A stretch of DNA of 64,000 nucleotides from an uncultured Acidobacteriaceae bacterium (lineage in GTDB: Bacteria > Acidobacteriota > Terriglobia > Terriglobales > Acidobacteriaceae), in contig CAVRWH010000008.1 of NCBI GenBank assembly GCA_963724855.1, positions 1,360 to 65,359 of the forward strand, in the 5' to 3' direction. Shown here one piece after another: positions 1 to 64,000 of the stretch (position 1 is the first letter of the stretch; each line of letters opens with the position of its first letter). The translations under genes and the position numbers were made by a program. The notes beneath the pieces were generated by a model. It made no database searches, was not told the origin of the DNA, and saw only the letters and a program-made list of their open reading frames with translations.

Positions 1-412
1 GCTGCGCTGGCTGGCAGTGCTCGACCTGCCGATGATGGTGGTGATTTTTTTCGCGGTAGCGCGGCGCAATCCCGTTACCGGCTGCGTCACGGGCGCGCGT
101 AATCGGCCTGTTACAGGATGCTCTGGGTGGGCCGATGCACCCGATCGGGATGTACGGCATCACCGACACCATCATTGGTTACGCGGCGTCGTCGCTGGGG
201 GTGAAGATCGACGTTGAGAAACCCGGGGACTCGCTTTCTGATCACCTATGGATTCCTCATCGTGCATGAGGCCGTGTACTACGGTGTGGGACGCGGTCTG
301 CTGAGGCAGTCGCTGCAATGGAGTTGGAGCCACGTGGCGATAGCCGGGCTGGCAAATGCGGTGGTAGGGGTCTTTGTATATCAGCATGCTGGACCGCTTC
401 AAGCAGCGGTAG
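1..412 (+). pseudogene. mreD: rod shape-determining protein MreD (5' partial, at least 3 apparent frameshifts)
   Basis: Reading across three frames reconstructs an MreD-like polytopic protein: LDLPMMVVIFFAVARRNPVTG / IGLLQDALGGPMHPIGMYGITDTIIGYAASSLGVKIDVE / NPGTRFLITYGFLIVHEAVYYG..LANAVVGVFV / YISMLDRFKQR*. Stop TAG is at 410-412. It lies directly upstream of mrdA-rodA. Frame changes are near 95-101, 219-221 (A run) and 373-377 (T run). Confidence 0.7.
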
Positions 413-630
413 GGCGCCCTTCGCGATTCGCTCTTCGTCGTCAGCGGGGATTCGGAATACAATAGATACAATGGTTTGTTTCGCTTAGCCAGCCGCGCTG
501 TGGTCGCGGGCCGCTCTTCCAGGTCAAGTTGGTGTAAGGTGCGTGCGCGCAGGCGTCCGCATGACAGAGCGAAGGTAGTTTCGTGATCGCGAAACTGCTG
601 ATGATTGTTGCGCCGTTTCGGTAGTTGCCC

Positions 631-2838
631 ATGTTTGGTCGCGAGGAAAAAGTATCTCCGTTCCGCCTCACCGCAGTGCAGTACGTACTGCTGGGGGTTT
701 TCCTTTTGCTGGCCTTCGGATTGTGGCGGCTGCAGGTAGCGCACAGCGATTACTACACATCACTCGCTGAACAGAACCGGGTCAAGCAAGTCCCAATCCT
801 CGCGCCGCGCGGCAAGCTACTGGACCGCGAAGGGCGCATCATCGTCGATAACTATCCGTCGTTTTCGGTGCTGCTGCTGCGCGATCAGAACCGCGATCTT
901 GACGCCGATGCCGACAAAATAGCCGATGGGCTGCACATTCCGCCTGAGGACCTGCGGGCGCGGCTGAACAAGATGAAGGCTGTGCCCGGCTACCAGCCGC
1001 TGTTTCTGAAAGACGACATCACGCCGGACGAGCTGGCGTTTATCGAGTCGCACCGGGCCGACCTGCCAGAGCTCGATATCATCACGGTACATCGCCGCCT
1101 GTATCCCAAGGGCGGATTCATGGCGCACGTGATCGGCTACGTGGGGCAGGTGAGTGAAGACATGCTGACGCAGCCGCAGTGGGAGCTCTACAACTCGGGC
1201 GACATTGTGGGCATGTCGGGCGTTGAGCAGTATTACAACGATGTCTTGATGGGGAAGAACGGCTCGCGGCAGGTGATCGTCAACAGCCGGGGCAAGGAAG
1301 TCGGCACGCTGCATGACGTTGCGGCGATGTGCCGGGCAAGCAGCTCAAGCTGACCATCGATCTCGACCTGCAGATCGCAGCCGAGCAGGCGCTGGAAGGC
1401 AAGCCGGGAGCGATCGTGGCGATGGACCCGCGGACGGGCGAGATTCTGGCCATGGTCAGCCGTCCGGCGTTTGATCCCAACGAATTTGCGGTGCACATCA
1501 ACACGTGACGAGTGGAACCAGCTCATCACCGATCCGGGCAAGCCGCTGCTGAACAAGGCCATTCAGGCGCAGTTGGCGCCGGGCTCGGTGTTCAAGATCA
1601 TCATGGCCACGGCGGGCATGCAGGAAGGCATCGCCGCAGAACCTGGTGGTGAATTGCGGCGGGGGGAAGACGTTTTACGGCCGGTTCTTTAAGTGCTGGA
1701 TCGCCGCCAACCACAGCTCGCACGGCAGTGTGAACATCAGCAAGGCGATTTACCAATCGTGCGATTCGTACTTTTACACGCTTGCGGAGAAAGCTAGGCA
1801 TCAGCCGCATTGCGAAGTATGCCACCATGCTGGGACTGGGGCAGAAGACGGGTGTCGATCTGCCACAGGAAGCTTCGGGCGTGATGCCGTCGGAAGAGTG
1901 GAAGATCAAGAACTACAAGCAAAAATGGTATGCCGGGGAGACGATTTCGGTGGGCATCGGGCAGGGCGCGGTGGCGACGACACCAATACAGTTGGCGCGC
2001 GCCATTGCGGCGATTACCACCGACGGCTCGCTGCGGCGTCCGCACATCGCGTTTCCCGAGCAGTTTCCGGCCGACTTCAAACAGGTGGCCCACTACAACG
2101 ACGAGACCAAGCTCGATATCGATGAGAAGAATTGGACCGTTATCACCGATGCGATGGCGGAGGTGGTTTCGCCGATGGGAACCGCGGGAAGGGCGGCGGT
2201 CCCGGGAGTGGACATTGCCGGCAAGACGGGCAGCGCGCAGACCGTCTCCAACGATTTAAAGAAGAAGATGGGCGCTGCCGAAAAGAGCCTGTACAAGGAC
2301 AACGGCTGGTTTGTGGGAGTTACGCCGCGGCGCAATCCTGAGATTGTGGTGGCCTGCCTTTTCGAAGGCGGCGAGCACGGCGCGCTGGCAGCGGCGGTGG
2401 CGACCAAGGTGATCAAGGCCTACGTGGAAAAGCAGCGCCATAAGGAGACGCAGGTGGCGAGGGCCGCGGAATCCAATAAGGCCGAAATCGCGGCAGTGTG
2501 GCACGACGGCGACGCGCAGGCTGGCGACAATAAGCTGCAGGGCGGTCACTTTGCGGTGACGCTCGACGGGAAGCCGAAGCCGGTACGCTTCGGCGCCGGG
2601 TGTCGCGCAAGGGGAGGCGTCATTGCCGCCTTCCACGCTGGAGGCGACAGAGTCGCATCTTGAGATGGCGCATCCGGAGAGCGAGACTTCGGCACAGGAC
2701 GAGCCCATGCAACCGGCATTACGTCAGAGTAGCCCGCAGGTGGGAGCGGTCCCGGGCCAGCCGGCGCCGAAGAAGCCAGCCGGCAACGGGCCGGTCGCGC
2801 CCACGGCGGCAGCGATTCTTCCCAGGACCGACCCATGA
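631..2838 (+). pseudogene. mrdA: penicillin-binding protein 2 (elongasome transpeptidase), at least 4-5 apparent frameshifts
   Basis: Four ORF pieces carry the PBP2 parts: N-terminal TM plus dimerisation domain (625-1353), SxxK box PGSVFK (1471-1692), SxD box SCDSYFY (1646-2125) and KTG box AGKTGSAQ (1782-2663). The pieces are contiguous but lie in frames 1/3/1/2/3, with indels near 1320-1330, 1495-1506, about 1640 and 1789-1791 (A run). A further shift near 2600-2625 would join the P/A/E-rich tail (ORF 2623-2838), whose stop overlaps the rodA ATG (ATGA at 2835-2838). Otherwise the gene ends at 2663. ATG 631 is preferred over TTG 625. Confidence 0.85.
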
Positions 2839-3920
2839 GCCGCTACGTTTCCTATCGCGATTTCGATTGGGTGTTGCTGGCGCTGGTGCTGCTGATCTGT
2901 GCGCTGGGCGTGGTTGAGATTTACAGTGCCACGCTCAACACCAAGTTCATGGGAGTTCACCTCAAGCAGATTTACTGGGTGCTAGGCGGCGTGGCCCTGA
3001 TGTTTGCCATGAGCATGGTGAGCTATCAGGCACTGATTGAGCGAGTGCCGGTGTTCTATGTGGCGGCTATCGCATCGCTGCTGACGGTAGCGGTTTTCGG
3101 ACAGAAGTACCTGGGAGCGCGGCGTTGGGTGAAGTTGGGTTCGTTCCACTTCCAGCCGTCGGAGTGGGTGAAGCTGGTGCTGATTCTGGCCATGGCCAAA
3201 TACTTCGCCGACAACAAGAGCGACTGTGACGCGCAGGACATCGTAAAGGCCGGGGCGTTGGTGGGCATTCCGATGCTGATGGTGCTGGCGCAGCCGGACT
3301 TGGGGACCGCCCTGACCTACCTACCGATTGCGATCATGGGACTGTTTCTGGGCGGCATGAAGGCGAAGCATGCGATGGTTATAATACTTATTGCGACATT
3401 GCTGGCGCCGGTGGGGTGGCACGTCCTCAAGCCCTACCAGCGCGACCGGCTGACGACGTTTATCGAGCCGGAAGCCGATCCCCAGCATAAGGGTTACCAA
3501 CTGATACAGTCATTAGTCGCAGTGGGTTCGGGAGGGATTTTCGGTAAGGGGACGGCACAGGGTAGCCAGACCCAGGGTCAATTTCTCCCCGTTCCGCATA
3601 CGGACTTCATTTTTGCCGCATTTGCCGAGGAACATGGATTCATCGGTGCTATGGGCCTTTTACTGCTATACTTTATCGTGCTGATGCGTCTGATTCAGAA
3701 CGCTCAGACGGCCCCTGACCGGGCCGGTGCCTTCGTTGTGATGGGTGTGGTCGCGGTTTTAGCGTTCCACATTCTAGTCAACGTGGGCATGGTGGTTGGA
3801 TTCATGCCGGTCACGGGAATCCCCTTGCCATTAATGAGTTACGGGGGATCGTCGGTATTGTTCATGTTTCTAGCGCTGGGAATTGTGATGAACGTCCGGA
3901 TGCGCCGGTTCGTGAACTAG
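2835..3920 (+). CDS. rodA: SEDS-family peptidoglycan glycosyltransferase RodA
   Basis: Intact 361-aa polytopic protein with FtsW/RodA/SpoVE signatures (QPSEWVKLVLILAMAKYF, PVPHTDFIFAAFAEEHGFIG, TGIPLPLMSYGGSS). It follows mrdA. Confidence 0.95.
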   Translation: MSRYVSYRDFDWVLLALVLLICALGVVEIYSATLNTKFMGVHLKQIYWVLGGVALMFAMSMVSYQALIERVPVFYVAAIASLLTVAVFGQKYLGARRWVKLGSFHFQPSEWVKLVLILAMAKYFADNKSDCDAQDIVKAGALVGIPMLMVLAQPDLGTALTYLPIAIMGLFLGGMKAKHAMVIILIATLLAPVGWHVLKPYQRDRLTTFIEPEADPQHKGYQLIQSLVAVGSGGIFGKGTAQGSQTQGQFLPVPHTDFIFAAFAEEHGFIGAMGLLLLYFIVLMRLIQNAQTAPDRAGAFVVMGVVAVLAFHILVNVGMVVGFMPVTGIPLPLMSYGGSSVLFMFLALGIVMNVRMRRFVN

Positions 3921-4348
3921 GCTAGTCAGTATCTGAGTTTTTGCCGGTTGGAACGGCCGTGCCAAAGCGGGTGCGGTGCCGGCAAACCCCGGGTTCACTC
4001 GCCGGGAAGGCACTCCAAATGGGAGACGGGCCTTCAAAGGGTGACAAAAAGATTACGAGCGCCCTCACGTACGAGGGCACGGGCTGGCCGCACGGGAAGT
4101 GGGCCGGACAGGATTGCAAAGCAGGCGAATGGATGGCGGGTAACGACCCCTTCCGCGGACGGAAGGTGTGGTCACAAACCTCCAGACGGCTGCCAATAAC
4201 GGTGCAGACGATTCCAAAACTGATAGTAATGAACATCTGGCTGGGAGCGAATCCGGGCGTGTGCCCGGGTGTGCTTTCGGCATGATGGCACCGTTGGTTC
4301 TTTCCTCGTCCTTCCTTTGATCGCGTGCTCCGGTCCAACGGAGTGTCC
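3921..4348 (+). promoter_or_regulatory. long structured non-coding leader upstream of the RNase E/G gene (candidate autoregulatory 5' UTR)
   Basis: A 428-nt gap with no credible ORF (the ORFs here are R/G/P-rich and mutually overlapping). It contains several perfect GC-rich hairpins: 3988-4006 (CCCGG/CCGGG), 4061-4078 (GCCCTC/GAGGGC), 4149-4166 (CCTTCCG/CGGAAGG) and 4253-4268 (CCGGGC/GCCCGG). The promoter is not located. Confidence 0.35.
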
Positions 4349-7153
4349 ATGAACAAAGAACTTTATGTCTCGTCCACCCCCCACGAAACCAAAGTGGCGC
4401 TGGTGGAAGACGATCAACTCGCAGAAGTGTTTTACGAGCGCGAGAACGAATACACGCTGGCAGGTTCCATCTACAAAGGCCGAGTGACCCGCGTACTACC
4501 GGGCATGCAGTCGGCGTTCGTCGATATCGGATTAGAACGCGACGCGTTCCTCTACGTTTCCGACTTCCTGGAACTGACTGATGAGGAGGACGCGGAGGAA
4601 TTCGGCGACATCCCAGCGCCTCCAACGGTGAATGTGAGCCGGCAGGGGCCGGGTACCGCCGAAGCCGCGCCGCAGACGGCAGAGGCTGGCACCGACGAAC
4701 AATCCGAATTCATTGCGGCGGTGGAGGACTTCGCCGCCGGCGATTCGCAAGATGAAGCGCAACCGAACGGCGATGCCGCTCCTGGAGAAGAGTCAGCCGA
4801 TGGCGCAGGGGCGCGACGCTGGCGTGGCCGTCGCCGCCGTGGCGGACGTCGCGGGGGACGGGACGAACGTCCACAGCGTACCGAAGCCCGCACCGAAGTT
4901 CCTGAGCCTGCTGCCGCCGAGCCCGCCGTCGTAGAGCCCGCGCCGGAAAGGCGTCCGCCACCCCAGCGTTACGCGCCCATCGTTATGCCGGGCGAGTCGA
5001 TCTCGAAGTACCGCAACCTGCCGCCAAGTCCACAACCAGCGGTGACGGCAGAGGAGGAAGTTGAAGAGACAACGGAGACTGCGGAGTTCGTTGCCTCCGC
5101 ACCCGTGGAAGACTTTCAGCCGCCTGCAGAGCCAGTCGCAGCACGAGAAGAGGAAGCTTACGAAGTTGTGGAGGAAGAAGTCGTCGCGGCTCCGGAAATG
5201 GAGGCGGAAGCGCCCTCTCCGTTACGTGAGGTCGCTGCGGAAACGCCTGAGGCGGTGCACGCGGCTGCCGCGACCGTCGCTGAGTCCCATGTTGTGCCGA
5301 TGGAGACGGTATTCCACGATTCAGCTGCTGAAGTCGAGGAAGAGACCAACCCTGTGGCTCCAGCCGGGTTCGACCGGGTGGAAGCCAGCGAGTTCGGCAG
5401 CATCGAGGTCGGCACCGAAGCGCCGTCGGCCGAACGCCAGGAAGGCGAGATCGACCACTCAGAAGGCGAGGGCGCGGAGCAGTTCAAGTCCGGGCCGCAT
5501 CAACTCACCGCGCCCGTGGAGGCTCCCGCGGGCCGCACGCTGGAGCACGAAACGCTGGACGACGATGAGATGGAATTCCATCCGATGCCGGAGAACCTGG
5601 AGGCGCTGAGCGAAGTGGCTGGGGATCTCGACATCGAGATGGAGGAACAAACGCTTGATGACGACAACGGCTACTCCGACCGATGGATTCCGAAAATTGC
5701 CGATGTCGATGAGGATGATGTGATTGCCGCCGAAGAGCGTGGCGAGACCCGCCTGGCCGGGGGCGACGCCGAGTTCGAAGAGGAAGAAGAAGGCGGAGAG
5801 GAAGGAAACGGCCGCGCCGAACTGCGGACCGCAGCGCCGACGGCTGGGTATCAGCAGCGTCAGCCGCGACGGGGTGGCGATTTCGATCGCCGCGGTCAGC
5901 GCAATTTCCGGGGACGCCGCAACAACGTTCGCGCGCAAGGACACCGGCCAGTGCCGCTGATTTCCGATCTGTTGAAGGAAGGCCAGGAGATCCTTATCCA
6001 GATCGCTAAAGAGCCGATCGCAATGAAGGGCGCACGGATTACCAGCCACATCGCGCTGCCGGGCCGGTTCCTGGTTTACATGCCGACAGTGAACCACACC
6101 GGAGTGTCGCGAAAGATCAACTCCGAGGAGGAACGCCAGCGGCTGAAGCGCATCGTCACCAGCGAGCGCGAGAACGGGCTGGGAGGGTTCATCGTACGCA
6201 CGGCGGCGGCCAACATCAAGGAAGACGAGTTGCGCGCCGACATTCGTTTCCTGAAGCACCTGTGGGCGGAGATCAAGAACCGTGCCGATAACAGCAAGTC
6301 ACCGGCGCTCATTTATCACGACTTGAACCTTGTGGAACGGGTACTGCGCGATCAGGTGAGTGCCGACTTTTCGCAAATCTGGGTGGACACCGAAGACGAG
6401 TACGAGCGGGTAGTGCGGTTCGCGCAGCGTTTCCAGCCGTCGCTGGTGCGCCGTATCAAGCTGTACTCCAAGTCCACGCCGCTTTACGAGCAATTCGGCA
6501 TTCAGGATGAAATCAATAATGCGTTGAAGTCGAAGGTATGGCTGAAGAGCGGCGGCTCGATCGTGATTAACCAGACCGAGGCGCTGGTGGCCATCGACAT
6601 CAACACCGGCAAGTACGTGGGCAAGACGCAACGTCTAGAAGACACCATCGTCAAGACCAACGTAGAAGCCGTGAAGGAGATCGTGCGGCAGATCCGCCTG
6701 CGAGACTTGGGCGGAATCATCGTGATCGATTTCATCGATATGGACGAGCGCAAGAACCGGCAGAAGGTGATGCAGGCGCTGGAAGAGGCGCTGCGCACCG
6801 ACCGGGCGCCGTCGAAGGCACTGCAGTTCAACGATTTCGGCCTGGTGGCGATTACGCGCAAGCGGGTGAAGCAGTCACTGGAGCGTAGCCTGGGCGTGGC
6901 ATGCCCGTATTGTACGGGCGCAGGCTTCGTGAAGTCGGTCACTACCGTGTGCAACGAGATCTACATCGAGATGCGCAAGATGATCAAGGCGCACGACCGC
7001 ACTGACGTTACTTTGCGCGTCAACCCCGAGGTCGCCAAAGCGCTCAAGGCGGGCAACGGCAAGTTGATCACGGAAATTGAAGAACTGATAGGCAAGACAG
7101 TGCTGGTGAAGAGCGATGCAACGCTGCATCAGGAGAACTTCGACATTCAGTAG
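4349..7153 (+). CDS. rne: Rne/Rng-family endoribonuclease (RNase E/G) with a roughly 460-aa disordered insertion inside the S1 domain
   Basis: The S1 N-terminal half is GSIYKGRVTRVLPGMQSAFVDIGLERDAFLYVSDF. The S1 C-terminal half plus catalytic core resume at LISDLLKEGQEILIQIAKEPIAMKGARITSHIALPGRFLVYMP ... VAIDINTGKYVG ... LGGIIVIDFIDM ... CPYCTGAGFV. ATG 4349 (MNKELYV) follows ACGGAG; the ORF itself opens at 4325. Confidence 0.9.
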   Translation: MNKELYVSSTPHETKVALVEDDQLAEVFYERENEYTLAGSIYKGRVTRVLPGMQSAFVDIGLERDAFLYVSDFLELTDEEDAEEFGDIPAPPTVNVSRQGPGTAEAAPQTAEAGTDEQSEFIAAVEDFAAGDSQDEAQPNGDAAPGEESADGAGARRWRGRRRRGGRRGGRDERPQRTEARTEVPEPAAAEPAVVEPAPERRPPPQRYAPIVMPGESISKYRNLPPSPQPAVTAEEEVEETTETAEFVASAPVEDFQPPAEPVAAREEEAYEVVEEEVVAAPEMEAEAPSPLREVAAETPEAVHAAAATVAESHVVPMETVFHDSAAEVEEETNPVAPAGFDRVEASEFGSIEVGTEAPSAERQEGEIDHSEGEGAEQFKSGPHQLTAPVEAPAGRTLEHETLDDDEMEFHPMPENLEALSEVAGDLDIEMEEQTLDDDNGYSDRWIPKIADVDEDDVIAAEERGETRLAGGDAEFEEEEEGGEEGNGRAELRTAAPTAGYQQRQPRRGGDFDRRGQRNFRGRRNNVRAQGHRPVPLISDLLKEGQEILIQIAKEPIAMKGARITSHIALPGRFLVYMPTVNHTGVSRKINSEEERQRLKRIVTSERENGLGGFIVRTAAANIKEDELRADIRFLKHLWAEIKNRADNSKSPALIYHDLNLVERVLRDQVSADFSQIWVDTEDEYERVVRFAQRFQPSLVRRIKLYSKSTPLYEQFGIQDEINNALKSKVWLKSGGSIVINQTEALVAIDINTGKYVGKTQRLEDTIVKTNVEAVKEIVRQIRLRDLGGIIVIDFIDMDERKNRQKVMQALEEALRTDRAPSKALQFNDFGLVAITRKRVKQSLERSLGVACPYCTGAGFVKSVTTVCNEIYIEMRKMIKAHDRTDVTLRVNPEVAKALKAGNGKLITEIEELIGKTVLVKSDATLHQENFDIQ

Positions 7154-7173
7154 AGTGCCGATTGAAGCTGCAC

Positions 7174-7200
7174 AAAGCCGGGCCATGCGCCCGGCTTTTC
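7174..7200. terminator. bidirectional intrinsic terminator between convergent rne and the histidine kinase gene
   Basis: Perfect 10-bp stem AAAGCCGGGC (7174-7183) / GCCCGGCTTT (7189-7198) with loop CATGC. It is flanked by A-rich sequence on the 5' side and T-rich sequence on the 3' side, in the 53-bp gap between two stop codons. Confidence 0.75.
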
Positions 7201-7206
7201 CTGGTC

Positions 7207-9006
7207 TCAGGAATGGTTGGGTTTGGGCAGGTCGAGCTTGCCGGTAACCTGTGCGAAGGGCAGAAACACGGAAAACGCCGTGCCGGTCCGGCCCGGTCGC
7301 ACGCTGCTAACGAAGTGGATTGTCCCTTCGTGCTTTTCGATGATGCCGCGGGTCACCCACAGGCCGAGTCCGGTACCGCCTTCACCTTTGGTGGTATAGA
7401 AAGGCGCGAACAGGTAGCGGCGAACTTCGGGCGGAATGCCGGTGCCATTGTCGAGCACGGTGACGCGGACTCCGCACCGCGTCTGATCGGACGAGAGGCT
7501 GGACTCATAGACGTGCAGCAGTAGTTGGCCTCCGTTTGCCATGCTGTGGATGGCGTTCGACACGAGGTTGGCAAAGACCTGGCGCAACTCTCCGGGGAAG
7601 CCCCGGACCGCGCGATGAGTTTCAAAGCGCTTGGTAACGCGGATGCCGGCCATCTGGATTTGCGGTGAGTACAAGGTCAGCACGCTGTCGAGAACTTTGA
7701 CCATGTCGACCTGGACCGGCGACTGGGCCTCACGGTGAAACGTCAGGAGCTGGCCGGTGATCTGGGTGATGCGCGCTAGTTCTTCGCTGGCCAGATTGAG
7801 GTATTGCGTAGTCTCGGGCTGGGGATAGGTCTTTTGCCGCAGCAGATAAAGCAGGTTGGAGACGGTGTCGAGCGGGTTACGGATTTCATGGGCGATGGTG
7901 GCGGCCAATCGTCCTGCCTGGGTGAGGCGGTCGCTGGCGCGCAGGGTCTGCTCGGTTTGACGGCGCTGCGTGACATCGCGGAATACGACCACCACGCCAG
8001 TGAGCTGTCCCGCTTCGTCGATAATGGGAGCGCCGTGCATCTCAATGGGGAATTCATGGCCTGAACGGTTAACGAGCAGGACAGAATCGGAGATGCTGAC
8101 TACCCGTTCATGCCGGCGCACCATCTCGACCGGATCGGTGAAGGCATTGCCAGTTTTTTCCTCGATGAAGCGCGCGACTTCGCGCAAAGGGCGTCCGCGG
8201 GCCTCGAGGTAATCCGACCAGCCGGTGAGCTGCTGGGCGACCGGGTTGATGTAGCGAACGCTGCCGTCAGCGTCGGTGGCAATTACCGCGTCCCCCAGGC
8301 TGTTAAGGGTAATCTGGAAACGTTCGCGGCTTTCGGCGAGTTGCCGGCTTTTTTCCTCTTCCGCGTTCAAATGCTTCTCATAGATGGAGGACAGCGTACG
8401 CAACTCGCGGCGGGTGAAGGTAAACAGCAACCCGGCAACGATAATGGAGAGTCCGACCGCCGTGAACAGCGTCACATGACTGAGGTTTGTAGCTTTGTGG
8501 GTGCGTTGCTCGAGTAGGCGTTCTTCTTCGGCGACGATCTCTCGTTGGCGGACTCGAATTTCATCCATCAGGACGTCGCCTTGCATCAGTTCGGCTTCCG
8601 TCGGCCGCTTGTTGGCGTGGGTTGCGATCTCGCGTTCGGCCCAATGAATCCAGTTGTCATCCAAACGGCGAATTTCAGTAAGGCGGGACTGCTGCGGGCC
8701 GCTATCGCCGGTCAAGTTTGTCAGGGTTTGGAGGCTGGTGGGCAAGTGCGATTCGGCGTTTCGGAAAATGTTGAGGAACTTCTGGTCTCCGGTAAGTTCG
8801 AATCCGCGGGTACTGGATTCCATGTCAACCATGTAGCGCATGGCCTGGCGCGCGTTGGCAATCACCTGGTCGGTGTGATCAACCATGCGTAACGACTGCG
8901 TCAGGGTGAGGATCTCGATGGCCAGGATGATCGCGAGCACTCCAAGCAAGGCCACGGGAATGGCCACAGTGCGCCGGAGCAGTCGTTGGAAGTTGCGTTC
9001 ATCCAT
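7207..9006 (-). CDS. sensor histidine kinase (TM-CHASE3-TM, PAS, HisKA, HATPase_c)
   Basis: CHASE3-like periplasmic region (MESSTRGFELTGDQKFLNIFRNAESHL). PAS (LNSLGDAVIATDADGSVRYINPVAQQLTGW). H-box LAATIAHEIRNPL. ATPase G-boxes (DNGTGIP, GGTGLGL). ATG 9006 (MDERNF) is preferred over the ORF start at 9057. Confidence 0.9.
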   Translation of the reverse strand: MDERNFQRLLRRTVAIPVALLGVLAIILAIEILTLTQSLRMVDHTDQVIANARQAMRYMVDMESSTRGFELTGDQKFLNIFRNAESHLPTSLQTLTNLTGDSGPQQSRLTEIRRLDDNWIHWAEREIATHANKRPTEAELMQGDVLMDEIRVRQREIVAEEERLLEQRTHKATNLSHVTLFTAVGLSIIVAGLLFTFTRRELRTLSSIYEKHLNAEEEKSRQLAESRERFQITLNSLGDAVIATDADGSVRYINPVAQQLTGWSDYLEARGRPLREVARFIEEKTGNAFTDPVEMVRRHERVVSISDSVLLVNRSGHEFPIEMHGAPIIDEAGQLTGVVVVFRDVTQRRQTEQTLRASDRLTQAGRLAATIAHEIRNPLDTVSNLLYLLRQKTYPQPETTQYLNLASEELARITQITGQLLTFHREAQSPVQVDMVKVLDSVLTLYSPQIQMAGIRVTKRFETHRAVRGFPGELRQVFANLVSNAIHSMANGGQLLLHVYESSLSSDQTRCGVRVTVLDNGTGIPPEVRRYLFAPFYTTKGEGGTGLGLWVTRGIIEKHEGTIHFVSSVRPGRTGTAFSVFLPFAQVTGKLDLPKPNHS

Positions 9007-9084
9007 GAGGTGCGGCCCTCCGGCTCGGGCCGGGCGGGCACCCCGATGATATCGCAATCCTGAGTCGGACTTGCGAGGGCGGAA

Positions 9085-9729
9085 TCAATCGGCGGGTACA
9101 GTCTTTGGATCGGCGGGATGCGCCGGGCGGGGCAGCTGCGTGCGGGCTGGAACTTGCTGCAATGCCCAAACAATCAGCCTGTACAACAAGAGAATGGCGA
9201 GGACACCGGCGTAAATGAGAGGCTTGCGCCGGTCCAGTTTTACCAGCCATAGAAAGTGAATGACACCAGCAATTGCAACCGCGTAAATCAGCCGGTGTAG
9301 CGACTGCCACTTCTTGCCCAGCCGACGAATGGCCCATTGGGTCGAGGTCAGCGCCAGCGGAATCATCAGCACAAACGCAGTGAAGCCAACGGTGATGAAC
9401 GGGCGCTTGACCACGTCTTTCGTCATGCTGTGCCAGTCGAAGAACTGATCGAGCCAGATGTAGGTGGTGAAGTGCAGCAGCCCGTAGAAGAAGGCGAAGA
9501 GTCCTAGCATGCGGCGAAACTGGATCAGCCAATACTGCCGCGTAAGCTTGCGCAGGGGCGTGATCGAGAGCGTGACCATCAGGAACACCAGGGTCCAGGT
9601 GCCGGTGGACCAGGTGATGACCTGAATTGGGTTGGCCCCGAGCGCGGAGTGGTAGGCCTTCCACGCCAGCCGCCCAAGAGGCACGAGGCAGGCGAGAAAC
9701 ACAAGCGGTTTGAGGTATTTCGTTTTCAC
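9085..9729 (-). CDS. msrQ: protein-methionine-sulfoxide reductase haem-binding membrane subunit MsrQ (YedZ family)
   Basis: 214-aa, 6-TM ferric-reductase-like protein with conserved His in the TM helices (GLLHFTTY, AGVIHFLW). It lies 11 bp downstream of msrP. Confidence 0.85.
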   Translation of the reverse strand: MKTKYLKPLVFLACLVPLGRLAWKAYHSALGANPIQVITWSTGTWTLVFLMVTLSITPLRKLTRQYWLIQFRRMLGLFAFFYGLLHFTTYIWLDQFFDWHSMTKDVVKRPFITVGFTAFVLMIPLALTSTQWAIRRLGKKWQSLHRLIYAVAIAGVIHFLWLVKLDRRKPLIYAGVLAILLLYRLIVWALQQVPARTQLPRPAHPADPKTVPAD

Positions 9730-9740
9730 GTTGGAGTCGA

Positions 9741-10697
9741 CTAGTAGTTCTTCTTCAGGTCCATGCCGGTGTACAGCGAGGCCACCTGATCGCCGTAGCC
9801 GTTGAACATCAGCGTCGGCCGCTTCGTGAATTCACCGATGCGGCGCTCCTTAGCCTGGCTCCAGCGGGGATGATCGACGTTGGGGTTTACGTTGGAATAG
9901 AAGCCGTATTCACTTGGCGCGGCTTTCGTCCAAGCGGAGGTGGGCTCGTAGTTCACGAGCTTAATTTTAACGATGGCCTTAATGCCCTTGAATCCATATT
10001 TCCACGGGACCACGAGGCGCACGGGCGCGCCGTCCTGATTGGGCAACGTCTCGCCGTAGAGGCCGACAGCGAGAATAGTCAGGGGGTGCATGGCCTCGTC
10101 CATGCGCAAGCCCTCAACGTAGGGCCAGTCGAGCACGTTGCGTTGTTGGCCGGGAAAGCGCTTGGGGTCATAAAGGGCAGTGAACTCGACGAACTTGGCC
10201 TTAGAATTCGGCTGCACTTCGTTGAGCAGGGCGCTTAGCGGTATGCCGATCCACGGGATCACCATCGACCATCCCTCGACACAGCGCATGCGATAGATGC
10301 GCTCCTGCAATTGCATTTTCAGCAGGGAGTCGATGTCGAAAGTCCTGGGCTTGTTGGCGAGACCTTCGACTTTGACGGACCACGGGCGCGGATTGAAGTT
10401 CTTCGCCAACTCCGCCGGCTCGTATTTGTCGGTGCTGAATTCGTAATAATTGTTGTAGTGCGTGATGTCGTTGAAGGGCGTCTGTTTTTCGGAAGTGCTG
10501 AACTGGCTCTGCGTGTATTGCAGTTTGGTTCCGGCAAGCGCTGCCTGCGAGGGCGACATAATTTCGCTCAATGCGCCACCGGCGGCGACGGCCGCGGCCA
10601 GCGCGCCGGCGCCGCCGAGAAACTTGCGGCGGGTGAGATAAAGGCCCTGGGGAGTGATCTCCGACGAGGCAATATCTGACGGCTTCTTGATAAACAT
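9741..10697 (-). CDS. msrP: protein-methionine-sulfoxide reductase catalytic subunit MsrP (YedY, molybdopterin)
   Basis: Twin-arginine signal [20 protein letters not shown]. Oxidoreductase-molybdopterin core motifs ([36 protein letters not shown]). Confidence 0.9.
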
Positions 10698-10950
10698 GAA
10701 CGGCTCCCGTTTGCTTTCTTGCTTTCGACGATCTACTTATCATTCGTATTGATTCGCCAGTTTGGATTTTGATACAGCCGGATGCCATGAAGTTTTCGCG
10801 TGAGTTACGCAACAGGGAATGTCCCCTAAGCGAACCAGGCACGAAAGGGCGCCATTCGGCGGGCAACTGTGCAATCGCCGGAACAAAAGCCGCCTGTCCT
10901 GCGTACACCTTACTAATCCAGCGTTAAGATGGGTACAGGAGGGGACTGCC

Positions 10951-11469
10951 ATGAAGCTGAGCCAGCGGATGTTACTACTTTGCGCCCTATTATTCGTGAT
11001 GATCGCTCCGACTCTCCTGTTCGCCAAGTCGGGCCAGAGTGACCGGGTGCAGTTTTTCCAGAACATCAACGTCGCACCCGACGAGCAAGTTGGGGACGTG
11101 GTGTGCATGTTGTGCTCGATCCATATGGCAGGGACAACTTCGGGCGACACCGTGGCGATCCTGGGCAGCGTCGAAGTGGACGGCACGGCCGCCGGGGACG
11201 TGGTAGCGGTTGGCGGCAGCATCAAGCTGGGCGAAGACGCCAAGGTTAGCGGCGACACCGTCGGATTGGGCGGAGGCGTGATTCGCCATCCCAACGCTGT
11301 GGTGAAGGGCGATGTTGTGAGCCAAGCCAACGCGGGTGTGTTCGTGGCACTCGTTCTGGGGTTGGTCGTCGTGCCGCTGCTGCCGATCATCCTCATTATC
11401 TGGTTAGTGGTGTGGCTGGTGCGGCGCGACCGCGCTGTGGCGCCTGCGCCGGCCGGATACCGACGCTAG
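10951..11469 (+). CDS. exported, C-terminally membrane-anchored beta-helix repeat protein (bactofilin/DUF583-like)
   Basis: ATG 10951 is preceded by AGGAGGGG. Signal peptide MKLSQRMLLLCALLFVMIAPTLLFA. Repeats GDVV...G.V.V.G...GDVVAVGGSIKLGEDAKVSGDTVGLGGGV. C-terminal TM VFVALVLGLVVVPLLPIILIIWLVVWLV. The ORF opens at 10819, but that N-terminal stretch looks non-coding. Confidence 0.45.
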   Translation: MKLSQRMLLLCALLFVMIAPTLLFAKSGQSDRVQFFQNINVAPDEQVGDVVCMLCSIHMAGTTSGDTVAILGSVEVDGTAAGDVVAVGGSIKLGEDAKVSGDTVGLGGGVIRHPNAVVKGDVVSQANAGVFVALVLGLVVVPLLPIILIIWLVVWLVRRDRAVAPAPAGYRR

Positions 11470-11663
11470 CATGGGATTCGTTCTGTCTTCTGCGGTTCGA
11501 TGCAACAGTTGTTGTGTTTTGATACGGCCGTTCGCATCACACTAAGATGTGCATTTCGTCACCGCATAGCTAACTCCAAAATGCTAGTTTTTCAACTCTG
11601 ACACTGGGCTTGCAGTCGTGCGTCTTCTGACGCAGATTGCCAAGGCAGTCGAGTGGAGGTTCG

Positions 11664-13286
<1,623 letters not shown>

Positions 13287-13317
13287 GCGGCTCGGAATCA
13301 CCGCACTCCAGCCGGGA

Positions 13318-14619
13318 TCAGTCTATGCGAAAGAGACTTTCCCACGATTCGTCGAGCTTGCTCCAGCGGTCCTCATCGAGGGCATTCTCAGGCGAGTTGG
13401 GCAGGTACAGCACCCCGTGGCCGTCAGGACAAACCAATTCCGTTCCTGCCCAGTTCAAGAGAATAGAGCCGGTGCGGCCGATTTCAACCGGAAGTTCGAG
13501 CCGACGCAGGCAGGCGCGACACCGGCTGCGCTGATCGCTCACCGACCATGACAGGGCCACAATGGCCAGCGGCAAGTAGAGCCAAATGGAGTATTCATCG
13601 GCCATGGGGTACGTCGATCCGGCCGCCCAGGTTGTAATCCAATGGACCAGCGCCCATGCTAGTTCCGCCACCAGTATTGCCAGTAGAGACGATTTGACCG
13701 CGAAGAAGCCGAGCCAGCGTGCGCGGGATCGGACGCCGTCCGGCAAGCGGCCCATGCGATGTGAAGCCTGCCGCAGGCCTACAACCAGAGCAGCACTGGC
13801 CGTGGCCAGCAGGAAGAACCATAGCAGGCTGGTAAGACTGCGATGGATTTGCGAGGCGAGGGTTTCAACCTTTAATTGCGACGCAGGATGGACGTAGCCC
13901 GCGCTCTCGGTGAGATCGGAGAGATCGCGCTGCAGGGCGGCCGGAGTTGTGTCTCCGCGCAGACGGGCCACGGCTCCCACGCGGCGCTGAAAGTTGGTGA
14001 ATAACATCACAGGATCGATGAGCCCCCACACAGAGACCCCCGGCGAGAGCAAGCGGAAGCGGTAGGGCAGGACTCCGATGACGGTTCGCGGCACGCCGTT
14101 GAGGACTACCGGCTTGCCGAGGATGTTCGGATCGGCGTGGAGCTCGTGTTGCCAGAGTTGGAAGCTCAATATCACGCAATCGGGGCAGTCGCGCAGGTCG
14201 CCGGGAGTGAACACGCGCCCCGCAGCAGCTTCGACCCCAAGAGTGCGAAAGAAAACCGTGCCGACTCGGGCGGCAGCCACCGGAAGGTCGCGGCTGGACA
14301 GCAGGAGATGCGCAGGCGCCCATGAAAATGGCGTCAGTCCTTCCGCCAACTTGGATTTTCCCCAGATGCCGGCTAGGTCGACGAGTGTGTCGGAGCGGGT
14401 GCGGCTGTAGTTGCCGTTGATGCCGCTACCGTCAAGCGTGATGGTGACAACGCGGTCGGCGTCGGGCACCGGGGAGGAGAAGGCGGTCCGGGCGGCGGGT
14501 ACGACGCCGCTGCCCGCTGTCATCAGCGCCGCAGCGACACTTAAGGTGACGAACAGCGCCGGCGGAGAGCCGAGTAATTTGCGAGACTTCGCGCGCGAAA
14601 TGTCGGGGTCGAAACGCAA
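13318..14619 (-). CDS. MacB/ADOP-like membrane protein (periplasmic MacB_PCD-like domain, 4 TM) with a C-terminal CxxC...CxxxH zinc-ribbon-like tail; N-terminus uncertain
   Basis: The FLEAFW..SRKLLGSPPALFVTLSVAAAL junction is typical of ADOP/MacB permease N-termini. The extracytoplasmic domain is about 220 aa (GVEAAAGRVFTPGD, ILGKPVVLNGVPRTVIGVLP), followed by three further TM helices. The tail is CRACLRRLELPVEIGRTGSILLNWAGTELVCPDGH. The start is TTG at 14619. ORF fragments upstream (to ATG 14845) sit in other frames and may be a frameshifted N-terminal extension. Confidence 0.55.
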   Translation of the reverse strand: MRFDPDISRAKSRKLLGSPPALFVTLSVAAALMTAGSGVVPAARTAFSSPVPDADRVVTITLDGSGINGNYSRTRSDTLVDLAGIWGKSKLAEGLTPFSWAPAHLLLSSRDLPVAAARVGTVFFRTLGVEAAAGRVFTPGDLRDCPDCVILSFQLWQHELHADPNILGKPVVLNGVPRTVIGVLPYRFRLLSPGVSVWGLIDPVMLFTNFQRRVGAVARLRGDTTPAALQRDLSDLTESAGYVHPASQLKVETLASQIHRSLTSLLWFFLLATASAALVVGLRQASHRMGRLPDGVRSRARWLGFFAVKSSLLAILVAELAWALVHWITTWAAGSTYPMADEYSIWLYLPLAIVALSWSVSDQRSRCRACLRRLELPVEIGRTGSILLNWAGTELVCPDGHGVLYLPNSPENALDEDRWSKLDESWESLFRID

Positions 14620-15147
14620 CCAAAAGGCCTCGAGGAAATAGATGCCAGCAGGAGCGGGCGATCAGTACACGATTCTGCGACGTGAGTTGTCCCGACTCGG
14701 AGAGAAAGTTGCACCAGTGCCAGAACCGCTGATGCTGCTGAGAGCGCCATGCTGTGCGGTTGGTTTGCGGAACCAGCCAGGCGGAGGTCCAGACCATCGC
14801 CTGGCATCGCCAGAGCGTGGAGCGCAAACCGTCTGAAAAACTCATCGCGCCGCTCCTCACCCAACGCCAACGGACAGCGGATGCCCGTTATTTTATTCCA
14901 ATTTCTATGATTCTCAGACACTCGGCGGAGTGGCGAAGTTCCAAGGTCAGTCGGGTGCCGTGTCAGCTACAACATCCCTAATGGTTTTGAGTTATTGTTC
15001 GCTGGTTTTGAAACCTTTGTAATCGATAAACCGCAGCGCGCCGCGGGAAAGCTTGCGGGGTTTCGGAGACGGTAGGGGTGCCGTTGCGGCTGGGGAGCGT
15101 GCCCGTCAAGGTGATCGTTTCCTGCCGAGTTTTCGAAGACAAATATA

Positions 15148-15181
15148 GGCATACGGGCGCGGTGGATTTGGCCCGTATGCC
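15148..15181. repeat. perfect 11-bp inverted repeat in a long intergenic gap
   Basis: GGCATACGGGC (15148-15158) / GCCCGTATGCC (15171-15181) with a 12-nt spacer. The minus-strand 3' flank is T-rich (TATATTTGTCTTC). Confidence 0.5.
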
Positions 15182-15366
15182 AGCGGCAAGCCTGCTTGCG
15201 GCGGCCGAGCTCGTAGGGGCGAATCGCGTTGGTTTGACTGGCGCGAAAAATCGCCGGTATGCGCCAGTGTGCGAAGGATGTGGGGAACATGCAATCCGGA
15301 TGGGGAGTGATGGCGAACCTTATAATCAAGGTTACTCTCGCCATCGATCCTGAGGAGAAAGCCTGA

Positions 15367-18300
15367 ATGCATGCACCACTACGCCGGTTCGTGACCGGTG
15401 TTATCGCCTACTGTCTGCTGAGCGCCGCCGGATGGGCGGACACACCCCAAGTTCGGGCCGAAGCGGCCAAGCTCAACAACCTGGGCGTTGCCATGATGAA
15501 CCAGCAACTGATGGAAAAGGCGACCGCCAAGTTCGACGAAGCATACAAGCTCGATCCCTCTCTGGCTGTGGCTGCGTTAAATAAGGGAATCGCCCTGCTG
15601 AATCAGCAGCGATTGCCCGAGGCTGAAGAAGCATTGCGTCAGGCGGAAGCGAAAGACCCAGACAATCCGCGGGTCTGGTACAACCTCGGGCTGGTCAATC
15701 GCGGGTCGGGAAACACAGCCGAAGCGATCAGCGACTTCCAGAAGGTGCTGAAGATCGATCCCACCGATCCCGATGCCTACTATTTTCTCGGGACGTTTTA
15801 CAGCCAGCAGCAGGAATATGCCAAGGCCATCGATGCCTTCCAGCAGGCGCTGAAGATCAACCCGCTGCACGCCTCTGCGGAATTTGGATTGGGACGCGCG
15901 CTGCAGCGTTCGGGTCAGCCCGACGAAGCGCGGGTACACCTGAAGCGCTTTGAATACCTGACGCACAACAAAATTTCTTCGGCGATCACGCTGACCTACG
16001 GCGAGCAGGGGAAGTACTCGGTGGCTCAGGACGTGATCACCAACGACCCGAGCGTGGGGCCGATGATTCCGGTGACGTTCGTGGCGCAGGCGCTGGGGAA
16101 GGGCGGCCTACACCCCGGGCAGGCGGCTGACGGACTAATAAGAATGTCCGGCGGCGGCGTGTGCCTTCTGGATGTTGACGGAGATGGCAAACTGGACGTT
16201 ATTTCGATGAGCCCGCAAGCGCCGCCCGTTCAGGTGTTTCGCAACCTGGGTAACGGCGAATGGAAGTTGCTGGGCGCGCTGGATACGGGTTTTCCAGCTA
16301 CGGGCACCGGCGTTTCGTGTGCCGTGGGCGACTATGACAACGACGGCAAGAACGACATTGCGATTGCGCTGAGTGACCGCATGGTGTTGTTCCACAATGA
16401 CGGTGGCGGCAAGTTTACCGACGTGACCGCGAAAGTTGGCATCACTTCACTCAACCAGCCTGCGGGTATGACGTGGGTGGACTACGACCACGACGGAGAC
16501 CTTGATCTGATTGTTACCGGCCAGCAGATCGCTGGGTTGAAGGACTCGACGAACAACGTCGTGTGGCGCAACAACGGCAACGGTACGTTTACGAATTGGA
16601 CGAAGGAGACTGGACTTGCGGGGGACGGCGCGACGACGAGCGTTGTTTTGTCGGACATTAACAATGACCGCGCAGTAGATTTATTGGTGACCGGAGCCAA
16701 CGCCGCGCCCACGGTTTATTTGAACCAGCGCGAAGGGCCTTTCAAGGCGATGCCGCTTTACGACGCGGCCGGACTCGCACCCACAACCGGCGTTTACATT
16801 CTCGACTACAACAAAGACGGCTGGATGGACGTGGCCCTTACCCATGCAGGTGCGCCGGGAGTGAGCCTTTGGCGCAACGTTGATGGAACGAAGTTCGAGC
16901 GCGTGAAGCTGCCCATCACTGACGCGACAAAGGGCTGGGGTATCACTGCCCTCGACTTCGACAACGATGGCTGGATCGATATCGCCGCGGTGGTCGAGAC
17001 GGCAAACGGCGCCGAGGTTGCGCGCCTTCCGCAATAAAGCCGCTCTAGGGTTCGAAGATGTCAGTGCGACGCTCGGGCTTGAAGAAGCTGAAGCTGCACG
17101 ATCCGCGAGCGGTGTTTGCCGCCGATCTCGACAATGATCTTGCAGCGGACCTCCTGGTAACGCAACTGGGGGGCGACCCAGTCGTACTCCACAACCAGGG
17201 CGGCAACAAGAACCACGCGCTGCGCATCGACTTCAAGGGTTTGGCGGACAACAAGACTGGCTTGGGGACAAAGGTCGAGGTCTTCTCTAACGGCACATGG
17301 CAGAAGTTTGAGGTTGCGGGCGGCGCGGGTTACCTGAGCCAGGGGCCGCCGGAAGTGCTCGCAGGGCTGGGCCAAAACACTAACGCCGACATCGTGCGAA
17401 TGCTGTGGCCCACGGGCGTGCTGCAAGACGAAATTGACGTTGCGGTGAACAAGCCGGCCTCGTTCCTGGAGCTCGACCGGCGCGGCAGTTCTTGTCCGAC
17501 GCTCTTCGCTTGGAACGGCGAGAAGTACGAGTTCGTCACCGACGTGATCGGCGCAGCCGTGATTGGACATTGGATTTCTCCCACATCGACGAACACGCCA
17601 GATCCTGACGAGTGGGTGAAGATCGACGGTACCAAGCTTCGCGCCAAAGACGGCTACCTGAGCGTGCGCTTCGGCGAGCCGATGGAGGAAGTGAACTACA
17701 TCGATCAACTGCGCATGGTGGCGGTGGACCATCCGGCGGACCTCGATGTTTATCCCGACGAACGCTTCCTTGACGACCCGCCATTCGCCAGCGGCAAAAC
17801 GGTGGCAACCTCGCAGCCGCATCCTCCGGTGGGCGCGTGGGACGGCCAGGGCCATGACGTGCTGCAATTGCTGAGCGCGCGCGATCACCAGTATGTTCGC
17901 GATTTCACCAACCTGCCTTACGCGGGCTTTGCCAATACCCACTCGCTGACGCTCGACCTCGGCGGGTGGACACCGCAGCAGCCGCTGCGGCTGTTCCTGA
18001 GCGGCTTTATCGAATATTTCAGCGCAACCTCGATGTATGCCGCATGGCAGGCGGGCCTGAAGCCAATCTCGCCATTCATCGAAGCGCAAATGCCCGACGG
18101 CAGCTGGAAACGGGTGGTCGATGAGATGGGATTCCCGGCGGGACTGCCGCGCACCATCGCGGTTGATCTGACCGGCAAGTTGCCGGCGGGAGCGCAGAAG
18201 ATCCGCATCACCTCGAACCTGCAGATTTATTGGGACGAAGTGCTGGTCGACAACGGGCCTGCGCGCGAGAGGGACGTGCGCACCACTGAGTTACCACTGG

Positions 18301-18831
18301 CAGCGGCGACGCTGGGCTTCCGCGGCTATCCGCGGCAAGTGGACGGCGCCACGCCCGGCGACCTGACCTACCGCTACGAAGAAGCCAGCATGACGGGGCC
18401 TTTCTCACGCTTCCGCGGTAGCTATACCGAGTACGGTGACGTGACGCCGCTGCTTACGTCGATCGACAACCAGTTTGCGATCTTCGGTACGGGCGAGGAC
18501 ATCGACGCCGAGTTCGACACTGCAGCGCTGCCAGCGCTGCCCAAGGGATGGAAGCGCGACTATTTCTTCTACGCCAACGGCTTCGTCAAGGACATGGATT
18601 TCTACGAGGCGATTCCGTTCACGGTCGCTGAGATGCCGTTCCATGGCATGAGCACGTATCCCTATCCCGCGACGCAGCACTACCCCGACGACCCACACGC
18701 CAACGGCTATCGCTTCGAGTGGAACGACCGCTTCGTGTCAGGCGCGAGCAAGGCGCTGGGCTATCGCTTCGTGTACGAGCAAGCGGACGATCGATCCCGA
18801 GCCGCTGACCCCGCACAAGAATTCACACTGA
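15367..18831 (+). pseudogene. TPR + FG-GAP/VCBS + UnbV/ASPIC (CRTAC1-family) protein with a long C-terminal extension; 2-3 apparent frameshifts
   Basis: Signal peptide, then TPRs (residues about 30-190). DxDxDG loops: LLDVDGDGKLDVI, VGDYDNDGKNDIAI, WVDYDHDGDLDLIV, ILDYNKDGWMDVAL, ALDFDNDGWIDIAA, AADLDNDLAADLLV. UnbV-like module: NHALRIDFKGLADNKTGLGTKVEVFSNG..GAGYLSQG. The link between ORF 15367-17037 and ORF 17058-19352 runs through a third frame (LRAFRNKAALGFEDVSATLGL), with shifts near 17010-17020 and 17072-17082. After about 18790 the ORF becomes R/G/A-rich and overlaps the next gene, so the true stop is probably 18806-18831. Confidence 0.75.
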
Positions 18832-18864
18832 CGACGTGCGCTCTGGAGGCGCCACCGGACAAGA

Positions 18865-21675
18865 ATGAAGAAGTTAGCTTTACTGTCGATTGCTGCGCTG
18901 ACGATTTCTGCCATCTACTTGTATGCATGGCCGGCGCCGAATGTGTTTTACGCCGCGGTGGTGTTGGGCCATGTCGGGCTCGGCGTGTTGTTCTGCATCG
19001 GCGGCTTGCGCCTGCTCCCAACGGCGATGCGCCAGCCGGTGATCGTGAAGCTGGCGACGCTGGTGCTGATCGTTGGTGCGGCGCTTGGATTGGTGCTGAT
19101 CTACACCGGCGCGGCGCGTCCCTATACGAAACTGTTGCTGACTCACGGAGCGGTGTCGTTCCTGGCAGTGGCGTTGCTGGCAGGGTGGTGGTACAGCCGC
19201 CGCAAAGAGTCGGGTGGCAGTGGGTGGATCCCGCCACTGGGCGCGGTTGCCGTGGCTGTCGTAATTACGCTGGGCGCGCAATACGCCCGAACTTCGTGGA
19301 GCAAGCGTTACGTCATTCGCAATCCCGAGATAGCGCCGCTGTCGATGAATAGCGAGGGCGGCGGCTCGCACGGCCCGTTCTTCCCCAGCTCGTCGCAGGT
19401 TGCGGGTGACCGGAAGATTCCGTCGAAGTTCTTCATGGAGTCGGACGCCTGCCAGCGCTGCCACCAGGACATTTACAAAGAGTGGCAAAGTTCGGCCCAT
19501 CACTTCTCGTCGTTCAACAATCAGTGGTATCGCAAGAGCGTCGAGTACATGCAGCAGGTTAACGGCGTGCAGGCGTCGAAGTGGTGTGCGGGTTGTCACG
19601 ATCCGGCGCTGCTCTACAGCGGCAAGATGGACATCCCCATCCAACAGATTGTGCACACTCCCGAAGCGCAGGCTGGCATGGGTTGCATGATGTGCCACTC
19701 GATCGTGCGGGTGAAGAGCACGATGGGGCAAGGCGACTTCATGCTGGAGTACCCGGAGCTACACGAACTCGCCGCCACCAAGAACCCCGTGCTGCGCTGG
19801 ATCCACGATTTCAGCATCAAGCTCAACCCCGAGCCGCATCGCCGCGTCTTCCTCAAGCCCTTTATGCAGAGCCAGACGCCGGAATTCTGCTCGTCATGCC
19901 ACAAGGTGCATCTTGACGTGCCGGTGAACAACTACCGCTGGCTGCGCGGCTTCAACGAATACGACAACTGGCAGGCTAGTGGCGTGTCCGGATTCGGCGC
20001 GCGCTCGTTCTATTACCCTCCGAAACCGCAAGGCTGCCAGGACTGCCACATGCCCGCTACAAATTCCGATGACATGGGCAACATTGCGGGCAAGATCCAT
20101 TCGCACTCCTTCCCCGCGGCCAACACGGCTCTGCCCACGGCCAACCAGGACGCGCGCCAGTTGGAAATGACAGAGAACTTCCTGAAAAGCGGCACGCTCA
20201 GCATCGACATCTTTGCGCTGTCGAATGCGTCGGCCAAGATCGGTGTGTCGGGGGGCCCGCAAACCGATTTGCAGACGACGTTCGCCGTGGGCGAAGAGTC
20301 CGAGATGAAGACCACGGGCGAATCCGCCGGGGTCGTCGCGCCCGTGACCGCTCCGCTGGACAAAGTGCAGGGAACGGTGCGCCGCGGCGAGAGCGCACGC
20401 ATCGACGTGGTGGTGCGCACGCGCAAAGTCGGACACTTCTTCCCTGGCGGGACCGTCGATGCTCCCGAGACATGGGTCGAATTGAAAGCCGTGGACGACA
20501 AGGGCCAGGTGATTTTCTGGAGTGGCAAGGCAGGCGATGACGGCAAGGGGCCGGTTGATCCCGGCGCGCACTTCTACCGCTCGCTGCAGATCGACGAGCA
20601 CGGTAACCCCATCAACAAACGCAATGCGTGGGCCACGCGCGCCGTGGTGTACGTGCGGCTGATACCTCCGGGTGCGGCTGACACCATTCACTACCGGATG
20701 AACGTGCCGCAGAATGCAGGCAGCAAAATCACGCTCACCGCGAAGTTGTGCTATCGCAAGTTCTCCTGGTGGAATACGCACTTCGCTTATGCAGGAGTCT
20801 CGCAACAACCGCCGGCTGCGCCGCAGACCGCCAAGAGCTATGACGATCGGCAATTTACTTTCGACGGCGACCTCAGCCAGGTTTCGGGCAAGCTGCATGA
20901 GATTCCCGAACTGCCCATCGTTGTCATTGCCGAAGACACCATTGAACTGAAGGTGTTGCCGAAGGGCGCGCCAGCCGACGCCCCCAAAACGATTGTCGAG
21001 AAAGCCGACTGGCAGCGCTGGAACGACTACGGCATCGGATTGTTCCTGCAAGGCGATTTCAAGGGAGCTGCAGCGGCGTGGGAGAAGGTGACTGAAGCTG
21101 ATCCCAACAATCCCGATGGTTGGGTGAACCTGGGCCGCGTTGCCGTGCAAGAGGGCGACATGGAGCGGGCCCGCGTCGTTCTCAACAAGGCGCTGGCTAT
21201 CGATCCCAATCTCGCGCGTGCAAACTATTTTTATGCCCGCGTATTGCGTTCTGACGGCGATTACGACGGCGCGGCGGCGCGCTTGTTCAAGGTGGCCGAG
21301 CAATATCCCAAGGACCGCGTGGTCCGCAACGACCTGGGACGCACGTACTTTTTGGCGCGCAAATATCCTGAGGCGATCGAACAACTCAAACTGGCGATCG
21401 CCGTCGATCCCGAAGACCTGCAAGCCAACTACAACCTCATGCTCTGCTACAAGGGGATGGGCGATGCGACGAAGGCGGCGGAGTATGAAAAGCTCTACCT
21501 GCGCTTCAAGGCTGATGAGTCATCGCAGGTCATTACCGGGCCGTATCGACGGCTACATCCCGAGGACAACAACGAACGCCAACTGATTCACGAGCACGGC
21601 TCCGCACCGCTCAAGCCGGCCAAGGCGCCGGTGGGCATCGCGGAGAAACACGCCGTGACTGCAGGAGGCAAGTAA
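18865..21675 (+). CDS. membrane-anchored pentahaem c-type cytochrome fused to C-terminal TPR repeats
   Basis: Five N-terminal TM helices (residues about 4-140). Five CxxCH motifs: CQRCH 19450-19464, CAGCH 19585-19599, CMMCH 19684-19698, CSSCH 19888-19902, CQDCH 20045-20059. C-terminal TPRs (WQRWNDYGIGLFLQGDFKGAAAAWEKVTEADPNNPDGWVNLGRV...). GGAGG lies upstream of the ATG. Confidence 0.85.
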   Translation: MKKLALLSIAALTISAIYLYAWPAPNVFYAAVVLGHVGLGVLFCIGGLRLLPTAMRQPVIVKLATLVLIVGAALGLVLIYTGAARPYTKLLLTHGAVSFLAVALLAGWWYSRRKESGGSGWIPPLGAVAVAVVITLGAQYARTSWSKRYVIRNPEIAPLSMNSEGGGSHGPFFPSSSQVAGDRKIPSKFFMESDACQRCHQDIYKEWQSSAHHFSSFNNQWYRKSVEYMQQVNGVQASKWCAGCHDPALLYSGKMDIPIQQIVHTPEAQAGMGCMMCHSIVRVKSTMGQGDFMLEYPELHELAATKNPVLRWIHDFSIKLNPEPHRRVFLKPFMQSQTPEFCSSCHKVHLDVPVNNYRWLRGFNEYDNWQASGVSGFGARSFYYPPKPQGCQDCHMPATNSDDMGNIAGKIHSHSFPAANTALPTANQDARQLEMTENFLKSGTLSIDIFALSNASAKIGVSGGPQTDLQTTFAVGEESEMKTTGESAGVVAPVTAPLDKVQGTVRRGESARIDVVVRTRKVGHFFPGGTVDAPETWVELKAVDDKGQVIFWSGKAGDDGKGPVDPGAHFYRSLQIDEHGNPINKRNAWATRAVVYVRLIPPGAADTIHYRMNVPQNAGSKITLTAKLCYRKFSWWNTHFAYAGVSQQPPAAPQTAKSYDDRQFTFDGDLSQVSGKLHEIPELPIVVIAEDTIELKVLPKGAPADAPKTIVEKADWQRWNDYGIGLFLQGDFKGAAAAWEKVTEADPNNPDGWVNLGRVAVQEGDMERARVVLNKALAIDPNLARANYFYARVLRSDGDYDGAAARLFKVAEQYPKDRVVRNDLGRTYFLARKYPEAIEQLKLAIAVDPEDLQANYNLMLCYKGMGDATKAAEYEKLYLRFKADESSQVITGPYRRLHPEDNNERQLIHEHGSAPLKPAKAPVGIAEKHAVTAGGK

Positions 21676-21682
21676 ACAGGCC

Positions 21683-23407
21683 ATGAATCTCATACGAAAG
21701 TCATCATCTCTTTTTCTTATGTGCGCGGTGCTGGTCTCCGCCGCAGCGGCGCAGGTCACGTTCAAAGACATCACCAAACAGGCGGGCATCACCTTCGTCC
21801 ACAACAGTGGTGCGGTGGGAAAGAAGTGGCTGCCGGAGACCATGGGAATCGGTTGCGCCTTCATCGATTACGATAATGACGGCTACCCCGACATCCTTCT
21901 CGTCAACGGCAAAGACTGGAATGCGACCGGCAAGGGTTCGACGCTGAAGCTCTATCACAACAATCGCAACGGCACGTTCACTGACGTGACTGCGAAAGCC
22001 GGGCTGGCGATCTCCCTCTACGGGATGGGCGCGGCCGTGGCTGATTACGACAACGACGGCTATGACGACATCTATGTTTCTGCCCTGGGTCAGAGCCACC
22101 TGTTCCACAACAACGGCAACGGCACATTTACCGATGTCACCAAGTCCGCGGGCATGATGGGCCCCAACGAATTCAGCACCAGCGCGGCGTGGTTCGATTA
22201 CGATCGCGACGGCAAGCTTGACCTGATCGTCGTCAATTACGTGCAGTGGACCCCGCAGGGCGACATCTACTGCACACTCGATGGCACGCACAAGTCGTAC
22301 TGCACTCCTGAGTCGTACAAGGGAGCGTCGGTGCGTTTGTGGCACAACCTCGGCAACGGAAAGTTCGAAGACGCCACCGCGAAGGCTGGCCTCTTCGACA
22401 ACTCGTCAAAGTCGCTGGGCGTAGCCGTGCTCGATGTGAACAACGACGGCTGGCCTGATCTGGTGATCGCCAACGATACCCAGCCCAACAAGCTCTACGT
22501 GAACAATACCAAGGGAGGCTTCACCGAGTCGGCCGTCTCGGCGGGGATCGCCTTCAGCGAAGACGGAGTGGCGCGCGCCGGCATGGGCGTCGATGCGGCC
22601 GACTACGACCACACAGGGCGGCCGAGTATTGTCATCGGCAACTTTGCCAACCAGATGCTGGCGCTGTACCACAACGAAGGCAACGGTCTGTTCGTGGATG
22701 AAGCGCCACGCTCCGAGATCGGGCGCCGCAGCCTGCTGACGCTGGGCTTTGCCACTCTATTCTTTGACTACGATAACGATGGCTGGGTCGATATCTTCGT
22801 CGCCAACGGTCACATCGAGAATGAAATCGAGCGCATCCAGAAGCGTGTGCACTATGCAGAGTCGCCGCACCTGTTTCACAACTTGGGCAAGGGAAAGTTT
22901 GCCGACGCGACGCAGGCGGTTGGGCCGGAACTCGGTACGCCACGTGTCGGGCGAGGCGCCGCTTATGCCGACATCGACAACGATGGCGACCTCGATCTGT
23001 TGATGACCACCAACGCCGGTCCTGCTGTGCTGTTCCGCAATGACGGCGGCAACAGCAACAAGAGCCTCCGCATTAAGCTGGTGGGCACGCGGTCGAACCG
23101 TGACGGAATCGGAACGATGGCCGTCGTCAAGGCCAATGGCGACCGCCAGACGCAAATGCTGCGCAGTGGATCAGGCTACCTGTCGTCGAGCGAACTCGTG
23201 CTGACCTTTGGGTTGGGCAAGGCCGCGCAGGCCGACGAGATCGAGTTGCGTTGGCCCAGCGGACAGGTGGACAAGCTCTATAAAGTCGCTGCGGGGCAAA
23301 CTGTCACCGTCAAGGAAGGTTCAGGCATCGTGCAGCAGAGGGCATTTGGGGCAGCGCCGCCTCCAGCGGCGACGGCTGTGGCCACGCCGCACAAGACTGC
23401 GAAATGA
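21683..23407 (+). CDS. CRTAC1-family protein (FG-GAP/VCBS repeats + UnbV/ASPIC)
   Basis: Signal peptide. Seven DxDxDG loops (FIDYDNDGYPDILL, VADYDNDGYDDIYV, WFDYDRDGKLDLIV, VLDVNNDGWPDLVI, FFDYDNDGWVDIFV, YADIDNDGDLDLLM...). UnbV-like module SLRIKLVGTRSNRDGIGTMAVV..GSGYLSSSE..IELRWPSG. Confidence 0.85.
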   Translation: MNLIRKSSSLFLMCAVLVSAAAAQVTFKDITKQAGITFVHNSGAVGKKWLPETMGIGCAFIDYDNDGYPDILLVNGKDWNATGKGSTLKLYHNNRNGTFTDVTAKAGLAISLYGMGAAVADYDNDGYDDIYVSALGQSHLFHNNGNGTFTDVTKSAGMMGPNEFSTSAAWFDYDRDGKLDLIVVNYVQWTPQGDIYCTLDGTHKSYCTPESYKGASVRLWHNLGNGKFEDATAKAGLFDNSSKSLGVAVLDVNNDGWPDLVIANDTQPNKLYVNNTKGGFTESAVSAGIAFSEDGVARAGMGVDAADYDHTGRPSIVIGNFANQMLALYHNEGNGLFVDEAPRSEIGRRSLLTLGFATLFFDYDNDGWVDIFVANGHIENEIERIQKRVHYAESPHLFHNLGKGKFADATQAVGPELGTPRVGRGAAYADIDNDGDLDLLMTTNAGPAVLFRNDGGNSNKSLRIKLVGTRSNRDGIGTMAVVKANGDRQTQMLRSGSGYLSSSELVLTFGLGKAAQADEIELRWPSGQVDKLYKVAAGQTVTVKEGSGIVQQRAFGAAPPPAATAVATPHKTAK

Positions 23408-24823
23408 CGATAAGTCCCGTCACGCAACAGTCGGCGGTAGAACTACTGGCGCTTCTGCGAACGCGTAAGATTTCGGCACTGGAGCTGGCCGACGAATACA
23501 TTCGCCAAATCGAGCGACTGAATCCGACAATTAACGCGCTGGTGGATTTCGACGCCGAACGTGTCAAGCAGCAGGCGCGCGCGATAGATCAATCGTCCAC
23601 TCCGCACGGCTTATTGGCCGGACTTCCAGTGACAGTGAAGTCGTCGATCTCAACCGCAGGCTATCGCTGCGAGATCGGCAGCGTAGTCAATCGCGGAAGC
23701 ATTCCGGCAAGAGATGCAACGGTCGTAGCGCGGCTGCGAGCTGCGGGCGCGGTGATTCTCGGCACGACCAACTGCCCTGAATATCTGATGGCTTATGTCA
23801 CCGACAATCTGTTGCACGGGCGAACAAACAATCCTTGGAACCTCGACTACACGCCGGGTGGCTCGAGCGGCGGCGAATCGGCTGCGATTGCAGCCGGAAT
23901 GTCCGCGGGAGGACTGGGCAGCGACAGCGGCGGTTCGGTGCGCGTACCGGCGCACTTCACCGGCATCTGTTCACTGAAACCGACACCGGGGCGTATCCCC
24001 GGCGTTGGCCACCTGCCCCCGTGCATCGGCCCATTTTCGTTCCTCGGAGCAATCGGCCCCATGGCGCGTACCATCGGCGACGTGACGCTGTTGTTTCGAG
24101 TACTGTCAGGACAGGATCCAATCGATCCCGCAAGTCCGCCGCTTGCGTTGCGTACTCCGAGCCTCGAAGAGGCGAGACGGCTGCCGATTGGCTACTTCGA
24201 AGACGACGGCTTGGTGCCGGTGACTCGGGAGACGCGGATAGCTATTCAAGCGGCCTCCGGCGCGCTTCGCGAAGCCGGTTTTGATGTTCGTCCGTTTCGT
24301 CCCAACGCACTCGAGCCCGCCCGCAAGCTGTGGGAGCTGTTCTTCCTGCGCTGCGGCGCGATGTTTGAGGAGCCACTGGTTCGGGGCCACGAAGACCAGC
24401 TCAGCCCCGTTTTTCGCGACTTTCTGACGCGGGCGCACGCCGCCGGGCCGCTTACCGCTGAAGAAGTGCTGACGGCGTGGGCCGAAGCAGACATTATTCG
24501 CAGCAAGCTGTTGGCCCAGATGCAGGAGTTCCCGCTGCTGCTGTGCCCGGTCGCTTCGGTGCCGGCGTTTCGCCACGACGAGCGAAGCTGGACGATCGAC
24601 GGCGAGCCGGTCGAATACCTCGACGCCATGCGCTATTCGCAGTGGTTCAATTTGCTGGCCGCGCCCGCAGCGGTCGTGCCGGTTGGCCGCTCGCCCGAGG
24701 GCACTGCCCATCGGCGTGCAGATCGTGGGCCGCCCATTCGAAGACGAAACCGTGCTAAAGGTCGCGTCGGTGATCGATGAAGCGTTTGGCTATCAACCGC
24801 CGCCAATCTCCAATCCTGACTAA
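23404..24823 (+). pseudogene. amidase-signature family enzyme (GatA-like); one apparent frameshift near 24703
   Basis: Signature GGSSGGESAAIAAGMSAGGLGSDSGGSVRVPA and an upstream catalytic Lys region (PVTVKSSI). The start overlaps the upstream stop (ATGA 23404-23407). After the shift, frame +1 gives the family-typical end LPIGVQIVGRPFEDETVLKVASVIDEAF..., with stop TAA at 24821-24823. Confidence 0.8.
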
Positions 24824-24841
24824 GCTGCGATAATAAAATCT

Positions 24842-26629
24842 TGGACTCTCGACTCATGCACGACTTCCGTACGCCTGCGCACGGGCCTGGCCCTTTTTCT
24901 GACCGTGCTGACGACTTATAACGCCTTCTCCCAAGCTCACTCCGTTGCCCCACCTCCGCCACCGGGGGCCAAGAATGTGGTGTGCAAAGACCGGGCCATT
25001 CCGCAACTCGTCGACGTCACCGAAAAGACTGGCATCAAGTTCACGCACGTTGCCGATCCCGACAAGAAGTACATCGTCGAGTCGATGGGCGGCGGCGTGC
25101 TCGTTCTCGACTACGACCGTGACGGCTGGCCTGACATCTACTTCACCAACGCGCCAACAGTCGCCATGGCGCTCAAGAACCAGCCCGCACGCGGCGCGCT
25201 CTATCACAACAATCACGACGGCACCTTTACCGATGTGACCGACAAAGCTGGCGTCGCCACGCCCTGCTTTGCCATGGGCGGTGCGGTAGGCGACTACAAC
25301 AACGATGGCTGGCCCGACATGGTCATCACCTGTCTCGGCCACACGATTCTCTACCGCAACAACGGCGACGGCACGTTTACCGACGTCACCAAGCAGGCGG
25401 GCATCGACGATCCCCGCTGGTCTACCGGCGCTTCTTTCGGCGATTACGACAACGACGGCTTCGTGGACCTGATGGTCACCCGCTACGTGGACTTCCAGTT
25501 GACCGACCTGCCGCAGTTCGGCAGCAGCCCTACCTGTAAGTATCGCGGCATCGACGTGCAGTGCGGACCGCGCGGGTTGCGCGGTGCTGGCGACTCGCTC
25601 TACCACAACAATGGCGATGGCACATTCACCGACGTCAGCAAGCAGGCGGGTGTAGACGATCCTCGCGGCTACTACGGACTGGGCGTCTTGTGGGCTGACT
25701 TCGACAACAAAGGGCGTCCCGACATCTACGTCGCCGACGACTCCACGCCGAAGTACCTCTACCGCAATGACGGCAACGGCAAGTTCACGGATATCGGACT
25801 TGAGTCAGGCACCGCAGTGAGCGCCGACGGCTCCGAGCAGGGCTCGATGGGCATTGCCCTCGGAGACTACATCCACAACGGGCTGCCGTCGCTGTACGTG
25901 ACCAACTTCGCCGACGAGTACAACATTCTTTACCTCAACCAGGGTGGCTACGATTTCCGCGATGTCTCGTACGACTCGGGCGTCGCGGTGGCCGCGCTGC
26001 CGTGGGTGAAGTGGGGCACCGCCTTCTTCGATCTCGATAATGACGGCTGGCTCGACCTGATCTCGGTCAACGGGCAGGTGTATCCGCAGGTGGATCAGTT
26101 GCCCTCTGGAGCGCGCTATCGTCAGCCCAAGAACCTCTTCATGAACCAGCGCAACGGCAAGTTCTGCGATGCGCAGACGCAGGCCGGTCCGGCGCTGCAG
26201 ATTCCCCGCGTCAGCCGCGGGCTGGCCATCGCCGACCTCGACAACGACGGCAACGTGGACATCGTCATCGCCGACCTCGACGGCGAGCCCATGATTCTGC
26301 ATAACCAGGGACTGCCCGGAAAGCACTGGGTGAGCTTCGAGTTGGCGGGAACCAAGAGCAATCGCCTGGCGATCGGAGCAAAACTCAAGCTGGTTGCCGG
26401 AGGCATGACGCAAACAGCCCAGATATTCAGCGGCGGCAGCTATCTTTCCAACCACGACTTCCGCGTGCACTTCGGCCTAAACGACGCCACCAAGATTGAT
26501 TCGCTGGAAATCAAGTGGCCGTCCGGCAAGGTCGAAACGATTACCAACCTGAAGCCCGACCAGTTTTATTCGGTATTGGAAGGCAGCGGCATCGTCGATC
26601 GCGACAAGATCGTGCCGAAGAAGAAGTAA
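24842..26629 (+). CDS. CRTAC1-family protein (FG-GAP/VCBS repeats + UnbV/ASPIC)
   Basis: DxDxDG loops (VLDYDRDGWPDIYF, VGDYNNDGWPDMVI, FGDYDNDGFVDLMV, FFDLDNDGWLDLIS, IADLDNDGNVDIVI). UnbV-like module HWVSFELAGTKSNRLAIGAKLKL..SGGSYLSNHD..LEIKWPSG. The supplied ORF starts at GTG 24905. In-frame TTG 24842 would add the signal-peptide n-region (RLRTGLALFLTVLTTYNAFSQA). Confidence 0.85.
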   Translation, partial: WTLDSCTTSVRLRTGLALFLTVLTTYNAFSQAHSVAPPPPPGAKNVVCKDRAIPQLVDVTEKTGIKFTHVADPDKKYIVESMGGGVLVLDYDRDGWPDIYFTNAPTVAMALKNQPARGALYHNNHDGTFTDVTDKAGVATPCFAMGGAVGDYNNDGWPDMVITCLGHTILYRNNGDGTFTDVTKQAGIDDPRWSTGASFGDYDNDGFVDLMVTRYVDFQLTDLPQFGSSPTCKYRGIDVQCGPRGLRGAGDSLYHNNGDGTFTDVSKQAGVDDPRGYYGLGVLWADFDNKGRPDIYVADDSTPKYLYRNDGNGKFTDIGLESGTAVSADGSEQGSMGIALGDYIHNGLPSLYVTNFADEYNILYLNQGGYDFRDVSYDSGVAVAALPWVKWGTAFFDLDNDGWLDLISVNGQVYPQVDQLPSGARYRQPKNLFMNQRNGKFCDAQTQAGPALQIPRVSRGLAIADLDNDGNVDIVIADLDGEPMILHNQGLPGKHWVSFELAGTKSNRLAIGAKLKLVAGGMTQTAQIFSGGSYLSNHDFRVHFGLNDATKIDSLEIKWPSGKVETITNLKPDQFYSVLEGSGIVDRDKIVPKKK

Positions 26630-28325
26630 CGCCTATTTCTTTCCCACGGCCAGCGGTGGTAACGGCCGTCGATTCTTTGATTCCCGCGCCCTCTACCACC
26701 GTATGAATCGCGTCGGCGGCAACGTTTTTCAATTCTTCCGTGTTGCCGTTGGGCCAGCGGATCACAACTTTCTCGATCTTTGCGGTATCGGGCCCCAGAC
26801 CGAAGTGCAGCCGCAGATCGCTCTGCGAGACATAACTGTTGCCACCCTTGACCTCGCGCAGCTGGGTCACTCCGCCTGCCGTAATCGTTACGCGCGCTCC
26901 GATGGCTGCCTTGTTGCTCTTCGTTCCCACCAGCTTGAACATCACACGATGGTTCGCGTTCTTCGAGTCGTTCAGCAGGATGGACGGCGGTTCGCCCACG
27001 TTGAACACCACGGCATCGATGTTGCCGTCATTGTTCAAGTCTCCATAGGCCACGCCGCGGTGCGATTGCATCGACTCGTCATTTACGCCAGATGCGTCGC
27101 TCACATTGTCGAATGCCTTCTTGCCCGTGTTGCGGAAAACCATCATCGGCTCGCGAAAGCCCGGTTCGCCCGGCAGCGTGTCGATAGCGGTGTAGATGTG
27201 TCCGGCGGCAACCATGATGTCAGGCCAGCCGTCGTTGTCGAAGTCAGCGAAGCCCGTGCCCCACTTCACCCAGCGAAACGTCGCCTGTCCCAGCTTGGCC
27301 GCCCAGGTAATGTCGTTAAACTCGTCACCCTGGTTGTGAAAAAGGTTGTCAGGCTGATACGCGAACGTTGCGACAGTGATGTCGAGTTTGCCGTCGCGGT
27401 CGAAGTCTCCAGCGTCCACGCCCATTGAGCCCATGGCCTTGCCCTCGGCACTTACCGCCGCGCCCGATAGCAGCGCCAGGTCCTCAAAGGTTCCGTCGTG
27501 CTTGTTGCGATACAGGTAGCTCGGTTCAGTATCGTTGCCGACAAACAGGTCCGGCCAGCCGTCGTTGTCGAAGTCGCCCCAGACCACGCCCAGCCCCAGC
27601 CGGCCCTCAGGGTCGCCCACTCCGGCTTTCTTCGACACCTCTTCAAACGTGCCGTCGCCGCGGTTGTGAAACAGGAAATCGGTCTCGCCTGACATGCCCC
27701 ACGGCGCTTCGACAACCAGCCCTTTGTAGTCGGTGTGAATCGGCGGCAGGTTCTTCGCGTCGGTGTGAATGTATCGCGAGACGAACAGATCGACGTTGCC
27801 GTCGCGGTCGTAGTCACCCCAGGCCGCGCCGGTGCTAAAGCCGCCACCAACCACGCCCGCCTTTTCCGTCACGTCTTCAAACTTACAGTTGCCGAGATTG
27901 TGATACAGCGCGTTGCCGCCGTACCCGGTGACATACAAATCGGGCAAGCCATCATTGTCGTAGTCAGCTACGGCCAGCCCCATGCCCCAGCCTTTGCGGG
28001 TAAGTCCGGCCGACTTGGTGATGTCGGCGAACTTGAATCCTTCGCCCTGGTGGTAGAGCGTTACCATCAGGTCACCGCCTGCCTTGTAGCCTTCGATGGT
28101 AGAGGGCGTGACCGCGGCAATATCGAGCTTGCCGTCGTTGTCGCAATCAAACAGCGCCACGCCGCCAGCCATCTGCTGCACGATGTACTTCATCTCCGCT
28201 GGAGGTTTGGTGCCGGGCACACGCAGACCGGCCTCTTTGTTGGCGTTATGAAAATGGATGGGAGCGGCCTGGCCAAACGCCGACGACAATGACAAGCTCA
28301 ACAGCGCGAGAGAAGCCAGACGCAT
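26541..28325 (-). CDS. CRTAC1-family protein (FG-GAP/VCBS repeats + UnbV/ASPIC); 3' end doubtful
   Basis: Signal peptide MRLASLALLSLSLSSAFGQA. DxDxDG loops (LFDCDNDGKLDIAA, VADYDNDGLPDLYV, WGDYDRDGNVDLFV, WGDFDNDGWPDLFV, FADFDNDGWPDIMV, YGDLNNDGNIDAVV). UnbV-like module HRVMFKLVGTKSNKAAIGARVTI..GGNSYVSQSD..VVIRWPNG. The last 30 or so codons overlap the convergent gene by 89 bp. One base fewer in the A run at about 26637-26642 would end the protein at ..GRGKK* (stop complement of 26633-26635). Confidence 0.85.
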   Translation of the reverse strand: MRLASLALLSLSLSSAFGQAAPIHFHNANKEAGLRVPGTKPPAEMKYIVQQMAGGVALFDCDNDGKLDIAAVTPSTIEGYKAGGDLMVTLYHQGEGFKFADITKSAGLTRKGWGMGLAVADYDNDGLPDLYVTGYGGNALYHNLGNCKFEDVTEKAGVVGGGFSTGAAWGDYDRDGNVDLFVSRYIHTDAKNLPPIHTDYKGLVVEAPWGMSGETDFLFHNRGDGTFEEVSKKAGVGDPEGRLGLGVVWGDFDNDGWPDLFVGNDTEPSYLYRNKHDGTFEDLALLSGAAVSAEGKAMGSMGVDAGDFDRDGKLDITVATFAYQPDNLFHNQGDEFNDITWAAKLGQATFRWVKWGTGFADFDNDGWPDIMVAAGHIYTAIDTLPGEPGFREPMMVFRNTGKKAFDNVSDASGVNDESMQSHRGVAYGDLNNDGNIDAVVFNVGEPPSILLNDSKNANHRVMFKLVGTKSNKAAIGARVTITAGGVTQLREVKGGNSYVSQSDLRLHFGLGPDTAKIEKVVIRWPNGNTEELKNVAADAIHTVVEGAGIKESTAVTTAGRGKEIGVTSSSARSCRDRRCRCLPIPNKTGRASGW

Positions 28326-28456
28326 AAAATTGATCGTGGGTAGCGAGGTTACCGTTTCATTCTAGCTTACCCACGGCGGCGGCTCCGGCCATACCTTGAC
28401 ACCGATTCCAAGCCCCACATAACCTGCCAATAGCTCCCTCCAAGGTCTGTAATCGA

Positions 28457-30040
28457 ATGTTTCCTTTCGAATTTGCGCGCTTCCGTCCATTACGCTCGCA
28501 TCCATCTCGCAATTGGATGCTTTGCCGGCTGGCTCTCGTCCTGCTGGCGATATGGACCCCTGGGATCGCCGCACAGGATTACAACCTTACCGCGGTGGAG
28601 GCCCTCATTCGCCAGGCGAAACTCGATGACGCCGACCGGCAATTGCAGGCGATCCTGCGGACCCAGCCAAACAATTCTCGCGCAATCGCACTGCTAGGCA
28701 CAGTGCGCCGCCAGCAGGGAAACTGGCCCGAAGCCGAATCGCTGTATCGCCGCGCCGTTGCCGCCAACCCAAAGTCTCTCGATGCGTGTCAAGACCTCGC
28801 TGCACTGCTGCGCGATGAGGCCCGCTGGCCGGAAACAGTTGAGCAGTACGAGTCCTGTCGCAGATTGGCGCCCCGGAATTTCGCTATCGCGGCCGATTTG
28901 GCTGCCGCATACGAGAAAAACGGCGACCCCGCAAAGTCGCTGGCCACGGTGGCGGCGATTCCGTCCGCTGCGCGCCCGACGAGCGTGCTGCCTGTGATTG
29001 CTGCCGACTTCGTGGCCACCAACCAGCCGCAGAAGGCCGATGCTGCCATCGCCGAAGTGCTGCGCCATGCCGCTGCTGATCCTGCCATCGTTCCAGCCCT
29101 GGCCAACAGCCTTCTCGATCACGGTATGGTTGACGATGCCGCACATTTGTTACGCGTCGCGCAACCGCTTCAGACATCGACTCCCGTGTTTCTGGCGACA
29201 CTGGCCAAAGTGCAGGCCGCCAGCGGCAATACCCAGGAAGCGCGCCAGACTTTCGACAAAGCAATTCGTCTCGATCCCAAGTCGCAGGACGTGCTGGCCG
29301 CCGGGGTCGCCCTTGCCATTCGCTGGGCCCAATGGGACAAGGCGCTGGAGTTTCTCGATTCGGCGCTCGCGGCCGGCCCGCCACGTACCGACCTGCTGCA
29401 GAGCGTGGTCTTCGTTGAATTGCGCAAGAATGACCTCCAAGCCGCCCACGGCATTGCGGAACGGTGGTACACGCTGCGCCCGGAAGAGACCGCCAGCGTA
29501 CTGGCGTTTGCCATTGTGCTGGTCGAGGGCAATCACTGGGGCGAAGCCAAGCCCCTGCTGGAGAAGGTTCTCGCCAAGTCTCCCAACGACAAGGGCGCAG
29601 CACTGGCGATGGGCGTGGTGCAATACAACGCCGGCAACCTTCCCGCGGCCACTAAGTATTTGACCTCCGCTCTCGGCGGCGGCCCTGACGACGCCAACGC
29701 TCATTACTTTCTGGGTCTCATCGCCAAGCAGGAGGGCAACTTTTCCTCCGCCATCACTCAGATGGAGCAATCGGTCGCCATCCGCTCGAATAACCCAAAG
29801 GCATTAGGTCAGCTCGGGCAGCTTTATTTGCAGCAGAATGATCTGCCCAAGGCCCGAGCGTCGTTGGAAACGGCTATCGCGCAGTCCCCGGAGGAGCCGC
29901 AAAACCACTACGAACTGGCACGCGTCTACAACAAACTCGGCCTGAAGGACGAAGCCGAAGCGCAACTCAAGCTCTACCAGAAGCTGCGCCCTCAGCGTCC
30001 ACAGTCGCCCGAGGGAGAAGCTCCTCCGCGGTCCCAGTAA
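28457..30040 (+). CDS. tetratricopeptide-repeat protein (exported)
   Basis: Consecutive TPR units across the whole length (e.g. ALLGTVRRQQGNWPEAESLYRRAVAANPKS, HYFLGLIAKQEGNFSSAITQMEQSVAIRSNNPKA, HYELARVYNKLGLKDEAEAQLKLY). The hydrophobic N-terminus MLCRLALVLLAIWTPGIAA suggests an alternative ATG at 28517. Confidence 0.85.
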   Translation: MFPFEFARFRPLRSHPSRNWMLCRLALVLLAIWTPGIAAQDYNLTAVEALIRQAKLDDADRQLQAILRTQPNNSRAIALLGTVRRQQGNWPEAESLYRRAVAANPKSLDACQDLAALLRDEARWPETVEQYESCRRLAPRNFAIAADLAAAYEKNGDPAKSLATVAAIPSAARPTSVLPVIAADFVATNQPQKADAAIAEVLRHAAADPAIVPALANSLLDHGMVDDAAHLLRVAQPLQTSTPVFLATLAKVQAASGNTQEARQTFDKAIRLDPKSQDVLAAGVALAIRWAQWDKALEFLDSALAAGPPRTDLLQSVVFVELRKNDLQAAHGIAERWYTLRPEETASVLAFAIVLVEGNHWGEAKPLLEKVLAKSPNDKGAALAMGVVQYNAGNLPAATKYLTSALGGGPDDANAHYFLGLIAKQEGNFSSAITQMEQSVAIRSNNPKALGQLGQLYLQQNDLPKARASLETAIAQSPEEPQNHYELARVYNKLGLKDEAEAQLKLYQKLRPQRPQSPEGEAPPRSQ

Positions 30041-30188
30041 CGCAAAATCGGTCGCAAATAAGCAGTGGCAATCTATCCATGCGCCCTGGTTTCCACAATA
30101 TCTATGTTCGATATTGTTTACTTCTGTCCGAATGTAGTTATAATGCGGACATCTGTTTTCTTGTGGGGGAATGCTCGAAATGATGCCG

Positions 30189-31235
30189 CTAGTGGCGGGA
30201 TGGCTTCGGCGCACGTCCAGTGGACTCGCGAATCACGAATTCGGGGTCTACCAGGATGCCGCCTTCGTGCCCGTTGCGGCCCTCGATGCGTTCGATCAGA
30301 GCCTCGGCCGCCATCGCACCGATCTTGCGCATGGGTTGACGGACGGTCGTGAGGCTGGGTACGTGGTACGCCGCCTCGCGAATGTCGTCGAACCCCACTA
30401 CGGAAATGTCTTCTGGAACCCGCAGTCCGGTTTCCTTGATGGCGCGGATGGCGCCCACCGCCGAAATGTCGTTGTAGGCGACCAGTGCGGTGAAGGGAAC
30501 CTTTCTCGCCAACAGCTCTTTGGTTACCGTATAACCCAACTGCGGCGAGGGATCGTCGCCCGGCAACTGGGTAATCAACGTCTCGCCCAGGCAAATGCCC
30601 ATCTGTTGCGCGACTTCGGCCAAAGCTCCCCAGCGCGCATTCGAGTCGATGCTGAGCGGCTGTCCTTTGATGACGGCAATCGCGCTGTGCCCCAGTTCAT
30701 GCAGGTGTTCCAAAACGACCTTGGCGGCTTTGGTGTGGTCAAGCGTGATGTTGGTGACGCCTTCAATGTCGAGGTGTCCGGATACCGCTATCGTAGGCAG
30801 TGCCGGCGCCGTGCTGACCGTCGTGTCGATGGTGATAAATCCCTCAGAACCACGGCTTTTCAGGATATTGGAATACTGGCTCATCATCAGTTCGTCGTGA
30901 TGATGCACGACCGTGACAAAGAAATACTTGCGCTCGCTCAGCACTTCCTCGATGCCGCTGATTACAACGCTGCCATACGCGTCGCCGATTTCAGCACAGA
31001 TCACGCCCACGGTAAACGTCCGCTTTTTCCGCAGGGTGCGGGCAAAAAAATTGGGCTGGTAGTTCAATTCCTGCGCTGCGGCAAAGATGCGGTCCTTGGT
31101 GTGTTGCGGAATCGCCTTGGCGTACGGCGAATCATTCAGCACCGCGGAAACCGTGCCCTTGGTCAATCCAAGGTGCTTGGCCAGGTCCTTCAGAGTGGTG
31201 TTTTCACGGTGAGGCGATTTGGAACGGTCTGTCAT
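30189..31235 (-). CDS. LacI-family transcriptional regulator
   Basis: N-terminal [25 protein letters not shown]...[10 protein letters not shown], then a periplasmic-binding-protein-like sugar-binding core. ATG 31235 (MTDRSK) is preferred over the ORF start at 31268. Confidence 0.9.
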
Positions 31236-31440
31236 GCCCGGGGTCAGGAGAACCTTGAATGTAACCACGAGTTAACGGACTGCGCAACAGGAATCGGCAA
31301 ATCGGTTTGGTGGAAGTGCGGTTTCGACAATCATTTGTCCCAAAATGGGAATGGAATCTGTCAGTTCCGCCCGAAATGGGACAAAAGCTGGGGAAATCGC
31401 GATGATGCGCAAAAGAACCAAAAGAATCTTGTTTTTTCTG

Positions 31441-31470
31441 TTGACAGTGGTATGGGGCAATAACATAAAT
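31441..31470 (+). promoter_or_regulatory. candidate sigma70-type promoter for the TonB-dependent receptor gene
   Basis: TTGACA (31441-31446), an 18-nt spacer, then ATAAAT (31465-31470). It lies in an AT-rich divergent intergenic region about 190 nt upstream of ATG 31657. Confidence 0.35.
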
Positions 31471-31492
31471 TAACTAGTCGCGGGGTTGTAAA

Positions 31493-31506
31493 GAAAACCG
31501 GTTCTC
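31493..31506. promoter_or_regulatory. candidate operator (14-bp imperfect palindrome)
   Basis: GAAAACCGGTTCTC has one mismatch to dyad symmetry. It lies just downstream of the candidate promoter. Confidence 0.25.
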
Positions 31507-31532
31507 TGTTTCTTAGAGAATCGATATTGCAA

Positions 31533-31546
31533 GGAAAACGTTTGAA
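31533..31546. promoter_or_regulatory. candidate LacI-family operator (central-CG palindrome)
   Basis: GGAAAACGTTTGAA contains the perfect core AAACGTTT. It matches about 11 of 14 positions of the generic LacI/CcpA-type TGWAANCGNTNWCA pattern. Confidence 0.3.
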
Positions 31547-31656
31547 TCGGTTTTTGCAGAACGCGTCTGTTTCATCTTTATCGTGTGCGGCCCGGTTGTA
31601 CTCGGCAACCGCGCGCGTGTTCTTCGTAGCGAAATCTGTTTCTGGTGGGGGAACAA

Positions 31657-34600
31657 ATGAGTCGATTGGGTAGATGGATTTTCATGTCCCTCGTAGTTGT
31701 TTCGTTGCTAGCTGTGCCTCTTGTGGCGCAGAAGACAACGGGCACACTTCGAGGAGTAGTTACTGATCCGTCTGGCGCTGTGGTTGCCAATGTCCCGGTG
31801 GTTATTGCAAACACCGAGACGGGGCAGGAACGCACCGTCACGACCAACACACAAGGCGAATACGTTGCCGCGGAACTGAACGTCGGCACCTACAAGGTGA
31901 CCGTCAAGGCTCCGAACTTCAAGGAGGCGGTGGCCAACGCCGTCGAAGTGCACACTGCCAGTACGGAAGTGGCCAACATCCAACTGCAGGTGGGCAGCAC
32001 CTCGGAGCAGGTAACGGTTGCCGCCAGCGAAATTCAAGTGCAGACCGATAACGCCGGACTGGGCGAAGTTGTCACGGGCGAGCAGGTTCGCGAACTGCCG
32101 CTGAACGGACGCAGCTTCGTGCAGTTGACGCAGTTGCAGCCGGGCGTTGCCGCTGCCAACAGTTATGACAGCCAGAACAAGGGCCTGTTGTCGGGCGTTG
32201 ATTTTGCCGTCAATGGAAACTCTTATACCAGCAATCTGTTCTTGATCGACGGCGCCAACAACAACGACGTGGGTTCGAACCGTACGATTCTTTTGTATCC
32301 CTCGATCGAAGCCATTAGCGAATTCAAAATGCTGCGCAACTCTTATGGCGCGGAATATGGCCAGGCAGCCGGCGCAGTCATCAACATCGTAACCAAGAGC
32401 GGCACCAATCAGTGGCACGGAGATGTGCTGTACTTCGGTCGCAACACGGTGCTCGATGCCTACGATTACTTCACCGCCCAGGCGAAAGCCGCGCAGCCGG
32501 ATAATCCTCTTATCAGTAAGCCAGTGGAACAGCGCAATGACTTTGGCTTCTCCGTCGGCGGACCGATCAAGAAGGACAAGCTGTTCGTTTTCTACAGCCA
32601 GGAATGGAACATCGAGCGGCGCGGCAATCCGCGCCAAGCTTGCGTTCCTACCGCTGCGGAGCGGAGCGGCGATTTCAGCAACCCGAGTTGCGGTGAGCCG
32701 CTGCCGGCCAACCTCGTATCGTACGGGCTGGCTACCGCGGCGAGCCCCTACAAGATGACATCACTGGATCCTGGTGGTGTGCTGCTCGCGCAGGAGTACC
32801 CGCTACCGAATCTGGTGTCCCCGGTGAATGGGAACAACTGGTTCGCGGCTCCGACTTCACCAATCGACTGGTCGGAATTCAACATCCGCCTCGACTACAA
32901 CATCAGTCATACCCAGACCCTGATGTTCCGCTGGACGCAGGACAGCTGGACCAACAATTCGCCCAACTTGTACAACAACCTTTGGGGCGACGATCCGTGG
33001 CCAGCGCTGGAGTCGAACTGGTCACAGCCCTCCAAGCAGATCATGGGTCGCTTGACTTCGACGATCGGAACCACGATGGTGAACGATCTCGAGTTCGCGT
33101 ACTCGGACAACCGCATTAACATCACGCCGGGCGGAACTGATCCCGCACTGCTGGCAGCCACCACAGCCGGCATTCCTCCGGTTTGGCCGATAGGATTCAA
33201 GACCTACCCCGTAGGAATTCCTGAGATCTGGGGCGGCCTTGGCAACTACGGCAGCAATAACAACCTGTGGATGATCGCACCCTGGAAGAACAGTCTGGAT
33301 ATTTACACCGTCCGTGACGACTTCTCCAAGGTCATTGGCGCGCACACTCTTAAGTTCGGCGGTTTCCTCGGTTGGGACGGCAAGAACGAGATGAACAGCG
33401 CCAACAGCAACCAGTACCCGACGTTCGGTACGGCAGATTGGGACACCAGCATGCCGACGGGTAACAACCTGGCGAACGTGCTGGCACCGGGAGCGAAGTG
33501 GGGGCTGTCAGAGCCATCCACCAACATCAACAACCACATCCGTTGGCGTGACTACGAGCTGTATGTGGCCGACAACTGGAAGGTGCGTCGTAACCTGACG
33601 TTGGACTTGGGTTTGCGTTATTCAATACTGAACCCGCCATTCAACCCGGACAATGCGGAAGGCAACTTCATTCCCTCGCTGTACAATCCGTCGCTGGGCA
33701 GCAACGGCTGCAACGGTGTCGTGGTGCCTCCCGGAACCGATTACTGTACGGCTGCGAACTCTTTGTACGGTACCAACTTCGTTGCGGGAATTCCGTATTC
33801 GAACAAGTACCTGCAGCAGACCAAGAAGAACATGTTCTCGCCGCGCATCGGCATCTCTTGGGATCCGAAGGGCGACGGCAACACGGCGATCCGCGCCGGG
33901 TTCGGCATCTTCTACCAGCGCGACCGCACGTCGGCCACTGGTTATGCTATGACGAACCAGGTTCCGTTTGTGCTGAACGCGAACGAAACCAGAACACTGG
34001 ACGGACCGAACACCTATACGGGCTTGCCGACGGGTAATGCGTCGCCCTCGGGCGGTATCGTTACCGATGCGCGTGTGCCCTACTCACTGCAGTGGAACAT
34101 GGCGGTTGAGCATGCCTTCAGTAAGGCCATGACGTTTGAAGTGGCTTATGTGGGCAACCATGCGGTTGACATTCTCAACAGCTACGACATGAACTACGTC
34201 TTGCCGGCGAATTGGCTGGCGAGCTCGTTCCTGAATGCCAACAGCGGCCAAAATGCCCTGCGGCAGTTCGGCGTCGGCAACTGGGGAAGTCTGACGGAAT
34301 GGGAACACAACGGCTCTGCCAGCTATAACTCGCTGCAGGCGCTGTTCAAGTACCAGGCGCACAAGTTCCAGGTGCAAGCCGCTTACACGTACTCGCACTC
34401 GATCGGCGACGTGATCCTGAACGATTCCTCGGGCGGTATCGGATTCCAGAGCTACTTGTATGGTCCGATGCCTCAGTTGAATCGCGGCAACACGCAGATC
34501 AACCGTCCGCAAATCTTCATTGCGAACCTCGTGTACTACCTGCCTGACCTGAAGGGCCAGAACGAAATGGTCCAGGCGGTAGCCGGCGGATGGGAACTCG

Positions 34601-35172
34601 GTGCGATCACGCAGTATGCTTCCGGAACGTCGGTATCGTTCTTCCAGAACGGCGTTGCGGATGCTGCCGGCGGGCCACTGTCGTCCCTGTTCGGAAGTGG
34701 CTACACCAACGTGCAGCGTCCGCTGGTTACGGGACAGAGCTGTACGGCGGGCACCGGTGGCGACCAGGTACTGAACCCCAATGCCGTGACGCTTGTCGGT
34801 TACCAGATCGGAACCATTCCGAACAACCTGGAGCCGATGGGTTACTGTCATGGACCGGGGCTTGTGAACACCGACTTCTCGGTGGATAAGAACTGGCGTG
34901 TCTGGGGCGAGCGTATGCGCATCCAGTTCCGCTTTGACTTCTTTAACCTGTTCAACCATGCCAACTTCAACGGTGGCAACATCAACGGTATCAATGGCGG
35001 TTCGATTGCTGCGAACGTCAACTGCGGCTCGGCGAACGCGGCCGGAGTTTACCAACAGTGCAGCACCACCAACGACATCATCACGCGCTACTCGCCAACC
35101 GGAAACCTCGGCCAGGCGACCGTGGCACGAAACGCTCGTGAAATGCAGTACGGCTTGAAGATCATCTTCTAG
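31657..35172 (+). CDS. TonB-dependent outer-membrane receptor with N-terminal carboxypeptidase-regulatory-like domain
   Basis: Signal peptide. CarboxypepD_reg-like fold (GTLRGVVTDPSGAVVANVPVVIANTETGQERTVTTNTQGEYVAAELNVGTYKVTV). Plug region (ELPLNGRSFVQLTQLQPGV). Long beta-barrel ending in the OMP-type C-terminus ..MQYGLKIIF. Confidence 0.9.
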   Translation: MSRLGRWIFMSLVVVSLLAVPLVAQKTTGTLRGVVTDPSGAVVANVPVVIANTETGQERTVTTNTQGEYVAAELNVGTYKVTVKAPNFKEAVANAVEVHTASTEVANIQLQVGSTSEQVTVAASEIQVQTDNAGLGEVVTGEQVRELPLNGRSFVQLTQLQPGVAAANSYDSQNKGLLSGVDFAVNGNSYTSNLFLIDGANNNDVGSNRTILLYPSIEAISEFKMLRNSYGAEYGQAAGAVINIVTKSGTNQWHGDVLYFGRNTVLDAYDYFTAQAKAAQPDNPLISKPVEQRNDFGFSVGGPIKKDKLFVFYSQEWNIERRGNPRQACVPTAAERSGDFSNPSCGEPLPANLVSYGLATAASPYKMTSLDPGGVLLAQEYPLPNLVSPVNGNNWFAAPTSPIDWSEFNIRLDYNISHTQTLMFRWTQDSWTNNSPNLYNNLWGDDPWPALESNWSQPSKQIMGRLTSTIGTTMVNDLEFAYSDNRINITPGGTDPALLAATTAGIPPVWPIGFKTYPVGIPEIWGGLGNYGSNNNLWMIAPWKNSLDIYTVRDDFSKVIGAHTLKFGGFLGWDGKNEMNSANSNQYPTFGTADWDTSMPTGNNLANVLAPGAKWGLSEPSTNINNHIRWRDYELYVADNWKVRRNLTLDLGLRYSILNPPFNPDNAEGNFIPSLYNPSLGSNGCNGVVVPPGTDYCTAANSLYGTNFVAGIPYSNKYLQQTKKNMFSPRIGISWDPKGDGNTAIRAGFGIFYQRDRTSATGYAMTNQVPFVLNANETRTLDGPNTYTGLPTGNASPSGGIVTDARVPYSLQWNMAVEHAFSKAMTFEVAYVGNHAVDILNSYDMNYVLPANWLASSFLNANSGQNALRQFGVGNWGSLTEWEHNGSASYNSLQALFKYQAHKFQVQAAYTYSHSIGDVILNDSSGGIGFQSYLYGPMPQLNRGNTQINRPQIFIANLVYYLPDLKGQNEMVQAVAGGWELGAITQYASGTSVSFFQNGVADAAGGPLSSLFGSGYTNVQRPLVTGQSCTAGTGGDQVLNPNAVTLVGYQIGTIPNNLEPMGYCHGPGLVNTDFSVDKNWRVWGERMRIQFRFDFFNLFNHANFNGGNINGINGGSIAANVNCGSANAAGVYQQCSTTNDIITRYSPTGNLGQATVARNAREMQYGLKIIF

Positions 35173-35200
35173 TCGGATTGCTTTCCGAGCCCTAACCTTG

Positions 35201-35241
35201 AACGGCAGCGCCTGTTACAATCAGGTGCTGCCGTTTTCCTT
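35201..35241 (+). terminator. intrinsic terminator after the TonB-dependent receptor gene
   Basis: 13-bp stem AACGGCAGCGCCT (35201-35213) / AGGTGCTGCCGTT (35223-35235) with one G-U pair and a 9-nt loop, followed by TTCCTTTGG. Confidence 0.65.
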
Positions 35242-37688
35242 TGGATGCGCTGCGCGGTCTTACTTTGGGTTTTCACTCCGTGTTTTGCAGGTTTTCCTCG
35301 ACGGTCCGAATCACTCCTGAGAACTCACGTCGCTGCACTTGCCTCCAGTGGGCGATTCTGGTCGCTGCTGCCCTGCTATGGATTTCCGGGAATTGTCCGT
35401 CAGCGGTCGGCCAACAGCCCAAGTCCGCGACGACGGCCCCGGCGAAAAAAAAGTCCGCCGCTGCGCCGGCCGTCACACCGGCAAACGACGATCTAGTCAA
35501 CCGGATCAACGCGCAGCGCGCCGCAATTCAGAGTGGTAACTCAGCTGCCGTGGAGCAGGCCAGCCGCAGGTTGACCGCCGCTGCGCTGCGCCAGATGGCC
35601 GCCTTACGCGGAGCGACAGGCGACTGGGTAAAGGCCATTGAGCTCTATCGCCAATCCATTGATCTCGACGACGTTAACGAAGTGCACCTGGAACTGGCTT
35701 GGATCTATATCGAGGCGAACCAGCCCGACAATGCCCTCGAAGAGGCCGAGAAAGTCGTCATTACCGACCCGACGAACGCCCGTGCCTGGAACATCAAGGG
35801 AAAGGCATATATCAGCAAGGAAGACTACCGTGGCGGGGCGGAGGCCTTGACCCGGTTCCTGGCGCTGCAGCGCGACGTGAACGTGCAATATGCCCTGGCC
35901 TACGCGTTGCTGAAGCTCAAAGAGAAGGACAAGGCCGAAGGCATTTTCCAGCAGATGCTGAAGGACTATGGCGACCGGGCCATCTGGCACGATGTTTTCG
36001 GCGGCGCCTATCGCGAGACCAAGTACCTCGACGAAGCAGTCCACGAGTTTGAACTGGCAGCGAAGATGGACCCCACGCTGCCCCACATCCATGCCTTCCT
36101 GGGCGAAACCATGCTGGAGAAGAACTACTGGGCTCCTTCGCCGGAAATTCTGCAGGAGTTCACGGAAGAGGTCAAAGTCTACCCAAAGGGCTACTTTGGT
36201 CACTTTTATCTGGGCGTGTTGCTTTCGCAGCAGGGGCAACTGGAAGAGGGCAATCCGCATCTGAAGGCAGCGATCGAGGCAGATGCCCAGAATCCCGATC
36301 CGTGGCTCTATCTGGGGCTCAACTACTTCAAGGTGAAGGACAATGAGAACGCTAAGGCTGATTTGCTGAAGGCGGTCGAGTTGACCGGCGCCGACCAGGC
36401 GCGGGCGAATTACCAGATTCGGCGCGCTTACATCGCGCTGGGCCGTATTCTGGCCACCACAGGCGACAAACCCGCCGGCGACGCCTACATGAAGAAGGCC
36501 CGTGAAATGAGCGATAAGGCGCTCGCCGCCAGCTCGTCGGCCATCGCGGCCGAGATGAACGAAGGGGGAATGGGGTCGTCCCCGGCGGTAATTTCCGACT
36601 CGTCGCTGCGCGCCGCTGGGATGCCTCAGGGCACGGACGCGCCGACAACTCCTGGCTCCGCCGTAGCGGAAAAGCCGCACCTCACGCCCGGGCAGCTCAA
36701 GGCGGTCGAAGAACGAGAGAAGGAACTGCGAACGGTGCTGGGAACCGCGTTCAGCGACTGGGGTACGTCCGAGGCCCGGCAGAAGAACTATGCTCGCGCT
36801 CTCGGATATTTTCATGAAGCCGAGAAGTGGGACCCGGCGACCCCGGGGTTAATGCGCAATCTAGGGCTCGCGGCATTCCGCTTGGGCGACAACCGGGAGG
36901 CAGCGCGGGCTTTGCAGGTGGAAGTGCAAAGGAATCCCCAAGATCAGGCTGCTCGCGGCATGCTGGCCATGGCCTTGTTCTCGTCGCAGCAGTTTCCCGA
37001 AGCAGTGAAGGCCTTCGACGGATTGGGCGATGGCGTCTATCGCGACCCGCGAGTGACTTACGCCTACGCTTTTTCGCTGGCGCACGCCAACGATCCGACC
37101 CGCTCGGTCGAAGTGCTTAACAAGATGATGCAGCAGCCGTTGCCGTCCGAGATGCTGATGGGCATGGCCGATCTTTACAACGTGACTCTCGACTACGACG
37201 ACGCACTAAAGGTGTACCAAAAAGTCATCGAGCAGGACCCGACATTGCCGCGGGCGCATTACTACGCGGGCGACATGCTGATCAAGCTGGGACGGCCGGA
37301 CGAGGCGATTGTGCAGTTTCAGCAGGAGATGAAGATCACGCCCGACGATCCGAACGTGCAATATCACTTCGCGTATGCGCTGTTGCAGACTTCACGGAAA
37401 GACGAGGCGACAGCCCTATTGCGGACGATCACGGCGGAGCATCCCGATAATGCGCAGGCGCAGTATCAGTTGGGCAAGACCTTACTCGACGCCGGGGAGT
37501 ACCAGCAGGCGATCGAACACCTGGAGGCTGCGGCGAAGTACGATCCCAGCCACGATTACGTCCACTACCAGTTGCAGGCAGCTTATCGCAAGGCCGGGCG
37601 GACGGCCGAGGCTGACAAGGAACTGGCCGTCTATCGCCAAATTAAAGACCAGCAACGGGACACGAAGAATCCCCAACCCAAGCAGTAG
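35241..37688 (+). CDS. large tetratricopeptide-repeat protein (exported); start uncertain
   Basis: TPR units throughout (e.g. AWNIKGKAYISKEDYRGGAEALTRFLAL, HFYLGVLLSQQGQLEEGNPHLKAAIEADAQNPD, QYQLGKTLLDAGEYQQAIEHLEAAAKYDPSH). N-terminal hydrophobic segment WAILVAAALLWISGNCPSAVG. TTG 35241 overlaps the upstream terminator, so in-frame GTG 35280 is more plausible. Confidence 0.85.
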   Translation: MDALRGLTLGFHSVFCRFSSTVRITPENSRRCTCLQWAILVAAALLWISGNCPSAVGQQPKSATTAPAKKKSAAAPAVTPANDDLVNRINAQRAAIQSGNSAAVEQASRRLTAAALRQMAALRGATGDWVKAIELYRQSIDLDDVNEVHLELAWIYIEANQPDNALEEAEKVVITDPTNARAWNIKGKAYISKEDYRGGAEALTRFLALQRDVNVQYALAYALLKLKEKDKAEGIFQQMLKDYGDRAIWHDVFGGAYRETKYLDEAVHEFELAAKMDPTLPHIHAFLGETMLEKNYWAPSPEILQEFTEEVKVYPKGYFGHFYLGVLLSQQGQLEEGNPHLKAAIEADAQNPDPWLYLGLNYFKVKDNENAKADLLKAVELTGADQARANYQIRRAYIALGRILATTGDKPAGDAYMKKAREMSDKALAASSSAIAAEMNEGGMGSSPAVISDSSLRAAGMPQGTDAPTTPGSAVAEKPHLTPGQLKAVEEREKELRTVLGTAFSDWGTSEARQKNYARALGYFHEAEKWDPATPGLMRNLGLAAFRLGDNREAARALQVEVQRNPQDQAARGMLAMALFSSQQFPEAVKAFDGLGDGVYRDPRVTYAYAFSLAHANDPTRSVEVLNKMMQQPLPSEMLMGMADLYNVTLDYDDALKVYQKVIEQDPTLPRAHYYAGDMLIKLGRPDEAIVQFQQEMKITPDDPNVQYHFAYALLQTSRKDEATALLRTITAEHPDNAQAQYQLGKTLLDAGEYQQAIEHLEAAAKYDPSHDYVHYQLQAAYRKAGRTAEADKELAVYRQIKDQQRDTKNPQPKQ

Positions 37689-37694
37689 GAGGGA

Positions 37695-38738
37695 TTACGC
37701 CTCCCAGGGCAGCGTGCGGCGCTCGCGGCTGCTCTCGTGGGCCAACTCCAGGGCACGCATCACCCGTAGGGATTGCTGTGGCGTCACCGCCAGCGGAGCC
37801 GTGCCGGAGATGGCATCTCGGACGTTGGCATAATACTGGCGATAGTCGCCGGCGGCGGTCGGCCACCTCTCCTGGGCAAGGGTGTCGCCCTGTGCCCGCA
37901 GGAGCGTTCCCCAGCGTTCAGGAGCCTCGTGGCCCCAGAAGTCGCCAGAAGGCCGCTCTCCGCGCTTCAGGGCGTCTTCCTGAGGGTCCAGGCCGTACTT
38001 TAGATATCCGCCCCGCGTGCCGTGGACGATAAATCTCGGGGTTTGCGTGCTGACCAGCACTCCCGCACGCAGCAGGGCGCGGGTACCGCGATAATGCAGC
38101 ACCACGTCGAAGGCGTCGTCCACAGTTGCGCCGTCGCGTTCGCAGCGGATGTCCGCGGTGATGGCCTCGGGTTCGCCGAACAGAACCATCGCCTGATCGA
38201 TGAGGTGAGGGCCGAGATCGAACAGTACGCCGCTGCCGGGCTCGGGGCGCTCACGCCAGGCGTTCTGCTTGAGTTGCGGACGGAAGCGGTCGAAGTGAGA
38301 CTCGAAGAGTACGACCCGGCCGAACGCTCCGTCGGCCATCAGTCGTTGCAAGGTTTGAAAGTCGCCGTCCCAGCGGCGGTTCTGGTAAACGGAGAGCAGC
38401 CGGACCTTCTTTTCGGCAAGCCCAACAAGTTCTGCCGCTTCGGCATAGGTTGGGACGAATGGTTTGTCGATGACGATGTCGCGTCCGGCAAGCAAGCACC
38501 GCTTGGCGAACTCGTAGTGCGAGGTGTTGGGGGTTGCGATGACCACCAGGCGGATGCTCTCGATGGCGAGCAAGTCGTCGAGCGTGCGCACGATGCGAGC
38601 GGTCGGATACGCTTGTGCGGCCTCGTCGCCATTGCGCTGCAGGATGGCGGCCAGGCGCAGACCTTCGACAGCCGAGATTACGGGCGCGTGGAAGGTGCGC
38701 CCGGCAAAGCCGAAACCGATGAGTCCGACGTCAATCAT
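37695..38738 (-). CDS. Gfo/Idh/MocA-family NAD(P)-dependent oxidoreductase
   Basis: N-terminal Rossmann motif MIDVGLIGFGFAGRTFHAP and EKP-type motif (VIDKPF), with a C-terminal alpha/beta domain. No signal peptide. Confidence 0.85.
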   Translation of the reverse strand: MIDVGLIGFGFAGRTFHAPVISAVEGLRLAAILQRNGDEAAQAYPTARIVRTLDDLLAIESIRLVVIATPNTSHYEFAKRCLLAGRDIVIDKPFVPTYAEAAELVGLAEKKVRLLSVYQNRRWDGDFQTLQRLMADGAFGRVVLFESHFDRFRPQLKQNAWRERPEPGSGVLFDLGPHLIDQAMVLFGEPEAITADIRCERDGATVDDAFDVVLHYRGTRALLRAGVLVSTQTPRFIVHGTRGGYLKYGLDPQEDALKRGERPSGDFWGHEAPERWGTLLRAQGDTLAQERWPTAAGDYRQYYANVRDAISGTAPLAVTPQQSLRVMRALELAHESSRERRTLPWEA

Positions 38739-38874
38739 TGCGGCGTACCGCCTTGGCAGGAAGATTCGGAATCAGTTTACTCGAGGCGGTCCTGCGTTGC
38801 GCTCCACTCTGTTCGGGCTTGATACCATGGGCATTCCGGTTTTCTGATCTCATCGCTTACTGAGGAGACACTCC

Positions 38875-39984
38875 ATGACCCGCCGGTTCGTCGTTTCAGT
38901 AGTCGTGCTGTTGACTTCGCTCCTGCTCGCGGCGGAAAGCGATTCGCCTGCCTTCAGGCGCGTCCAGCACCTGCGTCACGGCATCAATGCCGGCGAGTGG
39001 CTGGCGCAATCACACGACTACAGCCCGCAGCGGCTGCGGACCTTCACTACGCTCGACGACATTGCACTGATGCATGCCATGGGATTCGACCACGTACGGT
39101 TGAGCATCGATCCGGCGATCTTTCAGTGCGAAGGCGAGTTCAGCCAGTGTGAGCGGGTGCAAGTGCTCGACGAGGTGGTGGCGAAAGCGCTGTCGGTGGA
39201 CTTGGCAGTGATTCTCGATATCCACCCCAGCGACGAGTACAAGCGGCAGCTGTCGTCCAGCGACGCGGCGGCACAGAAGTTCACGCAGATGTGGAGCCGT
39301 GTTGCTTCGTACTACGCGAAGCAGAATCCGGAGATGGTGTTCTTCGAGATACTCAATGAGCCGGAGGTCGGAGGGTATCGCTGGGCCGGCCTGCAGCAGA
39401 GCGTGGTGGAAGTCATTCGCCGCGCCGCCCCGCAGCACACTATCGTCGTCACCTGTGGTGAGTACTCAAACCCGGACGACCTGGTGCGCATGCCCGAGGT
39501 CGCCGACAGCAACTACATCGTGAACTTTCACTTCTACTCGCCGCACGTCTTCACGCATCAGGGCGCGTCGTGGGGCGAAGCCTACTGGATCACCCTGCGG
39601 CAGGTGCCGTTTCCGGGAACTCCCGACCTGGTGGCCGGGGCGGTGGCCAAACAAAGCGACGACTGGGCGCGCTGGAAGTTGACGCAGTATGGCCTGGAAC
39701 ATTGGGATGCCGAACACATCGCGGGCGAGATCGGGTTTCTAGCGGCATGGGGGAAGGCGCATCATGTACCGCTTACGTGCAACGAGTTTGGCGTGTACCG
39801 CAACTACTCGAACCCCGACGACCGAATGCGGTGGCTGACCGCGACGCGCACCGCGCTGGAGCAGAACGGCATTGGCTGGGCCATGTGGGATTACCAGGGC
39901 GGGTTCGGCGTGGTGTACAAGAAAGACGGCGCGACCACGCAGGATGACGCGGTGCTGCGAGCGTTGGGGTTGCGTTCGAACTGA
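38875..39984 (+). CDS. glycoside hydrolase family 5 (cellulase-like), exported
   Basis: Signal peptide. Acid/base motif FFEILNEPE. Nucleophile region LTCNEFGV. HxRL motif (FDHVRLSID) typical of GH5 (beta/alpha)8 barrels. Confidence 0.85.
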   Translation: MTRRFVVSVVVLLTSLLLAAESDSPAFRRVQHLRHGINAGEWLAQSHDYSPQRLRTFTTLDDIALMHAMGFDHVRLSIDPAIFQCEGEFSQCERVQVLDEVVAKALSVDLAVILDIHPSDEYKRQLSSSDAAAQKFTQMWSRVASYYAKQNPEMVFFEILNEPEVGGYRWAGLQQSVVEVIRRAAPQHTIVVTCGEYSNPDDLVRMPEVADSNYIVNFHFYSPHVFTHQGASWGEAYWITLRQVPFPGTPDLVAGAVAKQSDDWARWKLTQYGLEHWDAEHIAGEIGFLAAWGKAHHVPLTCNEFGVYRNYSNPDDRMRWLTATRTALEQNGIGWAMWDYQGGFGVVYKKDGATTQDDAVLRALGLRSN

Positions 39985-40086
39985 CGACTCTGCTGGCTGC
40001 GGAAAGCGGCACATTGTATTCTCAGACCGTGGCGAGTCCCATGAAATCAGGGCGCACACCGACCGCCGGGCCTGCTGTTCGGCCTG

Positions 40087-41367
40087 GTGGTGACGCTGGC
40101 TGCCGTGGTGGCTTACACCGGGTACATCACCTACCAGATCAAGGGACTGCGCGAGCTGCAAAGCAACATCATTGACCGCAACCGTAAAGATTCGCTGCAA
40201 CTGTTGCGCATCCAGAACGACCTGAATTCGCTGGGCATTGCCATGCGCGACATGCTCGATGCCACCGAGCCGTATCCGATCAGCGCATGGGCGGCACAGT
40301 TCCAGCGCATCCGTCAGGACCTGGGCGACTCCATGCGGAAAGAAGCGGACCTGTCGGTCGCCTACCGCACAGCCGAGCAGCGGCATTACATGGAGGAATC
40401 GCTGGCGCAGTTCTGGGGCGCGGCCGACCACATGTTCGCGCTGGCATCGGCGGGCAACGAGGATGAGGCCCGTCGCCAGATTCGGGTGTCGCTGCAGGCG
40501 CATCAGGCGGCGTTGAGCATCGCGGTGTCGCGGCAACTTGTGGCGAACAACGAAGCCGAGCAACAGGCGGGTGAGCGCATCCAGGAAATCTACTTCCGCG
40601 TGCAGAGGCAGGTGCTGCTGTTTCTGCTGGCTACGCTGGTGCCAATCGTGCTGACCAGCTTGTACCTCATCCGCTCGAACCGGCTGTTGTTTCAGCGCTT
40701 GTCAGATTTGTCGGAGCAGCGCAGCGACCTGGCGCAGAAGCTGATTGCCACGCAAGAGTCAACGTTGCTGCATATCTCGCGCGAGTTGCACGACGAGTTC
40801 GGGCAGATCCTCACGGCGCTGGGTTCGATGCTGCGGCGCGCCGGACGTCAGGCGCCCGAAGGATCGCCCTTGCGAGCAGACCTGGTGGAAGTCTCCGAAA
40901 TCGCGCAGTCGGCGCTCGACAAGGTGCGCAGCCTGTCGCAGGCGCTGCATCCGGTCACGCTGGAAGAGGCCGGGTTGGAGAGTACAGTGGACTGGTACTT
41001 GCCCGTGGTGGAACGCCAGAATGCGATCGTCATCCACTACAGCAAAACCGGCACGCCGTTTCCCGTGGAAAGCCGCGCGGGGATACACGTTTATCGCATC
41101 CTGCAGGAGGCGCTGAACAACGCCAATCGGCATTCGGGCACGAAAGAACTCTGGGTGCGGCTGCGGTTTCTGGAGCACGCGCTGGAGCTGGATGTGGAAG
41201 ATCACGGCAGCGGGTTCCATCCCAACGGACGGCGCGGCATCGGCCTGGTGGCCATGCGGGAGCGGGCGGAGTTGGTGGGCGGTATGCTGGAGTTTCTGCA
41301 TCCCCAGGGTGGAGGCACGCTGGTGCGGTTGTCGGTACCAAGGGAAGTGGCCGAAGTCGGAGTTTAG
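40087..41367 (+). CDS. sensor histidine kinase, HisKA_3 (NarX/LiaS-type); start uncertain
   Basis: H-box ISRELHDEFGQILTAL. HATPase (LQEALNNANRHSG, DHGSGF, GIGLVAMRERA). The supplied ORF starts at GTG 40087, in the middle of a TM helix. ATG 40041 (MKSGRTPTAG) is one frame off, so a single indel near 40068-40072 would give MKSGRTPTAGLLFGLVVTLAAVV... Confidence 0.85.
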   Translation: MVTLAAVVAYTGYITYQIKGLRELQSNIIDRNRKDSLQLLRIQNDLNSLGIAMRDMLDATEPYPISAWAAQFQRIRQDLGDSMRKEADLSVAYRTAEQRHYMEESLAQFWGAADHMFALASAGNEDEARRQIRVSLQAHQAALSIAVSRQLVANNEAEQQAGERIQEIYFRVQRQVLLFLLATLVPIVLTSLYLIRSNRLLFQRLSDLSEQRSDLAQKLIATQESTLLHISRELHDEFGQILTALGSMLRRAGRQAPEGSPLRADLVEVSEIAQSALDKVRSLSQALHPVTLEEAGLESTVDWYLPVVERQNAIVIHYSKTGTPFPVESRAGIHVYRILQEALNNANRHSGTKELWVRLRFLEHALELDVEDHGSGFHPNGRRGIGLVAMRERAELVGGMLEFLHPQGGGTLVRLSVPREVAEVGV

Positions 41368-41373
41368 GAGCAC

Positions 41374-42003
41374 ATGGCAGATAAAATCTCAGTCCTGCTG
41401 GTGGACGATCACGCGCTGGTGCGCCGCGGCTTTCGCCGAATTCTCGAAGACGAGGAAGACATCGTCGTCAAAGGCGAAGCCAGCGATGGCGACGAAGCGG
41501 TCCGCATGGCGAATCACCTAAAGCCTGACGTGATCGTTATGGATTGCGCGTTGCCGGGCAGTAACGGATTGGTGGCGACGCGCAAAATTCTTGAGCACAA
41601 CCCCAAGGCCTTGATTCTGATGCTGAGCATGCACTCGGAGGACACCTGGGTGCGGCAGTCGCTGGACGCTGGCGCTCGCGGCTACATGCTGAAGAATGCG
41701 CTCGACCAGGAGCTGGTCGATGCCATCCGCCGCATCGTGGCTGGGGAAGAAGTGCTCGACCCGCAGATTGCGCGGCGCACCAACCTCAAGGGAGAGCGGG
41801 AGACGGGGCTGACCGTGCGCGAGCTCGAGGTCTTGCAGCTCATCGTTGGCGGCCTCTCAAACAAGGAAATCGCCAGCCAGCTCAATCTCAGCGCCAATAC
41901 AGTTGCAGTGCACCGAGCCAATATCATGGACGCGCTGGGCATTCACAAAACGGCCGAATTGGTGGTTTACGCCATTCGCAACGGGTTGGTAAACATCCCC
42001 TGA
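41374..42003 (+). CDS. NarL/FixJ-family response regulator (REC + LuxR-type HTH)
   Basis: VLLVDDHALVR ... DVIVMDCALPGSNG ... receiver. C-terminal LTVRELEVLQLIVGGLSNKEIASQLNLSANTVAVHRANIM. AGGAG lies upstream, and the gene starts 6 bp after the kinase gene. Confidence 0.95.
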   Translation: MADKISVLLVDDHALVRRGFRRILEDEEDIVVKGEASDGDEAVRMANHLKPDVIVMDCALPGSNGLVATRKILEHNPKALILMLSMHSEDTWVRQSLDAGARGYMLKNALDQELVDAIRRIVAGEEVLDPQIARRTNLKGERETGLTVRELEVLQLIVGGLSNKEIASQLNLSANTVAVHRANIMDALGIHKTAELVVYAIRNGLVNIP

Positions 42004-42313
42004 TTCATCGAAAGATTCTTGCAGGCATTAGTATTTTTCGGCTATTGTGCCCACTCGACAGCGAGGCTAGCCTGATATTGCAAGGTTGAAGTGGCCTTGC
42101 ACTTATCTGGAGCAGGTTACCGTGAGTAGTGGTCCCACCCCACGAGAAGCGGCAATTTGCTCCACATTTTTTGCCTGCAAATAAACCTTTCATTTGGGAA
42201 GGAATACCGCCTGCAACTGGTTTGCGAGCCAATTGGAAGAGTCACCGCCTCTCCGGCAGCCAGTGAATTATAATCCCGGTTACCAACGAGTTAACCTCGT
42301 CGGACACTCTCTC

Positions 42314-43201
42314 ATGCGAATTCGCTGCCTGTTGTTTTTGCTTGCGGTTTCGGTTCTGTGCTCGGGACAGTCCACTCCCCAGAGGCCACAGGTCACCGGT
42401 ATCTCTCATGTGGCGTTCTACAGCAGCAACCTTGAAGCCGCCAAGAAGTTCTATGGCGAGCTTCTCGGCCTCGCGGTCGAGCCGCCCCGGCTGAACAACT
42501 ATCACGTCGGAGTGCAATCGGTGGAGCTGGAACCGCTGCCCGCCGGGCACGGGCACGACCTGATTTCTCACGTCGCCTTTGCTACTCCTGATGCAGAAGG
42601 CATGCGGAAGTATCTCGCCTCCCATGGCGTCACCGTGCCGGGCAAGGTCAACACCGAGAGCAGCGGCACAGTCTGGTTCGCGCTGAAAGATCCCGAGGGC
42701 AATCCCATCGAGTTCGTGCAAGAGCACCCCGAGCTCGCGGGCCGCCACGCCGAGGTCCCAGTGTCGAAGGTCATGATTCACGCCGGCTTTGTGGTGCATA
42801 ACCAGGCCGCCGAAGATAAGTTCTACAAAGACATGCTGGGTTTCCACGTGTACTGGCACGGCGGCATGAAAGATGACCAGACTGACTGGGTTGACATGCA
42901 GGTTCCTGACGGTACGCAGTGGCTGGAGTACATGCTAGTGCGTCCGGGAGAAGAGCTGTCACCGCGCACGCTCGGGGTGCTGAACCATATAGCGCTGGGC
43001 GTCACTTCGATGAGCGACGCCGCGCAAATCCTGCGTTCTCGCGGCTGGACGCCCAGCGAAAACGAAAAGGAGCAGATCGGCAAGGACGGCAAGTGGCAGT
43101 TGAACCTGTACGATCCCGACGGCACGCGCGTCGAGCTGATGGAGTTTACGCCGGTGCAACAGCCGTGCTGTTCGCCGTATACCGGTCCGCACCCGCATTA
43201 A
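42314..43201 (+). CDS. VOC-family (glyoxalase/bleomycin-resistance/dioxygenase fold) protein, two tandem modules, exported
   Basis: Signal peptide MRIRCLLFLLAVSVLCSG. Two beta-alpha-beta-beta-beta modules (GISHVAFYSSNLEAAKKFYGELLG... and IHAGFVVHNQAAEDKFYKDMLGF...NHIALGV). ATG 42314 is preferred over the ORF start at 42194. Confidence 0.7.
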   Translation: MRIRCLLFLLAVSVLCSGQSTPQRPQVTGISHVAFYSSNLEAAKKFYGELLGLAVEPPRLNNYHVGVQSVELEPLPAGHGHDLISHVAFATPDAEGMRKYLASHGVTVPGKVNTESSGTVWFALKDPEGNPIEFVQEHPELAGRHAEVPVSKVMIHAGFVVHNQAAEDKFYKDMLGFHVYWHGGMKDDQTDWVDMQVPDGTQWLEYMLVRPGEELSPRTLGVLNHIALGVTSMSDAAQILRSRGWTPSENEKEQIGKDGKWQLNLYDPDGTRVELMEFTPVQQPCCSPYTGPHPH

Positions 43202-43235
43202 TCGCAAGATCATTTCGCAGTACGAGAGGAGCTCC

Positions 43236-44096
43236 ATGATTACAAGACGTGACTTCCTGCAGTACTCTGCCGCTGGACTGGGCACGCTGGCACTCTCTGA
43301 CCTGGCTTTTGCCGCGCTCAAGCCATTCCCGGTGGGTGTGCAGCTTTACACCGTCCGCGACCTGGCAGAGACCGACCTGGGCGCGACGCTCGCCCACATC
43401 GCTATGATTGGCTACAACGAAGTCGAGACCTACTGGAACGTGTACGCCCATCCCGCCAAGAAGCTGCGCAGCATGATCGTCGACAACGGGTTGAGCGTTC
43501 CCAGCGGCCACTTCGACTACGACGGACTGGCGTCGAAACTCGACTACGCCAAAGAGCTCGGCGTGCAATACATGATTTGCCCCATGCTTCCCAAAGACAT
43601 GTGGACGTCAGCGGACGGCTTCAAGAAAGCTGCAGCTCAGTTCAACAAGTGGGGCGAGCAGGTGAAGAGCATGGGTATGCAGTTCGGCTTCCACAATCAC
43701 AACTACGAATTCCAGAAGTTCGGAAACACGACGGGATTCGACATCCTGACTTCGTCCACCGATCCGAAGCTGGTCTGCCTCGAGATGGACTGCTACTGGA
43801 TTACGCAGGCGGGGCAGGACCCGGTCGCCATGCTGAAGAAGTTCGGCAGCCGTATCCAGTTGCTCCACTTGAAGGACCGCAGCGCCGGCTTCCCGACCTC
43901 GCAGATGTTAGGCCCCGAGGCCGAGCACATCACCGAGGTCGGCAGTGGCACAATCGACTGGAAGGCCGTGCTGGAGACGGCGGAACAAACGGGCGTACAC
44001 CACTACTTCGTGGAGCGCGATAACGGCACCACCCCGGCATTTGAGAGCCTGCGCATCAGTTACCAGTACCTGAGCGACCTGGTGCACAAGCAGTAA
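43236..44096 (+). CDS. xylose-isomerase-like TIM-barrel protein (sugar phosphate isomerase/epimerase family) with Tat signal
   Basis: Twin-arginine signal MITRRDFLQYSAAGLGTLALSDLAFA. AP_endonuc_2-type barrel motifs (GYNEVE, FGFHNHNYEF, LHLKD, YFVERD). Confidence 0.8.
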   Translation: MITRRDFLQYSAAGLGTLALSDLAFAALKPFPVGVQLYTVRDLAETDLGATLAHIAMIGYNEVETYWNVYAHPAKKLRSMIVDNGLSVPSGHFDYDGLASKLDYAKELGVQYMICPMLPKDMWTSADGFKKAAAQFNKWGEQVKSMGMQFGFHNHNYEFQKFGNTTGFDILTSSTDPKLVCLEMDCYWITQAGQDPVAMLKKFGSRIQLLHLKDRSAGFPTSQMLGPEAEHITEVGSGTIDWKAVLETAEQTGVHHYFVERDNGTTPAFESLRISYQYLSDLVHKQ

Positions 44097-44210
44097 GGCG
44101 ATGGACATCATAATCTTGAACCGGAGTGACCTCTGTCGCGCCAATCAATAACCTTTCGTGTTCGGCTGCTTGCGGACTCCACTCCGCGAACAGCAATTCG
44201 GGAAAATCGA

Positions 44211-46062
44211 GTGACGCTGTTGCCCCATCACCGCCTCTTCCCCTGCGTTCTAGTTCTCGTAGGCGCGCTGCTGTTTCCTGCCATCGCAACTGCCAGCGAC
44301 AAGCCAACGCTTCTCGTTGGCGCGGACCGCCGCCCGGCCATCAGCCTCGACGGCGATTGGCACTTCATCGTCGACCCGTACAACAACGGGTATTACGACT
44401 TTCGCATGCAGCCGCGAAACGATGGCTACTTCCTGAATGAGAAGCCCGATGCCAGCGGCAAGCTGGTGGAGTACGACTTTTCCAAGTCACCCACGCTCAA
44501 GGTCCCGGGAGATTGGAATTCGCAGCGCGACTCGCTGTTCTTCTACGAAGGCGCGGTCTGGTATGAAAAGGATTTTCAATACCAGACCAAGCCGCATGTC
44601 CGCACATTTCTGCACATCGGCGCGGCCAACTATATCTCGCACGCGTGGGTGAACGGGAAGAAGGCGTGCGATCACGAAGGCGGCTTCACGCCGTTCGACT
44701 GCGAAGTCACCAAGCTGCTTCACGATGGCAGCAACTTCGTCGTCATCTACGTGAACAACCAGCGCACCCGCGACGGCGCTCCCACGCTCAACACCGACTG
44801 GTGGAACTATGGCGGGCTGACGCGCGATGTTTCGCTCATCGAATTGCCGGAAGCCTTCATTGACGACTACTCGTTGCAGTTGCAGACCAGCAAGATTCCG
44901 ACGATCACGTTTTCGGCGCACGTCGAGGGCGCGGGGGCGCACGCTCCCGTTACGGTGCGCATCCCCGAGTTGCGGCTGTCGCTGACCACTTCTACCGATG
45001 CGCAAGGACGCGCTTCGCTGGACATCGCCGCTCCCGGCCTGCAGCTTTGGTCGCCGCAGAATCCCAAGCTCTACGAGGTCGAAATGGTCGCCGGTGGCGA
45101 TCATCTGACAGAACAGGTCGGCTTCCGCACGATCGAGGTGAAGGGCGACAACATCCTGCTCAACGGGAAGTCCGTTTTCCTGCGCGGTGTGTCGATTCAT
45201 GCCGAAGCGCCCTATCGATCCGGCCGCGCCTGGAGCGAGCAGGACGCGGAGACTCTGCTGGGCTGGGCGAAAGAACTGGGCTGCAACTATGTGCGGCTGG
45301 CGCACTATCCGCACGACGAGCGTATGACCCGCCTGGCGGACCGCATGGGAATCATGGTGTGGTCCGAGGTGCCGGTGTACTGGATGATCGAGTGGGACAA
45401 TCCAGTGACGCTGGCGAACGCAACGAACCAACTGCGAGAGATGATTCGCCGCGACCGCAACAAGGCTTCGGTCGTAGTGTGGTCGGTGGCCAACGAAACG
45501 CCGAACACTCCCGCGCGCCTCACATTCCTCCGGAGCCTGGTCGACACGGCGCACAGCGAAGACCCCAGCCGTCCGGTCACGGCGGCACTGCTGGTCACGA
45601 CCTCGCCGAATGCACCCGATGGCACCCGGACCAAGGTCCTTGACGATCCCTTGGGTCAGTATCTCGATGTGCTGGGATGTAACGAGTACATCGGCTGGTA
45701 CGAAGGGGCGCCCGAGCAGGCCGGCCGCACGCGGTGGCAATCGAAATACGACAAGCCGCTCATCATGAGCGAACTCGGGGGCGGCGCGAAGGCCGGACTG
45801 CACGGCGCGTCCACGGAGCGATGGACCGAGGAATACCAGGAAGCGGTCTACCGCCAGCAGGTTGCGATGCTCAAGCAGATTCCGTTTCTGCGCGGTCTGA
45901 GCCCGTGGATCCTGATGGACTTCCGCTCGCCGCGGCGCACACTCGTCGGGCGTTCAGGACTACTACAACCGCAAGGGCCTCATCTCCAACGACGGCCAGA
46001 AGAAGAAGGCCTTCTTCGTGCTGCAGGAGTATTACAACAGCCTCGCTGCATCCGAGAAATAA
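44211..46062 (+). pseudogene. glycoside hydrolase family 2 (beta-glucuronidase/beta-galactosidase-like), exported; one apparent frameshift near 45945-45951
   Basis: Sugar-binding domain WVNGKKACDHEGGFTPFDCEVT. TIM barrel NYVRLAHYPHDERMTRLADRMGIMVWSEVP. Acid/base motif WSVANE. After ..DFRSPRRTL, frame +1 gives VQDYYNRKGLISNDGQKKKAFFVLQEYYNSLAASEK*, with stop at 46060-46062, 5 bp from the convergent gene. The start is GTG. Confidence 0.85.
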
Positions 46063-46067
46063 TTCCG

Positions 46068-48815
46068 CTACCGCTCTCGTTTACGGGACGACAGCGGCAC
46101 ATCGAGCGTGCCGATCTGCTGCGAGGTGCGGTCCATCACGCCCAGACGTAGGTTGTAGGCGCCACGGGGCAGCGAAATCTCCTGTCGCGCCGGAACGCCC
46201 TGGTTCATCACCGTTTCGTAAGCCTTTTGCTGGATGGCCCCGTCGAGCGTGTCGGATGCGTGCGCCACCTCTTTGCCTTCCTTGTCATAAGCGATGGCCA
46301 TGCAGTCGAGCACGACGTGTTTCTTCTGGTCGGCCACATCCGTGAACGTCACCGAGTTGGGATTCACTACGTACACGATGCGCACGTCTTTGTTCTTGGC
46401 ATCGGGCGGAACCACCGTTGCAGTGAAGAACACCATGGTGGAGGGCGGCATGCCCGGCTGCAATGCGCCGCGCAGTGCGGCGGCCCCGACTTCGGGGGCG
46501 GGAGCCTTCTGGCCCGTGGAATAGTAGCCGCGGCGGTAGGCCAGCTTGGTGCCGGGCTGATCGATCTTCACGTCGATGCGGTGGAACGAGGTCTCGGGAT
46601 CGATCTTGTCAGGCGTGTACGCCAATGTGTAGTACGTGGACCCGTCATCGAGGCTGCGTTGCATGGCCCGCTTCAGATCATTGGTGCCCATGAAGGCCTC
46701 ACCGCCGGTCTGGTCGGCGACGTCCATCATGGTCTTGCGCTCGTCGGCGAAGGTAGCGGTCTGCTGACCCAGGAGGTTGCCGTAGTTCTGTGAGTTCTGG
46801 GCCTTGGTCCACTCGCCCGCGTCCGTGGCGCTGTCGGACACATCCACGCCGCGGCTCTGCAATCCGCGAACGTCCGTGGGGTACACGGCAATGCGCGACT
46901 TGGCGAGCAACGCGCCGGTCGTCGCCATGGACGACTGGAAATTCTTCGAGTTGCGCCAGGGCTGCGACTCATTCTTGGCGTTCGCCATGATTTGGATGGG
47001 AAATCCAGCCGAGAGCCAGATCAGGTTCTTGCGGCCGGGGTAGCCTGACACCGCCCGCGAAAGCGTCTCTAATGCCGCGAAAGTGAAGTTTGCACGATCG
47101 GCGATCCGGAAACTCTCCACGTCCTCTAACTGTTGCTGTCGTCCCGAATTGATCTGGTCAACCAGGGGATTGTCGGTGGTCGTGCCGGCGGGCGCGCTGG
47201 AGAGTAATTCGGAGGTGGCATTAGTGATTTGCCCTGCGTCGTGTTGCCGCTCAGCTTCCGTGGTCAACAAGTGTGAGTGCGCGGTCTGCAGGCTCTCGGC
47301 CGCCTTGAGGAGTTTTTCCGGTTCGTCGGTGAATCCCTGCACCATGATCAGACGGTTGGTCAGCAGGTACAGCGCTACCGGTTTACCCTTCGGAATCGTC
47401 CCCAGCAGTGCTAGCAGTTGCTTTCGGGCATAGGCCTGGTCGGTAGTCGGGGTGTTCAAGATATCGAACAGAATGATGGTCCAGCTCTCAGCCGTGGCGT
47501 CGTTGGGATGGTTCGAGTAGGTGTTGGGCGGCAGCTTCGGCGCAAGTTTGCTCGTGTCCTGCGCAGCGGCAAGCGGGGTGCCGGTGTGCGGCTCGAATAC
47601 GTGGACTTTCTGCGGCTTGCCATCCTGCAAAACAGTGAAGTCCGATTCCTTCAACCCGGGAATCGGCTTGCCTTGCTTGTCGGTGACCACGACGTCCACC
47701 TGCACCAGGCGGGTCGTGGCGCGGAATACTGGATTGCTGGGATTGGCTTCGGCGACCGTCGCCGGTGCGGATCCGGTATCCGCAGCAGTGGAGGCCGGTT
47801 TAACCTTGGACGAACTGTCCGGTACATTGGTCGCCGTTATACCCGAGGGCGATTGCGCCACGGCGGTGTTGCTGCCGCGCGTTCCCGGTGAGGCCGAAGC
47901 CGTCTGCGTTGCCGCCGCTTTGGAGTGGGTCATGAAATAGACCTTGTCCAGGTACAGCAGGTAAACGCACATCAGGTTGTAGGTGTCGGTATAGGCCTTG
48001 GGGTCGAGCGAGGTGCGCGAGAGACGGACCGGCTCCATTTTCGCTGGAGTCGTGATGACCGTATAAGACGGCGAGTGAATGACGAGAGAGGGAATGCCCG
48101 CCGCTTCAAATACCCGCGCCTCGGTGGCCGGAACGTCGTTGTTCAGTTTGGGTGGCTCGGGCAGTTTGAGGCTGCCCGCAGCTAACGGCAACACTTTGCT
48201 CAGCGTGGATGCTGGGTGTGCACTCGCCATCGAAAGCGACCGTCTTCCGGAACTGGAAATGCTCGATGTATCCGGCTCGGGGAAGGCGTAAGTTGCGGGA
48301 GTGCGGCCGACCTTGTCGATCTCGATCATGGCGTCGATCTGGGCGCGCTGCTCGTCATTCAGTTGCTTGAGGTACCACGTAGCTCCGGCCATGCTGTGTT
48401 CATGCCCGGCGAAAGCCACGAATATGAATGTCTGGTGGTGCGGCGCTGAGTTCAACGACTCCACCAGCAGGGGCAACATCACCGGCCCGCCCCAATCCAC
48501 CACGGACTCCTCGCCTTTCGCTTTCGAGTCGATTCGCGTGCCTACGACAATTGCGCCCGGATCGGCTCCGGGCACCATGCAGATCAAGTTGGGCAACTCT
48601 TCGTCCGGAACGGTCTGTTCCTGCAGCAGGTCCGGTGCGCAACCGGCGGCCTTGAACTGGGCGCGCAGAGTGTCGAGGCGCTCCTTGTCTGTGGCCGGGA
48701 CGGGTTCGAGCCGCTTCTCGATCACCGAGCGGTCCACCCGCATGTACGTGAGATTGTCGGCCAGGCAGACTGCTACTAGAGCGAAGAGCAGCAACAACTT
48801 AAGAAAACGAAACAA
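46068..48815 (-). CDS. exported M28-peptidase-like domain fused through an S/T/P-rich linker to a VWFA-related acidobacterial domain (TIGR03436-like)
   Basis: N-terminal third resembles M28 (IVVGTRIDS...VVDWGGPVMLPLLVESL...FIFVAFAGHEHSMAGATWY...IDAMIEIDKVG). The linker is rich in S/T/A/P. Then FRATTRLVQVDVVVTDKQGKPIPGLKESDFTVLQDGKPQKVHVFE and a VWA-like region (NLIWLSAGFP). The start is TTG, with signal peptide MFRFLKLLLLFALVAVCLA. Confidence 0.75.
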   Translation of the reverse strand: MFRFLKLLLLFALVAVCLADNLTYMRVDRSVIEKRLEPVPATDKERLDTLRAQFKAAGCAPDLLQEQTVPDEELPNLICMVPGADPGAIVVGTRIDSKAKGEESVVDWGGPVMLPLLVESLNSAPHHQTFIFVAFAGHEHSMAGATWYLKQLNDEQRAQIDAMIEIDKVGRTPATYAFPEPDTSSISSSGRRSLSMASAHPASTLSKVLPLAAGSLKLPEPPKLNNDVPATEARVFEAAGIPSLVIHSPSYTVITTPAKMEPVRLSRTSLDPKAYTDTYNLMCVYLLYLDKVYFMTHSKAAATQTASASPGTRGSNTAVAQSPSGITATNVPDSSSKVKPASTAADTGSAPATVAEANPSNPVFRATTRLVQVDVVVTDKQGKPIPGLKESDFTVLQDGKPQKVHVFEPHTGTPLAAAQDTSKLAPKLPPNTYSNHPNDATAESWTIILFDILNTPTTDQAYARKQLLALLGTIPKGKPVALYLLTNRLIMVQGFTDEPEKLLKAAESLQTAHSHLLTTEAERQHDAGQITNATSELLSSAPAGTTTDNPLVDQINSGRQQQLEDVESFRIADRANFTFAALETLSRAVSGYPGRKNLIWLSAGFPIQIMANAKNESQPWRNSKNFQSSMATTGALLAKSRIAVYPTDVRGLQSRGVDVSDSATDAGEWTKAQNSQNYGNLLGQQTATFADERKTMMDVADQTGGEAFMGTNDLKRAMQRSLDDGSTYYTLAYTPDKIDPETSFHRIDVKIDQPGTKLAYRRGYYSTGQKAPAPEVGAAALRGALQPGMPPSTMVFFTATVVPPDAKNKDVRIVYVVNPNSVTFTDVADQKKHVVLDCMAIAYDKEGKEVAHASDTLDGAIQQKAYETVMNQGVPARQEISLPRGAYNLRLGVMDRTSQQIGTLDVPLSSRKRER

Positions 48816-48934
48816 TGCAATGGACCTCGTGGGGAGAGCGGCTACTGCCGCATCTCTAGGCTAACACTTGAGGAAGTCAGGCGCGCCGGAGGCATCCCCG
48901 GCAGACTGCCCCTTGCATCAACCCAAGCTGCAGC

Positions 48935-49725
48935 TCAATGTAGCGCCGCGGTCGGACTCAATGCCGGAAGTACAACGCTTGCCGCACCAAGAATCGCGCC
49001 TGTGTTTGCGTCCTGCGCTAGTACCAACACCCGCAGGTCTTCCGGCTTCCAGTCCGGCCCTATGGGGTACCGCAACCGTCTTATCGAACTGTTCCGTTGG
49101 TTGTGTCTGCCGAGCGGATGTAACTCGCGGACCACCGCGTCGTGCTTCAGAACCCGTCCGCCATTTTCCCCGCCCTGGACGGTGGTGCTCAGGTTGTCTT
49201 CGGTCACCGCCAGAATCACTTGGAGTTTGGTCGTGGTCTTGGCGGCTACCGTGACTCGCACCTTATCGGATGAGACAAAACTGAGCGAGACGTTGGCCGG
49301 TTTTGGCGCGCGTCGCGGCTTCGGCGAGCAAACGCTGTACTCCGGCGGCATTCCCGCCGGAAGTCTGCAGGTGGCCGTCGATGACGATCTGTGGGGTGTA
49401 AGCCGTGGCGAGATGGAGCTGGCGAACATATTCGTATTGGCGCTCGGTGTAGGTCGGGAGCCGAGAACCGGTCCCGCCAACCCGGGCCGTTCCAGTACTC
49501 CACGTGCTCGCCCAGCAGAATTAGCTCAACGCCTTTGACCGTTGTCCGTTGTTTGGCGAGGGAACTCAGGAGAGCGTCAGCCGGCGGGCAGCTCGAGCAA
49601 CCCTCGGACGTGAATAGCTCGACTACGACGGGTTGTTGCGCGTAGCCCATCGGCGTCGAAACCGCAATCCAGGCTGCAATCAGCAGCAACGACGACACCG
49701 ACGGAAAATAGCTGAAATTCCGCAT
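48935..49725 (-). pseudogene. DUF1223-family exported thioredoxin-like protein; 2 apparent frameshifts
   Basis: VVELFTSEGCSSCPPAD and LLGEHVEYWNGPGWRDRFS lie in ORF 49246-49836. The middle section PTYTERQYEYVRQLHLATAYTPQIVIDGHLQTSGGN is in the third frame. The C-terminal section ANVSLSFVSSDKVRVTVAAK..LAVTEDNLSTTVQGGENGGRVLKHDAVVRE lies in ORF 48935-49480. Shifts are near 49445-49455 and 49290-49300. Confidence 0.75.
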
Positions 49726-50033
49726 GGAGTTTGAGGGATAGGATGTGTCGCGGCCCGGATTAGTTACAATACCCGGCTGCAAATGGTCGCCACGGTCGGT
49801 TCGATCGCGGGGCCTCCCGAGACGGCATTTCCGCACTGCCTCGGCGGCGGCGGCCGTGGTGATTCCTGATTTCGGAAAGTTGCATGAGCATGACGCGCGC
49901 GAAACGCGGCTCGCTACGCACCGGCGGCGCCGCCAACCACGGACGATGGCATGTTTGTGGTGTTATATAATTTAAAATGTTCCCGCCGCACCCGCGACCT
50001 GCGTCGCTTGAGCCCTACCACGAGAGTGAGTGA

Positions 50034-51195
50034 ATGGTATTGAACGCTGTAACCGCGATTCTTCTCGCCGTATCAGCCATCCCATTCATCTACTATCTGT
50101 TAGTGCTCTTTAGCGCCTGGCGGTTTTTTGGTAGCGCACCCGCTCAGACAGCCGCAACTTCCGTATTCACTCCCCCTGCCAGCATACTCAAGCCGGTCCG
50201 GGGCCTGGATCCCGAGGCCTACGAGAACTTCGCCAGTTACTGTAATCAGGATTACCCCGAGTACGAGGTGGTGTTCTGTCTTGGCGACAGGAGTGACCCT
50301 TCTCTCGCCGTAATCGAAAAGCTGCAGGTCGACTTATCCTGACTGCGCCATCCGCGTACTGTTTCGCACCAGTCAGGGCGCCCCGAACGACAAAGTCGCA
50401 AAGCTGGATCAACTGGTCAAAGATGCCCGCTACGAGTATCTGGTGATCAACGACAGCGATGTTCGAGTCACGCCAGACTACATGCGATCCGTGATTGCCC
50501 CGCTGGCCCGGCCCACAGTAGGCGCCGTGACCACGCTCTATGTTTCTGCCGAGGATAAGAGCGTTGTGGACGAGATCCAGACCGTGGGCATGATTTCCGA
50601 TCTCTACGCCGGCATCCTGGTCGCCCGTCAACTCGATGGCATCAAGTTCGCCTTGGGTGAGACCATCGTGACCACGCGCAGCATTCTGGCGCAATTCGGC
50701 GGTTACCAGGCTCTGGAAAACCGGCCCGCCGACGATCTGCTGGTGGGCCGCATGATCGCCGAATTGGGTTATGAGGTCGAGCTTCTACCGTATGCCGTAT
50801 TGACCGTTCCCGACTACCGGTCCATGCGAGAGCTCTTCTTGAAGCGCTTGCGTTGGATGGTGGTGATGCGTCACATGCGTCCGTGGGGACATCTGGGACT
50901 CATTTTCACGCTGGGCTTGCCATGGTCACTGGCTGCCGTCGCGATCCATCCCACGCCAGTCGTCGCCCTGGGCTATCTCGGAACCTATATCGTTCTGCGG
51001 GTCGCCATGTTGTGGGCGATCGGGATCCGCGGCCTCAAGCAGTCTTCGTTATGGAAGGTCATGTATCTGTTGCCGGTATGGGACGCCGTGGCGTTCGCCA
51101 TATGGGCCTCCAGTTTTCTGCAGAACAGCATTCGCTGGCGCGGCGACAGTTATCGCATCCGCAACGGACAGCTCGTCCCCGTGTCCGGCGAATAG
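50034..51195 (+). pseudogene. glycosyltransferase family 21-like (ceramide glucosyltransferase / HpnI-like); one apparent frameshift near 50331
   Basis: N-terminal TM, then PASILKPVRGLDPEAYENFASYCNQDYPEYEVVF. After removing one T at about 50331 it reads ..KLQVDYPDCAIRVLFRTSQGAPNDKVAKLDQLVKDARYEYLVINDSDVRV... (D-x-D region), and then the RLRWMVVMR motif and C-terminal TM helices. Confidence 0.7.
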
Positions 51196-51251
51196 CACTT
51201 CCGGCATCCGCCCGAGATCATCGAAGCAGGCCAAAGAATGAATCGGGATGT

Positions 51252-52061
51252 TCATGCGCCCTGCGTGCTGCTTCTCAAGCCGCCGCGACCGGCCGCAGGG
51301 CCGGATGGGCTTGCTAGGACGTCGGGCTTTGGCGACGGGACCTTCAATGCCACCAGAGATTCGGCGCTGCTGCTTCTAAATCGCAGCACCTTCGAGGATT
51401 GCCGCTGAAAAATCTCTTGCGCTCGCCGGTAGGTCTCGATGTCGGCTGCCCGATAACGTTCCACCGCCTTGCGAACGTCATGACTGATCTTGTAAACCCC
51501 GCCTTGCGTGTCGGGATTGACATTCAGAAAGCTATCGCCCTGGAGCTCGTAGCCGAACATTGAATTAAACAGTTCCACGCTTCTGTTGAACTGCTCTGAC
51601 AGTCCAACCATGGCAAAGTCATCGATGGACAGCGAACCGAGGTACTGCGATTGGTGGTCCCGGAAAGCGGCCCAAGCCAGGTAATCGTGCAGGCTCATCT
51701 TGGCTTGATGGAACTCCCTCTCCTCGGGATGGTCACGCTCGGGGTTTCGCAACAGGAAATAGTAATGCGAAAGTGCCTGTTGGTAGGGGTCGCGAAAGAA
51801 CGCGACGAAATCCTCGATCGGAAACATCCCCAAGTACTTGTCGGCGACGAAATGGCCGTGAATCACATCGTACTTTTCCATCAGCTCGTCGCGGCGGCTG
51901 CGCATCGCCAAGCTACGGGTGCGGCAGCGCTCTACGGCTTCGGGAATCTGGCATCCCGCCCAATCGCCGTAGTCCTTCATCATCCGGAGCTCATTGCTCT
52001 CTTGCAGGAGCAGGCGAAACGAGTTTCCTGCCGCCTTGGGGACGTGAATGGAAAGAATCAT
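51252..52061 (-). CDS. PAPS-dependent sulfotransferase (Sulfotransfer_2-like)
   Basis: 5'-phosphosulfate loop SIHVPKAAGNSF near the N-terminus. 3'-phosphate motif FFRDPYQQALSHYYF. About 60 aa of low-complexity C-terminal tail. Confidence 0.7.
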   Translation of the reverse strand: MILSIHVPKAAGNSFRLLLQESNELRMMKDYGDWAGCQIPEAVERCRTRSLAMRSRRDELMEKYDVIHGHFVADKYLGMFPIEDFVAFFRDPYQQALSHYYFLLRNPERDHPEEREFHQAKMSLHDYLAWAAFRDHQSQYLGSLSIDDFAMVGLSEQFNRSVELFNSMFGYELQGDSFLNVNPDTQGGVYKISHDVRKAVERYRAADIETYRRAQEIFQRQSSKVLRFRSSSAESLVALKVPSPKPDVLASPSGPAAGRGGLRSSTQGA

Positions 52062-52223
52062 TGAACCTGACCTGCTGAACTACGAACATCTATTAACATA
52101 ACTATCATCTCACGCTCTTCATTCTGGGGGCGGTCCGAGCCCCGCTTTTGCTCGCTTGTAACGCCGGGTAATCTCGAACTCGGTCGCGCTTTCGGCACGA
52201 AGCGTGCTTTGATAAAACGCACA

Positions 52224-54152
52224 TTACAAACAGTTTACCGTTGAGGTGGGGCTTCTGAAGCGTCGTTCCCAGGGCAGCGGCTGATTGCTCAGTAACGTCT
52301 TGCCACCGCTCGCCGCAACGATGTGCAAACGTTGACTTCCGACCAACGCTTCTAGATGCGGGACAGCATTTTCCCGCACAAATATATACTTCCGGCTGGG
52401 CAGGGACCAAAGTTCCCGAAACTGCTCATCGTTGAGAAATACATTGGGAGCTGCGGGCGCGTAGGCCCCGTAAACCAGGTTATCAACGCGTCCGTTGAGG
52501 AGCAGGGCGGGCCGATTCGTGTAAAAAAACACTGACGAAAACCAATAGTAGTGATGGTCGATGATCAACTCTCCGTCGGGGGAGCGCTCCAGCACCTGCA
52601 CCAGCGGTCGAGACGACAGTAGCGGGTCGAACTTCACCAAAGCCAGGCGGGCGGCTTGGAAGAACAAGACCATCATCAGTGCCGCGGCCAGAAACGCGCG
52701 CTCGCCTTTCTCGAAGGCAACACCCGCGGCGCCGATCAGAAACGCCAGGGCCGCCAGCAACAGCGGTATCGAAGATACGCGAACGACTGCACCGTAAGGT
52801 CTTCCATGTGGCCGAGCGAAAGAGTGTAGGCGCCCGGGTGCTGACTGAGAGCATGGGAGATGTCGCCCGGATCGGGGACGTGACGCACGGCGACCAGAAG
52901 CGCGATCGCGGCCAGTGCGGCAATCCCGCAGACGACTGCGAGTGCGCGGTTTCCATACGCTATCCAACGCTCGCCGGACGCCATGGCCGAGCCCAGCAAC
53001 AGCGCCATCGCCGGGTAAGCCGGCATTGAGTAATACTCCTGCGTCGTCGAAAAGGTGAAAAACACCAGAATGAACCCGATCCAGCACAGCGCCAGCAGTC
53101 TGGTGCGGCCGGCACGGTCGTCGGGCCGATACGAAAGCTTCAACGTCGCGGGGAAATATACGCTCCATGGAAACAGCCACGCCAGGTGAAATAGCCAGAA
53201 GTACAGTCGTGGAACGGTGTTGTAATCGCGCGGATAGCGCAGATTCAGGAAGCGCAGCAATTGCTCGTTGATGAAGAAAAACCACAGGAATCCGTGGTAC
53301 TCGCCCGGCGCGCTGTGCATCGTGAAGTCAAAGTAAGGTGGATTCCGCAGCGTCGCCAGCACGTGCCAAGGAGCGGCGATCAACAAAATGATGAGCGTAC
53401 CCGAAAATGGCCGCAGCCGCTTCCAGGTCTTCGCCACGAATAGCTGATGCGTCAGCGCCATGTAGATCAGCCCAGCGGCCACCGGAAACACCACGCCAAT
53501 CAGGCTTTTCCACAGCAGTCCCGCACCGAGGCTCGCGGCCAATACATAGGCCCACGCTTGCGGGTGCGGTTCCTCGTCGTCAAGCACTCGCAGGAATGCC
53601 CACATGGCCAGCGCGATGGTCGCCGTCAGCATTACATCGGGAATGAGCACGCGGGTAAACAGCCACAAGCCCGACACACGTCGCCATGCACAGCCCGGCA
53701 TAAAATCCAGCACGCTTGCCAAAGGCCCAGATGCCAAACGCTGCTGTCAGCCAGCACAGTGCGATGGCCGACAGTGCCATGGGTATGCGCGCCGCCCAGT
53801 CGTGCACGCCGAAAACCTTGTAGCTAATGGCGATCAACCAGTAAATCAGCGGCGGCTTCTCCAGATAGATGACACCATCCAACCGGGGCGTGACCCAGTC
53901 GCCCGAGGTGATCATGTTGCGCGCGATCTGCGCCTGCACCGCATCCACGTCATCCTGCAGAGAAGGCGGCGAAACCGCGCACGCCAGGTACACCGCCGCT
54001 GCGATCAGGATGATGGTGACGTACACTCCCCAATTGCCGTGGTCCGTGCGGAAAATCGTTCGGCCCAGCAGGTTACCGCGCGCGTCTGCCCCGGCTTTGT
54101 CGGCCCGGGCGGGAATCGAAGATCGAGGTTGAGTAGTGTCGAAAGACTTCAT
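52224..54152 (-). pseudogene. ArnT/PMT-like polyprenyl-phosphate-sugar-dependent glycosyltransferase (GT39/GT83-like); 2 apparent frameshifts
   Basis: Polytopic protein with the family-typical first periplasmic loop ([51 protein letters not shown]). It continues through ORF 52736-53737 (..[25 protein letters not shown]..) and ORF 52224-53285 (..PLLLAALAFLIGAAGVAF.. to the C-terminal soluble domain). Shifts are near 53660-53672 and 52765-52772. Confidence 0.75.
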
Positions 54153-54328
54153 CAGAGAGTTGCGGCGGATGACGAGCCGAAAAGCCTTATCGGCACGTCA
54201 CGGACGCGATACGCGATACCTCAAGTATAGCGGCGACCGCCGCGATTGTCCTCTGGCCGCGCTCGCCTGTTATAGCATGGAAGCATGGTTTGTCTTCACT
54301 TCCCGCACTCCGCGGGTGCAGGAGCCTG

Positions 54329-54745
54329 ATGGACTCTCACCGCCGGCTCCAAATCAAAACCTTCGCCATGATTTTGATCATGATTATCGCCGGCCCGATG
54401 GGCAACGTGATGCTCGGCAAGGGCATGCAAAGTGTTGGCGCCACCTCAGTCGCTTCGGCTTCAGATCTCTTTCACGTGGTAGGGCGTATCTTTGCCAATC
54501 CATCCATCTGGATGGGCGTCGCCTCGCTGCTTACGTTCTTCATCGCCAATATTCTGGTGCTTTCGTGGGCTGATTACAGCTTCGTGCAGCCTGCTTCCTC
54601 CATGGCGTATGGCGTGGTCGCAGTGCTCTCCATGTTGCTGCTGGGAGAATCGATTACCCCCCTGCGGTGGACGGGTATCGCCATCATCTGCCTCGGCGTG
54701 TTCATCGTCGGCCGGACCCATCCCCGGACCACGGAGCACAGGTAG
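54329..54745 (+). CDS. small 4-TM EamA/DMT half-transporter (ArnE/ArnF-like), first of a pair
   Basis: 138 aa with four hydrophobic helices and an EamA-like end (LLLGESITPLRWTGIAIICLGVFIV). ATG 54329 follows GGAG. Confidence 0.55.
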   Translation: MDSHRRLQIKTFAMILIMIIAGPMGNVMLGKGMQSVGATSVASASDLFHVVGRIFANPSIWMGVASLLTFFIANILVLSWADYSFVQPASSMAYGVVAVLSMLLLGESITPLRWTGIAIICLGVFIVGRTHPRTTEHR

Positions 54746-54747
54746 CC

Positions 54748-55122
54748 ATGTACAAAGTGATCTACTTCTTCCTGATCGTGGTGGCTGGAACTTTGGGGGA
54801 GCTTTGCGTCTCTCGCGCCATGAAGTCGGTTGGCGAGGTGCATGATTTTCGCCCCTCGGCCATCGTGAAAGTCATCGGCCGCGCCCTTCAGGTGAAGTGG
54901 ATGTGGATCGGGGTCGGCATGCTGACCCTGGCCTTCTTCTCGCTGCTTGCCGTGTTGTCGGTCGAGAAAGTCAGCTTCGTTGTGCCGGTGACGGCGTTAA
55001 GCTATGTGGCGGGGGCTCTGGGTGGCCGCTTCTTTCTCGGTGAGCGGATCTCCCTCAGCCGCTGGACTGGCATTGCGCTGGTTTGCATCGGAGTCACTCT
55101 GGTGTTCTTGGGAAAGGGATAA
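54748..55122 (+). CDS. small 4-TM EamA/DMT half-transporter (ArnE/ArnF-like), second of a pair
   Basis: 124 aa with four helices and an EamA-like end (FFLGERISLSRWTGIALVCIGVTLVF). The ATG lies 2 nt after the stop of the preceding paralog. Confidence 0.55.
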   Translation: MYKVIYFFLIVVAGTLGELCVSRAMKSVGEVHDFRPSAIVKVIGRALQVKWMWIGVGMLTLAFFSLLAVLSVEKVSFVVPVTALSYVAGALGGRFFLGERISLSRWTGIALVCIGVTLVFLGKG

Positions 55123-55128
55123 GCGTCC

Positions 55129-56391
55129 ATGGCGTTACCCGGGGCCAAGCCGATGCCCCAGACCATCGCCGGTGTGGGCCGCACCATCGCCTTCAGTGAG
55201 TTCCTCGCGCAGGCGCTCGCCGCATTCCGTGCCGACAAGGTGCGCGCCACCATGACCGCCCTGGGCATGGTGATAGGGACCGGTTCTCTGATCCTGGTCG
55301 TTACCATCGCGCTGTCTGGCAAGCAGTACGTTCTTGCTCAAATCGAGAACATCGGTACCAACCTGATATGGGTCGAGTACCGCGGTCTGGTCAATGCCGG
55401 CGCCAGCACCTCGGTGCGCGATTACATCACCTTCGAAGACATGATCGCCGTCGAGCAAGCGGTGCCCGAGGTTAAGGCCGCTACTCCGGTCCTGAATCTG
55501 CACGAACGTATCAGCATCGGCGGCGGCAAGGAGAAGGAAGTCCTGATTCTCGGCGTCGACCCCTCTTACGAGCAGGTTCGCCGCATGATCGTGGTCGCGG
55601 GCCGCTTCTTCGACAACAGCGACTCTGACCAATTCAACAAGGTCTGTCTCATTACCCAGAAGTACGCCGAGGCTCACTATGGCGGGGCCGACCTCGCACT
55701 GGGGCAGGCCATCAAGATCACGGGCATTCCGTTTACCATCATCGGCGCTTTTCGCGAGAGCATGGAGACGTTCGGCCGCTCGGAAATCCAGGACGACACC
55801 ATCCTCATTCCCTACACCGTGGCCCGCCGCCTCACCGGCACCATAGCCATCAACCAGATTTACTTCACACTTTACAACTCCGAGAGCGTGCCGGCCGGCA
55901 CCAAAGAGATCCTGCGAGTCATCAAATCGCGCCATCGCCCCGAATCGCAATACAACGTCGACAACCTTACCGACGTGTTGCAGGTTGCCGAAAACACCGC
56001 CAATGCCTTTACGATGATCCTCCTGCTGTTCGCGGTGATCACGTTGATCGTGGGCGGAGTGGGCATCATGAACATCATGCTGGCGACGGTAAGCACGCGC
56101 ATCCGCGAAATCGGCATCCGCAAGGCCGTCGGCGCCACTCGCATGGAAATCGAGTTGCAGTTCCTCACCGAGGCCGTGCTGATTTCCCTTGTCGGAGGCA
56201 TCATCGGAACCGTGCTGGGCATGGCCATCCCATTTTCGCTGCGGCTCTTTACCGATAACTATCTTCCGGTTCCGTGGCTGGCCGCCGTGATAGCAATTGT
56301 GGTTTCCTGTTCCGTTGGAATCCTGTTTGGGACACTCCCTGCACGCCTGGCCGCCCGGCTCGATCCCATCGAGGCGCTGCGCCACGAATAA
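55129..56391 (+). CDS. MacB-type ABC transporter permease (MacB_PCD + FtsX domain), no adjacent ATPase
   Basis: TM1 (ALGMVIGTGSLILVVTIAL), a periplasmic core domain of about 230 aa, and an FtsX module (GGVGIMNIMLATVSTRIREIGIRKAVGATRMEIELQFLTEAV). It starts 6 nt after the preceding gene. Confidence 0.85.
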   Translation: MALPGAKPMPQTIAGVGRTIAFSEFLAQALAAFRADKVRATMTALGMVIGTGSLILVVTIALSGKQYVLAQIENIGTNLIWVEYRGLVNAGASTSVRDYITFEDMIAVEQAVPEVKAATPVLNLHERISIGGGKEKEVLILGVDPSYEQVRRMIVVAGRFFDNSDSDQFNKVCLITQKYAEAHYGGADLALGQAIKITGIPFTIIGAFRESMETFGRSEIQDDTILIPYTVARRLTGTIAINQIYFTLYNSESVPAGTKEILRVIKSRHRPESQYNVDNLTDVLQVAENTANAFTMILLLFAVITLIVGGVGIMNIMLATVSTRIREIGIRKAVGATRMEIELQFLTEAVLISLVGGIIGTVLGMAIPFSLRLFTDNYLPVPWLAAVIAIVVSCSVGILFGTLPARLAARLDPIEALRHE

Positions 56392-56433
56392 GCTGCTGCC
56401 ATCGCGGCTCTATATCCCTTCAGCGAAACTTGA

Positions 56434-57675
56434 TTAATTGCTGGAGCGCGCGGGACCGGTCGGACGCTTGGCTGGTACCGCGACGGTCTTGGACGCGGCA
56501 GCCCCGTTCCCGTTTTGCGGCGAGAAGATGAAGTCTTCGATCTCATCGATGCGCTTGTTGGCATCGTTGTATCCGATGTCGATGAGCGCGCGCGTATACC
56601 TCGGCGTGAACAGCAGGTAACTCATCAGGTCCGCGCAGGCCACCGAATCCCGTCCCAATCCGTTCATGAAGTACTGGATCAGGTACGGCATGTCTTTCTG
56701 GTACTGGCGCGCCAGTTCCGACAGGTCCACCGAGGGCGTTACCAGCAGGGTGGCCAAGGGACGCATCTGTTCGCACGTCTCCGCCCCCGTTTGGCTGATT
56801 TTTCCCTCGCGCAGCAGGTTGTTCAGGCGGTCGAGGTGCTCGATGTCCGAGGCCAGGTGGTCGAGAAACATCACGTTGAACAGCAACCCCATGACCTGTG
56901 CCAGAGAAGGTTCAACATCGTCAGACGCTTCTTCCTGATGCTCCAGGCTCTCGCCGCGGACGCCGATGCCAAAAATGCGTTCTGCGCCCAGACGAATAAT
57001 CGGACTCAGCGGCTGTTGCAGCCGCACACAACCATCGCCGAAGAACGCCGTGCCCTTCGCCGTCTTGAGCCGCACCGGCTGAAACACCAGCGGAATCGCC
57101 GCCGAGGCGCAGATGTGGTCGGTGGTGATCTTCGTCGCCAACGTGACACGGCGGCTGCGATTCCACATCGGATGCCCCTTCATCCCCTGAATGAAGAGGT
57201 AGCTCTTGCCCGAGTTGTAGTTGGTCGCCGAGATGGCGAGGGCATAGAGATACCCGCGCCGGATATTGTCTTGGATGCGGCTGGTGTCGAGGTGTGTCGC
57301 CAGAAAATGCCGCAACGGGGTAGCGTCCAGAAGCGAACGCGCATTGCCGCCGCCGAGCACGGCGCCAAACGAGAGGTCGAGGATCCAGGTCACCGAGTTG
57401 CGCGCCTGGGCCATCACATCGCAGCGGAAGATGTCGGAGGGTCGAAGTTCCGCCCAGAGTTTGGCCAGGATCCTCGTAACGATGGAGAACTCGTCGCATC
57501 CCACAGCCAGTCCGCAGCCGTTCACCGCCCCTGCGGAGGAGCCGCCGATGATTGGAAATGGATTGCCGTCCTCCTGAATACGCCGGATTTCTCCAATGCG
57601 CTTCAGTACACCGGCCTGGTAAGCGCCGCGGGCGCCGCCGCCCGTCATCACGAGTCCGAGCGCATTTTCTTGCAT
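56434..57675 (-). CDS. patatin-like phospholipase/lipase
   Basis: Oxyanion loop LVMTGGGARGAYQAG. Nucleophile elbow IIGGSSAGAVNG (GxSxG). A downstream DG-type region (FFGDGCV). ATG 57675 (MQENALG) is preferred. Confidence 0.85.
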   Translation of the reverse strand: MQENALGLVMTGGGARGAYQAGVLKRIGEIRRIQEDGNPFPIIGGSSAGAVNGCGLAVGCDEFSIVTRILAKLWAELRPSDIFRCDVMAQARNSVTWILDLSFGAVLGGGNARSLLDATPLRHFLATHLDTSRIQDNIRRGYLYALAISATNYNSGKSYLFIQGMKGHPMWNRSRRVTLATKITTDHICASAAIPLVFQPVRLKTAKGTAFFGDGCVRLQQPLSPIIRLGAERIFGIGVRGESLEHQEEASDDVEPSLAQVMGLLFNVMFLDHLASDIEHLDRLNNLLREGKISQTGAETCEQMRPLATLLVTPSVDLSELARQYQKDMPYLIQYFMNGLGRDSVACADLMSYLLFTPRYTRALIDIGYNDANKRIDEIEDFIFSPQNGNGAAASKTVAVPAKRPTGPARSSN

Positions 57676-57788
57676 TGTTCCTTCTCGTACTTGCCCCGGC
57701 ACGCCGGCGATTCTACTCGGAGTGAGCCCGCCTCGACAGTGACGCAGTATTCAGTTTCGATTTGATCGTTGACCGCCGCTTGTAGAGA

Positions 57789-57820
57789 GGACGTTCCGCC
57801 GGGGTTGCGGCGGAACGTCC
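57789..57820 (-). terminator. strong GC-rich hairpin downstream of the phasin-like gene (no U tract)
   Basis: Perfect 12-bp stem GGACGTTCCGCC (57789-57800) / GGCGGAACGTCC (57809-57820) with an 8-nt loop. It lies 64 nt after the stop codon of the minus-strand gene. Confidence 0.5.
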
Positions 57821-57883
57821 AGCTCTGCTTGGGTTACCCACCGGATCCCAGTCGGTTGAGTACCCGTCCATCTCGGTTCTCCG

Positions 57884-58795
57884 CTACGCGTTGACTGGAA
57901 TCACCCTCGGCTTCGCCGCGCGCGGACGCTTGCGCGCCGTGGGTTTCATCGTCTTCTTCGGCTCCGGACGCCGGGTCACCGACTCGATCACGGCCTTCTC
58001 CGCCTCTACGAAGCTGCGGAAGCCTTCCCGGGTCAGGTCCGGGATCTCGCGGTACGGGACCGTTGGCAACATCTTTGCAGCGGTTCCGGCAGCCTTCAGG
58101 CTGACGTGGACCTGGCGGGCTGCTACGTCCATCAACTTCTTCTGCACATCGATGAAGGTGTCAGCCGCTTCCTGTGCCAGCTTGGTCATTTCGGTCTTTT
58201 TGGCCTTGCTCACCGTCGTTTCCTTGCCGGCGGTCATCTTCGAGGTTTCCTCGGACACGATGTGCAGGAACTTCTTCTGCGCCTGCACGAAGTTCTCCAG
58301 GCCGCCGCGGGCCAGTTCGACCAGCGTATCGCCCTCGTACTCTTCGCCCGCTTTCACCGCACTCAGGCGCTCGTGCACCTGCTTGCCGGCGGCCTTCAGG
58401 TAATCCAACTGCATTTCAACGTAGGTGTCGATGCTGCGATGGATGGTGTTCATCAGCGCATCGGTGACGGCGTAGCCGCCAACCCGCTCCTTCAGACCGG
58501 TCGCCAGGATCTCGCTCTCCTGCTGGGCCAGCCCGAGCAGCAACTTCTGACCTTCGATGAAGTTCGCCAGGCCCTCGCCCGCAAACTCCTTAGCTACAGC
58601 CACCGGCTTGAAATCCGGCGCCGTGAGCTTTTCGCGCATGACGTCAATCACGGTCCCGTTCTGCCGCATTGCCAGGTCTACCAGGATGCGCTGCGTAGCG
58701 AAGAAATTCTCGACTCCCTGCTGCACCCAGCCTGACAGCAGATTGATGAAGGACGACTCCCGCGCCATAGGCTCGGATTTATATTCCTGCTTCAT
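57884..58795 (-). CDS. phasin-like amphipathic repeat protein (candidate lipid-body / granule coat protein)
   Basis: Five repeats with the signature [GA]xxxF[FIV]xxQ[KR]xL: GVENFFATQRIL, GLANFIEGQKLL, GLENFVQAQKKF, AADTFIDVQKKL, GFRSFVEAEKAV. No TM or signal peptide. K/R/P-rich C-terminal tail. Strong RBS (GAGGAGGAAATC-ATG). Confidence 0.5.
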   Translation of the reverse strand: MKQEYKSEPMARESSFINLLSGWVQQGVENFFATQRILVDLAMRQNGTVIDVMREKLTAPDFKPVAVAKEFAGEGLANFIEGQKLLLGLAQQESEILATGLKERVGGYAVTDALMNTIHRSIDTYVEMQLDYLKAAGKQVHERLSAVKAGEEYEGDTLVELARGGLENFVQAQKKFLHIVSEETSKMTAGKETTVSKAKKTEMTKLAQEAADTFIDVQKKLMDVAARQVHVSLKAAGTAAKMLPTVPYREIPDLTREGFRSFVEAEKAVIESVTRRPEPKKTMKPTARKRPRAAKPRVIPVNA

Positions 58796-59072
58796 GATTT
58801 CCTCCTCGATTGCTGCGTCGCAGCATTCAAGTAAACTCTAGTATTCTGCTGTTCCCGTGTCAAGAAGTATGTTGTGATTGTGCTTCGCAGCAGAGGGGAT
58901 CGCAGGCCGTGCCGCTGCAGCTGTCGATCGCGTTCCGCGCAACTTGAGCTGGCTCAAGCGGTTGCCGTCGGACGAGACGACGGCTGCACTGTCCCGGATT
59001 GGGAATGAACCTTGCGCCGACGGAGCTTGACACCGCCATACCCGCAGTCCACGATGCGGAAAGGTCCCTGTC

Positions 59073-59828
59073 ATGGCTGAAACCGTCAGTGTTGTGCAAC
59101 TCAAGCCCGAGACGCTCGACGCATTTTTGGCCTACGTTCGCGACGCCGAGGCCGCCATCCAGCCTTCGCTTGAGGGCAGCGCGCCTTTTCTGTGGACTGA
59201 CCTTAACCCCGACCGCGCGCGCCGCGTGCGTCAAGGCGACATTCCGGCGAGGCTATGGGCAGGTGATTCTCCGGTGCACGTTCCCAACGGCCTGATTCAC
59301 GACTGGGTTGGCGCGGTGCTCGTACCGCATACCACAATCGCGAAGACCCTCGCCCGCGTCCAGGACTACGACAACCACAAGAACATTTACCAGCCCGAGG
59401 TGATGGATTCGCAGCTTATCGGCCATCACGGCGACGACTTCACCATCTTTCTGCGTTTGCTGAAGAAGAAAATCATCACCGTAGTGATGGACACCTACCA
59501 TGATGTCCACTACCAGCGCGTTAGCGACAGTCAATGGTTCTTGCGCTCCTACACCACGCGGGCCTGTGAGGTGGATGACGCCGGGACGCCAAAGGAAAAG
59601 GTACATCCTCCCGATACCGGTTATGGATTTTTGTGGCGCTTGTATTCCTACTGGCGATTCAAGGAGGAAGCCGACGGCGTCATCGTCGAGTGCCGCGCCA
59701 TCTCGCTCACCCGCGACGTGCCGATGGGGCTCGGCTTCCTGGTCGCGCCCATCATCAAGAACCTGCCGCGCGAGTCGCTCATCAACACCCTGAAGGCAAC
59801 TCGCCAGGCGTTAAGCGGAGCGGCTTAA
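59073..59828 (+). CDS. START/SRPBCC-like (hydrophobic-ligand-binding fold) protein
   Basis: 251 aa. The pattern fits a helix-grip fold (..LIHDWVGAVLVPHTTIAKTLARVQDYDNHKNIY..FTIFLRLLKKKIITVVMDT..GFLWRLYSYWRFKEEADGVIVECRAISLTRDVP). The call rests on pattern recognition only. Confidence 0.4.
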   Translation: MAETVSVVQLKPETLDAFLAYVRDAEAAIQPSLEGSAPFLWTDLNPDRARRVRQGDIPARLWAGDSPVHVPNGLIHDWVGAVLVPHTTIAKTLARVQDYDNHKNIYQPEVMDSQLIGHHGDDFTIFLRLLKKKIITVVMDTYHDVHYQRVSDSQWFLRSYTTRACEVDDAGTPKEKVHPPDTGYGFLWRLYSYWRFKEEADGVIVECRAISLTRDVPMGLGFLVAPIIKNLPRESLINTLKATRQALSGAA

Positions 59829-59829
59829 C

Positions 59830-61446
59830 TCAATCTCCAGTCTGGGCCAGCGCACCGACCGGTAGGCTTTCCGCCTTGGGCCGGAAGGGAACCGCCTTCC
59901 GCACCGGCTGTTTACGCTTAGTCGGCGGCACAGCGACCGGAATCGTTCTCATTCTCGGTTTCGGTTTGGATGGGATTTCCGGAATCAGCCGCGGCCGTCT
60001 ATTCTTCCTTGCTGGCTGTTCCTCGGATTCCTTCGGCGAAGAATGAAGTGCCGCAGCACGCATCTCGGCGAAACTTTCGCGCAGCATCTCCTCAAAAATC
60101 TCAATGTCGGGCACCGCCGAGATGTCGCCGCCGAATCCAACATAGGCGACGCCGTTGTAGCTGAGAATAGCGACGTTTACGCCCATCTCGCCGCCGATTG
60201 GCACGTAGGGGTAGCAGCGCAGCAGCTTGTGGCCCAGAAGATACAGCGGAACCGGCGGTCCCGGAACGTTCGTGCAAATCATGTTCGCCAGACTCAGCGG
60301 CAGTTGCGTCAACACCGGCACCAGCTTCGCCTGCAGTGGCAGAGGCACCTTCGACACCAGCATGCCGAACATTCCCACCAGCTCGGGTACTCCGACGCTG
60401 CGCAGGAAGCCGATGCGTTCGCTGATGCGTGCCAGCAGGGTGCGCGGGTCGCTCACATCCAGCGGAGCATTGATCGGCATGAATGTGATGCGGTTGCCGA
60501 GCTCGGTTGCGTCTCCTTCGCCGCGGATATTGACCGGTATCACCAAGCGCAGATTGCGCCCGCTCAGGTGCACTCCGTGGTGCTTGGCATAGCGGCGCAC
60601 GGTGGACGTAATCACCGTCAGCACCACATCGTTCATGGTGCCGCCGCAGCGCTCGCGAATGGCCTTGATCTCATCCATGGGAAGCTCGCCCCATGCGATG
60701 TGCTGCGGTCCGCGGCAAATCTTGTTGAACGGCAACCGCTCCGACGGAGTCACCAGCTCGGGTACCAGCTCGACGATTTCCTCCGCATGGCCCTGCTGCG
60801 CGCTGGCCAACACCTCTTGCGCGATGTTCAGTACCTCGTTCTGCGCGGTAAGCGCACTCTGCATGAACGACTGGTACGACTTCAGCATCTGGTCGAGCAG
60901 CATGGCCAGCGAGTCGGTGGGCCTTGCCTGGGCAGCCTGCGGCTTGCGGCGCGGCGGCTTCTCCGGCGTCGGACTAGAGTCCAGCAGAGCATGCATGATT
61001 CCGACTCCCGACACTCCGTCGGCCATGCAGTGATGGATGCGGACGATGAAGCCCGTGCGGTTGTTCTTCAGTCCGCGGATCAGCGTGATGTCCCACAGCG
61101 GATGGTTGCGGTCCAGCGTCGAACTGATCACTTTCGCGGTCTCGGCCTTGAGGTCGCTGTCGGTGCCCTGTTTCAACACCACTTCGTGAACGTGGTTCCT
61201 GATGTCGAACTCGGGGTCCGGCTCCCATTGTGGTAGTCCGAGGTTGAAGGCCGGAAACACCGCCCGCTGCTTGTAGCGGGGGATCAGGACGAGCTTCGAT
61301 TCCACAAACTTCGCGCAGGCCTGTTTCGTGATCTTGCCCTCGAACTCGCAGCAAGACGCGATGTTGATGGGTTGGCCTTCGCGTTCCAGATACAGGAAGA
61401 ATGTGTCGCCCCACGAGAGCGGATGGGTGCGGTCGGATAATGACAT
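59830..61446 (-). CDS. wax ester synthase / acyl-CoA:diacylglycerol acyltransferase (WS/DGAT family)
   Basis: Active-site motif RIHHCMADGVSG (HHxxxDG). N-terminal LSWGDTFFLYLE and family-typical NVPGPPVPLYLLG near the C-terminus. It also has a K/R/P-rich C-terminal extension of about 75 aa. ATG 61446 (MSLSDR) is preferred over the ORF start at 61563. Confidence 0.9.
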   Translation of the reverse strand: MSLSDRTHPLSWGDTFFLYLEREGQPINIASCCEFEGKITKQACAKFVESKLVLIPRYKQRAVFPAFNLGLPQWEPDPEFDIRNHVHEVVLKQGTDSDLKAETAKVISSTLDRNHPLWDITLIRGLKNNRTGFIVRIHHCMADGVSGVGIMHALLDSSPTPEKPPRRKPQAAQARPTDSLAMLLDQMLKSYQSFMQSALTAQNEVLNIAQEVLASAQQGHAEEIVELVPELVTPSERLPFNKICRGPQHIAWGELPMDEIKAIRERCGGTMNDVVLTVITSTVRRYAKHHGVHLSGRNLRLVIPVNIRGEGDATELGNRITFMPINAPLDVSDPRTLLARISERIGFLRSVGVPELVGMFGMLVSKVPLPLQAKLVPVLTQLPLSLANMICTNVPGPPVPLYLLGHKLLRCYPYVPIGGEMGVNVAILSYNGVAYVGFGGDISAVPDIEIFEEMLRESFAEMRAAALHSSPKESEEQPARKNRRPRLIPEIPSKPKPRMRTIPVAVPPTKRKQPVRKAVPFRPKAESLPVGALAQTGD

Positions 61447-61721
61447 GGTGTCCCCTCTGCCGCCGGTAATCAGACCGGGCGCCTTTCGACCAGGCTGCGT
61501 CGAAGTCCGGTTGGTCCGGGAGTGCCCGTCCGCGCTGCATGACCCAACGCCAAGCTCGCACAAGAACGGACGGTACTACGATTCCACGATTCCTACGCTG
61601 ATTCAGTGAGAATGGTCACAATGCTTCGGTAATTTGACATTCCACGGCGACGGCGGTGCGTTCGACGAATGGCCCCTCGGCGCACGTTGGCCGCTGGCAG
61701 GGCATCAGATAACCTATAGCC

Positions 61722-62615
61722 ATGTCACCCAAGCTGCAGCAGGCGCTGGAACTGATCCACGAAGTCCGTCCCGAGGCCGTCAACGAGGCCCTCGGTTTGC
61801 TGCAGAACACGATCTACTCGTTCAGCATGAAGGTGTGCGGGCATCCCGAAGACGCAGAAGACACTATGCAGGACGTGCTGTTCAAGGCGCTGCCCTACCT
61901 CCCGAAATTTGAAAGCCCCGAAGCCCTCTCCGTTTGGCTGTACAAAGTGGCGCGCAACCGCTGCCTGATGAACCGGCGCGGCGCCAAGAATGCTGCCAGC
62001 AAGCATGTTTCGCTCGACGAGTTGATGCCCAGCACGCGCGACCTTGAGCACATGATGAATGTCGAGCGGCCTGATCCCGAACAGGCCCTGTTACGCAGCG
62101 AACGCGACGAGCGGGTGCGTGAGGCGGTGCAAAAAGTGCCTCCCCTGTATCGTATGACCCTGGTGTTGCACGACATGGAGGGGTTGAACACTGCCGAGGT
62201 GGCGCGCGTCACCGGCGTGCGCGAGGGCACGGTTCGGGTGCGGCTGCATCGCGCCCGGCTCATGATGCGCCGGCATCTTGAGCGCCTGGCCGAAGGCGAC
62301 CGCTTCCAGAGCAAGCGCATTCACACCCCCGCGAACGAAGAGCCGCCCATCCGTCCGCTGCGCTGCCGCAAGATGTTTGCCGAACTGTCCGACTACCTCG
62401 ACGGACTGGTGGCCGACTCCCGCCGCCGCGAGATGGAAAAGCACCTGGGAGACTGCAAGCCCTGCGTCGCCTTCCTCGACAGCTTGCAGTCTGCGGTAAA
62501 GCAGTGCCGCTCTTACGAACCCGTCTGCGACACCACCCGCGCCGCCGAATTGCGCAGGAACTTGGTCGAAAAGTATCAGGCGGCGGTTGCCGCCATGCCG
62601 CGAGCGAACGCTTAA
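61722..62615 (+). CDS. ECF-type sigma-70 factor fused to a C-terminal ZAS (zf-HC2) anti-sigma-like domain
   Basis: Region 2 (DAEDTMQDVLFKALPYLPKFESPEALSVWLYKVARNRCL). Region 4 (LYRMTLVLHDMEGLNTAEVARVTGVREGTVRVRLHRARLMM). Then, in the same polypeptide, C-RKMFAELSDYLDG...EKHLGDCKPC (C...HxxxCxxC). No TM segment. Confidence 0.85.
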   Translation: MSPKLQQALELIHEVRPEAVNEALGLLQNTIYSFSMKVCGHPEDAEDTMQDVLFKALPYLPKFESPEALSVWLYKVARNRCLMNRRGAKNAASKHVSLDELMPSTRDLEHMMNVERPDPEQALLRSERDERVREAVQKVPPLYRMTLVLHDMEGLNTAEVARVTGVREGTVRVRLHRARLMMRRHLERLAEGDRFQSKRIHTPANEEPPIRPLRCRKMFAELSDYLDGLVADSRRREMEKHLGDCKPCVAFLDSLQSAVKQCRSYEPVCDTTRAAELRRNLVEKYQAAVAAMPRANA

Positions 62616-62780
62616 CCGTTTTGTTCGTGGCTACTTGCAGGTCTTCCCAGATCGGGAATTAAATTTACCAATACGCCTACTTTCCTGTAACACCTGACCC
62701 ACTGCCTGCATTTATCTGTGTGGCCCCGCAGAGGGCACCTCGAGGATGGAAGCCGTTCCCGCCTCAACACGGAGAAAAAA

Positions 62781-63224
62781 ATGATCTCGGGCAGCGTTAC
62801 TCTCACTCATCCGGATAGCACTCATAAGCAGTTCGTCGCCGGCGATAACCGCGGACACAACTTCCTGATCGACGATGCCGCGGGCAACACCGGCCCCAAA
62901 CCCATCGAACTGCTCGTCATCGGCCTGGCCGGATGCACCGCGTTCGACGTGATCGGCATCCTCCGCAAGAAACGGCAGGAAGTCACCGGCTACGAGGTAC
63001 AGGTCGAGGCCGACCAGCGCCCCGATCCGCCGAACATCTTCACCAAGATTCGCGTGCGCCACATCGTGACCGGTGTGGACGTCGCCGAAAACGCGGTGCA
63101 GGACGCGATTCACCTGTCGGAGTCGAAGTATTGTTCGGTGAGCGCCATGCTACAACTGAGCGCGGAAATCGAAACCACCTACGAGATTGTCCCGGCCATG
63201 CAGACGGCTACAATTGGCGCCTGA
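62781..63224 (+). CDS. OsmC/Ohr-family peroxiredoxin-like protein
   Basis: Two conserved Cys in the family context (ELLVIGLAGCTAFDV and ESKYCSVSAML). ATG 62781 follows GGAGAAAAAA. Confidence 0.85.
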   Translation: MISGSVTLTHPDSTHKQFVAGDNRGHNFLIDDAAGNTGPKPIELLVIGLAGCTAFDVIGILRKKRQEVTGYEVQVEADQRPDPPNIFTKIRVRHIVTGVDVAENAVQDAIHLSESKYCSVSAMLQLSAEIETTYEIVPAMQTATIGA

Positions 63225-63237
63225 GGATCCCTACAAG

Positions 63238-64000
63238 ATGGCCGGACTCCGAAAACAAACCTGGATTTTGGCGGTGTTGCTCGCGCTAACGATGGGCGCA
63301 GCGGCGGAAGAACCCGTGCCGCTCACTTTGCCCGAAGCGGTGAAGATGACGCTGGCCAACAATCCCATGCACAAGGCGGCGATGGCCGACAGCAAGGCCG
63401 CGTCGGCGGGTGTGCGTGAGGCCCGGGCGCCAATGCTGCCCCGCATCATGTTTGCGGAAAACTTCACCGCCGGCAACGATCCCGTGTTCGTCTTCGGTAC
63501 CAAACTGCGGCAGCAGGAATTCACCGCGGCAGATTTCGCGCTGAACGAGTTGAACCGTCCGACGCCCATCGGCAACTACGCTAGCCGCTTCTCGGGACAA
63601 TGGAACCTGTTCGACAGCACCCAGAGCTGGAAGGCGCTGGATCGTGCGAAATACATGAATTTCGCCGCCGAACAACAACTCAACCGCACCGACCAGGAGC
63701 TGGTTTACCAGACTGTACAAGCGTATTACGGAGTGCTGCTGGCGCAAAAGCAAGCACAGGTGGCTGAGGACGCGGTTAAGACGGTCGAGGCCATCGAGCA
63801 GCAGAGCCGGGCTCGCGTGGAGAGTGGCATGGCAGTTGACTCAGACCTGCTGAGCGCCCAAGTGCAGTCATCGACGCGCCAGCAAGAGCTTATCGAGCGG
63901 CGCAACCAGTTGGCGCTGGCCCGCGCCCGCTTGGCGTTGGCAATGGGTGCCGCTGCCGATGCGCAGTATCAGCCGACGGAGGCGCTGGAAGACCGGGCGC
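63238..64000 (+). CDS. TolC-family outer-membrane efflux protein (3' partial, runs off the window)
   Basis: Open frame from ATG 63238 to the window end. Signal peptide MAGLRKQTWILAVLLALTMGAAA. OEP repeat features (LTLPEAVKMTLANNP, VYQTVQAYYGVLLAQKQAQVAEDAVKTVEAIEQQSRARVESGMAVDSDLL). Confidence 0.85.
   Translation, partial: MAGLRKQTWILAVLLALTMGAAAEEPVPLTLPEAVKMTLANNPMHKAAMADSKAASAGVREARAPMLPRIMFAENFTAGNDPVFVFGTKLRQQEFTAADFALNELNRPTPIGNYASRFSGQWNLFDSTQSWKALDRAKYMNFAAEQQLNRTDQELVYQTVQAYYGVLLAQKQAQVAEDAVKTVEAIEQQSRARVESGMAVDSDLLSAQVQSSTRQQELIERRNQLALARARLALAMGAAADAQYQPTEALEDRA

What the first reader, a model, noticed from the sequence alone, without database searches (positions are those of the whole stretch)
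15367..30040. Seven-gene cluster of CRTAC1 paralogs, a pentahaem cytochrome, TPR proteins and an amidase, with no assigned function
Seen:
- Five co-directional genes (15367-26629) are separated by about 33, 7, -4 and about 18 bp. A convergent fourth paralog (26541-28325) and a divergent TPR gene (28457-30040) follow.
- Four proteins share one architecture: a signal peptide, about seven DxDxDG calcium-loop repeats (e.g. FIDYDNDGYPDILL, VADYDNDGYDDIYV, WFDYDRDGKLDLIV) and a C-terminal UnbV/ASPIC-like module (..LRIKLVGTRSNRDGIG..GSGYLSSSE..LRWPSG).
- The first paralog also carries N-terminal TPRs and a C-terminal extension of about 470 aa.
- Embedded among them are a membrane-anchored 5 x CxxCH cytochrome with its own TPR tail, and an amidase-signature enzyme translationally coupled to the upstream paralog (ATGA 23404-23407).

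Established: bacterial CRTAC1/ASPIC-UnbV proteins are widespread, but to my knowledge none has an experimentally defined role. CxxCH marks covalent c-type haem.

Inference: this is an exported, Ca-dependent beta-propeller/TPR assembly wired to a membrane haem relay. It would act as an envelope redox or extracellular-substrate-processing system and appears undescribed.
Basis: partly seen in the sequence, partly recalled or inferred. Interest (0 to 1): 0.75.

Follow-up and report, generated by a model that had tools for sequence, protein, structure and literature searches.

The report
Cytochrome–CRTAC1 propeller operon of soil Acidobacteria
A membrane-anchored five-haem cytochrome is encoded back-to-back with calcium-binding CRTAC1-type propeller proteins and an amidase, an arrangement kept across many Terriglobia (soil Acidobacteria), so the genes almost certainly work together, although nobody has described what they do.

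Summary
At least five single-base indels break the first paralog (three), the amidase (one) and the third paralog (one), and a sixth may affect the fourth.

A four-gene core is conserved, not the seven-gene cluster. It is: long TPR-CRTAC1 with a beta-sandwich extension, then TM-pentahaem-TPR cytochrome, then short CRTAC1, then amidase. Koribacter versatilis has this core intact and in the same order. About 45 other Terriglobia genomes carry the same four genes in a different order.

A CRTAC1 gene is the next gene after the cytochrome in nearly all of 69 genomes, usually overlapping its stop by 4 or 1 nt. This linkage holds down to about 50% cytochrome identity. It is absent in four relatives at 44-49% identity, including Poribacteria.

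The cytochrome is not NrfA/HAO-like. Its periplasmic part is homologous to the Thermochromatium tepidum pentahaem c552 (PDB 5ZE8), whose function is also unknown. Five conserved extra histidines fit bis-His electron-transfer haems.

The locus sits among LacI, TonB-receptor and glycoside-hydrolase genes.

I read it as a conserved, undescribed envelope redox module. Its chemistry is unknown.

The parts
15367..18831 (+). Long CRTAC1 paralog, about 1150 aa if repaired. It has a signal peptide, TPRs, an FG-GAP/VCBS propeller, UnbV_ASPIC and a roughly 440-aa all-beta extension. It is broken by three +1 insertions near 17019, 17082 and 18778.
   Evidence: Pfam. Frame analysis. tblastn of the Koribacter 1127-aa ortholog gives frame 1 for 15385-17019 and frame 3 for 17076-18794. 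DNA alignment to L003 locates the insertions. The stop TGA is at 18829-18831. The extension model has pLDDT 82.6 and is all beta strand.
18865..21675 (+). Pentahaem c-type cytochrome, 936 aa. It has five N-terminal TM helices, five CxxCH motifs, a conserved beta-rich domain and a C-terminal TPR tail.
   Evidence: The family has at least 8000 close hits and 3345 clusters at 50% identity with E<1e-3.
18865..19302 (+). Membrane anchor, residues 1-146, with five predicted helices. His36 and His94 are nearly invariant across the family.
   Evidence: AlphaFold helices at 2-21, 27-55, 59-81, 85-113 and 122-146. His36 is kept in 69/75 and His94 in 71/75 diverse representatives. No significant Pfam family matches.
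19450..20049 (+). Haem-binding core. CxxCH motifs lie at 19450-19464, 19585-19599, 19684-19698, 19888-19902 and 20035-20049.
   Evidence: Motif positions. All Cys and His of the five motifs are invariant in 75 diverse representatives, as are His212, His325, His414 and His524; His569 is kept in 64/75. A profile of this region matches PDB 5ZE8 with E 1.8e-9.
21001..21522 (+). TPR tail of the cytochrome, residues about 713-886.
   Evidence: Pfam TPR families. AlphaFold helices 713-886 at high pLDDT. Foldseek matches MamA, OGT and consensus TPR proteins.
21683..23407 (+). Short secreted CRTAC1 paralog, 574 aa. This is the member that is conserved directly downstream of the cytochrome.
   Evidence: Pfam FG-GAP_3 (7 stretches) and UnbV_ASPIC. 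Six Dx[DN]x[DN]G loops. Human CRTAC1 (PDB 9ETN) matches with E 1.6e-25. Orthologs at about 66-84% identity follow the cytochrome in related genomes.
23404..24823 (+). Amidase-signature hydrolase with no signal peptide. Its start overlaps the upstream stop (ATGA). One frameshift lies near 24700.
   Evidence: Pfam Amidase E 9e-89. All NCBIfam amidase models score below their cut-offs. Frames; stop position. The motifs VTVKSS, GGSSGG and DSGGSVR are visible in the translation. Best solved relative is 5H6S, E 1.5e-50.
24856..26629 (+). Third CRTAC1 paralog. The start codon and first codons are in another frame, with an indel between 24856 and about 24872.
   Evidence: The L084 ortholog is 74% identical and occupies the same position after the amidase.
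26541..28325 (-). Fourth CRTAC1 paralog, convergent. It did not recur beside the cytochrome in relatives. Its C-terminal tail may be frameshifted.
   Evidence: Pfam. Seven calcium loops. An alternative ending in another frame is shown. Synteny.
28457..30040 (+). Secreted all-TPR protein, 527 aa. It was found in no related locus (singleton cluster).
   Evidence: Pfam TPR families only. It forms a singleton in the locus clustering.
30189..31268 (-). LacI-family regulator (context). The longer ORF on the opposite strand, 30171-31463(+), is spurious.
   Evidence: Pfam LacI, Peripla_BP_1 and Peripla_BP_3. The + strand ORF has no family hit and a nonsense-like composition. LacI genes occupy the same relative place in Koribacter and L084.
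31645..35172 (+). TonB-dependent receptor of the CarboxypepD_reg type (context).
   Evidence: Pfam OMP_b-brl_4 E 4e-160, CarboxypepD_reg and Plug. The same kind of gene flanks the cluster in Koribacter and L084.

Best explanation
The region holds a conserved Terriglobia envelope module with a four-gene core.
1. A long secreted protein: TPR, then a CRTAC1 calcium propeller, then UnbV_ASPIC, then beta-sandwich modules.
2. An inner-membrane pentahaem c-type cytochrome: five TM helices, a periplasmic haem domain and beta domain related to T. tepidum c552, then a TPR tail.
3. A short secreted CRTAC1 propeller translated in tandem with the cytochrome.
4. A cytoplasmic amidase-signature hydrolase.

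Shown here: the domain content, the homology to c552, the conservation and tight coupling of the genes, and the glycan-utilisation neighbourhood.

Inferred: the cytochrome is an electron wire, not a catalyst, because every haem has a conserved candidate second histidine. It may connect through its membrane domain (two near-invariant histidines) to the quinone pool or to a haem b. Its TPR tail, and the TPRs of the long paralog, would dock the propellers. The propellers and their CBM-like beta-sandwich modules would face the substrate. On this reading the module couples binding or conversion of an extracytoplasmic organic substrate to respiratory electron transfer. That substrate is perhaps glycan-derived or nitrogen-containing. 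A product would be taken up and hydrolysed by the amidase.

The two further CRTAC1 paralogs and the separate TPR gene are lineage-specific additions from a much-expanded family. The frameshifts are most likely assembly errors.
For: - Domains.
- Same order and same 4-nt overlap in Koribacter versatilis Ellin345 at 68% cytochrome identity, and in L084.
- The same four genes recur in three layouts across 80 species-level genomes. The extension-bearing long paralog is present in 45 loci. An amidase is adjacent in 34 of 54 loci with 6 kb on both sides.
- A CRTAC1 ORF starts within 450 nt of the cytochrome stop in 56 of 69 loci. 42 of those overlap the stop by 4 or 1 nt.
- The linkage is still present at 50% identity (L088).
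- All five CxxCH motifs plus His212, His325, His414 and His524 are invariant, and His569 is kept in 64/75 diverse representatives. TM His36 is kept in 69/75 and His94 in 71/75.
- A profile of the periplasmic part hits 5ZE8 at E 1.8e-9. It is collinear over haems 1-3; the later matches at haem 5 and the GHxFPGG beta domain are individually insignificant.
- There is no CxxCK and no NrfA/HAO match.
- The five TM helices are predicted with confidence.
- The extension is all beta, with weak CBM/discoidin/APC10-like matches.
- Neighbours are LacI regulators, TonB receptors, GH5, GH2 exo-glucosaminidase-like, GH116, GH94 and sugar transporters.
- An independent case of a CRTAC1 gene lying between multihaem genes exists in hydrazine-synthase homologue clusters (PMC12758564).
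Against: - No result here shows contact or electron flow between the cytochrome and a propeller.
- CRTAC1 proteins have no known cofactor or redox activity.
- The cytochrome family occurs without any CRTAC1 or amidase neighbour in four relatives at 44-49% identity. It therefore has a propeller-independent role.
- The amidase changes position between layouts and is missing in about a third of loci.
- The amino-acid permease seen in layout B is absent from the window, and the Koribacter permease is not its ortholog.
- The haem domain could not be modelled (pLDDT below 50), so haem ligation and the fold match to c552 rest on sequence alone.
- The TM domain matches no known quinol- or haem-b-binding family.
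Confidence: 0.45

Rival explanations
1. Co-regulated but mechanistically separate. The TM-pentahaem-TPR protein would be a general respiratory or periplasmic electron-transfer component, as in phyla where it stands alone. The CRTAC1 paralogs would be calcium-dependent glycan- or matrix-binding envelope proteins of a carbohydrate-utilisation locus. Adjacency would then reflect shared regulation or export, not electron transfer to the propellers.
For: - The cytochrome occurs without CRTAC1 in four distant contexts.
- CRTAC1 paralogs also occur elsewhere in the same loci, next to GH genes and away from any cytochrome.
- The family is highly expanded in Acidobacteria; ASPIC/UnbV appears among the paralog families of Solibacter (PMC3174227).
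- The extension resembles carbohydrate-binding jelly rolls, weakly.
- LacI, TonB-receptor and GH genes are neighbours.
Against: - A 4- or 1-nt stop/start overlap between the cytochrome and the short CRTAC1 is kept in 42 of 56 genomes.
- One specific orthologous CRTAC1 lineage is involved. It stays about 66-84% identical across genomes, versus about 41-43% between paralogs. This is more than shared regulation usually preserves.
- The pair stays together when the surrounding genes change (L083, L088).
Confidence: 0.27
2. Extracellular electron transfer. The cytochrome would act like Geobacter ImcH or CbcL, an inner-membrane quinol oxidase that passes electrons outward. The propellers would help deliver them to Fe(III), humic substances or another insoluble acceptor.
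For: - The architecture (TM anchor plus a periplasmic multihaem domain with bis-His-type haems) is that of a quinol-linked relay.
- Its solved relative belongs to the pentahaem family that includes Geobacter ExtK and GSU2801 (PMC11976967).
- Weak Pfam similarity to MtrC/MtrF domain II/IV, 26-29 bits against a cut-off of 30.
Against: - No porin-cytochrome or outer-membrane cytochrome genes lie in the window cluster or in the conserved layouts.
- Hosts include organisms that, from my own knowledge, are aerobes: Koribacter and Poribacteria.
- The neighbours are sugar-utilisation genes, not metal-respiration genes.
Confidence: 0.1
3. In this particular genome the cluster is decaying. On this view the five or six indels are real mutations. 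The long paralog, the amidase and the third paralog would then be pseudogenes, leaving only the cytochrome and the short CRTAC1 functional.
For: - Three genes (possibly four) are interrupted.
- The deposited public gene call for the identical cytochrome starts at Met161 (P0027, 776 aa). So the run-on upstream ORF is present in the public record too, not only in this window.
Against: - The interrupted genes otherwise match orthologs along their full length at 56-74% identity, with no premature stops inside any frame segment.
- Three +1 insertions in one gene sum to a restored frame.
- About one indel per 2 kb, confined to single bases, is what an unpolished long-read assembly gives.
- Many public homologs of the extension on very large contigs are likewise truncated to 450-750 aa.
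Confidence: 0.1

Closest known systems
Thermochromatium tepidum low-potential pentahaem cytochrome c552 (PDB 5ZE8) and the 'PHC' pentahaem family (Geobacter ExtK, GSU2801, cable-bacteria sPHC)
   Same: Both have five c-type haems. A profile-to-sequence match (E 1.8e-9) covers haem motifs 1-3. Weaker, individually insignificant collinear matches cover the last haem motif (CQxCHMP) and the C-terminal beta domain (GHxFPxG). Function is unknown for both (PMC11976967).
   Different: c552 is a soluble 435-residue chain in the PDB entry. The protein here adds a five-helix membrane anchor with two conserved histidines, about 100 extra residues in the beta region, and a roughly 220-aa TPR tail with a conserved C-terminal tail. 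Sequence similarity is remote. No structural superposition was possible because the AlphaFold haem domain had pLDDT below 50.
CRTAC1 / ASPIC-UnbV family (human CRTAC1, PDB 9ETN; bacterial 'CRTAC1 family protein')
   Same: An FG-GAP/VCBS calcium propeller followed by UnbV_ASPIC, with a signal peptide and 5-7 Dx[DN]x[DN]G loops. 9ETN matches with E 1.6e-25.
   Different: The short paralog here is an orthologous lineage translationally coupled to a multihaem cytochrome. The long paralog adds N-terminal TPRs and a roughly 440-aa beta-sandwich extension with no Pfam or PDB sequence match. No bacterial member has a defined function in the papers I could search.
Hydrazine-synthase-homologue gene clusters that enclose a CRTAC1 family gene (PMC12758564)
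   Same: A CRTAC1-type FG-GAP propeller gene sits between or beside genes for haem c proteins, some of which carry cytochrome c554-type multihaem domains.
   Different: The haem proteins are different (HZS alpha and beta-gamma homologues with their own propellers), as are the taxa. There is no TM-anchored pentahaem-TPR protein and no amidase. The function there is also unknown.
Geobacter inner-membrane multihaem quinol oxidoreductases ImcH and CbcL (functional analogy, from my own knowledge)
   Same: A membrane-embedded N- or C-terminal helical domain is fused to a periplasmic multihaem c domain that relays electrons between the quinone pool and periplasmic partners.
   Different: No sequence relationship was detected. 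NapC/NirT scores 19-21 bits, below its cut-off of 24.1. The TM domain matches no HydC/FdnI-type family. Haem number and accessory domains differ.
PQQ-dependent periplasmic dehydrogenases with dedicated c-type cytochromes (functional analogy, from my own knowledge)
   Same: A calcium-binding periplasmic beta-propeller is genetically paired with a c-type cytochrome that could carry its electrons to the membrane.
   Different: CRTAC1 propellers belong to the FG-GAP/VCBS supercluster, not the PQQ propellers. No PQQ-family hit and no cofactor-biosynthesis genes were seen. This is an analogy only.

Membership tests
CRTAC1 / ASPIC-UnbV family | Repeated FG-GAP/VCBS blades forming a propeller | tested here: met
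   PF13517 FG-GAP_3 matches with E 3e-47 to 6e-55 and 5-7 stretches in all four paralogs.
CRTAC1 / ASPIC-UnbV family | UnbV_ASPIC module C-terminal to the propeller | tested here: met
   PF07593 scores above its cut-off in 17058-19352, 21683-23407, 24905-26629 and 26541-28325(-).
CRTAC1 / ASPIC-UnbV family | Dx[DN]x[DN]G calcium loops | tested here: met
   5, 6, 5 and 7 motifs in the four paralogs. Calcium binding itself was not tested.
CRTAC1 / ASPIC-UnbV family | Sequence similarity to the solved human CRTAC1 | tested here: met
   9ETN matches with E 1.6e-25.
Pentahaem cytochrome family of T. tepidum c552 (PHC) | Five CxxCH motifs in the conserved order | tested here: met
   Five motifs, invariant in 75 diverse representatives.
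Pentahaem cytochrome family of T. tepidum c552 (PHC) | Significant homology to the solved member | tested here: met
   phmmer E 7.7e-4. A profile of 12 diverse haem domains gives E 1.8e-9.
Pentahaem cytochrome family of T. tepidum c552 (PHC) | Same three-dimensional haem packing and C-terminal Ig-like domain | tested here: inconclusive
   The AlphaFold haem domain has pLDDT below 50 and Foldseek returned only TPR hits. Only weak collinear sequence matches cover the beta domain.
Catalytic multihaem enzymes (NrfA, HAO, octahaem reductases, MccA) | A catalytic haem with a special ligand or open site (CxxCK, Tyr cross-link) and a family-level sequence match | tested here: not met
   No CxxCK. PF02335 Cytochrom_C552 does not match the window protein, and matches only 2 of 12 relatives at E of about 8e-4. 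PDB MccA E 0.64 and MccSep E 6e-3. Five conserved non-motif histidines are available as sixth ligands.
NapC/NirT/CymA quinol dehydrogenases | Match to the NapC/NirT tetrahaem domain with a single N-terminal helix | tested here: not met
   PF03264 scores 19.4-20.9 bits against a cut-off of 24.1, over 17 residues only. The protein has five TM helices, not one.
Amidase signature (AS) family | PF01425 match and the Lys / cis-Ser / Ser motifs (GGSSGG, GGS[IV]R) | tested here: met
   E 9e-89 over 27-434. The motifs VTVKSS, GGSSGG and DSGGSVR are present in the translation.
Amidase signature (AS) family | Assignment to a substrate-specific equivalog (GatA, AtzE, allophanate hydrolase, indoleacetamide hydrolase and so on) | tested here: not met
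   All NCBIfam models score below their cut-offs. The best is PRK06170 at 294.6 bits against 503. The best PDB relative is 5H6S, E 1.5e-50.
Conserved operon (functional gene cluster) | Gene adjacency kept across divergent genomes | tested here: met
   The linkage is limited to relatives at or above about 50% cytochrome identity.
Conserved operon (functional gene cluster) | Co-transcription | not testable with these tools
   Only indirect evidence is available: 4-nt and 7-nt junctions, and no convincing terminators.

The most novel reading that the evidence does not exclude
Bacterial CRTAC1-type calcium propellers are the substrate-facing subunits of a previously unrecognised periplasmic oxidoreductase system. 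A dedicated, TPR-docked pentahaem cytochrome would carry electrons between a propeller-bound substrate or cofactor and the respiratory chain. This would give Terriglobia, among the most abundant soil bacteria, a redox route for processing complex organic matter. It would also give the CRTAC1 family its first biochemical function.
Probability: 0.17. Interest if true: 0.85.

Novelty: new variant of a known kind. Interest (0 to 1): 0.55.

Why it matters
- CRTAC1/ASPIC-UnbV proteins are numerous in Acidobacteriota, Planctomycetota and Bacteroidota. I found no bacterial member with a defined function.
- The TM-pentahaem-TPR cytochrome family is also large: at least 594 matched stretches in the species-representative genome collection, and 3345 clusters at 50% identity. 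It is annotated only as 'tetratricopeptide repeat protein'.
- A conserved, translationally coupled pairing of the two gives a concrete, testable handle on both families.
- The handle exists in a cultured organism. Koribacter versatilis Ellin345 carries the intact four-gene core.
- If the pairing reflects electron transfer, it would add a new kind of envelope redox module to the carbon metabolism of dominant soil bacteria.
- If it does not, the work still re-annotates a large 'TPR protein' family as membrane-anchored pentahaem cytochromes related to T. tepidum c552.

Tried and rejected
1. AlphaFold2 of the whole cytochrome with 73 homologs. The TM and TPR parts were confident but the haem domain was below pLDDT 50. 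The Foldseek search returned only TPR proteins and said nothing about the haem fold or the membrane domain.
2. PDB profile search with the full-length alignment was swamped by TPR hits. I repeated it with a trimmed, more diverse haem-domain alignment.
3. Pfam on the isolated TM domain at E up to 10 gave only sub-threshold noise. DUF2231 appeared twice, at E 0.03 and 0.6. I rejected this as evidence for any family.
4. The extension domain has no Pfam, NCBIfam or PDB sequence hit. Its good AlphaFold model gave only weak Foldseek matches (best E 1.7e-4, TM 0.2-0.45) to jelly-roll/CBM-like modules. I treat this as a hint of ligand binding, not as a family assignment.
5. Rfam found no RNA family in the window. 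The promoter/terminator scan was uninformative: promoter-like sites were at chance level and no convincing terminator lay between the genes.
6. I considered the amino-acid permease of layout B as a fifth core gene. I rejected it for this window: there is no homolog in the 64 kb, and the Koribacter permease is unrelated (26% over 65 aa).
7. I considered the 430-aa ORF 30171-31463(+) as part of the cluster and rejected it as spurious. The real gene there is a LacI regulator on the other strand.
8. Literature searches for CRTAC1 plus cytochrome plus Acidobacteria, UnbV/ASPIC, multihaem plus TPR, and Koribacter plus multihaem found no description of this operon.
9. MAG titles such as Binatia, Verrucomicrobiia, Udaeobacter, Limnocylindrales and Eremiobacteraceae appear among the close hits. 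I did not take them as evidence of a wider taxonomic range, because these short soil-MAG contigs may be mis-binned.

Full report
**What is in the window.**
The mechanical ORF list does not give seven clean genes.
- 15367-17037 carries TPRs and FG-GAP repeats.
- A separate ORF, 17058-19352, starts with the last propeller blade and UnbV_ASPIC. It then runs 488 nt into the next gene.
- Pfam finds FG-GAP_3 and UnbV_ASPIC in the three other paralogs (21683-23407, 24905-26629, 26541-28325 on the minus strand). It finds Amidase (E 9e-89) in 23404-24780 and only TPR families in 28457-30040.
- In 18865-21675 it finds TPR families plus a weak Cytochrome_C554 match.

**Frameshifts.**
Three-frame translation of the junctions, tblastn with intact orthologs and a DNA alignment to a relative show that the first paralog is one gene. 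Three +1 insertions, near 17019, 17082 and 18778, push it through all three frames.
- The amidase shifts frame near 24700 and really ends at 24823.
- The third paralog starts at ATG 24856 and shifts frame within a few codons.
- The fourth paralog has an odd 45-residue tail and an 89-nt convergent overlap, which another indel near 26690 would explain.

The identical cytochrome in the public record is called from Met161 (P0027). This is what a gene caller would do when the run-on upstream ORF blocks the true start.

I think these are assembly errors. The broken genes match orthologs end to end, and the changes are all single bases, about one per 2 kb. I could not test this.

**The cytochrome.**
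- It has exactly five CxxCH motifs.
- AlphaFold2 predicts five N-terminal helices (residues 2-146, pLDDT about 80-88) and a good TPR tail. It fails on the haem domain.
- The family is very large. At least 8000 proteins pass E<1e-10 in the word-indexed search. The exhaustive search finds 3345 clusters at 50% identity with E<1e-3, of which 805 pass 1e-30.
- The TM-haem-beta-TPR architecture is kept in relatives at about 30-40% identity to the query.
- In 75 diverse representatives, all cysteines and histidines of the five motifs are invariant. So are His212, His325, His414 and His524. His569 is kept in 64, and the membrane histidines His36 and His94 in 69 and 71.
- Five extra conserved histidines for five haems is what a bis-His electron-transfer chain needs. 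There is no CxxCK.
- The only significant solved relative is the T. tepidum pentahaem c552, 5ZE8. It matches at E 7.7e-4 with the single sequence and 1.8e-9 with a profile of trimmed, diverse haem domains. The significant stretch covers haems 1-3. Weaker, individually insignificant collinear matches follow at the last haem and the GHxFPGG beta domain.
- Next come c554 (E 2e-4) and MccSep (E 6e-3). NrfA, HAO, MccA and NapC/NirT are not matched at their thresholds.
- That c552 belongs to a 'PHC' family with Geobacter ExtK and GSU2801 and cable-bacteria cytochromes. Its function is not known (PMC11976967).

**The other proteins.**
- The short paralogs are ordinary CRTAC1 family members. They have 5-7 calcium loops and match human CRTAC1, 9ETN, with E 1.6e-25.
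- The extension of the long paralog has no Pfam, NCBIfam or PDB sequence match. It has 1350 homologs; the hits long enough to include the upstream region all carry UnbV_ASPIC.
- Its AlphaFold model is good (pLDDT 82.6, pTM 0.84) and all beta. Foldseek gives only weak matches to jelly-roll modules such as APC10/Doc1, CBM16/29/35 and discoidin. I read it as two or three ligand-binding beta sandwiches, with low confidence.
- The amidase has the AS motifs and no signal peptide, but reaches no substrate-specific NCBIfam cut-off.

**Conservation.**
Koribacter versatilis Ellin345 (cytochrome 68% identical) has the following order, with the same 4-nt amidase overlap:
- long paralog (1127 aa)
- cytochrome (942 aa)
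- short CRTAC1 (573 aa)
- amidase (466 aa)

A metagenomic contig (L084) shows the same order followed by an ortholog of the third paralog, a LacI gene and a TonB receptor. That is the window's layout minus the fourth paralog and the TPR gene.

It returned the best 80 loci, almost all Terriglobales or other Acidobacteriota. tblastn and my own ORF clustering show three layouts:
- **A**, as in the window.
- **B**, about 45 loci: amidase, cytochrome, short CRTAC1, long CRTAC1, then usually an APC-type permease.
- **C**, about 9 loci: histidine kinase, NarL-type regulator, CRTAC1, cytochrome, CRTAC1.

Counts:
- The extension-bearing long paralog is present in 45 loci.
- A same-strand CRTAC1 ORF starts within 450 nt of the cytochrome stop in 56 of 69 loci with enough flank. 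In 42 of these the overlap is 4 or 1 nt.
- Most of the remaining 13 are cases where my greedy ORF picker chose an antisense ORF. tblastn still finds the CRTAC1 there.
- The downstream CRTAC1 is one orthologous lineage, about 66-84% identical across genomes. Paralogs within the window are about 41-43% identical to one another.

**Limits of the linkage.**
- At 50% cytochrome identity the pair is still together, in an unrelated neighbourhood (L088).
- At 49, 48.6, 46 and 44% identity there is no CRTAC1 or amidase beside the cytochrome. The 46% case is Poribacteria.
The cytochrome has a role that does not need a propeller, and the pairing is a lineage-specific elaboration.

**Neighbourhood.**
- In the window, the gene after the TPR protein is a LacI regulator on the minus strand, 30189-31268. 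The longer plus-strand ORF there is spurious.
- It is followed by a CarboxypepD_reg-type TonB receptor, a large TPR protein, a GFO/IDH/MocA oxidoreductase and a GH5.
- Related loci carry LacI regulators, TonB receptors, GH5, GH116, GH94, GH2 exo-beta-glucosaminidase-like enzymes, melibiase and sugar transporters.
- This points to a carbohydrate-utilisation setting, but it does not say what the module does.

**How it most likely works.**
- Shown: the domain content, the membrane anchoring, homology to c552, conservation and tight coupling.
- Inferred: the cytochrome is a relay rather than a catalyst. Its membrane domain may link it to quinones or hold a haem b. The TPR surfaces dock the propellers. 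The propellers and the beta-sandwich extension face the substrate. The cytoplasmic amidase acts on an imported product.
- I put 0.45 on this modest form (a physically and functionally coupled envelope redox module).
- I put about 0.17 on the stronger form, in which CRTAC1 propellers are true redox partners.

An independent hint that CRTAC1 genes keep company with haem proteins comes from hydrazine-synthase homologue clusters (PMC12758564).

The main rival (0.27) is co-regulation without electron transfer to the propellers. Extracellular electron transfer (0.10) and real gene decay in this genome (0.10) are lesser rivals.

**Novelty and verdict.**
Every domain is known, and the proteins are already in databases under uninformative names. 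The fused TM-pentahaem-TPR architecture and its conserved operon with CRTAC1 propellers are not described in any paper I could find.
- Novelty: a new variant of a known kind.
- Interest: 0.55. The finding is not a surprise in kind, but it gives a testable lead on two large uncharacterised families, in a cultured organism.

Noticed in passing
window ~17019, ~17082, ~18778, ~24700, 24856-24872, possibly ~26690: Five or six single-base indels lie within about 10 kb of coding sequence, roughly one per 2 kb. This looks like an unpolished long-read assembly. The public gene call for the same cytochrome starts at Met161 because of the run-on upstream ORF (P0027). Many public homologs of the long paralog on megabase contigs are likewise cut to 450-750 aa.
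   Followed up: partly
window 30171-31463 (+) versus 30189-31268 (-): The longest ORF here (430 aa, + strand) has no family hit and a nonsense-like sequence. The real gene is a LacI-family regulator on the minus strand.
   Followed up: yes
window 31645-39984: Downstream genes are a CarboxypepD_reg-type TonB-dependent receptor (31645-35172), an 815-aa TPR protein (35241-37688), a GFO/IDH/MocA oxidoreductase (37695-38738, minus strand) and a GH5 cellulase-family enzyme (38875-39984). This is a glycan-utilisation-like neighbourhood that recurs next to the cluster in Koribacter and L084.
   Followed up: partly
window 14620-15366: A stretch of about 750 nt upstream of the first paralog has no convincing gene and no Rfam match. 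It is a likely promoter/regulatory region, but the sigma-70 consensus scan found nothing useful there.
   Followed up: partly
window 13318-14619 (-): This 433-aa protein has a MacB-like periplasmic core domain and a partial match to the acidobacterial ADOP duplicated permease family (model length 803). It ends in a Cys-rich, zinc-ribbon-like motif. It may be a truncated or variant ADOP gene, and it supports an Acidobacteriota origin.
   Followed up: no
window 9741-10697 (-) and 7207-9057 (-), 11637-13286 (+): A molybdopterin-binding oxidoreductase-domain protein (sulfite-oxidase/YedY type) lies here, flanked by a CHASE3-PAS histidine kinase and a hybrid PAS histidine kinase/response regulator. 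I did not examine it for any link to the cluster.
   Followed up: no
cytochrome residues 876-911 (window ~21490-21597): After the TPRs there is a tail (RFKADE...HPEDNNERQxIHEH) that is almost invariant among close relatives and semi-conserved in distant ones (Pro899 in 49/75, His909 in 48/75, His911 in 51/75). AlphaFold leaves it unstructured. It could fold back on the haem domain or bind a partner.
   Followed up: partly
L085 6-7.5 kb and L086 6.2-8 kb (Poribacteria and another distant lineage): In two of the distant contexts, the cytochrome homolog is preceded by the same pair of genes, a FAA_hydrolase-family gene and a short-chain dehydrogenase. This suggests a different conserved partnership outside Acidobacteriota.
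   Followed up: no
L068, L071, L075-L080, L082 (layout C): In one branch (cytochrome about 59-61% identical overall), the cytochrome is flanked by CRTAC1 genes on both sides. It is preceded by a histidine kinase and a NarL-type response regulator, which hints at dedicated two-component control.
   Followed up: partly

What the first reader, a model, noticed from the sequence alone, without database searches (positions are those of the whole stretch)
18865..21675. Unusual domain fusion: 5-TM anchor, five c-type haem sites, a large non-haem domain and TPRs
Seen:
- There are five N-terminal hydrophobic helices, two of which carry His (GHVGLG, LTHGAV).
- The positively charged N-terminus (MKK) predicts N-in topology, so the rest of the protein would be periplasmic.
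- All five CxxCH motifs lie within about 200 residues (19450-20059).
- A region of roughly 330 residues without haem motifs follows (contains VGHFFPGGT), then canonical TPRs.

Established: multihaem cytochromes are normally soluble, lipoprotein or single-TM proteins. TPRs mediate protein-protein contacts.

Inference: the TPR tail may dock the neighbouring CRTAC1/TPR proteins onto an electron conduit. The polytopic anchor could couple that conduit to the quinone pool.
Basis: partly seen in the sequence, partly recalled or inferred. Interest (0 to 1): 0.6.

Follow-up and report, generated by a model that had tools for sequence, protein, structure and literature searches.

The report
Membrane-anchored pentahaem cytochrome with TPR tail
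This is an intact, strongly conserved soil-acidobacterial gene for a five-haem cytochrome bolted to a five-helix membrane anchor and a protein-docking (TPR) tail; it always sits beside calcium-propeller (CRTAC1-like) genes, nobody has described it, and it probably moves electrons between the membrane and those partners.

Summary
ORF 18865-21675 encodes an intact 936-aa protein with five TM helices, five CxxCH sites, a beta-sandwich domain and about five TPRs.

It is not a fusion artefact.
- Full-length relatives of 934-965 aa, at 65-90% identity, cover 100% of it. One is in Koribacter versatilis Ellin345.
- 70 distant cluster representatives (33-55% identity) keep the whole architecture.
- In those 70, the two TM histidines are 97% and 99% conserved and all five CxxCH are 100% conserved.

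The haem and beta-sandwich core belongs to the pentahaem "PHC" fold. The only PDB relative is Thermochromatium tepidum cytochrome c552 (5ZE8), with profile E 8.6e-13 and as Foldseek top hit. The 5-TM anchor matches no known family.

The gene lies next to a CRTAC1-like FG-GAP/ASPIC gene in 52 of 52 fully flanked loci. A giant TPR-propeller gene is present in 39 of 52 and an amidase in 36 of 52, and gene order varies between clades.

My best reading is inference: a membrane-to-periplasm, probably quinol-linked, electron module that serves the propeller partners.

The overlap with ORF 17058-19352 comes from frameshifts in the upstream gene, so the public gene call (776 aa) loses the anchor.

This scan has already found the same module on other genomes. 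I found no description of it in the literature. It is a new variant of a known kind, of moderate interest.

The parts
18865..21675 (+). Complete gene: 5-TM anchor, pentahaem domain, Ig-like beta-sandwich, TPR and conserved C-tail (936 aa)
   Evidence: Open frame. Colinear in a single frame with a 940-aa ortholog at 89% identity. Full-length homologs. AF2 mean pLDDT 90, pTM 0.88.
18868..19311 (+). Five-helix membrane domain (helices 2-21, 27-54, 59-81, 85-113, 122-149). No known family.
   Evidence: Hydropathy. AF2 helices. No significant Pfam, PDB or hhalign match.
18970..18972 (+). H36 codon (TM2), tenth residue of the helix counted from its periplasmic end
   Evidence: Invariant in A1, A4 and A5. 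Conserved in 97% of 70 distant representatives.
19144..19146 (+). H94 codon (TM4), tenth residue of the helix counted from its periplasmic end
   Evidence: Invariant in A1, A4 and A5. Conserved in 99% of 70 distant representatives.
19312..19422 (+). Conserved periplasmic linker (R142...W145...NP...SM..EG.G..G.FFPSS) joining the anchor to the haem domain
   Evidence: Many invariant positions. pLDDT 86-94.
19423..20184 (+). Helical pentahaem c domain. CxxCH at nt 19450-19464, 19585-19599, 19684-19698, 19888-19902 and 20035-20049.
   Evidence: Motifs, 100% conserved. Pfam Cytochrome_C554 scores 34.9 bits against a cut-off of 20.8. 5ZE8 profile match E 8.6e-13.
20197..20958 (+). Ig-like beta-sandwich domain with the invariant GHFFPGGT loop (nt 20431-20454; H524)
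   Evidence: AF2 strands 445-698. HMMER aligns this loop to 'PHAMPTG' of 5ZE8. Foldseek alignment to 5ZE8 covers 559 columns.
21001..21507 (+). TPR array (ten helices, about five repeats)
   Evidence: Pfam TPR families. PDB TPR hits. AF2 helices 713-881.
21517..21627 (+). Conserved C-terminal tail (ITGPYRRLHPEDNNERQLIHEH), confidently modelled. The last 15 residues are disordered.
   Evidence: Invariant or near-invariant columns 892-913. An HxH or HxY motif is kept in about two thirds of distant representatives. pLDDT 80-91.
15367..18831 (+). Upstream partner: giant TPR + FG-GAP + UnbV/ASPIC + C-extension protein. Here it is broken by at least 3 frame changes.
   Evidence: Pfam. The 1156-aa ortholog maps to frames 1, 3, 1 and 2.
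21683..23407 (+). Downstream partner: secreted CRTAC1-like FG-GAP/ASPIC propeller. It has a signal peptide and starts 7 nt after the cytochrome stop.
   Evidence: Pfam. Sequence. Human CRTAC1 9etn, E 1.6e-25. Adjacent in 52 of 52 loci.
23404..24820 (+). Amidase-signature enzyme with no signal peptide. ATGA overlap with the propeller gene; frameshift near 24700.
   Evidence: Pfam Amidase E 9e-89. Sequence. Frame change. In the module in 36 of 52 loci.

Best explanation
**What is shown**
- The gene encodes a cytoplasmic-membrane protein whose large C-terminal part faces the periplasm.
- Its core is a PHC-type pentahaem cytochrome c, that is a helical five-haem cap plus an Ig-like beta-sandwich, as in T. 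tepidum c552.
- A family-specific five-helix membrane domain precedes the core.
- A TPR platform and a conserved tail follow it.

**What is inferred**
- The membrane domain holds a redox site near the periplasmic face, either one bis-His haem b or a quinol site. H36 (TM2) and H94 (TM4) would build it, surrounded by small conserved residues.
- Electrons pass between that site (the quinone pool) and the five c-haems.
- The TPR platform holds the secreted CRTAC1-like FG-GAP/ASPIC propeller proteins encoded alongside. The haem chain would then deliver electrons to, or take them from, a reaction carried out with them.

**What remains unknown**
- The direction of electron flow and the substrate.
- The recurrent cytoplasmic C-N hydrolase hints at an amide-containing or nitrogenous compound.
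For: **Architecture is conserved**
- The ORF is intact and full-length homologs cover it.
- 70 representatives at 33-55% identity keep the anchor, five haems and the TPR.
- At least 592 species genomes carry a relative.
- 65 of 201 sampled Acidobacteriota genomes have a match.

**PHC core**
- 5ZE8 is the only PDB sequence relative. The profile match is E 8.6e-13, colinear over haems 1-3, haem 5 and the Ig loop.
- 5ZE8 is the Foldseek top hit: E 7.9e-10, TM-score 0.58 normalised to the target.

**Possible redox site in the anchor**
- H36 is 97% and H94 99% conserved.
- Each His is the tenth residue of a helix that starts on the periplasmic side.
- Conserved stripes run Y29-V33-H36-G40 and G71-G75-L78-G82.

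**Rigid assembly**
- pTM is 0.88 and the anchor-haem linker is conserved and confidently modelled.

**Partnership**
- A CRTAC1-like gene is adjacent on the same strand in 52 of 52 fully flanked loci. The giant is present in 39 of 52 and the amidase in 36 of 52. The gene set is kept although the order differs between clades.
- Spacers of 7 nt and -4 nt suggest translational coupling.

**Sequence constraint**
- Conservation outside the haem motifs is unusually high, which suggests constraints beyond simple electron hopping.
Against: - No cofactor or quinone binding has been shown.
- The anchor shows no homology to cytochrome b561/Ni_hydr_CYTB (hhalign probability 1.1%).
- Foldseek gives only insignificant NarI hits for the anchor (E 0.32).
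- Weak Pfam hits for the anchor are no more frequent than hits to unrelated membrane families.
- A short subfamily of about 760 aa, with only one N-terminal hydrophobic segment, keeps the TPR and the CRTAC1 neighbours. Quinol coupling through this anchor is therefore not essential to the module.
- CRTAC1-like proteins have no known redox cofactor.
- The tools returned no model coordinates. His-His and haem distances, and where the tail docks, could not be measured.
Confidence: 0.5

Rival explanations
1. The cytochrome is itself the enzyme: a membrane-tethered PHC-type terminal reductase or oxidase. It would catalyse at one non-bis-His haem, as MccSep/ExtKL does at haem 2. The propellers and the TPR would only bind or present the substrate.
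For: - Exactly four non-motif His are invariant for five haems (H212, H325, H414, H524). A fifth candidate, H569, is only 86% conserved.
- In MccSep, four haems are bis-His and haem 2 is catalytic, with a residue from the Ig-like domain in its pocket.
- Sequence conservation is enzyme-like.
Against: - There is no Cys or Sec equivalent. The only non-haem cysteines are C44, C629 and C861, and C629 is not invariant.
- MccSep is not alignable by profile.
- Haem ligation could not be read from the model.
- This reading overlaps with the best explanation rather than excluding it.
Confidence: 0.25
2. The five helices are only an anchor or an assembly domain. The conserved histidines serve folding or oligomerisation, and electrons come from soluble periplasmic carriers.
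For: - The anchor has no detectable relation to known redox membrane proteins.
- The short subfamily works without it.
Against: - Two His are 97-99% conserved at matching depth, with glycine stripes, while the rest of the TM sequence drifts to about 30% identity. That pattern is atypical for a passive anchor.
- One TM helix would be enough for tethering.
Confidence: 0.17
3. It is the inner-membrane entry point of an extracellular electron-transfer route to minerals or humics.
For: - Membrane-bound multihaem quinol oxidases such as CbcL and ImcH do this in Geobacter (my own knowledge).
- PHC relatives occur in porin-cytochrome clusters: ExtKL (PMC11976967) and PtdA (bioRxiv 10.1101/2023.11.21.568154).
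Against: - No porin or outer-membrane cytochrome gene was seen in the module in any locus inspected.
- The constant partners are propellers, not cytochromes.
Confidence: 0.05
4. The domain combination is an assembly or gene-calling artefact of this window.
For: - The window does carry indel-type frame breaks in neighbouring genes.
- An ORF from the upstream gene overlaps the first 163 codons.
Against: - The cytochrome frame is unbroken and colinear with a 940-aa ortholog.
- The same architecture is found in hundreds of independent genomes, including the finished Koribacter genome.
Confidence: 0.01

Closest known systems
Low-potential pentahaem cytochrome c552 of Thermochromatium tepidum (PDB 5ZE8); the PHC family as named in PMC11976967
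   Same: Both have five CxxCH in a helical cap followed by an Ig-like beta-sandwich. Sequence matches are colinear at haems 1-3, at haem 5 (CxxCHMP) and at the Ig-domain loop (GHxFPxG against PHAMPTG). 5ZE8 is the best and only significant non-TPR structural match.
   Different: c552 is a soluble protein of about 435 aa, with no polytopic anchor, no TPR and no CRTAC1 partners. Identity is about 16%. Its own function is unassigned (PMC11976967).
MccSep / ExtKL (Geobacter sulfurreducens GSU2936), pentahaem selenoprotein polysulfide reductase (bioRxiv 10.1101/2025.11.18.688581; PDB 9wt8)
   Same: It belongs to the same PHC fold class: five haems plus an Ig-like stem. Four haems are bis-His and one is special, which matches the four invariant distal-His candidates here. 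There is a weak phmmer hit at the first haem motif (E 0.062).
   Different: No haem-ligating Cys and no Sec/Cys in the Ig loop is present here. MccSep is a soluble tetramer found in Desulfobacterota and Nitrospirota. The family profile does not retrieve it.
Fused or associated membrane quinol dehydrogenases of multihaem systems: CbcL (dihaem b + nine-haem c), ImcH, and NapC/NrfH/CymA
   Same: The proposed job is the same, linking the quinone pool to a periplasmic c-haem chain. CbcL sets a precedent for a polytopic domain fused to multihaem c (my own knowledge).
   Different: There is no homology. NapC/NirT Pfam scores 19.4 bits against a cut-off of 24.1, over 17 residues only. Ni_hydr_CYTB gives hhalign probability 1.1%. 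The anchor here has only one His pair.
Human CRTAC1 (PDB 9etn), for the partner genes
   Same: The adjacent gene products share the FG-GAP propeller plus the ASPIC/UnbV domain (E 1.6e-25).
   Different: The bacterial partners are encoded with a cytochrome, TPR proteins and an amidase. No function is known for either side.

Membership tests
PHC-type pentahaem cytochromes (c552 / ExtKL / PtdA kind) | Five c-type haem motifs in one compact helical domain | tested here: met
   CxxCH at 196, 241, 274, 342 and 391, 100% conserved. Helical region 187-440.
PHC-type pentahaem cytochromes (c552 / ExtKL / PtdA kind) | C-terminal Ig-like beta-sandwich directly after the haem domain | tested here: met
   Strands 445-698 in the AF2 model. 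The Foldseek alignment to 5ZE8 spans 559 columns.
PHC-type pentahaem cytochromes (c552 / ExtKL / PtdA kind) | Detectable sequence and structure relation to a solved member | tested here: met
   5ZE8: phmmer E 1.7e-3, profile E 8.6e-13, Foldseek E 7.9e-10 with TM-score 0.58 normalised to the target.
MccSep subfamily (polysulfide reductase) | Conserved Sec/Cys in the Ig-domain loop and a Cys distal ligand on haem 2 | tested here: not met
   The only non-haem Cys are C44, C629 and C861, and C629 is replaced by R, Y or L in some close homologs. The conserved loop residue is His524.
NapC/NirT/NrfH quinol dehydrogenases | Single N-terminal TM helix plus a tetrahaem domain matching PF03264 | tested here: not met
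   PF03264 scores 19.4 bits, below the cut-off of 24.1, over 17 residues. The protein has five TM helices and five haems.
Cytochrome c554 (Nitrosomonas) / PF13435 | Match to the Pfam model above its gathering score | tested here: met
   PF13435 scores 34.9 bits against 20.8, over residues 195-279. PDB 1bvb reaches only E 0.014 with the profile. This is a shared multihaem motif, not orthology to tetrahaem c554.
Membrane b-type cytochromes (Ni_hydr_CYTB / NarI kind) | Sequence or fold homology of the TM bundle | tested here: not met
   hhalign probability 1.1% against a Ni_hydr_CYTB alignment. Pfam hits have E >= 0.043 in 11 of 53 members, no better than unrelated families. NarI by Foldseek gives E 0.32 and TM-score 0.33-0.39.
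Membrane b-type cytochromes (Ni_hydr_CYTB / NarI kind) | His pair on two helices at equal membrane depth that ligates haem b | tested here: inconclusive
   H36 and H94 are each the tenth residue of TM2 and TM4 and are 97-99% conserved. No coordinates or cofactor data were available.
TPR proteins | Tandem 34-residue helix-turn-helix repeats matching the Pfam TPR models | tested here: met
   TPR_19, TPR_11, TPR_2 and others score above their cut-offs. MamA and CTPR structures match at rmsd 1.5-3 A.

The most novel reading that the evidence does not exclude
The family is a previously unrecognised respiratory-type enzyme complex of soil Acidobacteria. It would have a new class of mono-haem-b or quinol-binding five-helix anchor fused to a catalytic PHC pentahaem. 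Its TPR arm would recruit calcium-propeller (CRTAC1-like) subunits. Together they would oxidise or reduce an extracytoplasmic, amide-bearing or nitrogenous substrate, and a dedicated cytoplasmic C-N hydrolase would finish the product. This would give bacterial CRTAC1 homologues their first biochemical role.
Probability: 0.15. Interest if true: 0.8.

Novelty: new variant of a known kind. Interest (0 to 1): 0.55.

Why it matters
- About a third of sampled Acidobacteriota genomes carry this module. They are among the most abundant and least understood soil bacteria. Databases label the protein only 'tetratricopeptide repeat protein' or 'pilus assembly protein PilF/TadD'.
- The family is a very well conserved redox protein with a new kind of membrane anchor.
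- It gives the first functional context, electron transfer, for bacterial CRTAC1/ASPIC-UnbV propeller proteins, which have no known function.
- Cultured carriers exist, for example Koribacter versatilis Ellin345, so the hypotheses can be tested directly.
- In practice, gene calls in indel-prone long-read MAGs truncate or fragment this gene. This window's own public call is 776 aa and lacks the anchor.

Tried and rejected
1. **Homology of the TM anchor to known families.**
   - Pfam at E <= 10 on 8 diverse and 53 aligned anchors gave only sub-threshold hits. Examples are Ni_hydr_CYTB, one DUF4405 hit and DUF2231. They were no more frequent than hits to unrelated membrane families.
   - hhalign against a Ni_hydr_CYTB alignment built from relatives gave probability 1.1%.
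   - Foldseek of an anchor-only model gave no hit below E 0.3.
2. **Search for stand-alone anchor proteins**. The hits on long contigs turned out to be pieces of frameshift-fragmented genes in long-read MAGs, where the neighbouring genes are split as well. Rejected as evidence for a separate subunit.
3. **Ig-like domain alone against PDB sequences.** Nothing was found. The idea that H524 takes the place of Sec325 of MccSep therefore stays untested.
4. **NCBIfam.** Only generic TPR models and sub-threshold multihaem models matched.
6. **Literature.** Four full-text searches found no description of this architecture or of a cytochrome-CRTAC1 module. The c552 structure paper (PubMed 29691716) is not held.
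7. **Model coordinates.** The tools do not return them, so no distances or haem-ligand geometry could be measured.
Full report

Bases 18865-21675 on the + strand are one open frame of 936 codons. Hydropathy finds five hydrophobic segments, at 4-22, 27-49, 59-80, 90-109 and 120-139. It also finds five CxxCH motifs, starting at residues 196, 241, 274, 342 and 391. Pfam finds Cytochrome_C554 above its cut-off over 195-279. It finds many TPR families over 711-850, and nothing for residues 1-190 or 400-700.

One complication is that ORF 17058-19352, in another frame, overlaps the first 163 codons. I mapped the 1156-aa upstream protein of a close relative (L001) onto the window.
- That gene is spread over frames 1, 3, 1 and 2.
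- It has a 1-nt insertion near 18779 and an 8-nt deletion near 18828.
- Its natural end is the TGA at 18829-18831.

The overlap is therefore a read-through of a frameshifted gene, not a competing gene. A GGAGG lies 14 nt before the ATG at 18865. The collection's own gene call for this window is 776 aa (P0029). It starts at M161 and so loses the anchor.

**2. Is it a fusion artefact?**

No.
- More than 8000 database proteins match. The best 120 are mostly 934-965 aa, 65-90% identical, and cover 97-100% of the query.
- They include the protein from the finished genome of Candidatus Koribacter versatilis Ellin345 (942 aa, 68% identity).
- An exhaustive search with residues 1-710 found 3345 cluster representatives at E <= 1e-3, of which 805 are at E <= 1e-30.
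- Seventy of the 150 best are full length (at least 800 aa) with several hydrophobic segments before the first haem.

In an alignment of those 70 (33-55% identity) the conservation is as follows.
- All ten haem cysteines and all five proximal histidines: 100%.
- H36: 97%. H94: 99%.
- Exactly four further histidines are invariant: H212, H325, H414 and H524.
- H569: 86%.

The TPR region and a C-terminal HxH or HxY motif persist as well.

At least 592 GTDB species genomes encode a relative, mostly Terriglobia. In an even sample of Acidobacteriota genomes at least 85% complete, 65 of 201 genomes (54 of 137 genera) have a match at E <= 1e-30. More distant members come from candidate division KSB1, Thermoanaerobaculia and Polarisedimenticolia. 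Every source that names one calls it merely a TPR or pilus-assembly protein. The window's own genome has a single copy.

**3. What are the parts?**

AlphaFold2, run with a 118-sequence alignment, gives mean pLDDT 90 and pTM 0.88 for the whole chain.
- Five long helices at 2-149.
- A well-ordered linker.
- A helical haem domain at 187-440.
- A beta-sandwich at 445-698.
- Ten TPR helices at 713-881.
- A tail at 885-921, still modelled at pLDDT 80-91.
- Only the last 15 residues are disordered.

*The haem and beta-sandwich core.* With the TPR part left out (residues 1-710), the best PDB sequence match is 5ZE8, the pentahaem low-potential cytochrome c552 of Thermochromatium tepidum (E 1.7e-3). A 12-sequence family profile of residues 165-700 raises the match to E 8.6e-13. 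The matches are colinear at haems 1-3, at haem 5 (CxxCHMP) and at the Ig-domain loop, GHxFPxG against PHAMPTG. Foldseek of the full model puts 5ZE8 first (E 7.9e-10, 559 columns, TM-score 0.58 normalised to the target). Everything else listed among the 50 best is a TPR protein.

The 'large non-haem domain' is therefore the Ig-like domain typical of what PMC11976967 calls the PHC family. That family includes c552, Geobacter ExtKL and Gsu2801, and the cable-bacteria PHCs. [quoted passage not shown]

ExtKL has since been characterised as MccSep, a polysulfide reductase. In MccSep, haems 1, 3, 4 and 5 are bis-His. Haem 2 is ligated by a Cys and sits next to a selenocysteine that reaches in from the Ig-like domain.

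The protein here has neither residue, so it is not a MccSep. It does have four invariant distal-His candidates for five haems, and one of them (H524) lies in the Ig loop. Both facts are compatible with one haem having a special environment. I could not test this, because the tools return no coordinates.

*The anchor.* It is a family-specific domain. I tried the following.
- Relaxed Pfam scans.
- A profile-profile comparison with a cytochrome b561/Ni_hydr_CYTB alignment built from relatives (probability 1.1%).
- Foldseek of an anchor-only model with pLDDT 88 (best hit NarI, E 0.32, TM-score 0.33-0.39).

None gave a credible relative. What the sequence itself shows is this.
- TM2 and TM4 both enter the membrane from the periplasmic side. 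H36 and H94 are each the tenth residue of their helix, so they lie at the same depth, about a third of the way in.
- Around them run conserved one-face stripes, Y29-V33-H36-G40 and G71-G75-L78-G82. The rest of the anchor drifts to about 30% identity.

That is the pattern expected for a buried cofactor or quinone site. It remains an inference.

*Topology.* The positive-inside count is only about 8 against 6. The periplasmic location rests mainly on established knowledge that c-type haem is attached outside the cytoplasm, together with the odd number of helices.

**4. Genomic context**

In the close relative and in Koribacter the order is as follows.
- Giant TPR + FG-GAP + ASPIC protein (1127-1156 aa).
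- Cytochrome.
- 573-aa FG-GAP/ASPIC protein.
- Amidase.

The window matches this order, with a 7-nt spacer and then an ATGA overlap. The small propeller protein has a signal peptide. Its only PDB relatives are human CRTAC1 (E 1.6e-25) and, far weaker, integrin alpha-6 (E 4.9e-5). The amidase has no signal peptide and is presumably cytoplasmic.

Across the 52 of 80 fetched loci that have full flanks:
- A CRTAC1-like gene lies next to the cytochrome on the same strand in 52 of 52.
- The giant is present in 39 of 52.
- The amidase is present in 36 of 52.

In most Terriglobales the order is amidase-cytochrome-propeller-giant. The gene set therefore survives a rearrangement, which argues for functional linkage rather than inertia.

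A second, shorter subfamily also exists (about 760 aa, one N-terminal hydrophobic segment, same haem core and TPR). Pfam confirms FG-GAP/ASPIC genes immediately upstream of it in three of the four loci I fetched; in the fourth the gene upstream is an alpha-amylase. In one locus a CN_hydrolase gene sits where the amidase usually is. The polytopic anchor is thus an optional module on a conserved cytochrome-TPR/propeller partnership.

**5. Mechanism**

*Shown*
- A conserved, membrane-embedded PHC-type pentahaem cytochrome with a TPR arm.
- Obligate synteny with secreted CRTAC1-like propellers.

*Inferred (confidence about 0.5)*
- The H36/H94 site is a haem b or quinol site that connects the quinone pool with the c-haem chain.
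- The TPR arm holds the propeller proteins so that electrons reach, or leave, a reaction done with them.

*Rivals*
- The cytochrome is itself the catalyst, at a non-bis-His haem (0.25; this is compatible with much of the above).
- The anchor is passive (0.17).
- It is an entry point for extracellular electron transfer (0.05; no porin or outer-membrane cytochrome was seen in the module).
- It is an artefact (0.01, refuted).

**6. Comparison and novelty**

The core is a member of a known fold family (PHC). The anchor, the TPR fusion and the CRTAC1/amidase module are not described in any paper my four searches reached.

The protein fails the tests for NapC/NrfH, for MccSep and for homology to b-type cytochromes. 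It works most like fused quinol-dehydrogenase/multihaem proteins such as CbcL, without being related to them.

Earlier entries of this scan had already reported the same module in other genomes, with the same closest known structure. I reached 5ZE8 independently before reading them. My checks here confirm their claims about the closest known structure and the synteny.

- The family-wide conservation figures for H36 and H94.
- The negative homology tests on the anchor.
- The anchor-less subfamily.
- The recurrence of a C-N hydrolase despite gene-order shuffling.
- The explanation of the ORF overlap.

I could not compare these points with the earlier reports in detail, so I cannot say they are new to the scan.

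Verdict: a real, conserved feature that is a new variant of a known kind, with interest about 0.55.

Noticed in passing
window 14624-14637, 17019-17076, 18779-18831 and 24695-24702: Compared with a relative at about 90% identity (L001), four genes' worth of sequence shows frame breaks. These are the MacB_PCD-like gene (1 break), the giant TPR/FG-GAP/ASPIC gene (at least 3, including an 8-nt deletion) and the amidase (1). Other genes, including the cytochrome, are colinear. The genome has 9 contigs, so these look like indel errors of a long-read assembly rather than targeted pseudogenisation.
   Followed up: partly
window 19345-21675 (public gene call P0029, 776 aa): The collection's gene call for this window starts at M161 and omits the whole membrane anchor. 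The likely cause is that the frameshifted upstream ORF runs into the true start.
   Followed up: yes
L012-L084 (for example L017, L033) compared with the window and L001/L003: The same four genes occur in two orders. Most Terriglobales have amidase-cytochrome-propeller-giant. The window's clade and Koribacter have giant-cytochrome-propeller-amidase.
   Followed up: yes
L119:5755-6750 (+), next to L119:6851-9136: Beside a short-form cytochrome-TPR gene, the slot usually held by the amidase-signature enzyme is occupied by a CN_hydrolase (nitrilase-superfamily) gene. This may be a non-homologous replacement that points to C-N bond hydrolysis as part of the pathway. It is a single case.
   Followed up: partly
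L118:7219-9510, L119:6851-9136, L120:6558-8858, L121:6711-9002(-): A paralogous short subfamily of about 760 aa has the same pentahaem core and TPR but only one N-terminal hydrophobic segment. Pfam confirms CRTAC1-like genes immediately upstream in three of the four loci; in L120 the gene upstream is an alpha-amylase. Some genomes carry both long and short forms.
   Followed up: partly
L116 and L117 (ENA ERZ25039489 and ERZ25039537 contigs): In other long-read MAGs the cytochrome gene is chopped into 3-4 gene calls, and the neighbouring amidase and MFS genes are chopped too. The resulting pieces sit in protein databases as 'stand-alone' anchor or 'partial multiheme cytochrome' entries.
   Followed up: yes
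window 24863-26629 (+), 26637-28325 (-) and 28517-30040 (+): Two further CRTAC1-like paralogs and a 507-aa protein without a Pfam match follow the operon. They are conserved in the same arrangement in L001.
   Followed up: no
G000:C5:424190-424723 (-), outside the window: The same genome encodes a Ni_hydr_CYTB (cytochrome b561-type) domain inside an open frame of about 680 aa. The arrangement is conserved in several congeners and may be another fused membrane redox protein.
   Followed up: no
window 9088-10721 (-): An Oxidored_molyb plus Ferric_reduct pair (MsrPQ-like) lies a few kb upstream of the module, as in L001.
   Followed up: no

What the first reader, a model, noticed from the sequence alone, without database searches (positions are those of the whole stretch)
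56434..61446. Compact module for neutral-lipid synthesis, coating, carriage and breakdown (WS/DGAT, phasin-like repeat protein, START-like protein, patatin lipase)
Seen: four adjacent genes.
- A WS/DGAT acyltransferase with an intact HHCMADG site.
- A 303-aa soluble protein built from five amphipathic repeats (GVENFFATQRIL, GLANFIEGQKLL, GLENFVQAQKKF, AADTFIDVQKKL, GFRSFVEAEKAV), with a very strong RBS.
- A START/SRPBCC-like protein.
- A patatin lipase with GxSxG (GSSAG).

Established: WS/DGAT enzymes make triacylglycerol and wax esters in Acinetobacter, Rhodococcus and Mycobacterium. Lipid bodies and PHA granules are coated by amphipathic phasin-like proteins. Patatin-like lipases mobilise acylglycerols.

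Inference: this is a self-contained lipid-body locus in a lineage (apparently Acidobacteriota) where storage-lipid biology is essentially uncharacterised. The repeat protein would be a new class of coat protein.
Basis: partly seen in the sequence, partly recalled or inferred. Interest (0 to 1): 0.6.

Follow-up and report, generated by a model that had tools for sequence, protein, structure and literature searches.

The report
PhaR-controlled phasin-like coat gene beside WS/DGAT
In uncultured soil Acidobacteria, the coat-protein and repressor pair that normally serves bioplastic (PHA) granules appears to have been duplicated and attached to a wax-ester/triacylglycerol synthase, which would be a native, regulated lipid-body system in a phylum where storage lipids are unstudied.

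Summary
The four genes exist at the stated coordinates: WS/DGAT, a START-fold protein, a 303-aa helical repeat protein and a patatin lipase.

Corrections to the observation:
- The repeat protein has six repeats, not five.
- The genes lie on both strands, in at least three transcription units.
- The locus is not self-contained.

What tools add:
- The repeat gene's promoter carries a PhaR-type operator, TGCTGC-RNY-GCAGCA. It is unique in this 4.2 Mb genome and present in 79 of 80 related species loci. A weaker second box lies upstream of the -35 box.
- In 64 of 70 loci outside this genus, a phaR gene sits divergently next to the repeat gene. In this genome phaR is on another contig with its own box.
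- No PHA synthase was found in this genome (92% complete).
- Nearly all genomes holding the repeat family carry WS/DGAT, against 12% of the phylum sample.
- Sister species hold a separate PHA locus: a second PhaR, a short homologue in the phasin position (hhalign 99%) and a class III PhaC.

Reading, about 0.6: a PhaR/phasin circuit re-used for neutral-lipid bodies. All evidence is in silico and all carriers are uncultured MAGs. The product (TAG or wax ester) is unknown.

The scan noted the six-repeat protein before in another genome (e1-3056883).

The parts
59830..61446 (-). WS/DGAT-family O-acyltransferase (538 aa) with HHCMADG at residue 138 and a 72-aa Lys/Arg/Pro-rich C-terminal tail
   Evidence: PF03007 and PF06974 are above cut-off, and TIGR02946 scores 314 bits. 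Motif and tail were checked. It is the only WS/DGAT found in the genome. Orthologues align from residue 1 of this ATG start.
59073..59828 (+). START/SRPBCC-fold protein (251 aa) with no signal peptide, divergent from the repeat gene
   Evidence: No Pfam or NCBIfam hit. AF2 pLDDT 92.4. Foldseek 3qsz E 1.3e-8, plus CERT and STARD10. Orthologues lie in 50 of 80 related loci.
58878..58892 (-). Upstream, weaker PhaR-type box (BS1), TGCTGCGAAGCACAA, just upstream of the -35 box
   Evidence: Read. It is a conserved block TG.TGC...GCA.AA in the footprint of 80 promoters. Its position matches BS1 of the R. eutropha phaP1 promoter (PMC12849132).
58835..58863 (-). Sigma-70-type promoter, TTGACA-17-TAGAGT
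   Evidence: It is the only promoter-like site in 56000-62000, matching 10 of 12 positions. Both hexamers are conserved in 80 loci.
58811..58825 (-). PhaR-type operator (BS2): the perfect palindrome TGCTGC-GAC-GCAGCA, between the -10 box and the RBS
   Evidence: Unique in the 4.2 Mb genome, with 0.11 expected. Present at -26 to -29 in 24 of 24 orthologues and paralogues and in 79 of 80 species loci. It fits the published PhaR cores TGCRNYGCA and YGCRNYGCR.
57884..58795 (-). Six-repeat, all-helical, phasin-like protein (303 aa) with a basic 29-aa tail; RBS GAGGAGG at 58801-58807
   Evidence: Six repeats. Six helices in the model, pLDDT 62.8. Four of the six helices are strongly amphipathic, z 2.6-3.7. 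hhalign against the phasin-position proteins of PHA operons gives probability 99%, E 9e-18. The tail has a net charge of +5 or more in 36 of 49 relatives.
57789..57820 (-). GC-rich hairpin with a 13-bp stem, about 65 nt after the repeat gene's stop; possible terminator or attenuator before patatin
   Evidence: Fold of the region gives -52 kcal/mol, z -2.8. Coordinates. The consensus terminator scan did not call it, because the U-tract is weak.
56434..57702 (-). Patatin-like lipase (422 aa) with GGGARG, GSSAG and DGC
   Evidence: PF01734 E 1.9e-21. Motifs. Not a CBASS lipase: 36 bits against a cut-off of 200. Adjacent in 15 of 15 same-genus genomes and in 17 of 70 other loci at 68-76% identity.

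Best explanation
The 303-aa protein is a phasin-type surface protein for neutral-lipid inclusions (triacylglycerol and/or wax ester) made by the neighbouring WS/DGAT. Its gene is controlled by a PhaR-family repressor.

Proposed mechanism; every step is inferred from known PhaR/phasin and MLDS/MLDSR systems:
1. When no inclusions are present, PhaR (encoded at G000:C5:42733-43326) binds the two boxes that flank the strong promoter of the repeat gene. It also binds a box before its own gene.
2. When WS/DGAT starts to deposit hydrophobic ester, PhaR is titrated onto the new surface.
3. The repeat gene is then derepressed. Its product, made in quantity, covers the droplet with six amphipathic helices.
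4. The basic tail may tether droplets to the nucleoid.
5. The patatin lipase and an alpha/beta hydrolase are candidate mobilising enzymes. The START-fold protein is a candidate lipid carrier.

Evolutionary reading: a PhaR-plus-phasin pair from a class III/IV PHA locus was duplicated. The phasin copy was lengthened from about four repeats to six plus a tail. This duplicate pair became attached to WS/DGAT. The window's genome keeps only the lipid-linked copy.
For: Linkage to WS/DGAT:
- In a 301-genome phylum sample, 10 of the 11 genomes with the repeat family have WS/DGAT, against 25 of the other 290.
- The two genes are 1-2 kb apart in families f20, f32 and f40.
- Second copies of the repeat gene sit by second WS/DGAT copies.
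- Among 80 species loci, WS/DGAT lies within 6 kb in 42. Of 36 other genomes checked, 33 carry it elsewhere.

PhaR control:
- The operator is unique in this genome and conserved in 79 of 80 loci.
- Footprinting of 80 promoters leaves only box 1, -35, -10, box 2 and the RBS conserved.
- The box fits the published PhaR motifs and the two-site layout.
- phaR is divergently adjacent in 64 of 70 loci outside the genus.
- This genome's phaR scores 99.7 bits on PF07879 and has a box 14 nt before its ATG.

Not PHA:
- Neither PhaC_N nor a class III PhaC homologue was found in this genome, nor in nine other genomes with the repeat family that are 99-100% complete.
- No PhaC-like gene lies in any of the 80 loci.

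Phasin kinship:
- In sister species and in G198, a short homologue lies in the order PhaR2 / short protein / PhaR(Bmeg)-like subunit / class III PhaC, with the same promoter-and-box layout.
- hhalign of the long family against the short family gives 99%, E 9e-18.
- 17 of 49 members give weak Phasin_2 hits, 9 give PhaE hits and 9 give ApoB100_C hits.

Physical features:
- Amphipathic helices, strong promoter and RBS, basic tail.

Precedents:
- Phasin PhaP1 binds TAG inclusions when expressed heterologously (PMC6273058).
- In Rhodococcus, MLDS/MLDSR is a droplet-titrated repressor plus a coat protein with a Lys-rich DNA-binding tail (PMC5504291).
Against: - There is no experimental datum.
- No curated phasin model is matched at its cut-off. 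hhalign against one true Phasin_2 protein gave probability 0.2%.
- The structure model has only moderate confidence and Foldseek found nothing significant.
- 15 of 50 genomes with the long form also carry a class III-type PhaC, so cross-use on PHA granules cannot be excluded in those species.
- This genome is 92% complete, so a missed PHA locus is possible.
- Distant WS/DGAT-linked short forms (f20, f32, f40) lack the PhaR box.
- That PhaR can sense a lipid surface is an assumption.
Confidence: 0.6

Rival explanations
1. The repeat protein is an ordinary PHA phasin. It coats PHA granules made by a synthase that is unlinked or missing from this assembly, and its position near WS/DGAT is incidental.
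For: The family is homologous to phasin-position proteins of PHA operons. It uses a PhaR operator. 15 of 50 genomes with the long form do carry a class III-type PhaC. This genome is 92.4% complete.
Against: No PhaC was found in this genome by three searches, nor in nine genomes with the family that are 99-100% complete. Where a PHA locus exists, it has its own short paralogue and its own PhaR paralogue. The long form stays with WS/DGAT.
Confidence: 0.07
2. The protein is not a passive coat. It is a scaffold or activator of WS/DGAT, and/or a nucleoid tether, in the manner of PhaM or PhaF for PHA synthase. The similar basic tails place enzyme and partner on DNA.
For: Both WS/DGAT and the repeat protein end in Lys/Arg/Pro-rich tails that share an R-x-IPV stretch. 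The tail is basic in 36 of 49 relatives. Gene adjacency is tight. MLDS tethers droplets to DNA through a Lys-rich tail.
Against: A very strong promoter and RBS, together with PhaR-type repression, are typical of an abundant structural phasin. No interaction data exist. This reading overlaps with the best explanation rather than excluding it.
Confidence: 0.15
3. The cluster handles esters other than storage TAG. Candidates are steryl or other polycyclic-alcohol esters, or esters of short alcohols. The START-fold protein would carry the alcohol substrate and the hydrolases would act as esterases.
For: A GMC oxidoreductase that scores as cholesterol oxidase (NF058674, 901 bits, cut-off 850) flanks phaR in this genome and flanks WS/DGAT in at least 9 related loci. 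A true AdhE (NF010378, 1139 bits) is adjacent in at least 8 loci. The START fold resembles sterol and ceramide carriers.
Against: WS/DGAT enzymes are best known for TAG and wax esters. No sterol synthesis genes were examined. GMC and AdhE are absent from this window. The acceptor specificity of this enzyme is unknown.
Confidence: 0.12
4. The repeat protein has no link to inclusions. It would be, for example, a stress or membrane-associated helical protein in a PhaR-type global regulon (PhaR/AniA controls many genes in rhizobia).
For: The PhaR regulon in S. meliloti extends well beyond PHB genes. Fold searches return only generic membrane-curving helical proteins.
Against: The family's presence is nested almost perfectly within genomes that carry WS/DGAT or PhaC, and the gene lies next to the synthase gene.
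Confidence: 0.06

Closest known systems
PhaR/PhaP (phasin) autoregulatory circuit of PHA granules (Cupriavidus necator, Paracoccus, Sinorhizobium)
   Same: - A PhaR-family regulator is present (PF07879).
- The operator core is TGC-RNY-GCA.
- Two sites flank the promoter, and a box precedes phaR itself.
- The target gene is strongly expressed and encodes an amphipathic helical protein.
- Homologues occupy the phasin position of PHA operons.
   Different: - The partner enzyme is WS/DGAT, not PhaC, and no PHA synthase was found in this genome.
- The protein matches no curated phasin model.
- It has six repeats and a basic tail.
- PhaR scores 100 bits on TIGR01848, just under the cut-off of 109.
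MLDS/MLDSR of Rhodococcus jostii RHA1 (PMC5504291); TadA/HBHA of Rhodococcus and mycobacteria (PMC6176652, abstract seen)
   Same: Like MLDS, it would be a major lipid-droplet protein with a Lys-rich C-terminal tail, whose gene is controlled by a repressor that droplets titrate away from a palindromic operator.
   Different: - The regulator family differs: MLDSR is an XRE-type HTH protein, this one is PhaR.
- The operator differs.
- No sequence comparison with MLDS or TadA was made here.
- The phylum differs (Actinomycetota).
- Those systems are experimentally shown; this one is predicted.
PhaF / PhaM (phasin-like proteins with histone-like tails that tie PHA granules to the nucleoid); recalled from memory, not tested
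   Same: An amphipathic helical N-terminal part followed by an Ala/Lys/Pro-rich basic tail.
   Different: They serve PHA granules. No homology was tested. The tail here is short (29 aa) and rich in Arg and Pro.
Eukaryotic droplet set: perilipins or apolipoprotein-type repeats with the patatin-domain lipase ATGL
   Same: Tandem amphipathic helical repeats as a droplet coat, with a patatin-domain lipase in the same functional set. Nine family members give weak ApoB100_C hits and ApoA-I appears among the weak fold matches.
   Different: This is analogy only. None of these matches is significant.

Membership tests
[quoted passage not shown] | Catalytic and C-terminal domains score above the curated cut-offs | tested here: met
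   PF03007 146.3 bits (cut-off 23.6). PF06974 78.6 bits (cut-off 20.7). TIGR02946 314.1 bits (cut-off 309.95)..
[quoted passage not shown] | Active-site motif HHxxxDG | tested here: met
   HHCMADG at residue 138.
[quoted passage not shown] | Makes TAG and/or wax ester | not testable with these tools
   Needs an enzyme assay or lipid analysis. Searches for fatty acyl-CoA reductase domains were uninformative.
Patatin-like lipase (PF01734) | Domain above cut-off, with a Gly-rich oxyanion motif, GxSxG serine and DG[AG]-type aspartate | tested here: met
   77.6 bits (cut-off 27.7). GGGARG at 21, GSSAG at 54, and DGC at 223 in place of DGA/DGG. Substrate unknown.
START / SRPBCC superfamily | Match to a sequence model (START, Polyketide_cyc2 and related) | tested here: not met
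   No such Pfam or NCBIfam hit, even at E 10.
START / SRPBCC superfamily | Helix-grip fold with a long C-terminal helix over a curved sheet | tested here: met
   AF2 pLDDT 92.4. Foldseek probability 1.00 to 3qsz, CERT, STARD10 and aromatase/cyclases, best E 1.3e-8.
Phasin_2 (PF09361) and other curated phasin models | Score above the gathering cut-off | tested here: not met
   The window protein gives no hit. 17 of 49 relatives hit only weakly, best E 3.8e-5; the two examined scored 19.4 and 14.2 bits against a cut-off of 24.9. hhalign against the one true Phasin_2 found in the phylum gave probability 0.2%.
Phasin in the operational sense (granule-coat gene of a storage-polymer locus) | Encoded next to the synthase and the PhaR regulator; homologous to proteins at the phasin position of a PHA operon | tested here: met
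   hhalign 99%, E 9e-18, to short proteins in loci ordered PhaR / short protein / PhaR(Bmeg)-like / class III PhaC. The long form lies next to WS/DGAT and PhaR.
Phasin in the operational sense (granule-coat gene of a storage-polymer locus) | Binds the surface of the inclusion and is abundant there | not testable with these tools
   Only amphipathicity and strong expression signals could be shown.
PhaR regulon member | Palindromic operator with core TGC-RNY-GCA placed at the promoter | tested here: met
   TGCTGCGACGCAGCA lies between the -10 box and the RBS, with a second box upstream of the -35 box.
PhaR regulon member | A PhaR protein is encoded in the genome | tested here: met
   G000:C5:42733-43326. 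PF07879 99.7 bits (cut-off 25). TIGR01848 100.1 bits (cut-off 109.45, so below equivalog level)..
PhaR regulon member | PhaR binds the site and is released by the inclusion | not testable with these tools
   Needs EMSA and droplet-competition assays.
MLDS / TadA (actinobacterial droplet proteins) | Sequence homology | not tested
Only the basic tail and the regulatory logic resemble them.

The most novel reading that the evidence does not exclude
Terriglobia carry two parallel, paralogous circuits, each made of a repressor and a coat protein. One serves PHA granules: PhaR2, a short phasin and a class III/IV PhaC. The other serves neutral-lipid bodies: PhaR1, the six-repeat protein and WS/DGAT. 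PhaR-family regulators would then be general sensors of hydrophobic inclusions rather than PHA-specific ones. That would give the first native phasin/PhaR system for bacterial lipid droplets. It would also mean that PhaR counts in soil surveys do not report PHA capacity.
Probability: 0.45. Interest if true: 0.8.

Novelty: new variant of a known kind. Interest (0 to 1): 0.68.

Why it matters
- **Open field.** Neutral-lipid storage in Acidobacteriota is described as unexplored (PMC10351704). A 2016 review states that bacterial TAG inclusions have no specific abundant proteins (PMC6273058).
- **Testable handle.** This locus gives a defined coat-protein candidate, a 15-bp operator and a regulator. 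All can be tested in laboratory hosts without culturing the organism.
- **Evolution.** It suggests how a storage-organelle toolkit is re-used when the stored compound changes.
- **Soil surveys.** A soil-carbon survey used PhaR (pfam07879) as a proxy for PHA producers and counted 16% of Acidobacteria (bioRxiv 10.1101/2024.12.02.626346). In this genome PhaR occurs with WS/DGAT and without any PHA synthase found, so that proxy would misassign such genomes.
- **Practical use.** A natural droplet anchor and a droplet-responsive promoter could be useful for lipid-body display or oleochemical strains.

Tried and rejected
- **Pfam and NCBIfam** on the repeat and START proteins gave nothing usable.
- **PDB profile search** with the family alignment gave nothing below E 0.078.
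- **Foldseek** on the repeat-protein model returned only generic long-helix proteins such as BAR domains and eisosome proteins, E 0.1 or worse. I treat this as uninformative because pLDDT is 62.8.
- **hhalign against one true Phasin_2** gave no relation. Canonical Phasin_2 is nearly absent from the phylum sample, 1 of 201 genomes above cut-off, so no proper Phasin_2 alignment could be built.
- **The short pattern CTGCNNNGCAG** is not enriched in the window: 2 found, 2.55 expected. Significance rests on the 15-mer, its position and its conservation.
- **Mid-session change of view.** I first concluded that START and patatin were genus-only neighbours, from the 301-genome samples. The 80-locus scan then showed that their orthologues recur in the cluster in other clades.
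- **PF07993 and PF03015**, tried as markers of fatty acyl-CoA reductase, were useless. The first matches every control genome and the second matches none. TAG versus wax ester stays open.
- **The search for related loci** with the full alignment failed for lack of a conserved stretch. It worked with a narrower alignment.
- **PhaR boxes** were not found upstream of WS/DGAT or patatin in the window.

Full report
**1. What is in the sequence**

ORF listing and family scans give these genes:
- Patatin-like lipase, 56434-57702 (-). PF01734, E 1.9e-21.
- A 303-aa protein, 57884-58795 (-), with no family hit.
- A 251-aa protein, 59073-59828 (+), with no family hit.
- WS/DGAT, 59830-61446 (-). PF03007 and PF06974 match, and TIGR02946 scores 314 bits against a cut-off of 310. 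HHCMADG is at residue 138.

The flanking genes are a MacB-type permease, two EamA-like half genes, an ECF sigma factor with a zinc-finger anti-sigma motif, and OsmC.

The four genes lie on both strands, so they form at least three transcription units:
- WS/DGAT converges on the 251-aa gene.
- The 251-aa gene diverges from the 303-aa gene across a 277-bp spacer.
- Patatin follows the 303-aa gene after 181 bp. That gap contains a hairpin with a 13-bp GC-rich stem.

**2. The repeat protein**

- A sixth repeat, SIDTYVEMQLDYL near residue 120, completes a series with a period of about 46 residues. The consensus of 49 relatives shows six units.
- AlphaFold with that alignment gives six long helices and a disordered tail. 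Mean pLDDT is 62.8.
- Helices 3 to 6 have hydrophobic moments 2.6 to 3.7 sd above shuffled sequence.
- The last 29 residues carry 11 Lys/Arg and 6 Pro. In 36 of 49 relatives the last 30 residues have a net charge of +5 or more.
- The family is small: 318 clusters at 50% identity in 1.8 billion proteins. Sources call its members hypothetical proteins.
- Foldseek and a PDB profile search gave nothing significant.

**3. The 251-aa protein**

With a 32-sequence alignment the model is confident, pLDDT 92.4. It matches START/SRPBCC structures at probability 1.00. The best hit is the Xanthomonas StAR-related lipid transfer protein 3qsz, E 1.3e-8. CERT, STARD10 and polyketide cyclases follow.

**4. 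Linkage to WS/DGAT**

- The order WS/DGAT, START, repeat, patatin, MacB is kept in 15 of 15 genomes of the same genus. These genomes are close kin.
- More telling, second copies of the repeat gene (47-51% identical) lie next to second WS/DGAT copies in three of those genomes.
- In an even sample of 301 genomes of the phylum, the family profile matched 11 genomes and WS/DGAT matched 35.
- Ten of the 11 family-positive genomes have WS/DGAT, against 25 of the other 290.
- In three other taxonomic families a short form of about 200 aa lies 1-2 kb from WS/DGAT on the same strand. That operon also holds an acyl-CoA synthetase, GNAT genes and an alpha/beta hydrolase.
- A scan of species-representative genomes returned 365 related loci. 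The best 80 are all uncultured Terriglobia MAGs.
- WS/DGAT lies within 6 kb in 42 of those 80. Of 36 further genomes checked, 33 carry it elsewhere, often just beyond the fetched flank.

**5. A PhaR-type control region**

- Upstream of the repeat gene lies the only sigma-70-like promoter in 56000-62000: TTGACA, 17 nt, TAGAGT.
- Between the -10 box and the RBS sits a perfect palindrome, TGCTGC-GAC-GCAGCA, at 58811-58825.
- This 15-mer, with the centre allowed to be RNY, occurs once in the 4.2 Mb genome. 0.11 occurrences are expected.
- It stands 26-29 nt before the ATG in all 24 orthologues and paralogues examined, and within 200 bp upstream in 79 of 80 species loci.
- The arms are constant while the three central bases vary within R-N-Y.
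- An alignment of 80 distinct promoters conserves only six blocks: an upstream box (TG.TGC...GCA.AA), the -35 box, the -10 box, the 15-mer, GGAGG and the ATG.
- The core fits published PhaR sites:
  - YTKNTGCRNYGCANMAR in Ralstonia eutropha. [quoted passage not shown]
  - YGCRNYGCR in Sinorhizobium meliloti, validated by gel shifts (PMC12542648).

**6. The regulator**

- In 64 of 70 loci outside this genus, a PhaR-family gene lies 110-170 bp from the repeat gene and is divergently transcribed, so the boxes sit in the shared spacer. The G187 example scores E 7e-29 on PF07879.
- The commonest full order is: GMC oxidoreductase, WS/DGAT, START, patatin, PhaR, boxes, repeat gene, alpha/beta hydrolase.
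- In the window's genus this cluster is split.
- In this genome phaR is at G000:C5:42733-43326 (PF07879 99.7 bits). It is 53% identical to the WS/DGAT-linked PhaR of G187.
- It has its own box, TTGTGCACTGCAGCA, 14 nt before its ATG.
- Beside it are an alpha/beta hydrolase and a GMC oxidoreductase. The hydrolase is 52% identical to the one that follows WS/DGAT in a distant family.
- The window's locus is therefore not self-contained.

**7. PHA or neutral lipid?**

- This genome (92.4% complete) gave no PhaC_N match, no homologue of a class III PhaC and no Phasin_2 match.
- Nine other family-positive genomes that are 99-100% complete also lack PhaC_N.
- The one family-positive genome without WS/DGAT (G198) has its short homologue next to a class III-type PhaC (TIGR01836, 331 bits) and a Bacillus-type PhaR subunit. 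The same box lies upstream.
- Four sister species of the window's genus carry that PHA locus as well as the WS/DGAT locus. Its order is: a second PhaR (37-40% identical to the first), the short protein, the subunit, PhaC. Its promoter carries TGTTGC-RNY-GCAGCA.
- Profile comparison of the long and short families gives probability 99%, E 9e-18, over repeats 1-4.
- Of 50 genomes with the long form, 15 also have a class III-type PhaC.
- So two paralogous circuits exist, each beside its own synthase. The window's genome holds only the one tied to WS/DGAT.

**8. START and patatin as members**

- In the phylum sample, START homologues occur in 61 genomes, and 57 of these lack WS/DGAT. Many of these distant homologues start with signal peptides.
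- Full-length patatin homologues occur in 38 genomes, 12 of them with WS/DGAT, and none is adjacent to it.
- Close orthologues are different. START at 57-69% identity is in the cluster in 40 of 70 non-genus loci. Patatin at 68-76% identity is in the cluster in 17 of 70. Both appear in another order and orientation than in the window.
- They are therefore recurrent but dispensable members. PhaR (64 of 70) and the alpha/beta hydrolase (58 of 70) are more constant.

**9. Mechanism**

Shown by computation:
- gene linkage;
- the operator and its conservation;
- the presence of PhaR;
- no PhaC found;
- homology to phasin-position proteins;
- amphipathic helices.

Inferred:
- PhaR represses the gene and is titrated away by nascent hydrophobic inclusions.
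- The protein coats those inclusions.
- The tail binds DNA.
- Patatin and the hydrolase mobilise the lipid.
- The START protein carries a lipid.

Precedents:
- PhaP1 binds TAG inclusions when expressed heterologously.
- The MLDS/MLDSR pair of Rhodococcus works this way.
- From memory, PhaR also binds hydrophobic polymers non-specifically.

The product (TAG, wax ester or another ester) is not determined.

**10. Comparison and novelty**

- The system works like the PhaR/phasin circuit and like MLDS/MLDSR.
- It fails the curated Phasin_2 test. I therefore do not file it as a member of that Pfam family.
- It is a member of an unannotated acidobacterial family whose short branch sits in PHA operons.
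- I found no paper in the held library that links PhaR or a native phasin to WS/DGAT. Neutral-lipid storage in Acidobacteriota is called unexplored.
- I rate it a new variant of a known kind. Interest is 0.68 and confidence in the main reading is 0.6.

**11. Limits**

- Every carrier is an uncultured MAG.
- Kin are not independent, so the counts overstate the evidence.
- The repeat-protein model has moderate confidence.
- Another first-stage note (e1-3056883) independently described a 306-aa, six-repeat protein with an Arg/Lys tail in another genome. This agrees with the six-repeat count found here.

Noticed in passing
G000:C5:43392-45068 (own genome, outside the window); L089, L100, L106, L109, L110, L112, L117: A cytoplasmic GMC oxidoreductase scores as cholesterol oxidase (NF058674, 901 bits, cut-off 850). 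It lies beside phaR in this genome and beside WS/DGAT in at least 9 related loci. Together with the START-fold gene, this raises the possibility of sterol-like or other alcohol substrates.
   Followed up: partly
L068:3383-6250, L069, L070, L133, L136, L142, L152, L157-L160; own genome C6:944354-946936: A true bifunctional AdhE (NF010378, 1139 bits) lies next to WS/DGAT or the repeat gene in at least 8 loci but is unlinked in this genome. It may reflect a link to low-oxygen redox balance, or a supply of alcohol for ester synthesis.
   Followed up: partly
window 59830-60045 and 57884-57970: WS/DGAT carries a 72-aa C-terminal extension with 17 Lys/Arg and 14 Pro. It shares an R-x-IPV stretch with the repeat protein's tail (RTIPV and RVIPV). 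Patatin ends in a milder Pro/Ala/Lys stretch. This could be a common targeting or DNA-binding tail.
   Followed up: partly
L161-L164 (G007, G014, G005, G013) and L071 (G198): A compact PHA locus in sister species has the order PhaR paralogue, unannotated 193-aa phasin-position protein, Bacillus-type PhaR subunit, class III-type PhaC. Its promoter carries TGTTGC-RNY-GCAGCA. The 193-aa family has no Pfam or NCBIfam model.
   Followed up: yes
L063-L067 (families f20, f32, f40): Distant Acidobacteriota hold an operon with an acyl-CoA synthetase, a short phasin-like protein, one or two GNAT acetyltransferases, an F420H2_quin_red-like 146-aa protein, WS/DGAT and an alpha/beta hydrolase. It has no PhaR box.
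   Followed up: partly
window 57789-57820: A perfect 13-bp GC-rich hairpin lies between the repeat gene and patatin. It has only a weak U-tract, so the consensus terminator scan missed it. It could set the ratio of coat to lipase transcripts.
   Followed up: partly
L039, L040, L042, L054, L059, L061; own genome C2:661418-662134: Many distant homologues of the START-fold protein begin with apparent signal peptides, while the cluster-linked copies do not. This genome also has a 39%-identical paralogue elsewhere.
   Followed up: no
whole genome G000: This genome has PhaR but no PHA synthase was found in it. Surveys that use pfam07879 as a proxy for PHA producers (bioRxiv 10.1101/2024.12.02.626346) would count such Acidobacteria wrongly.
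   Followed up: partly
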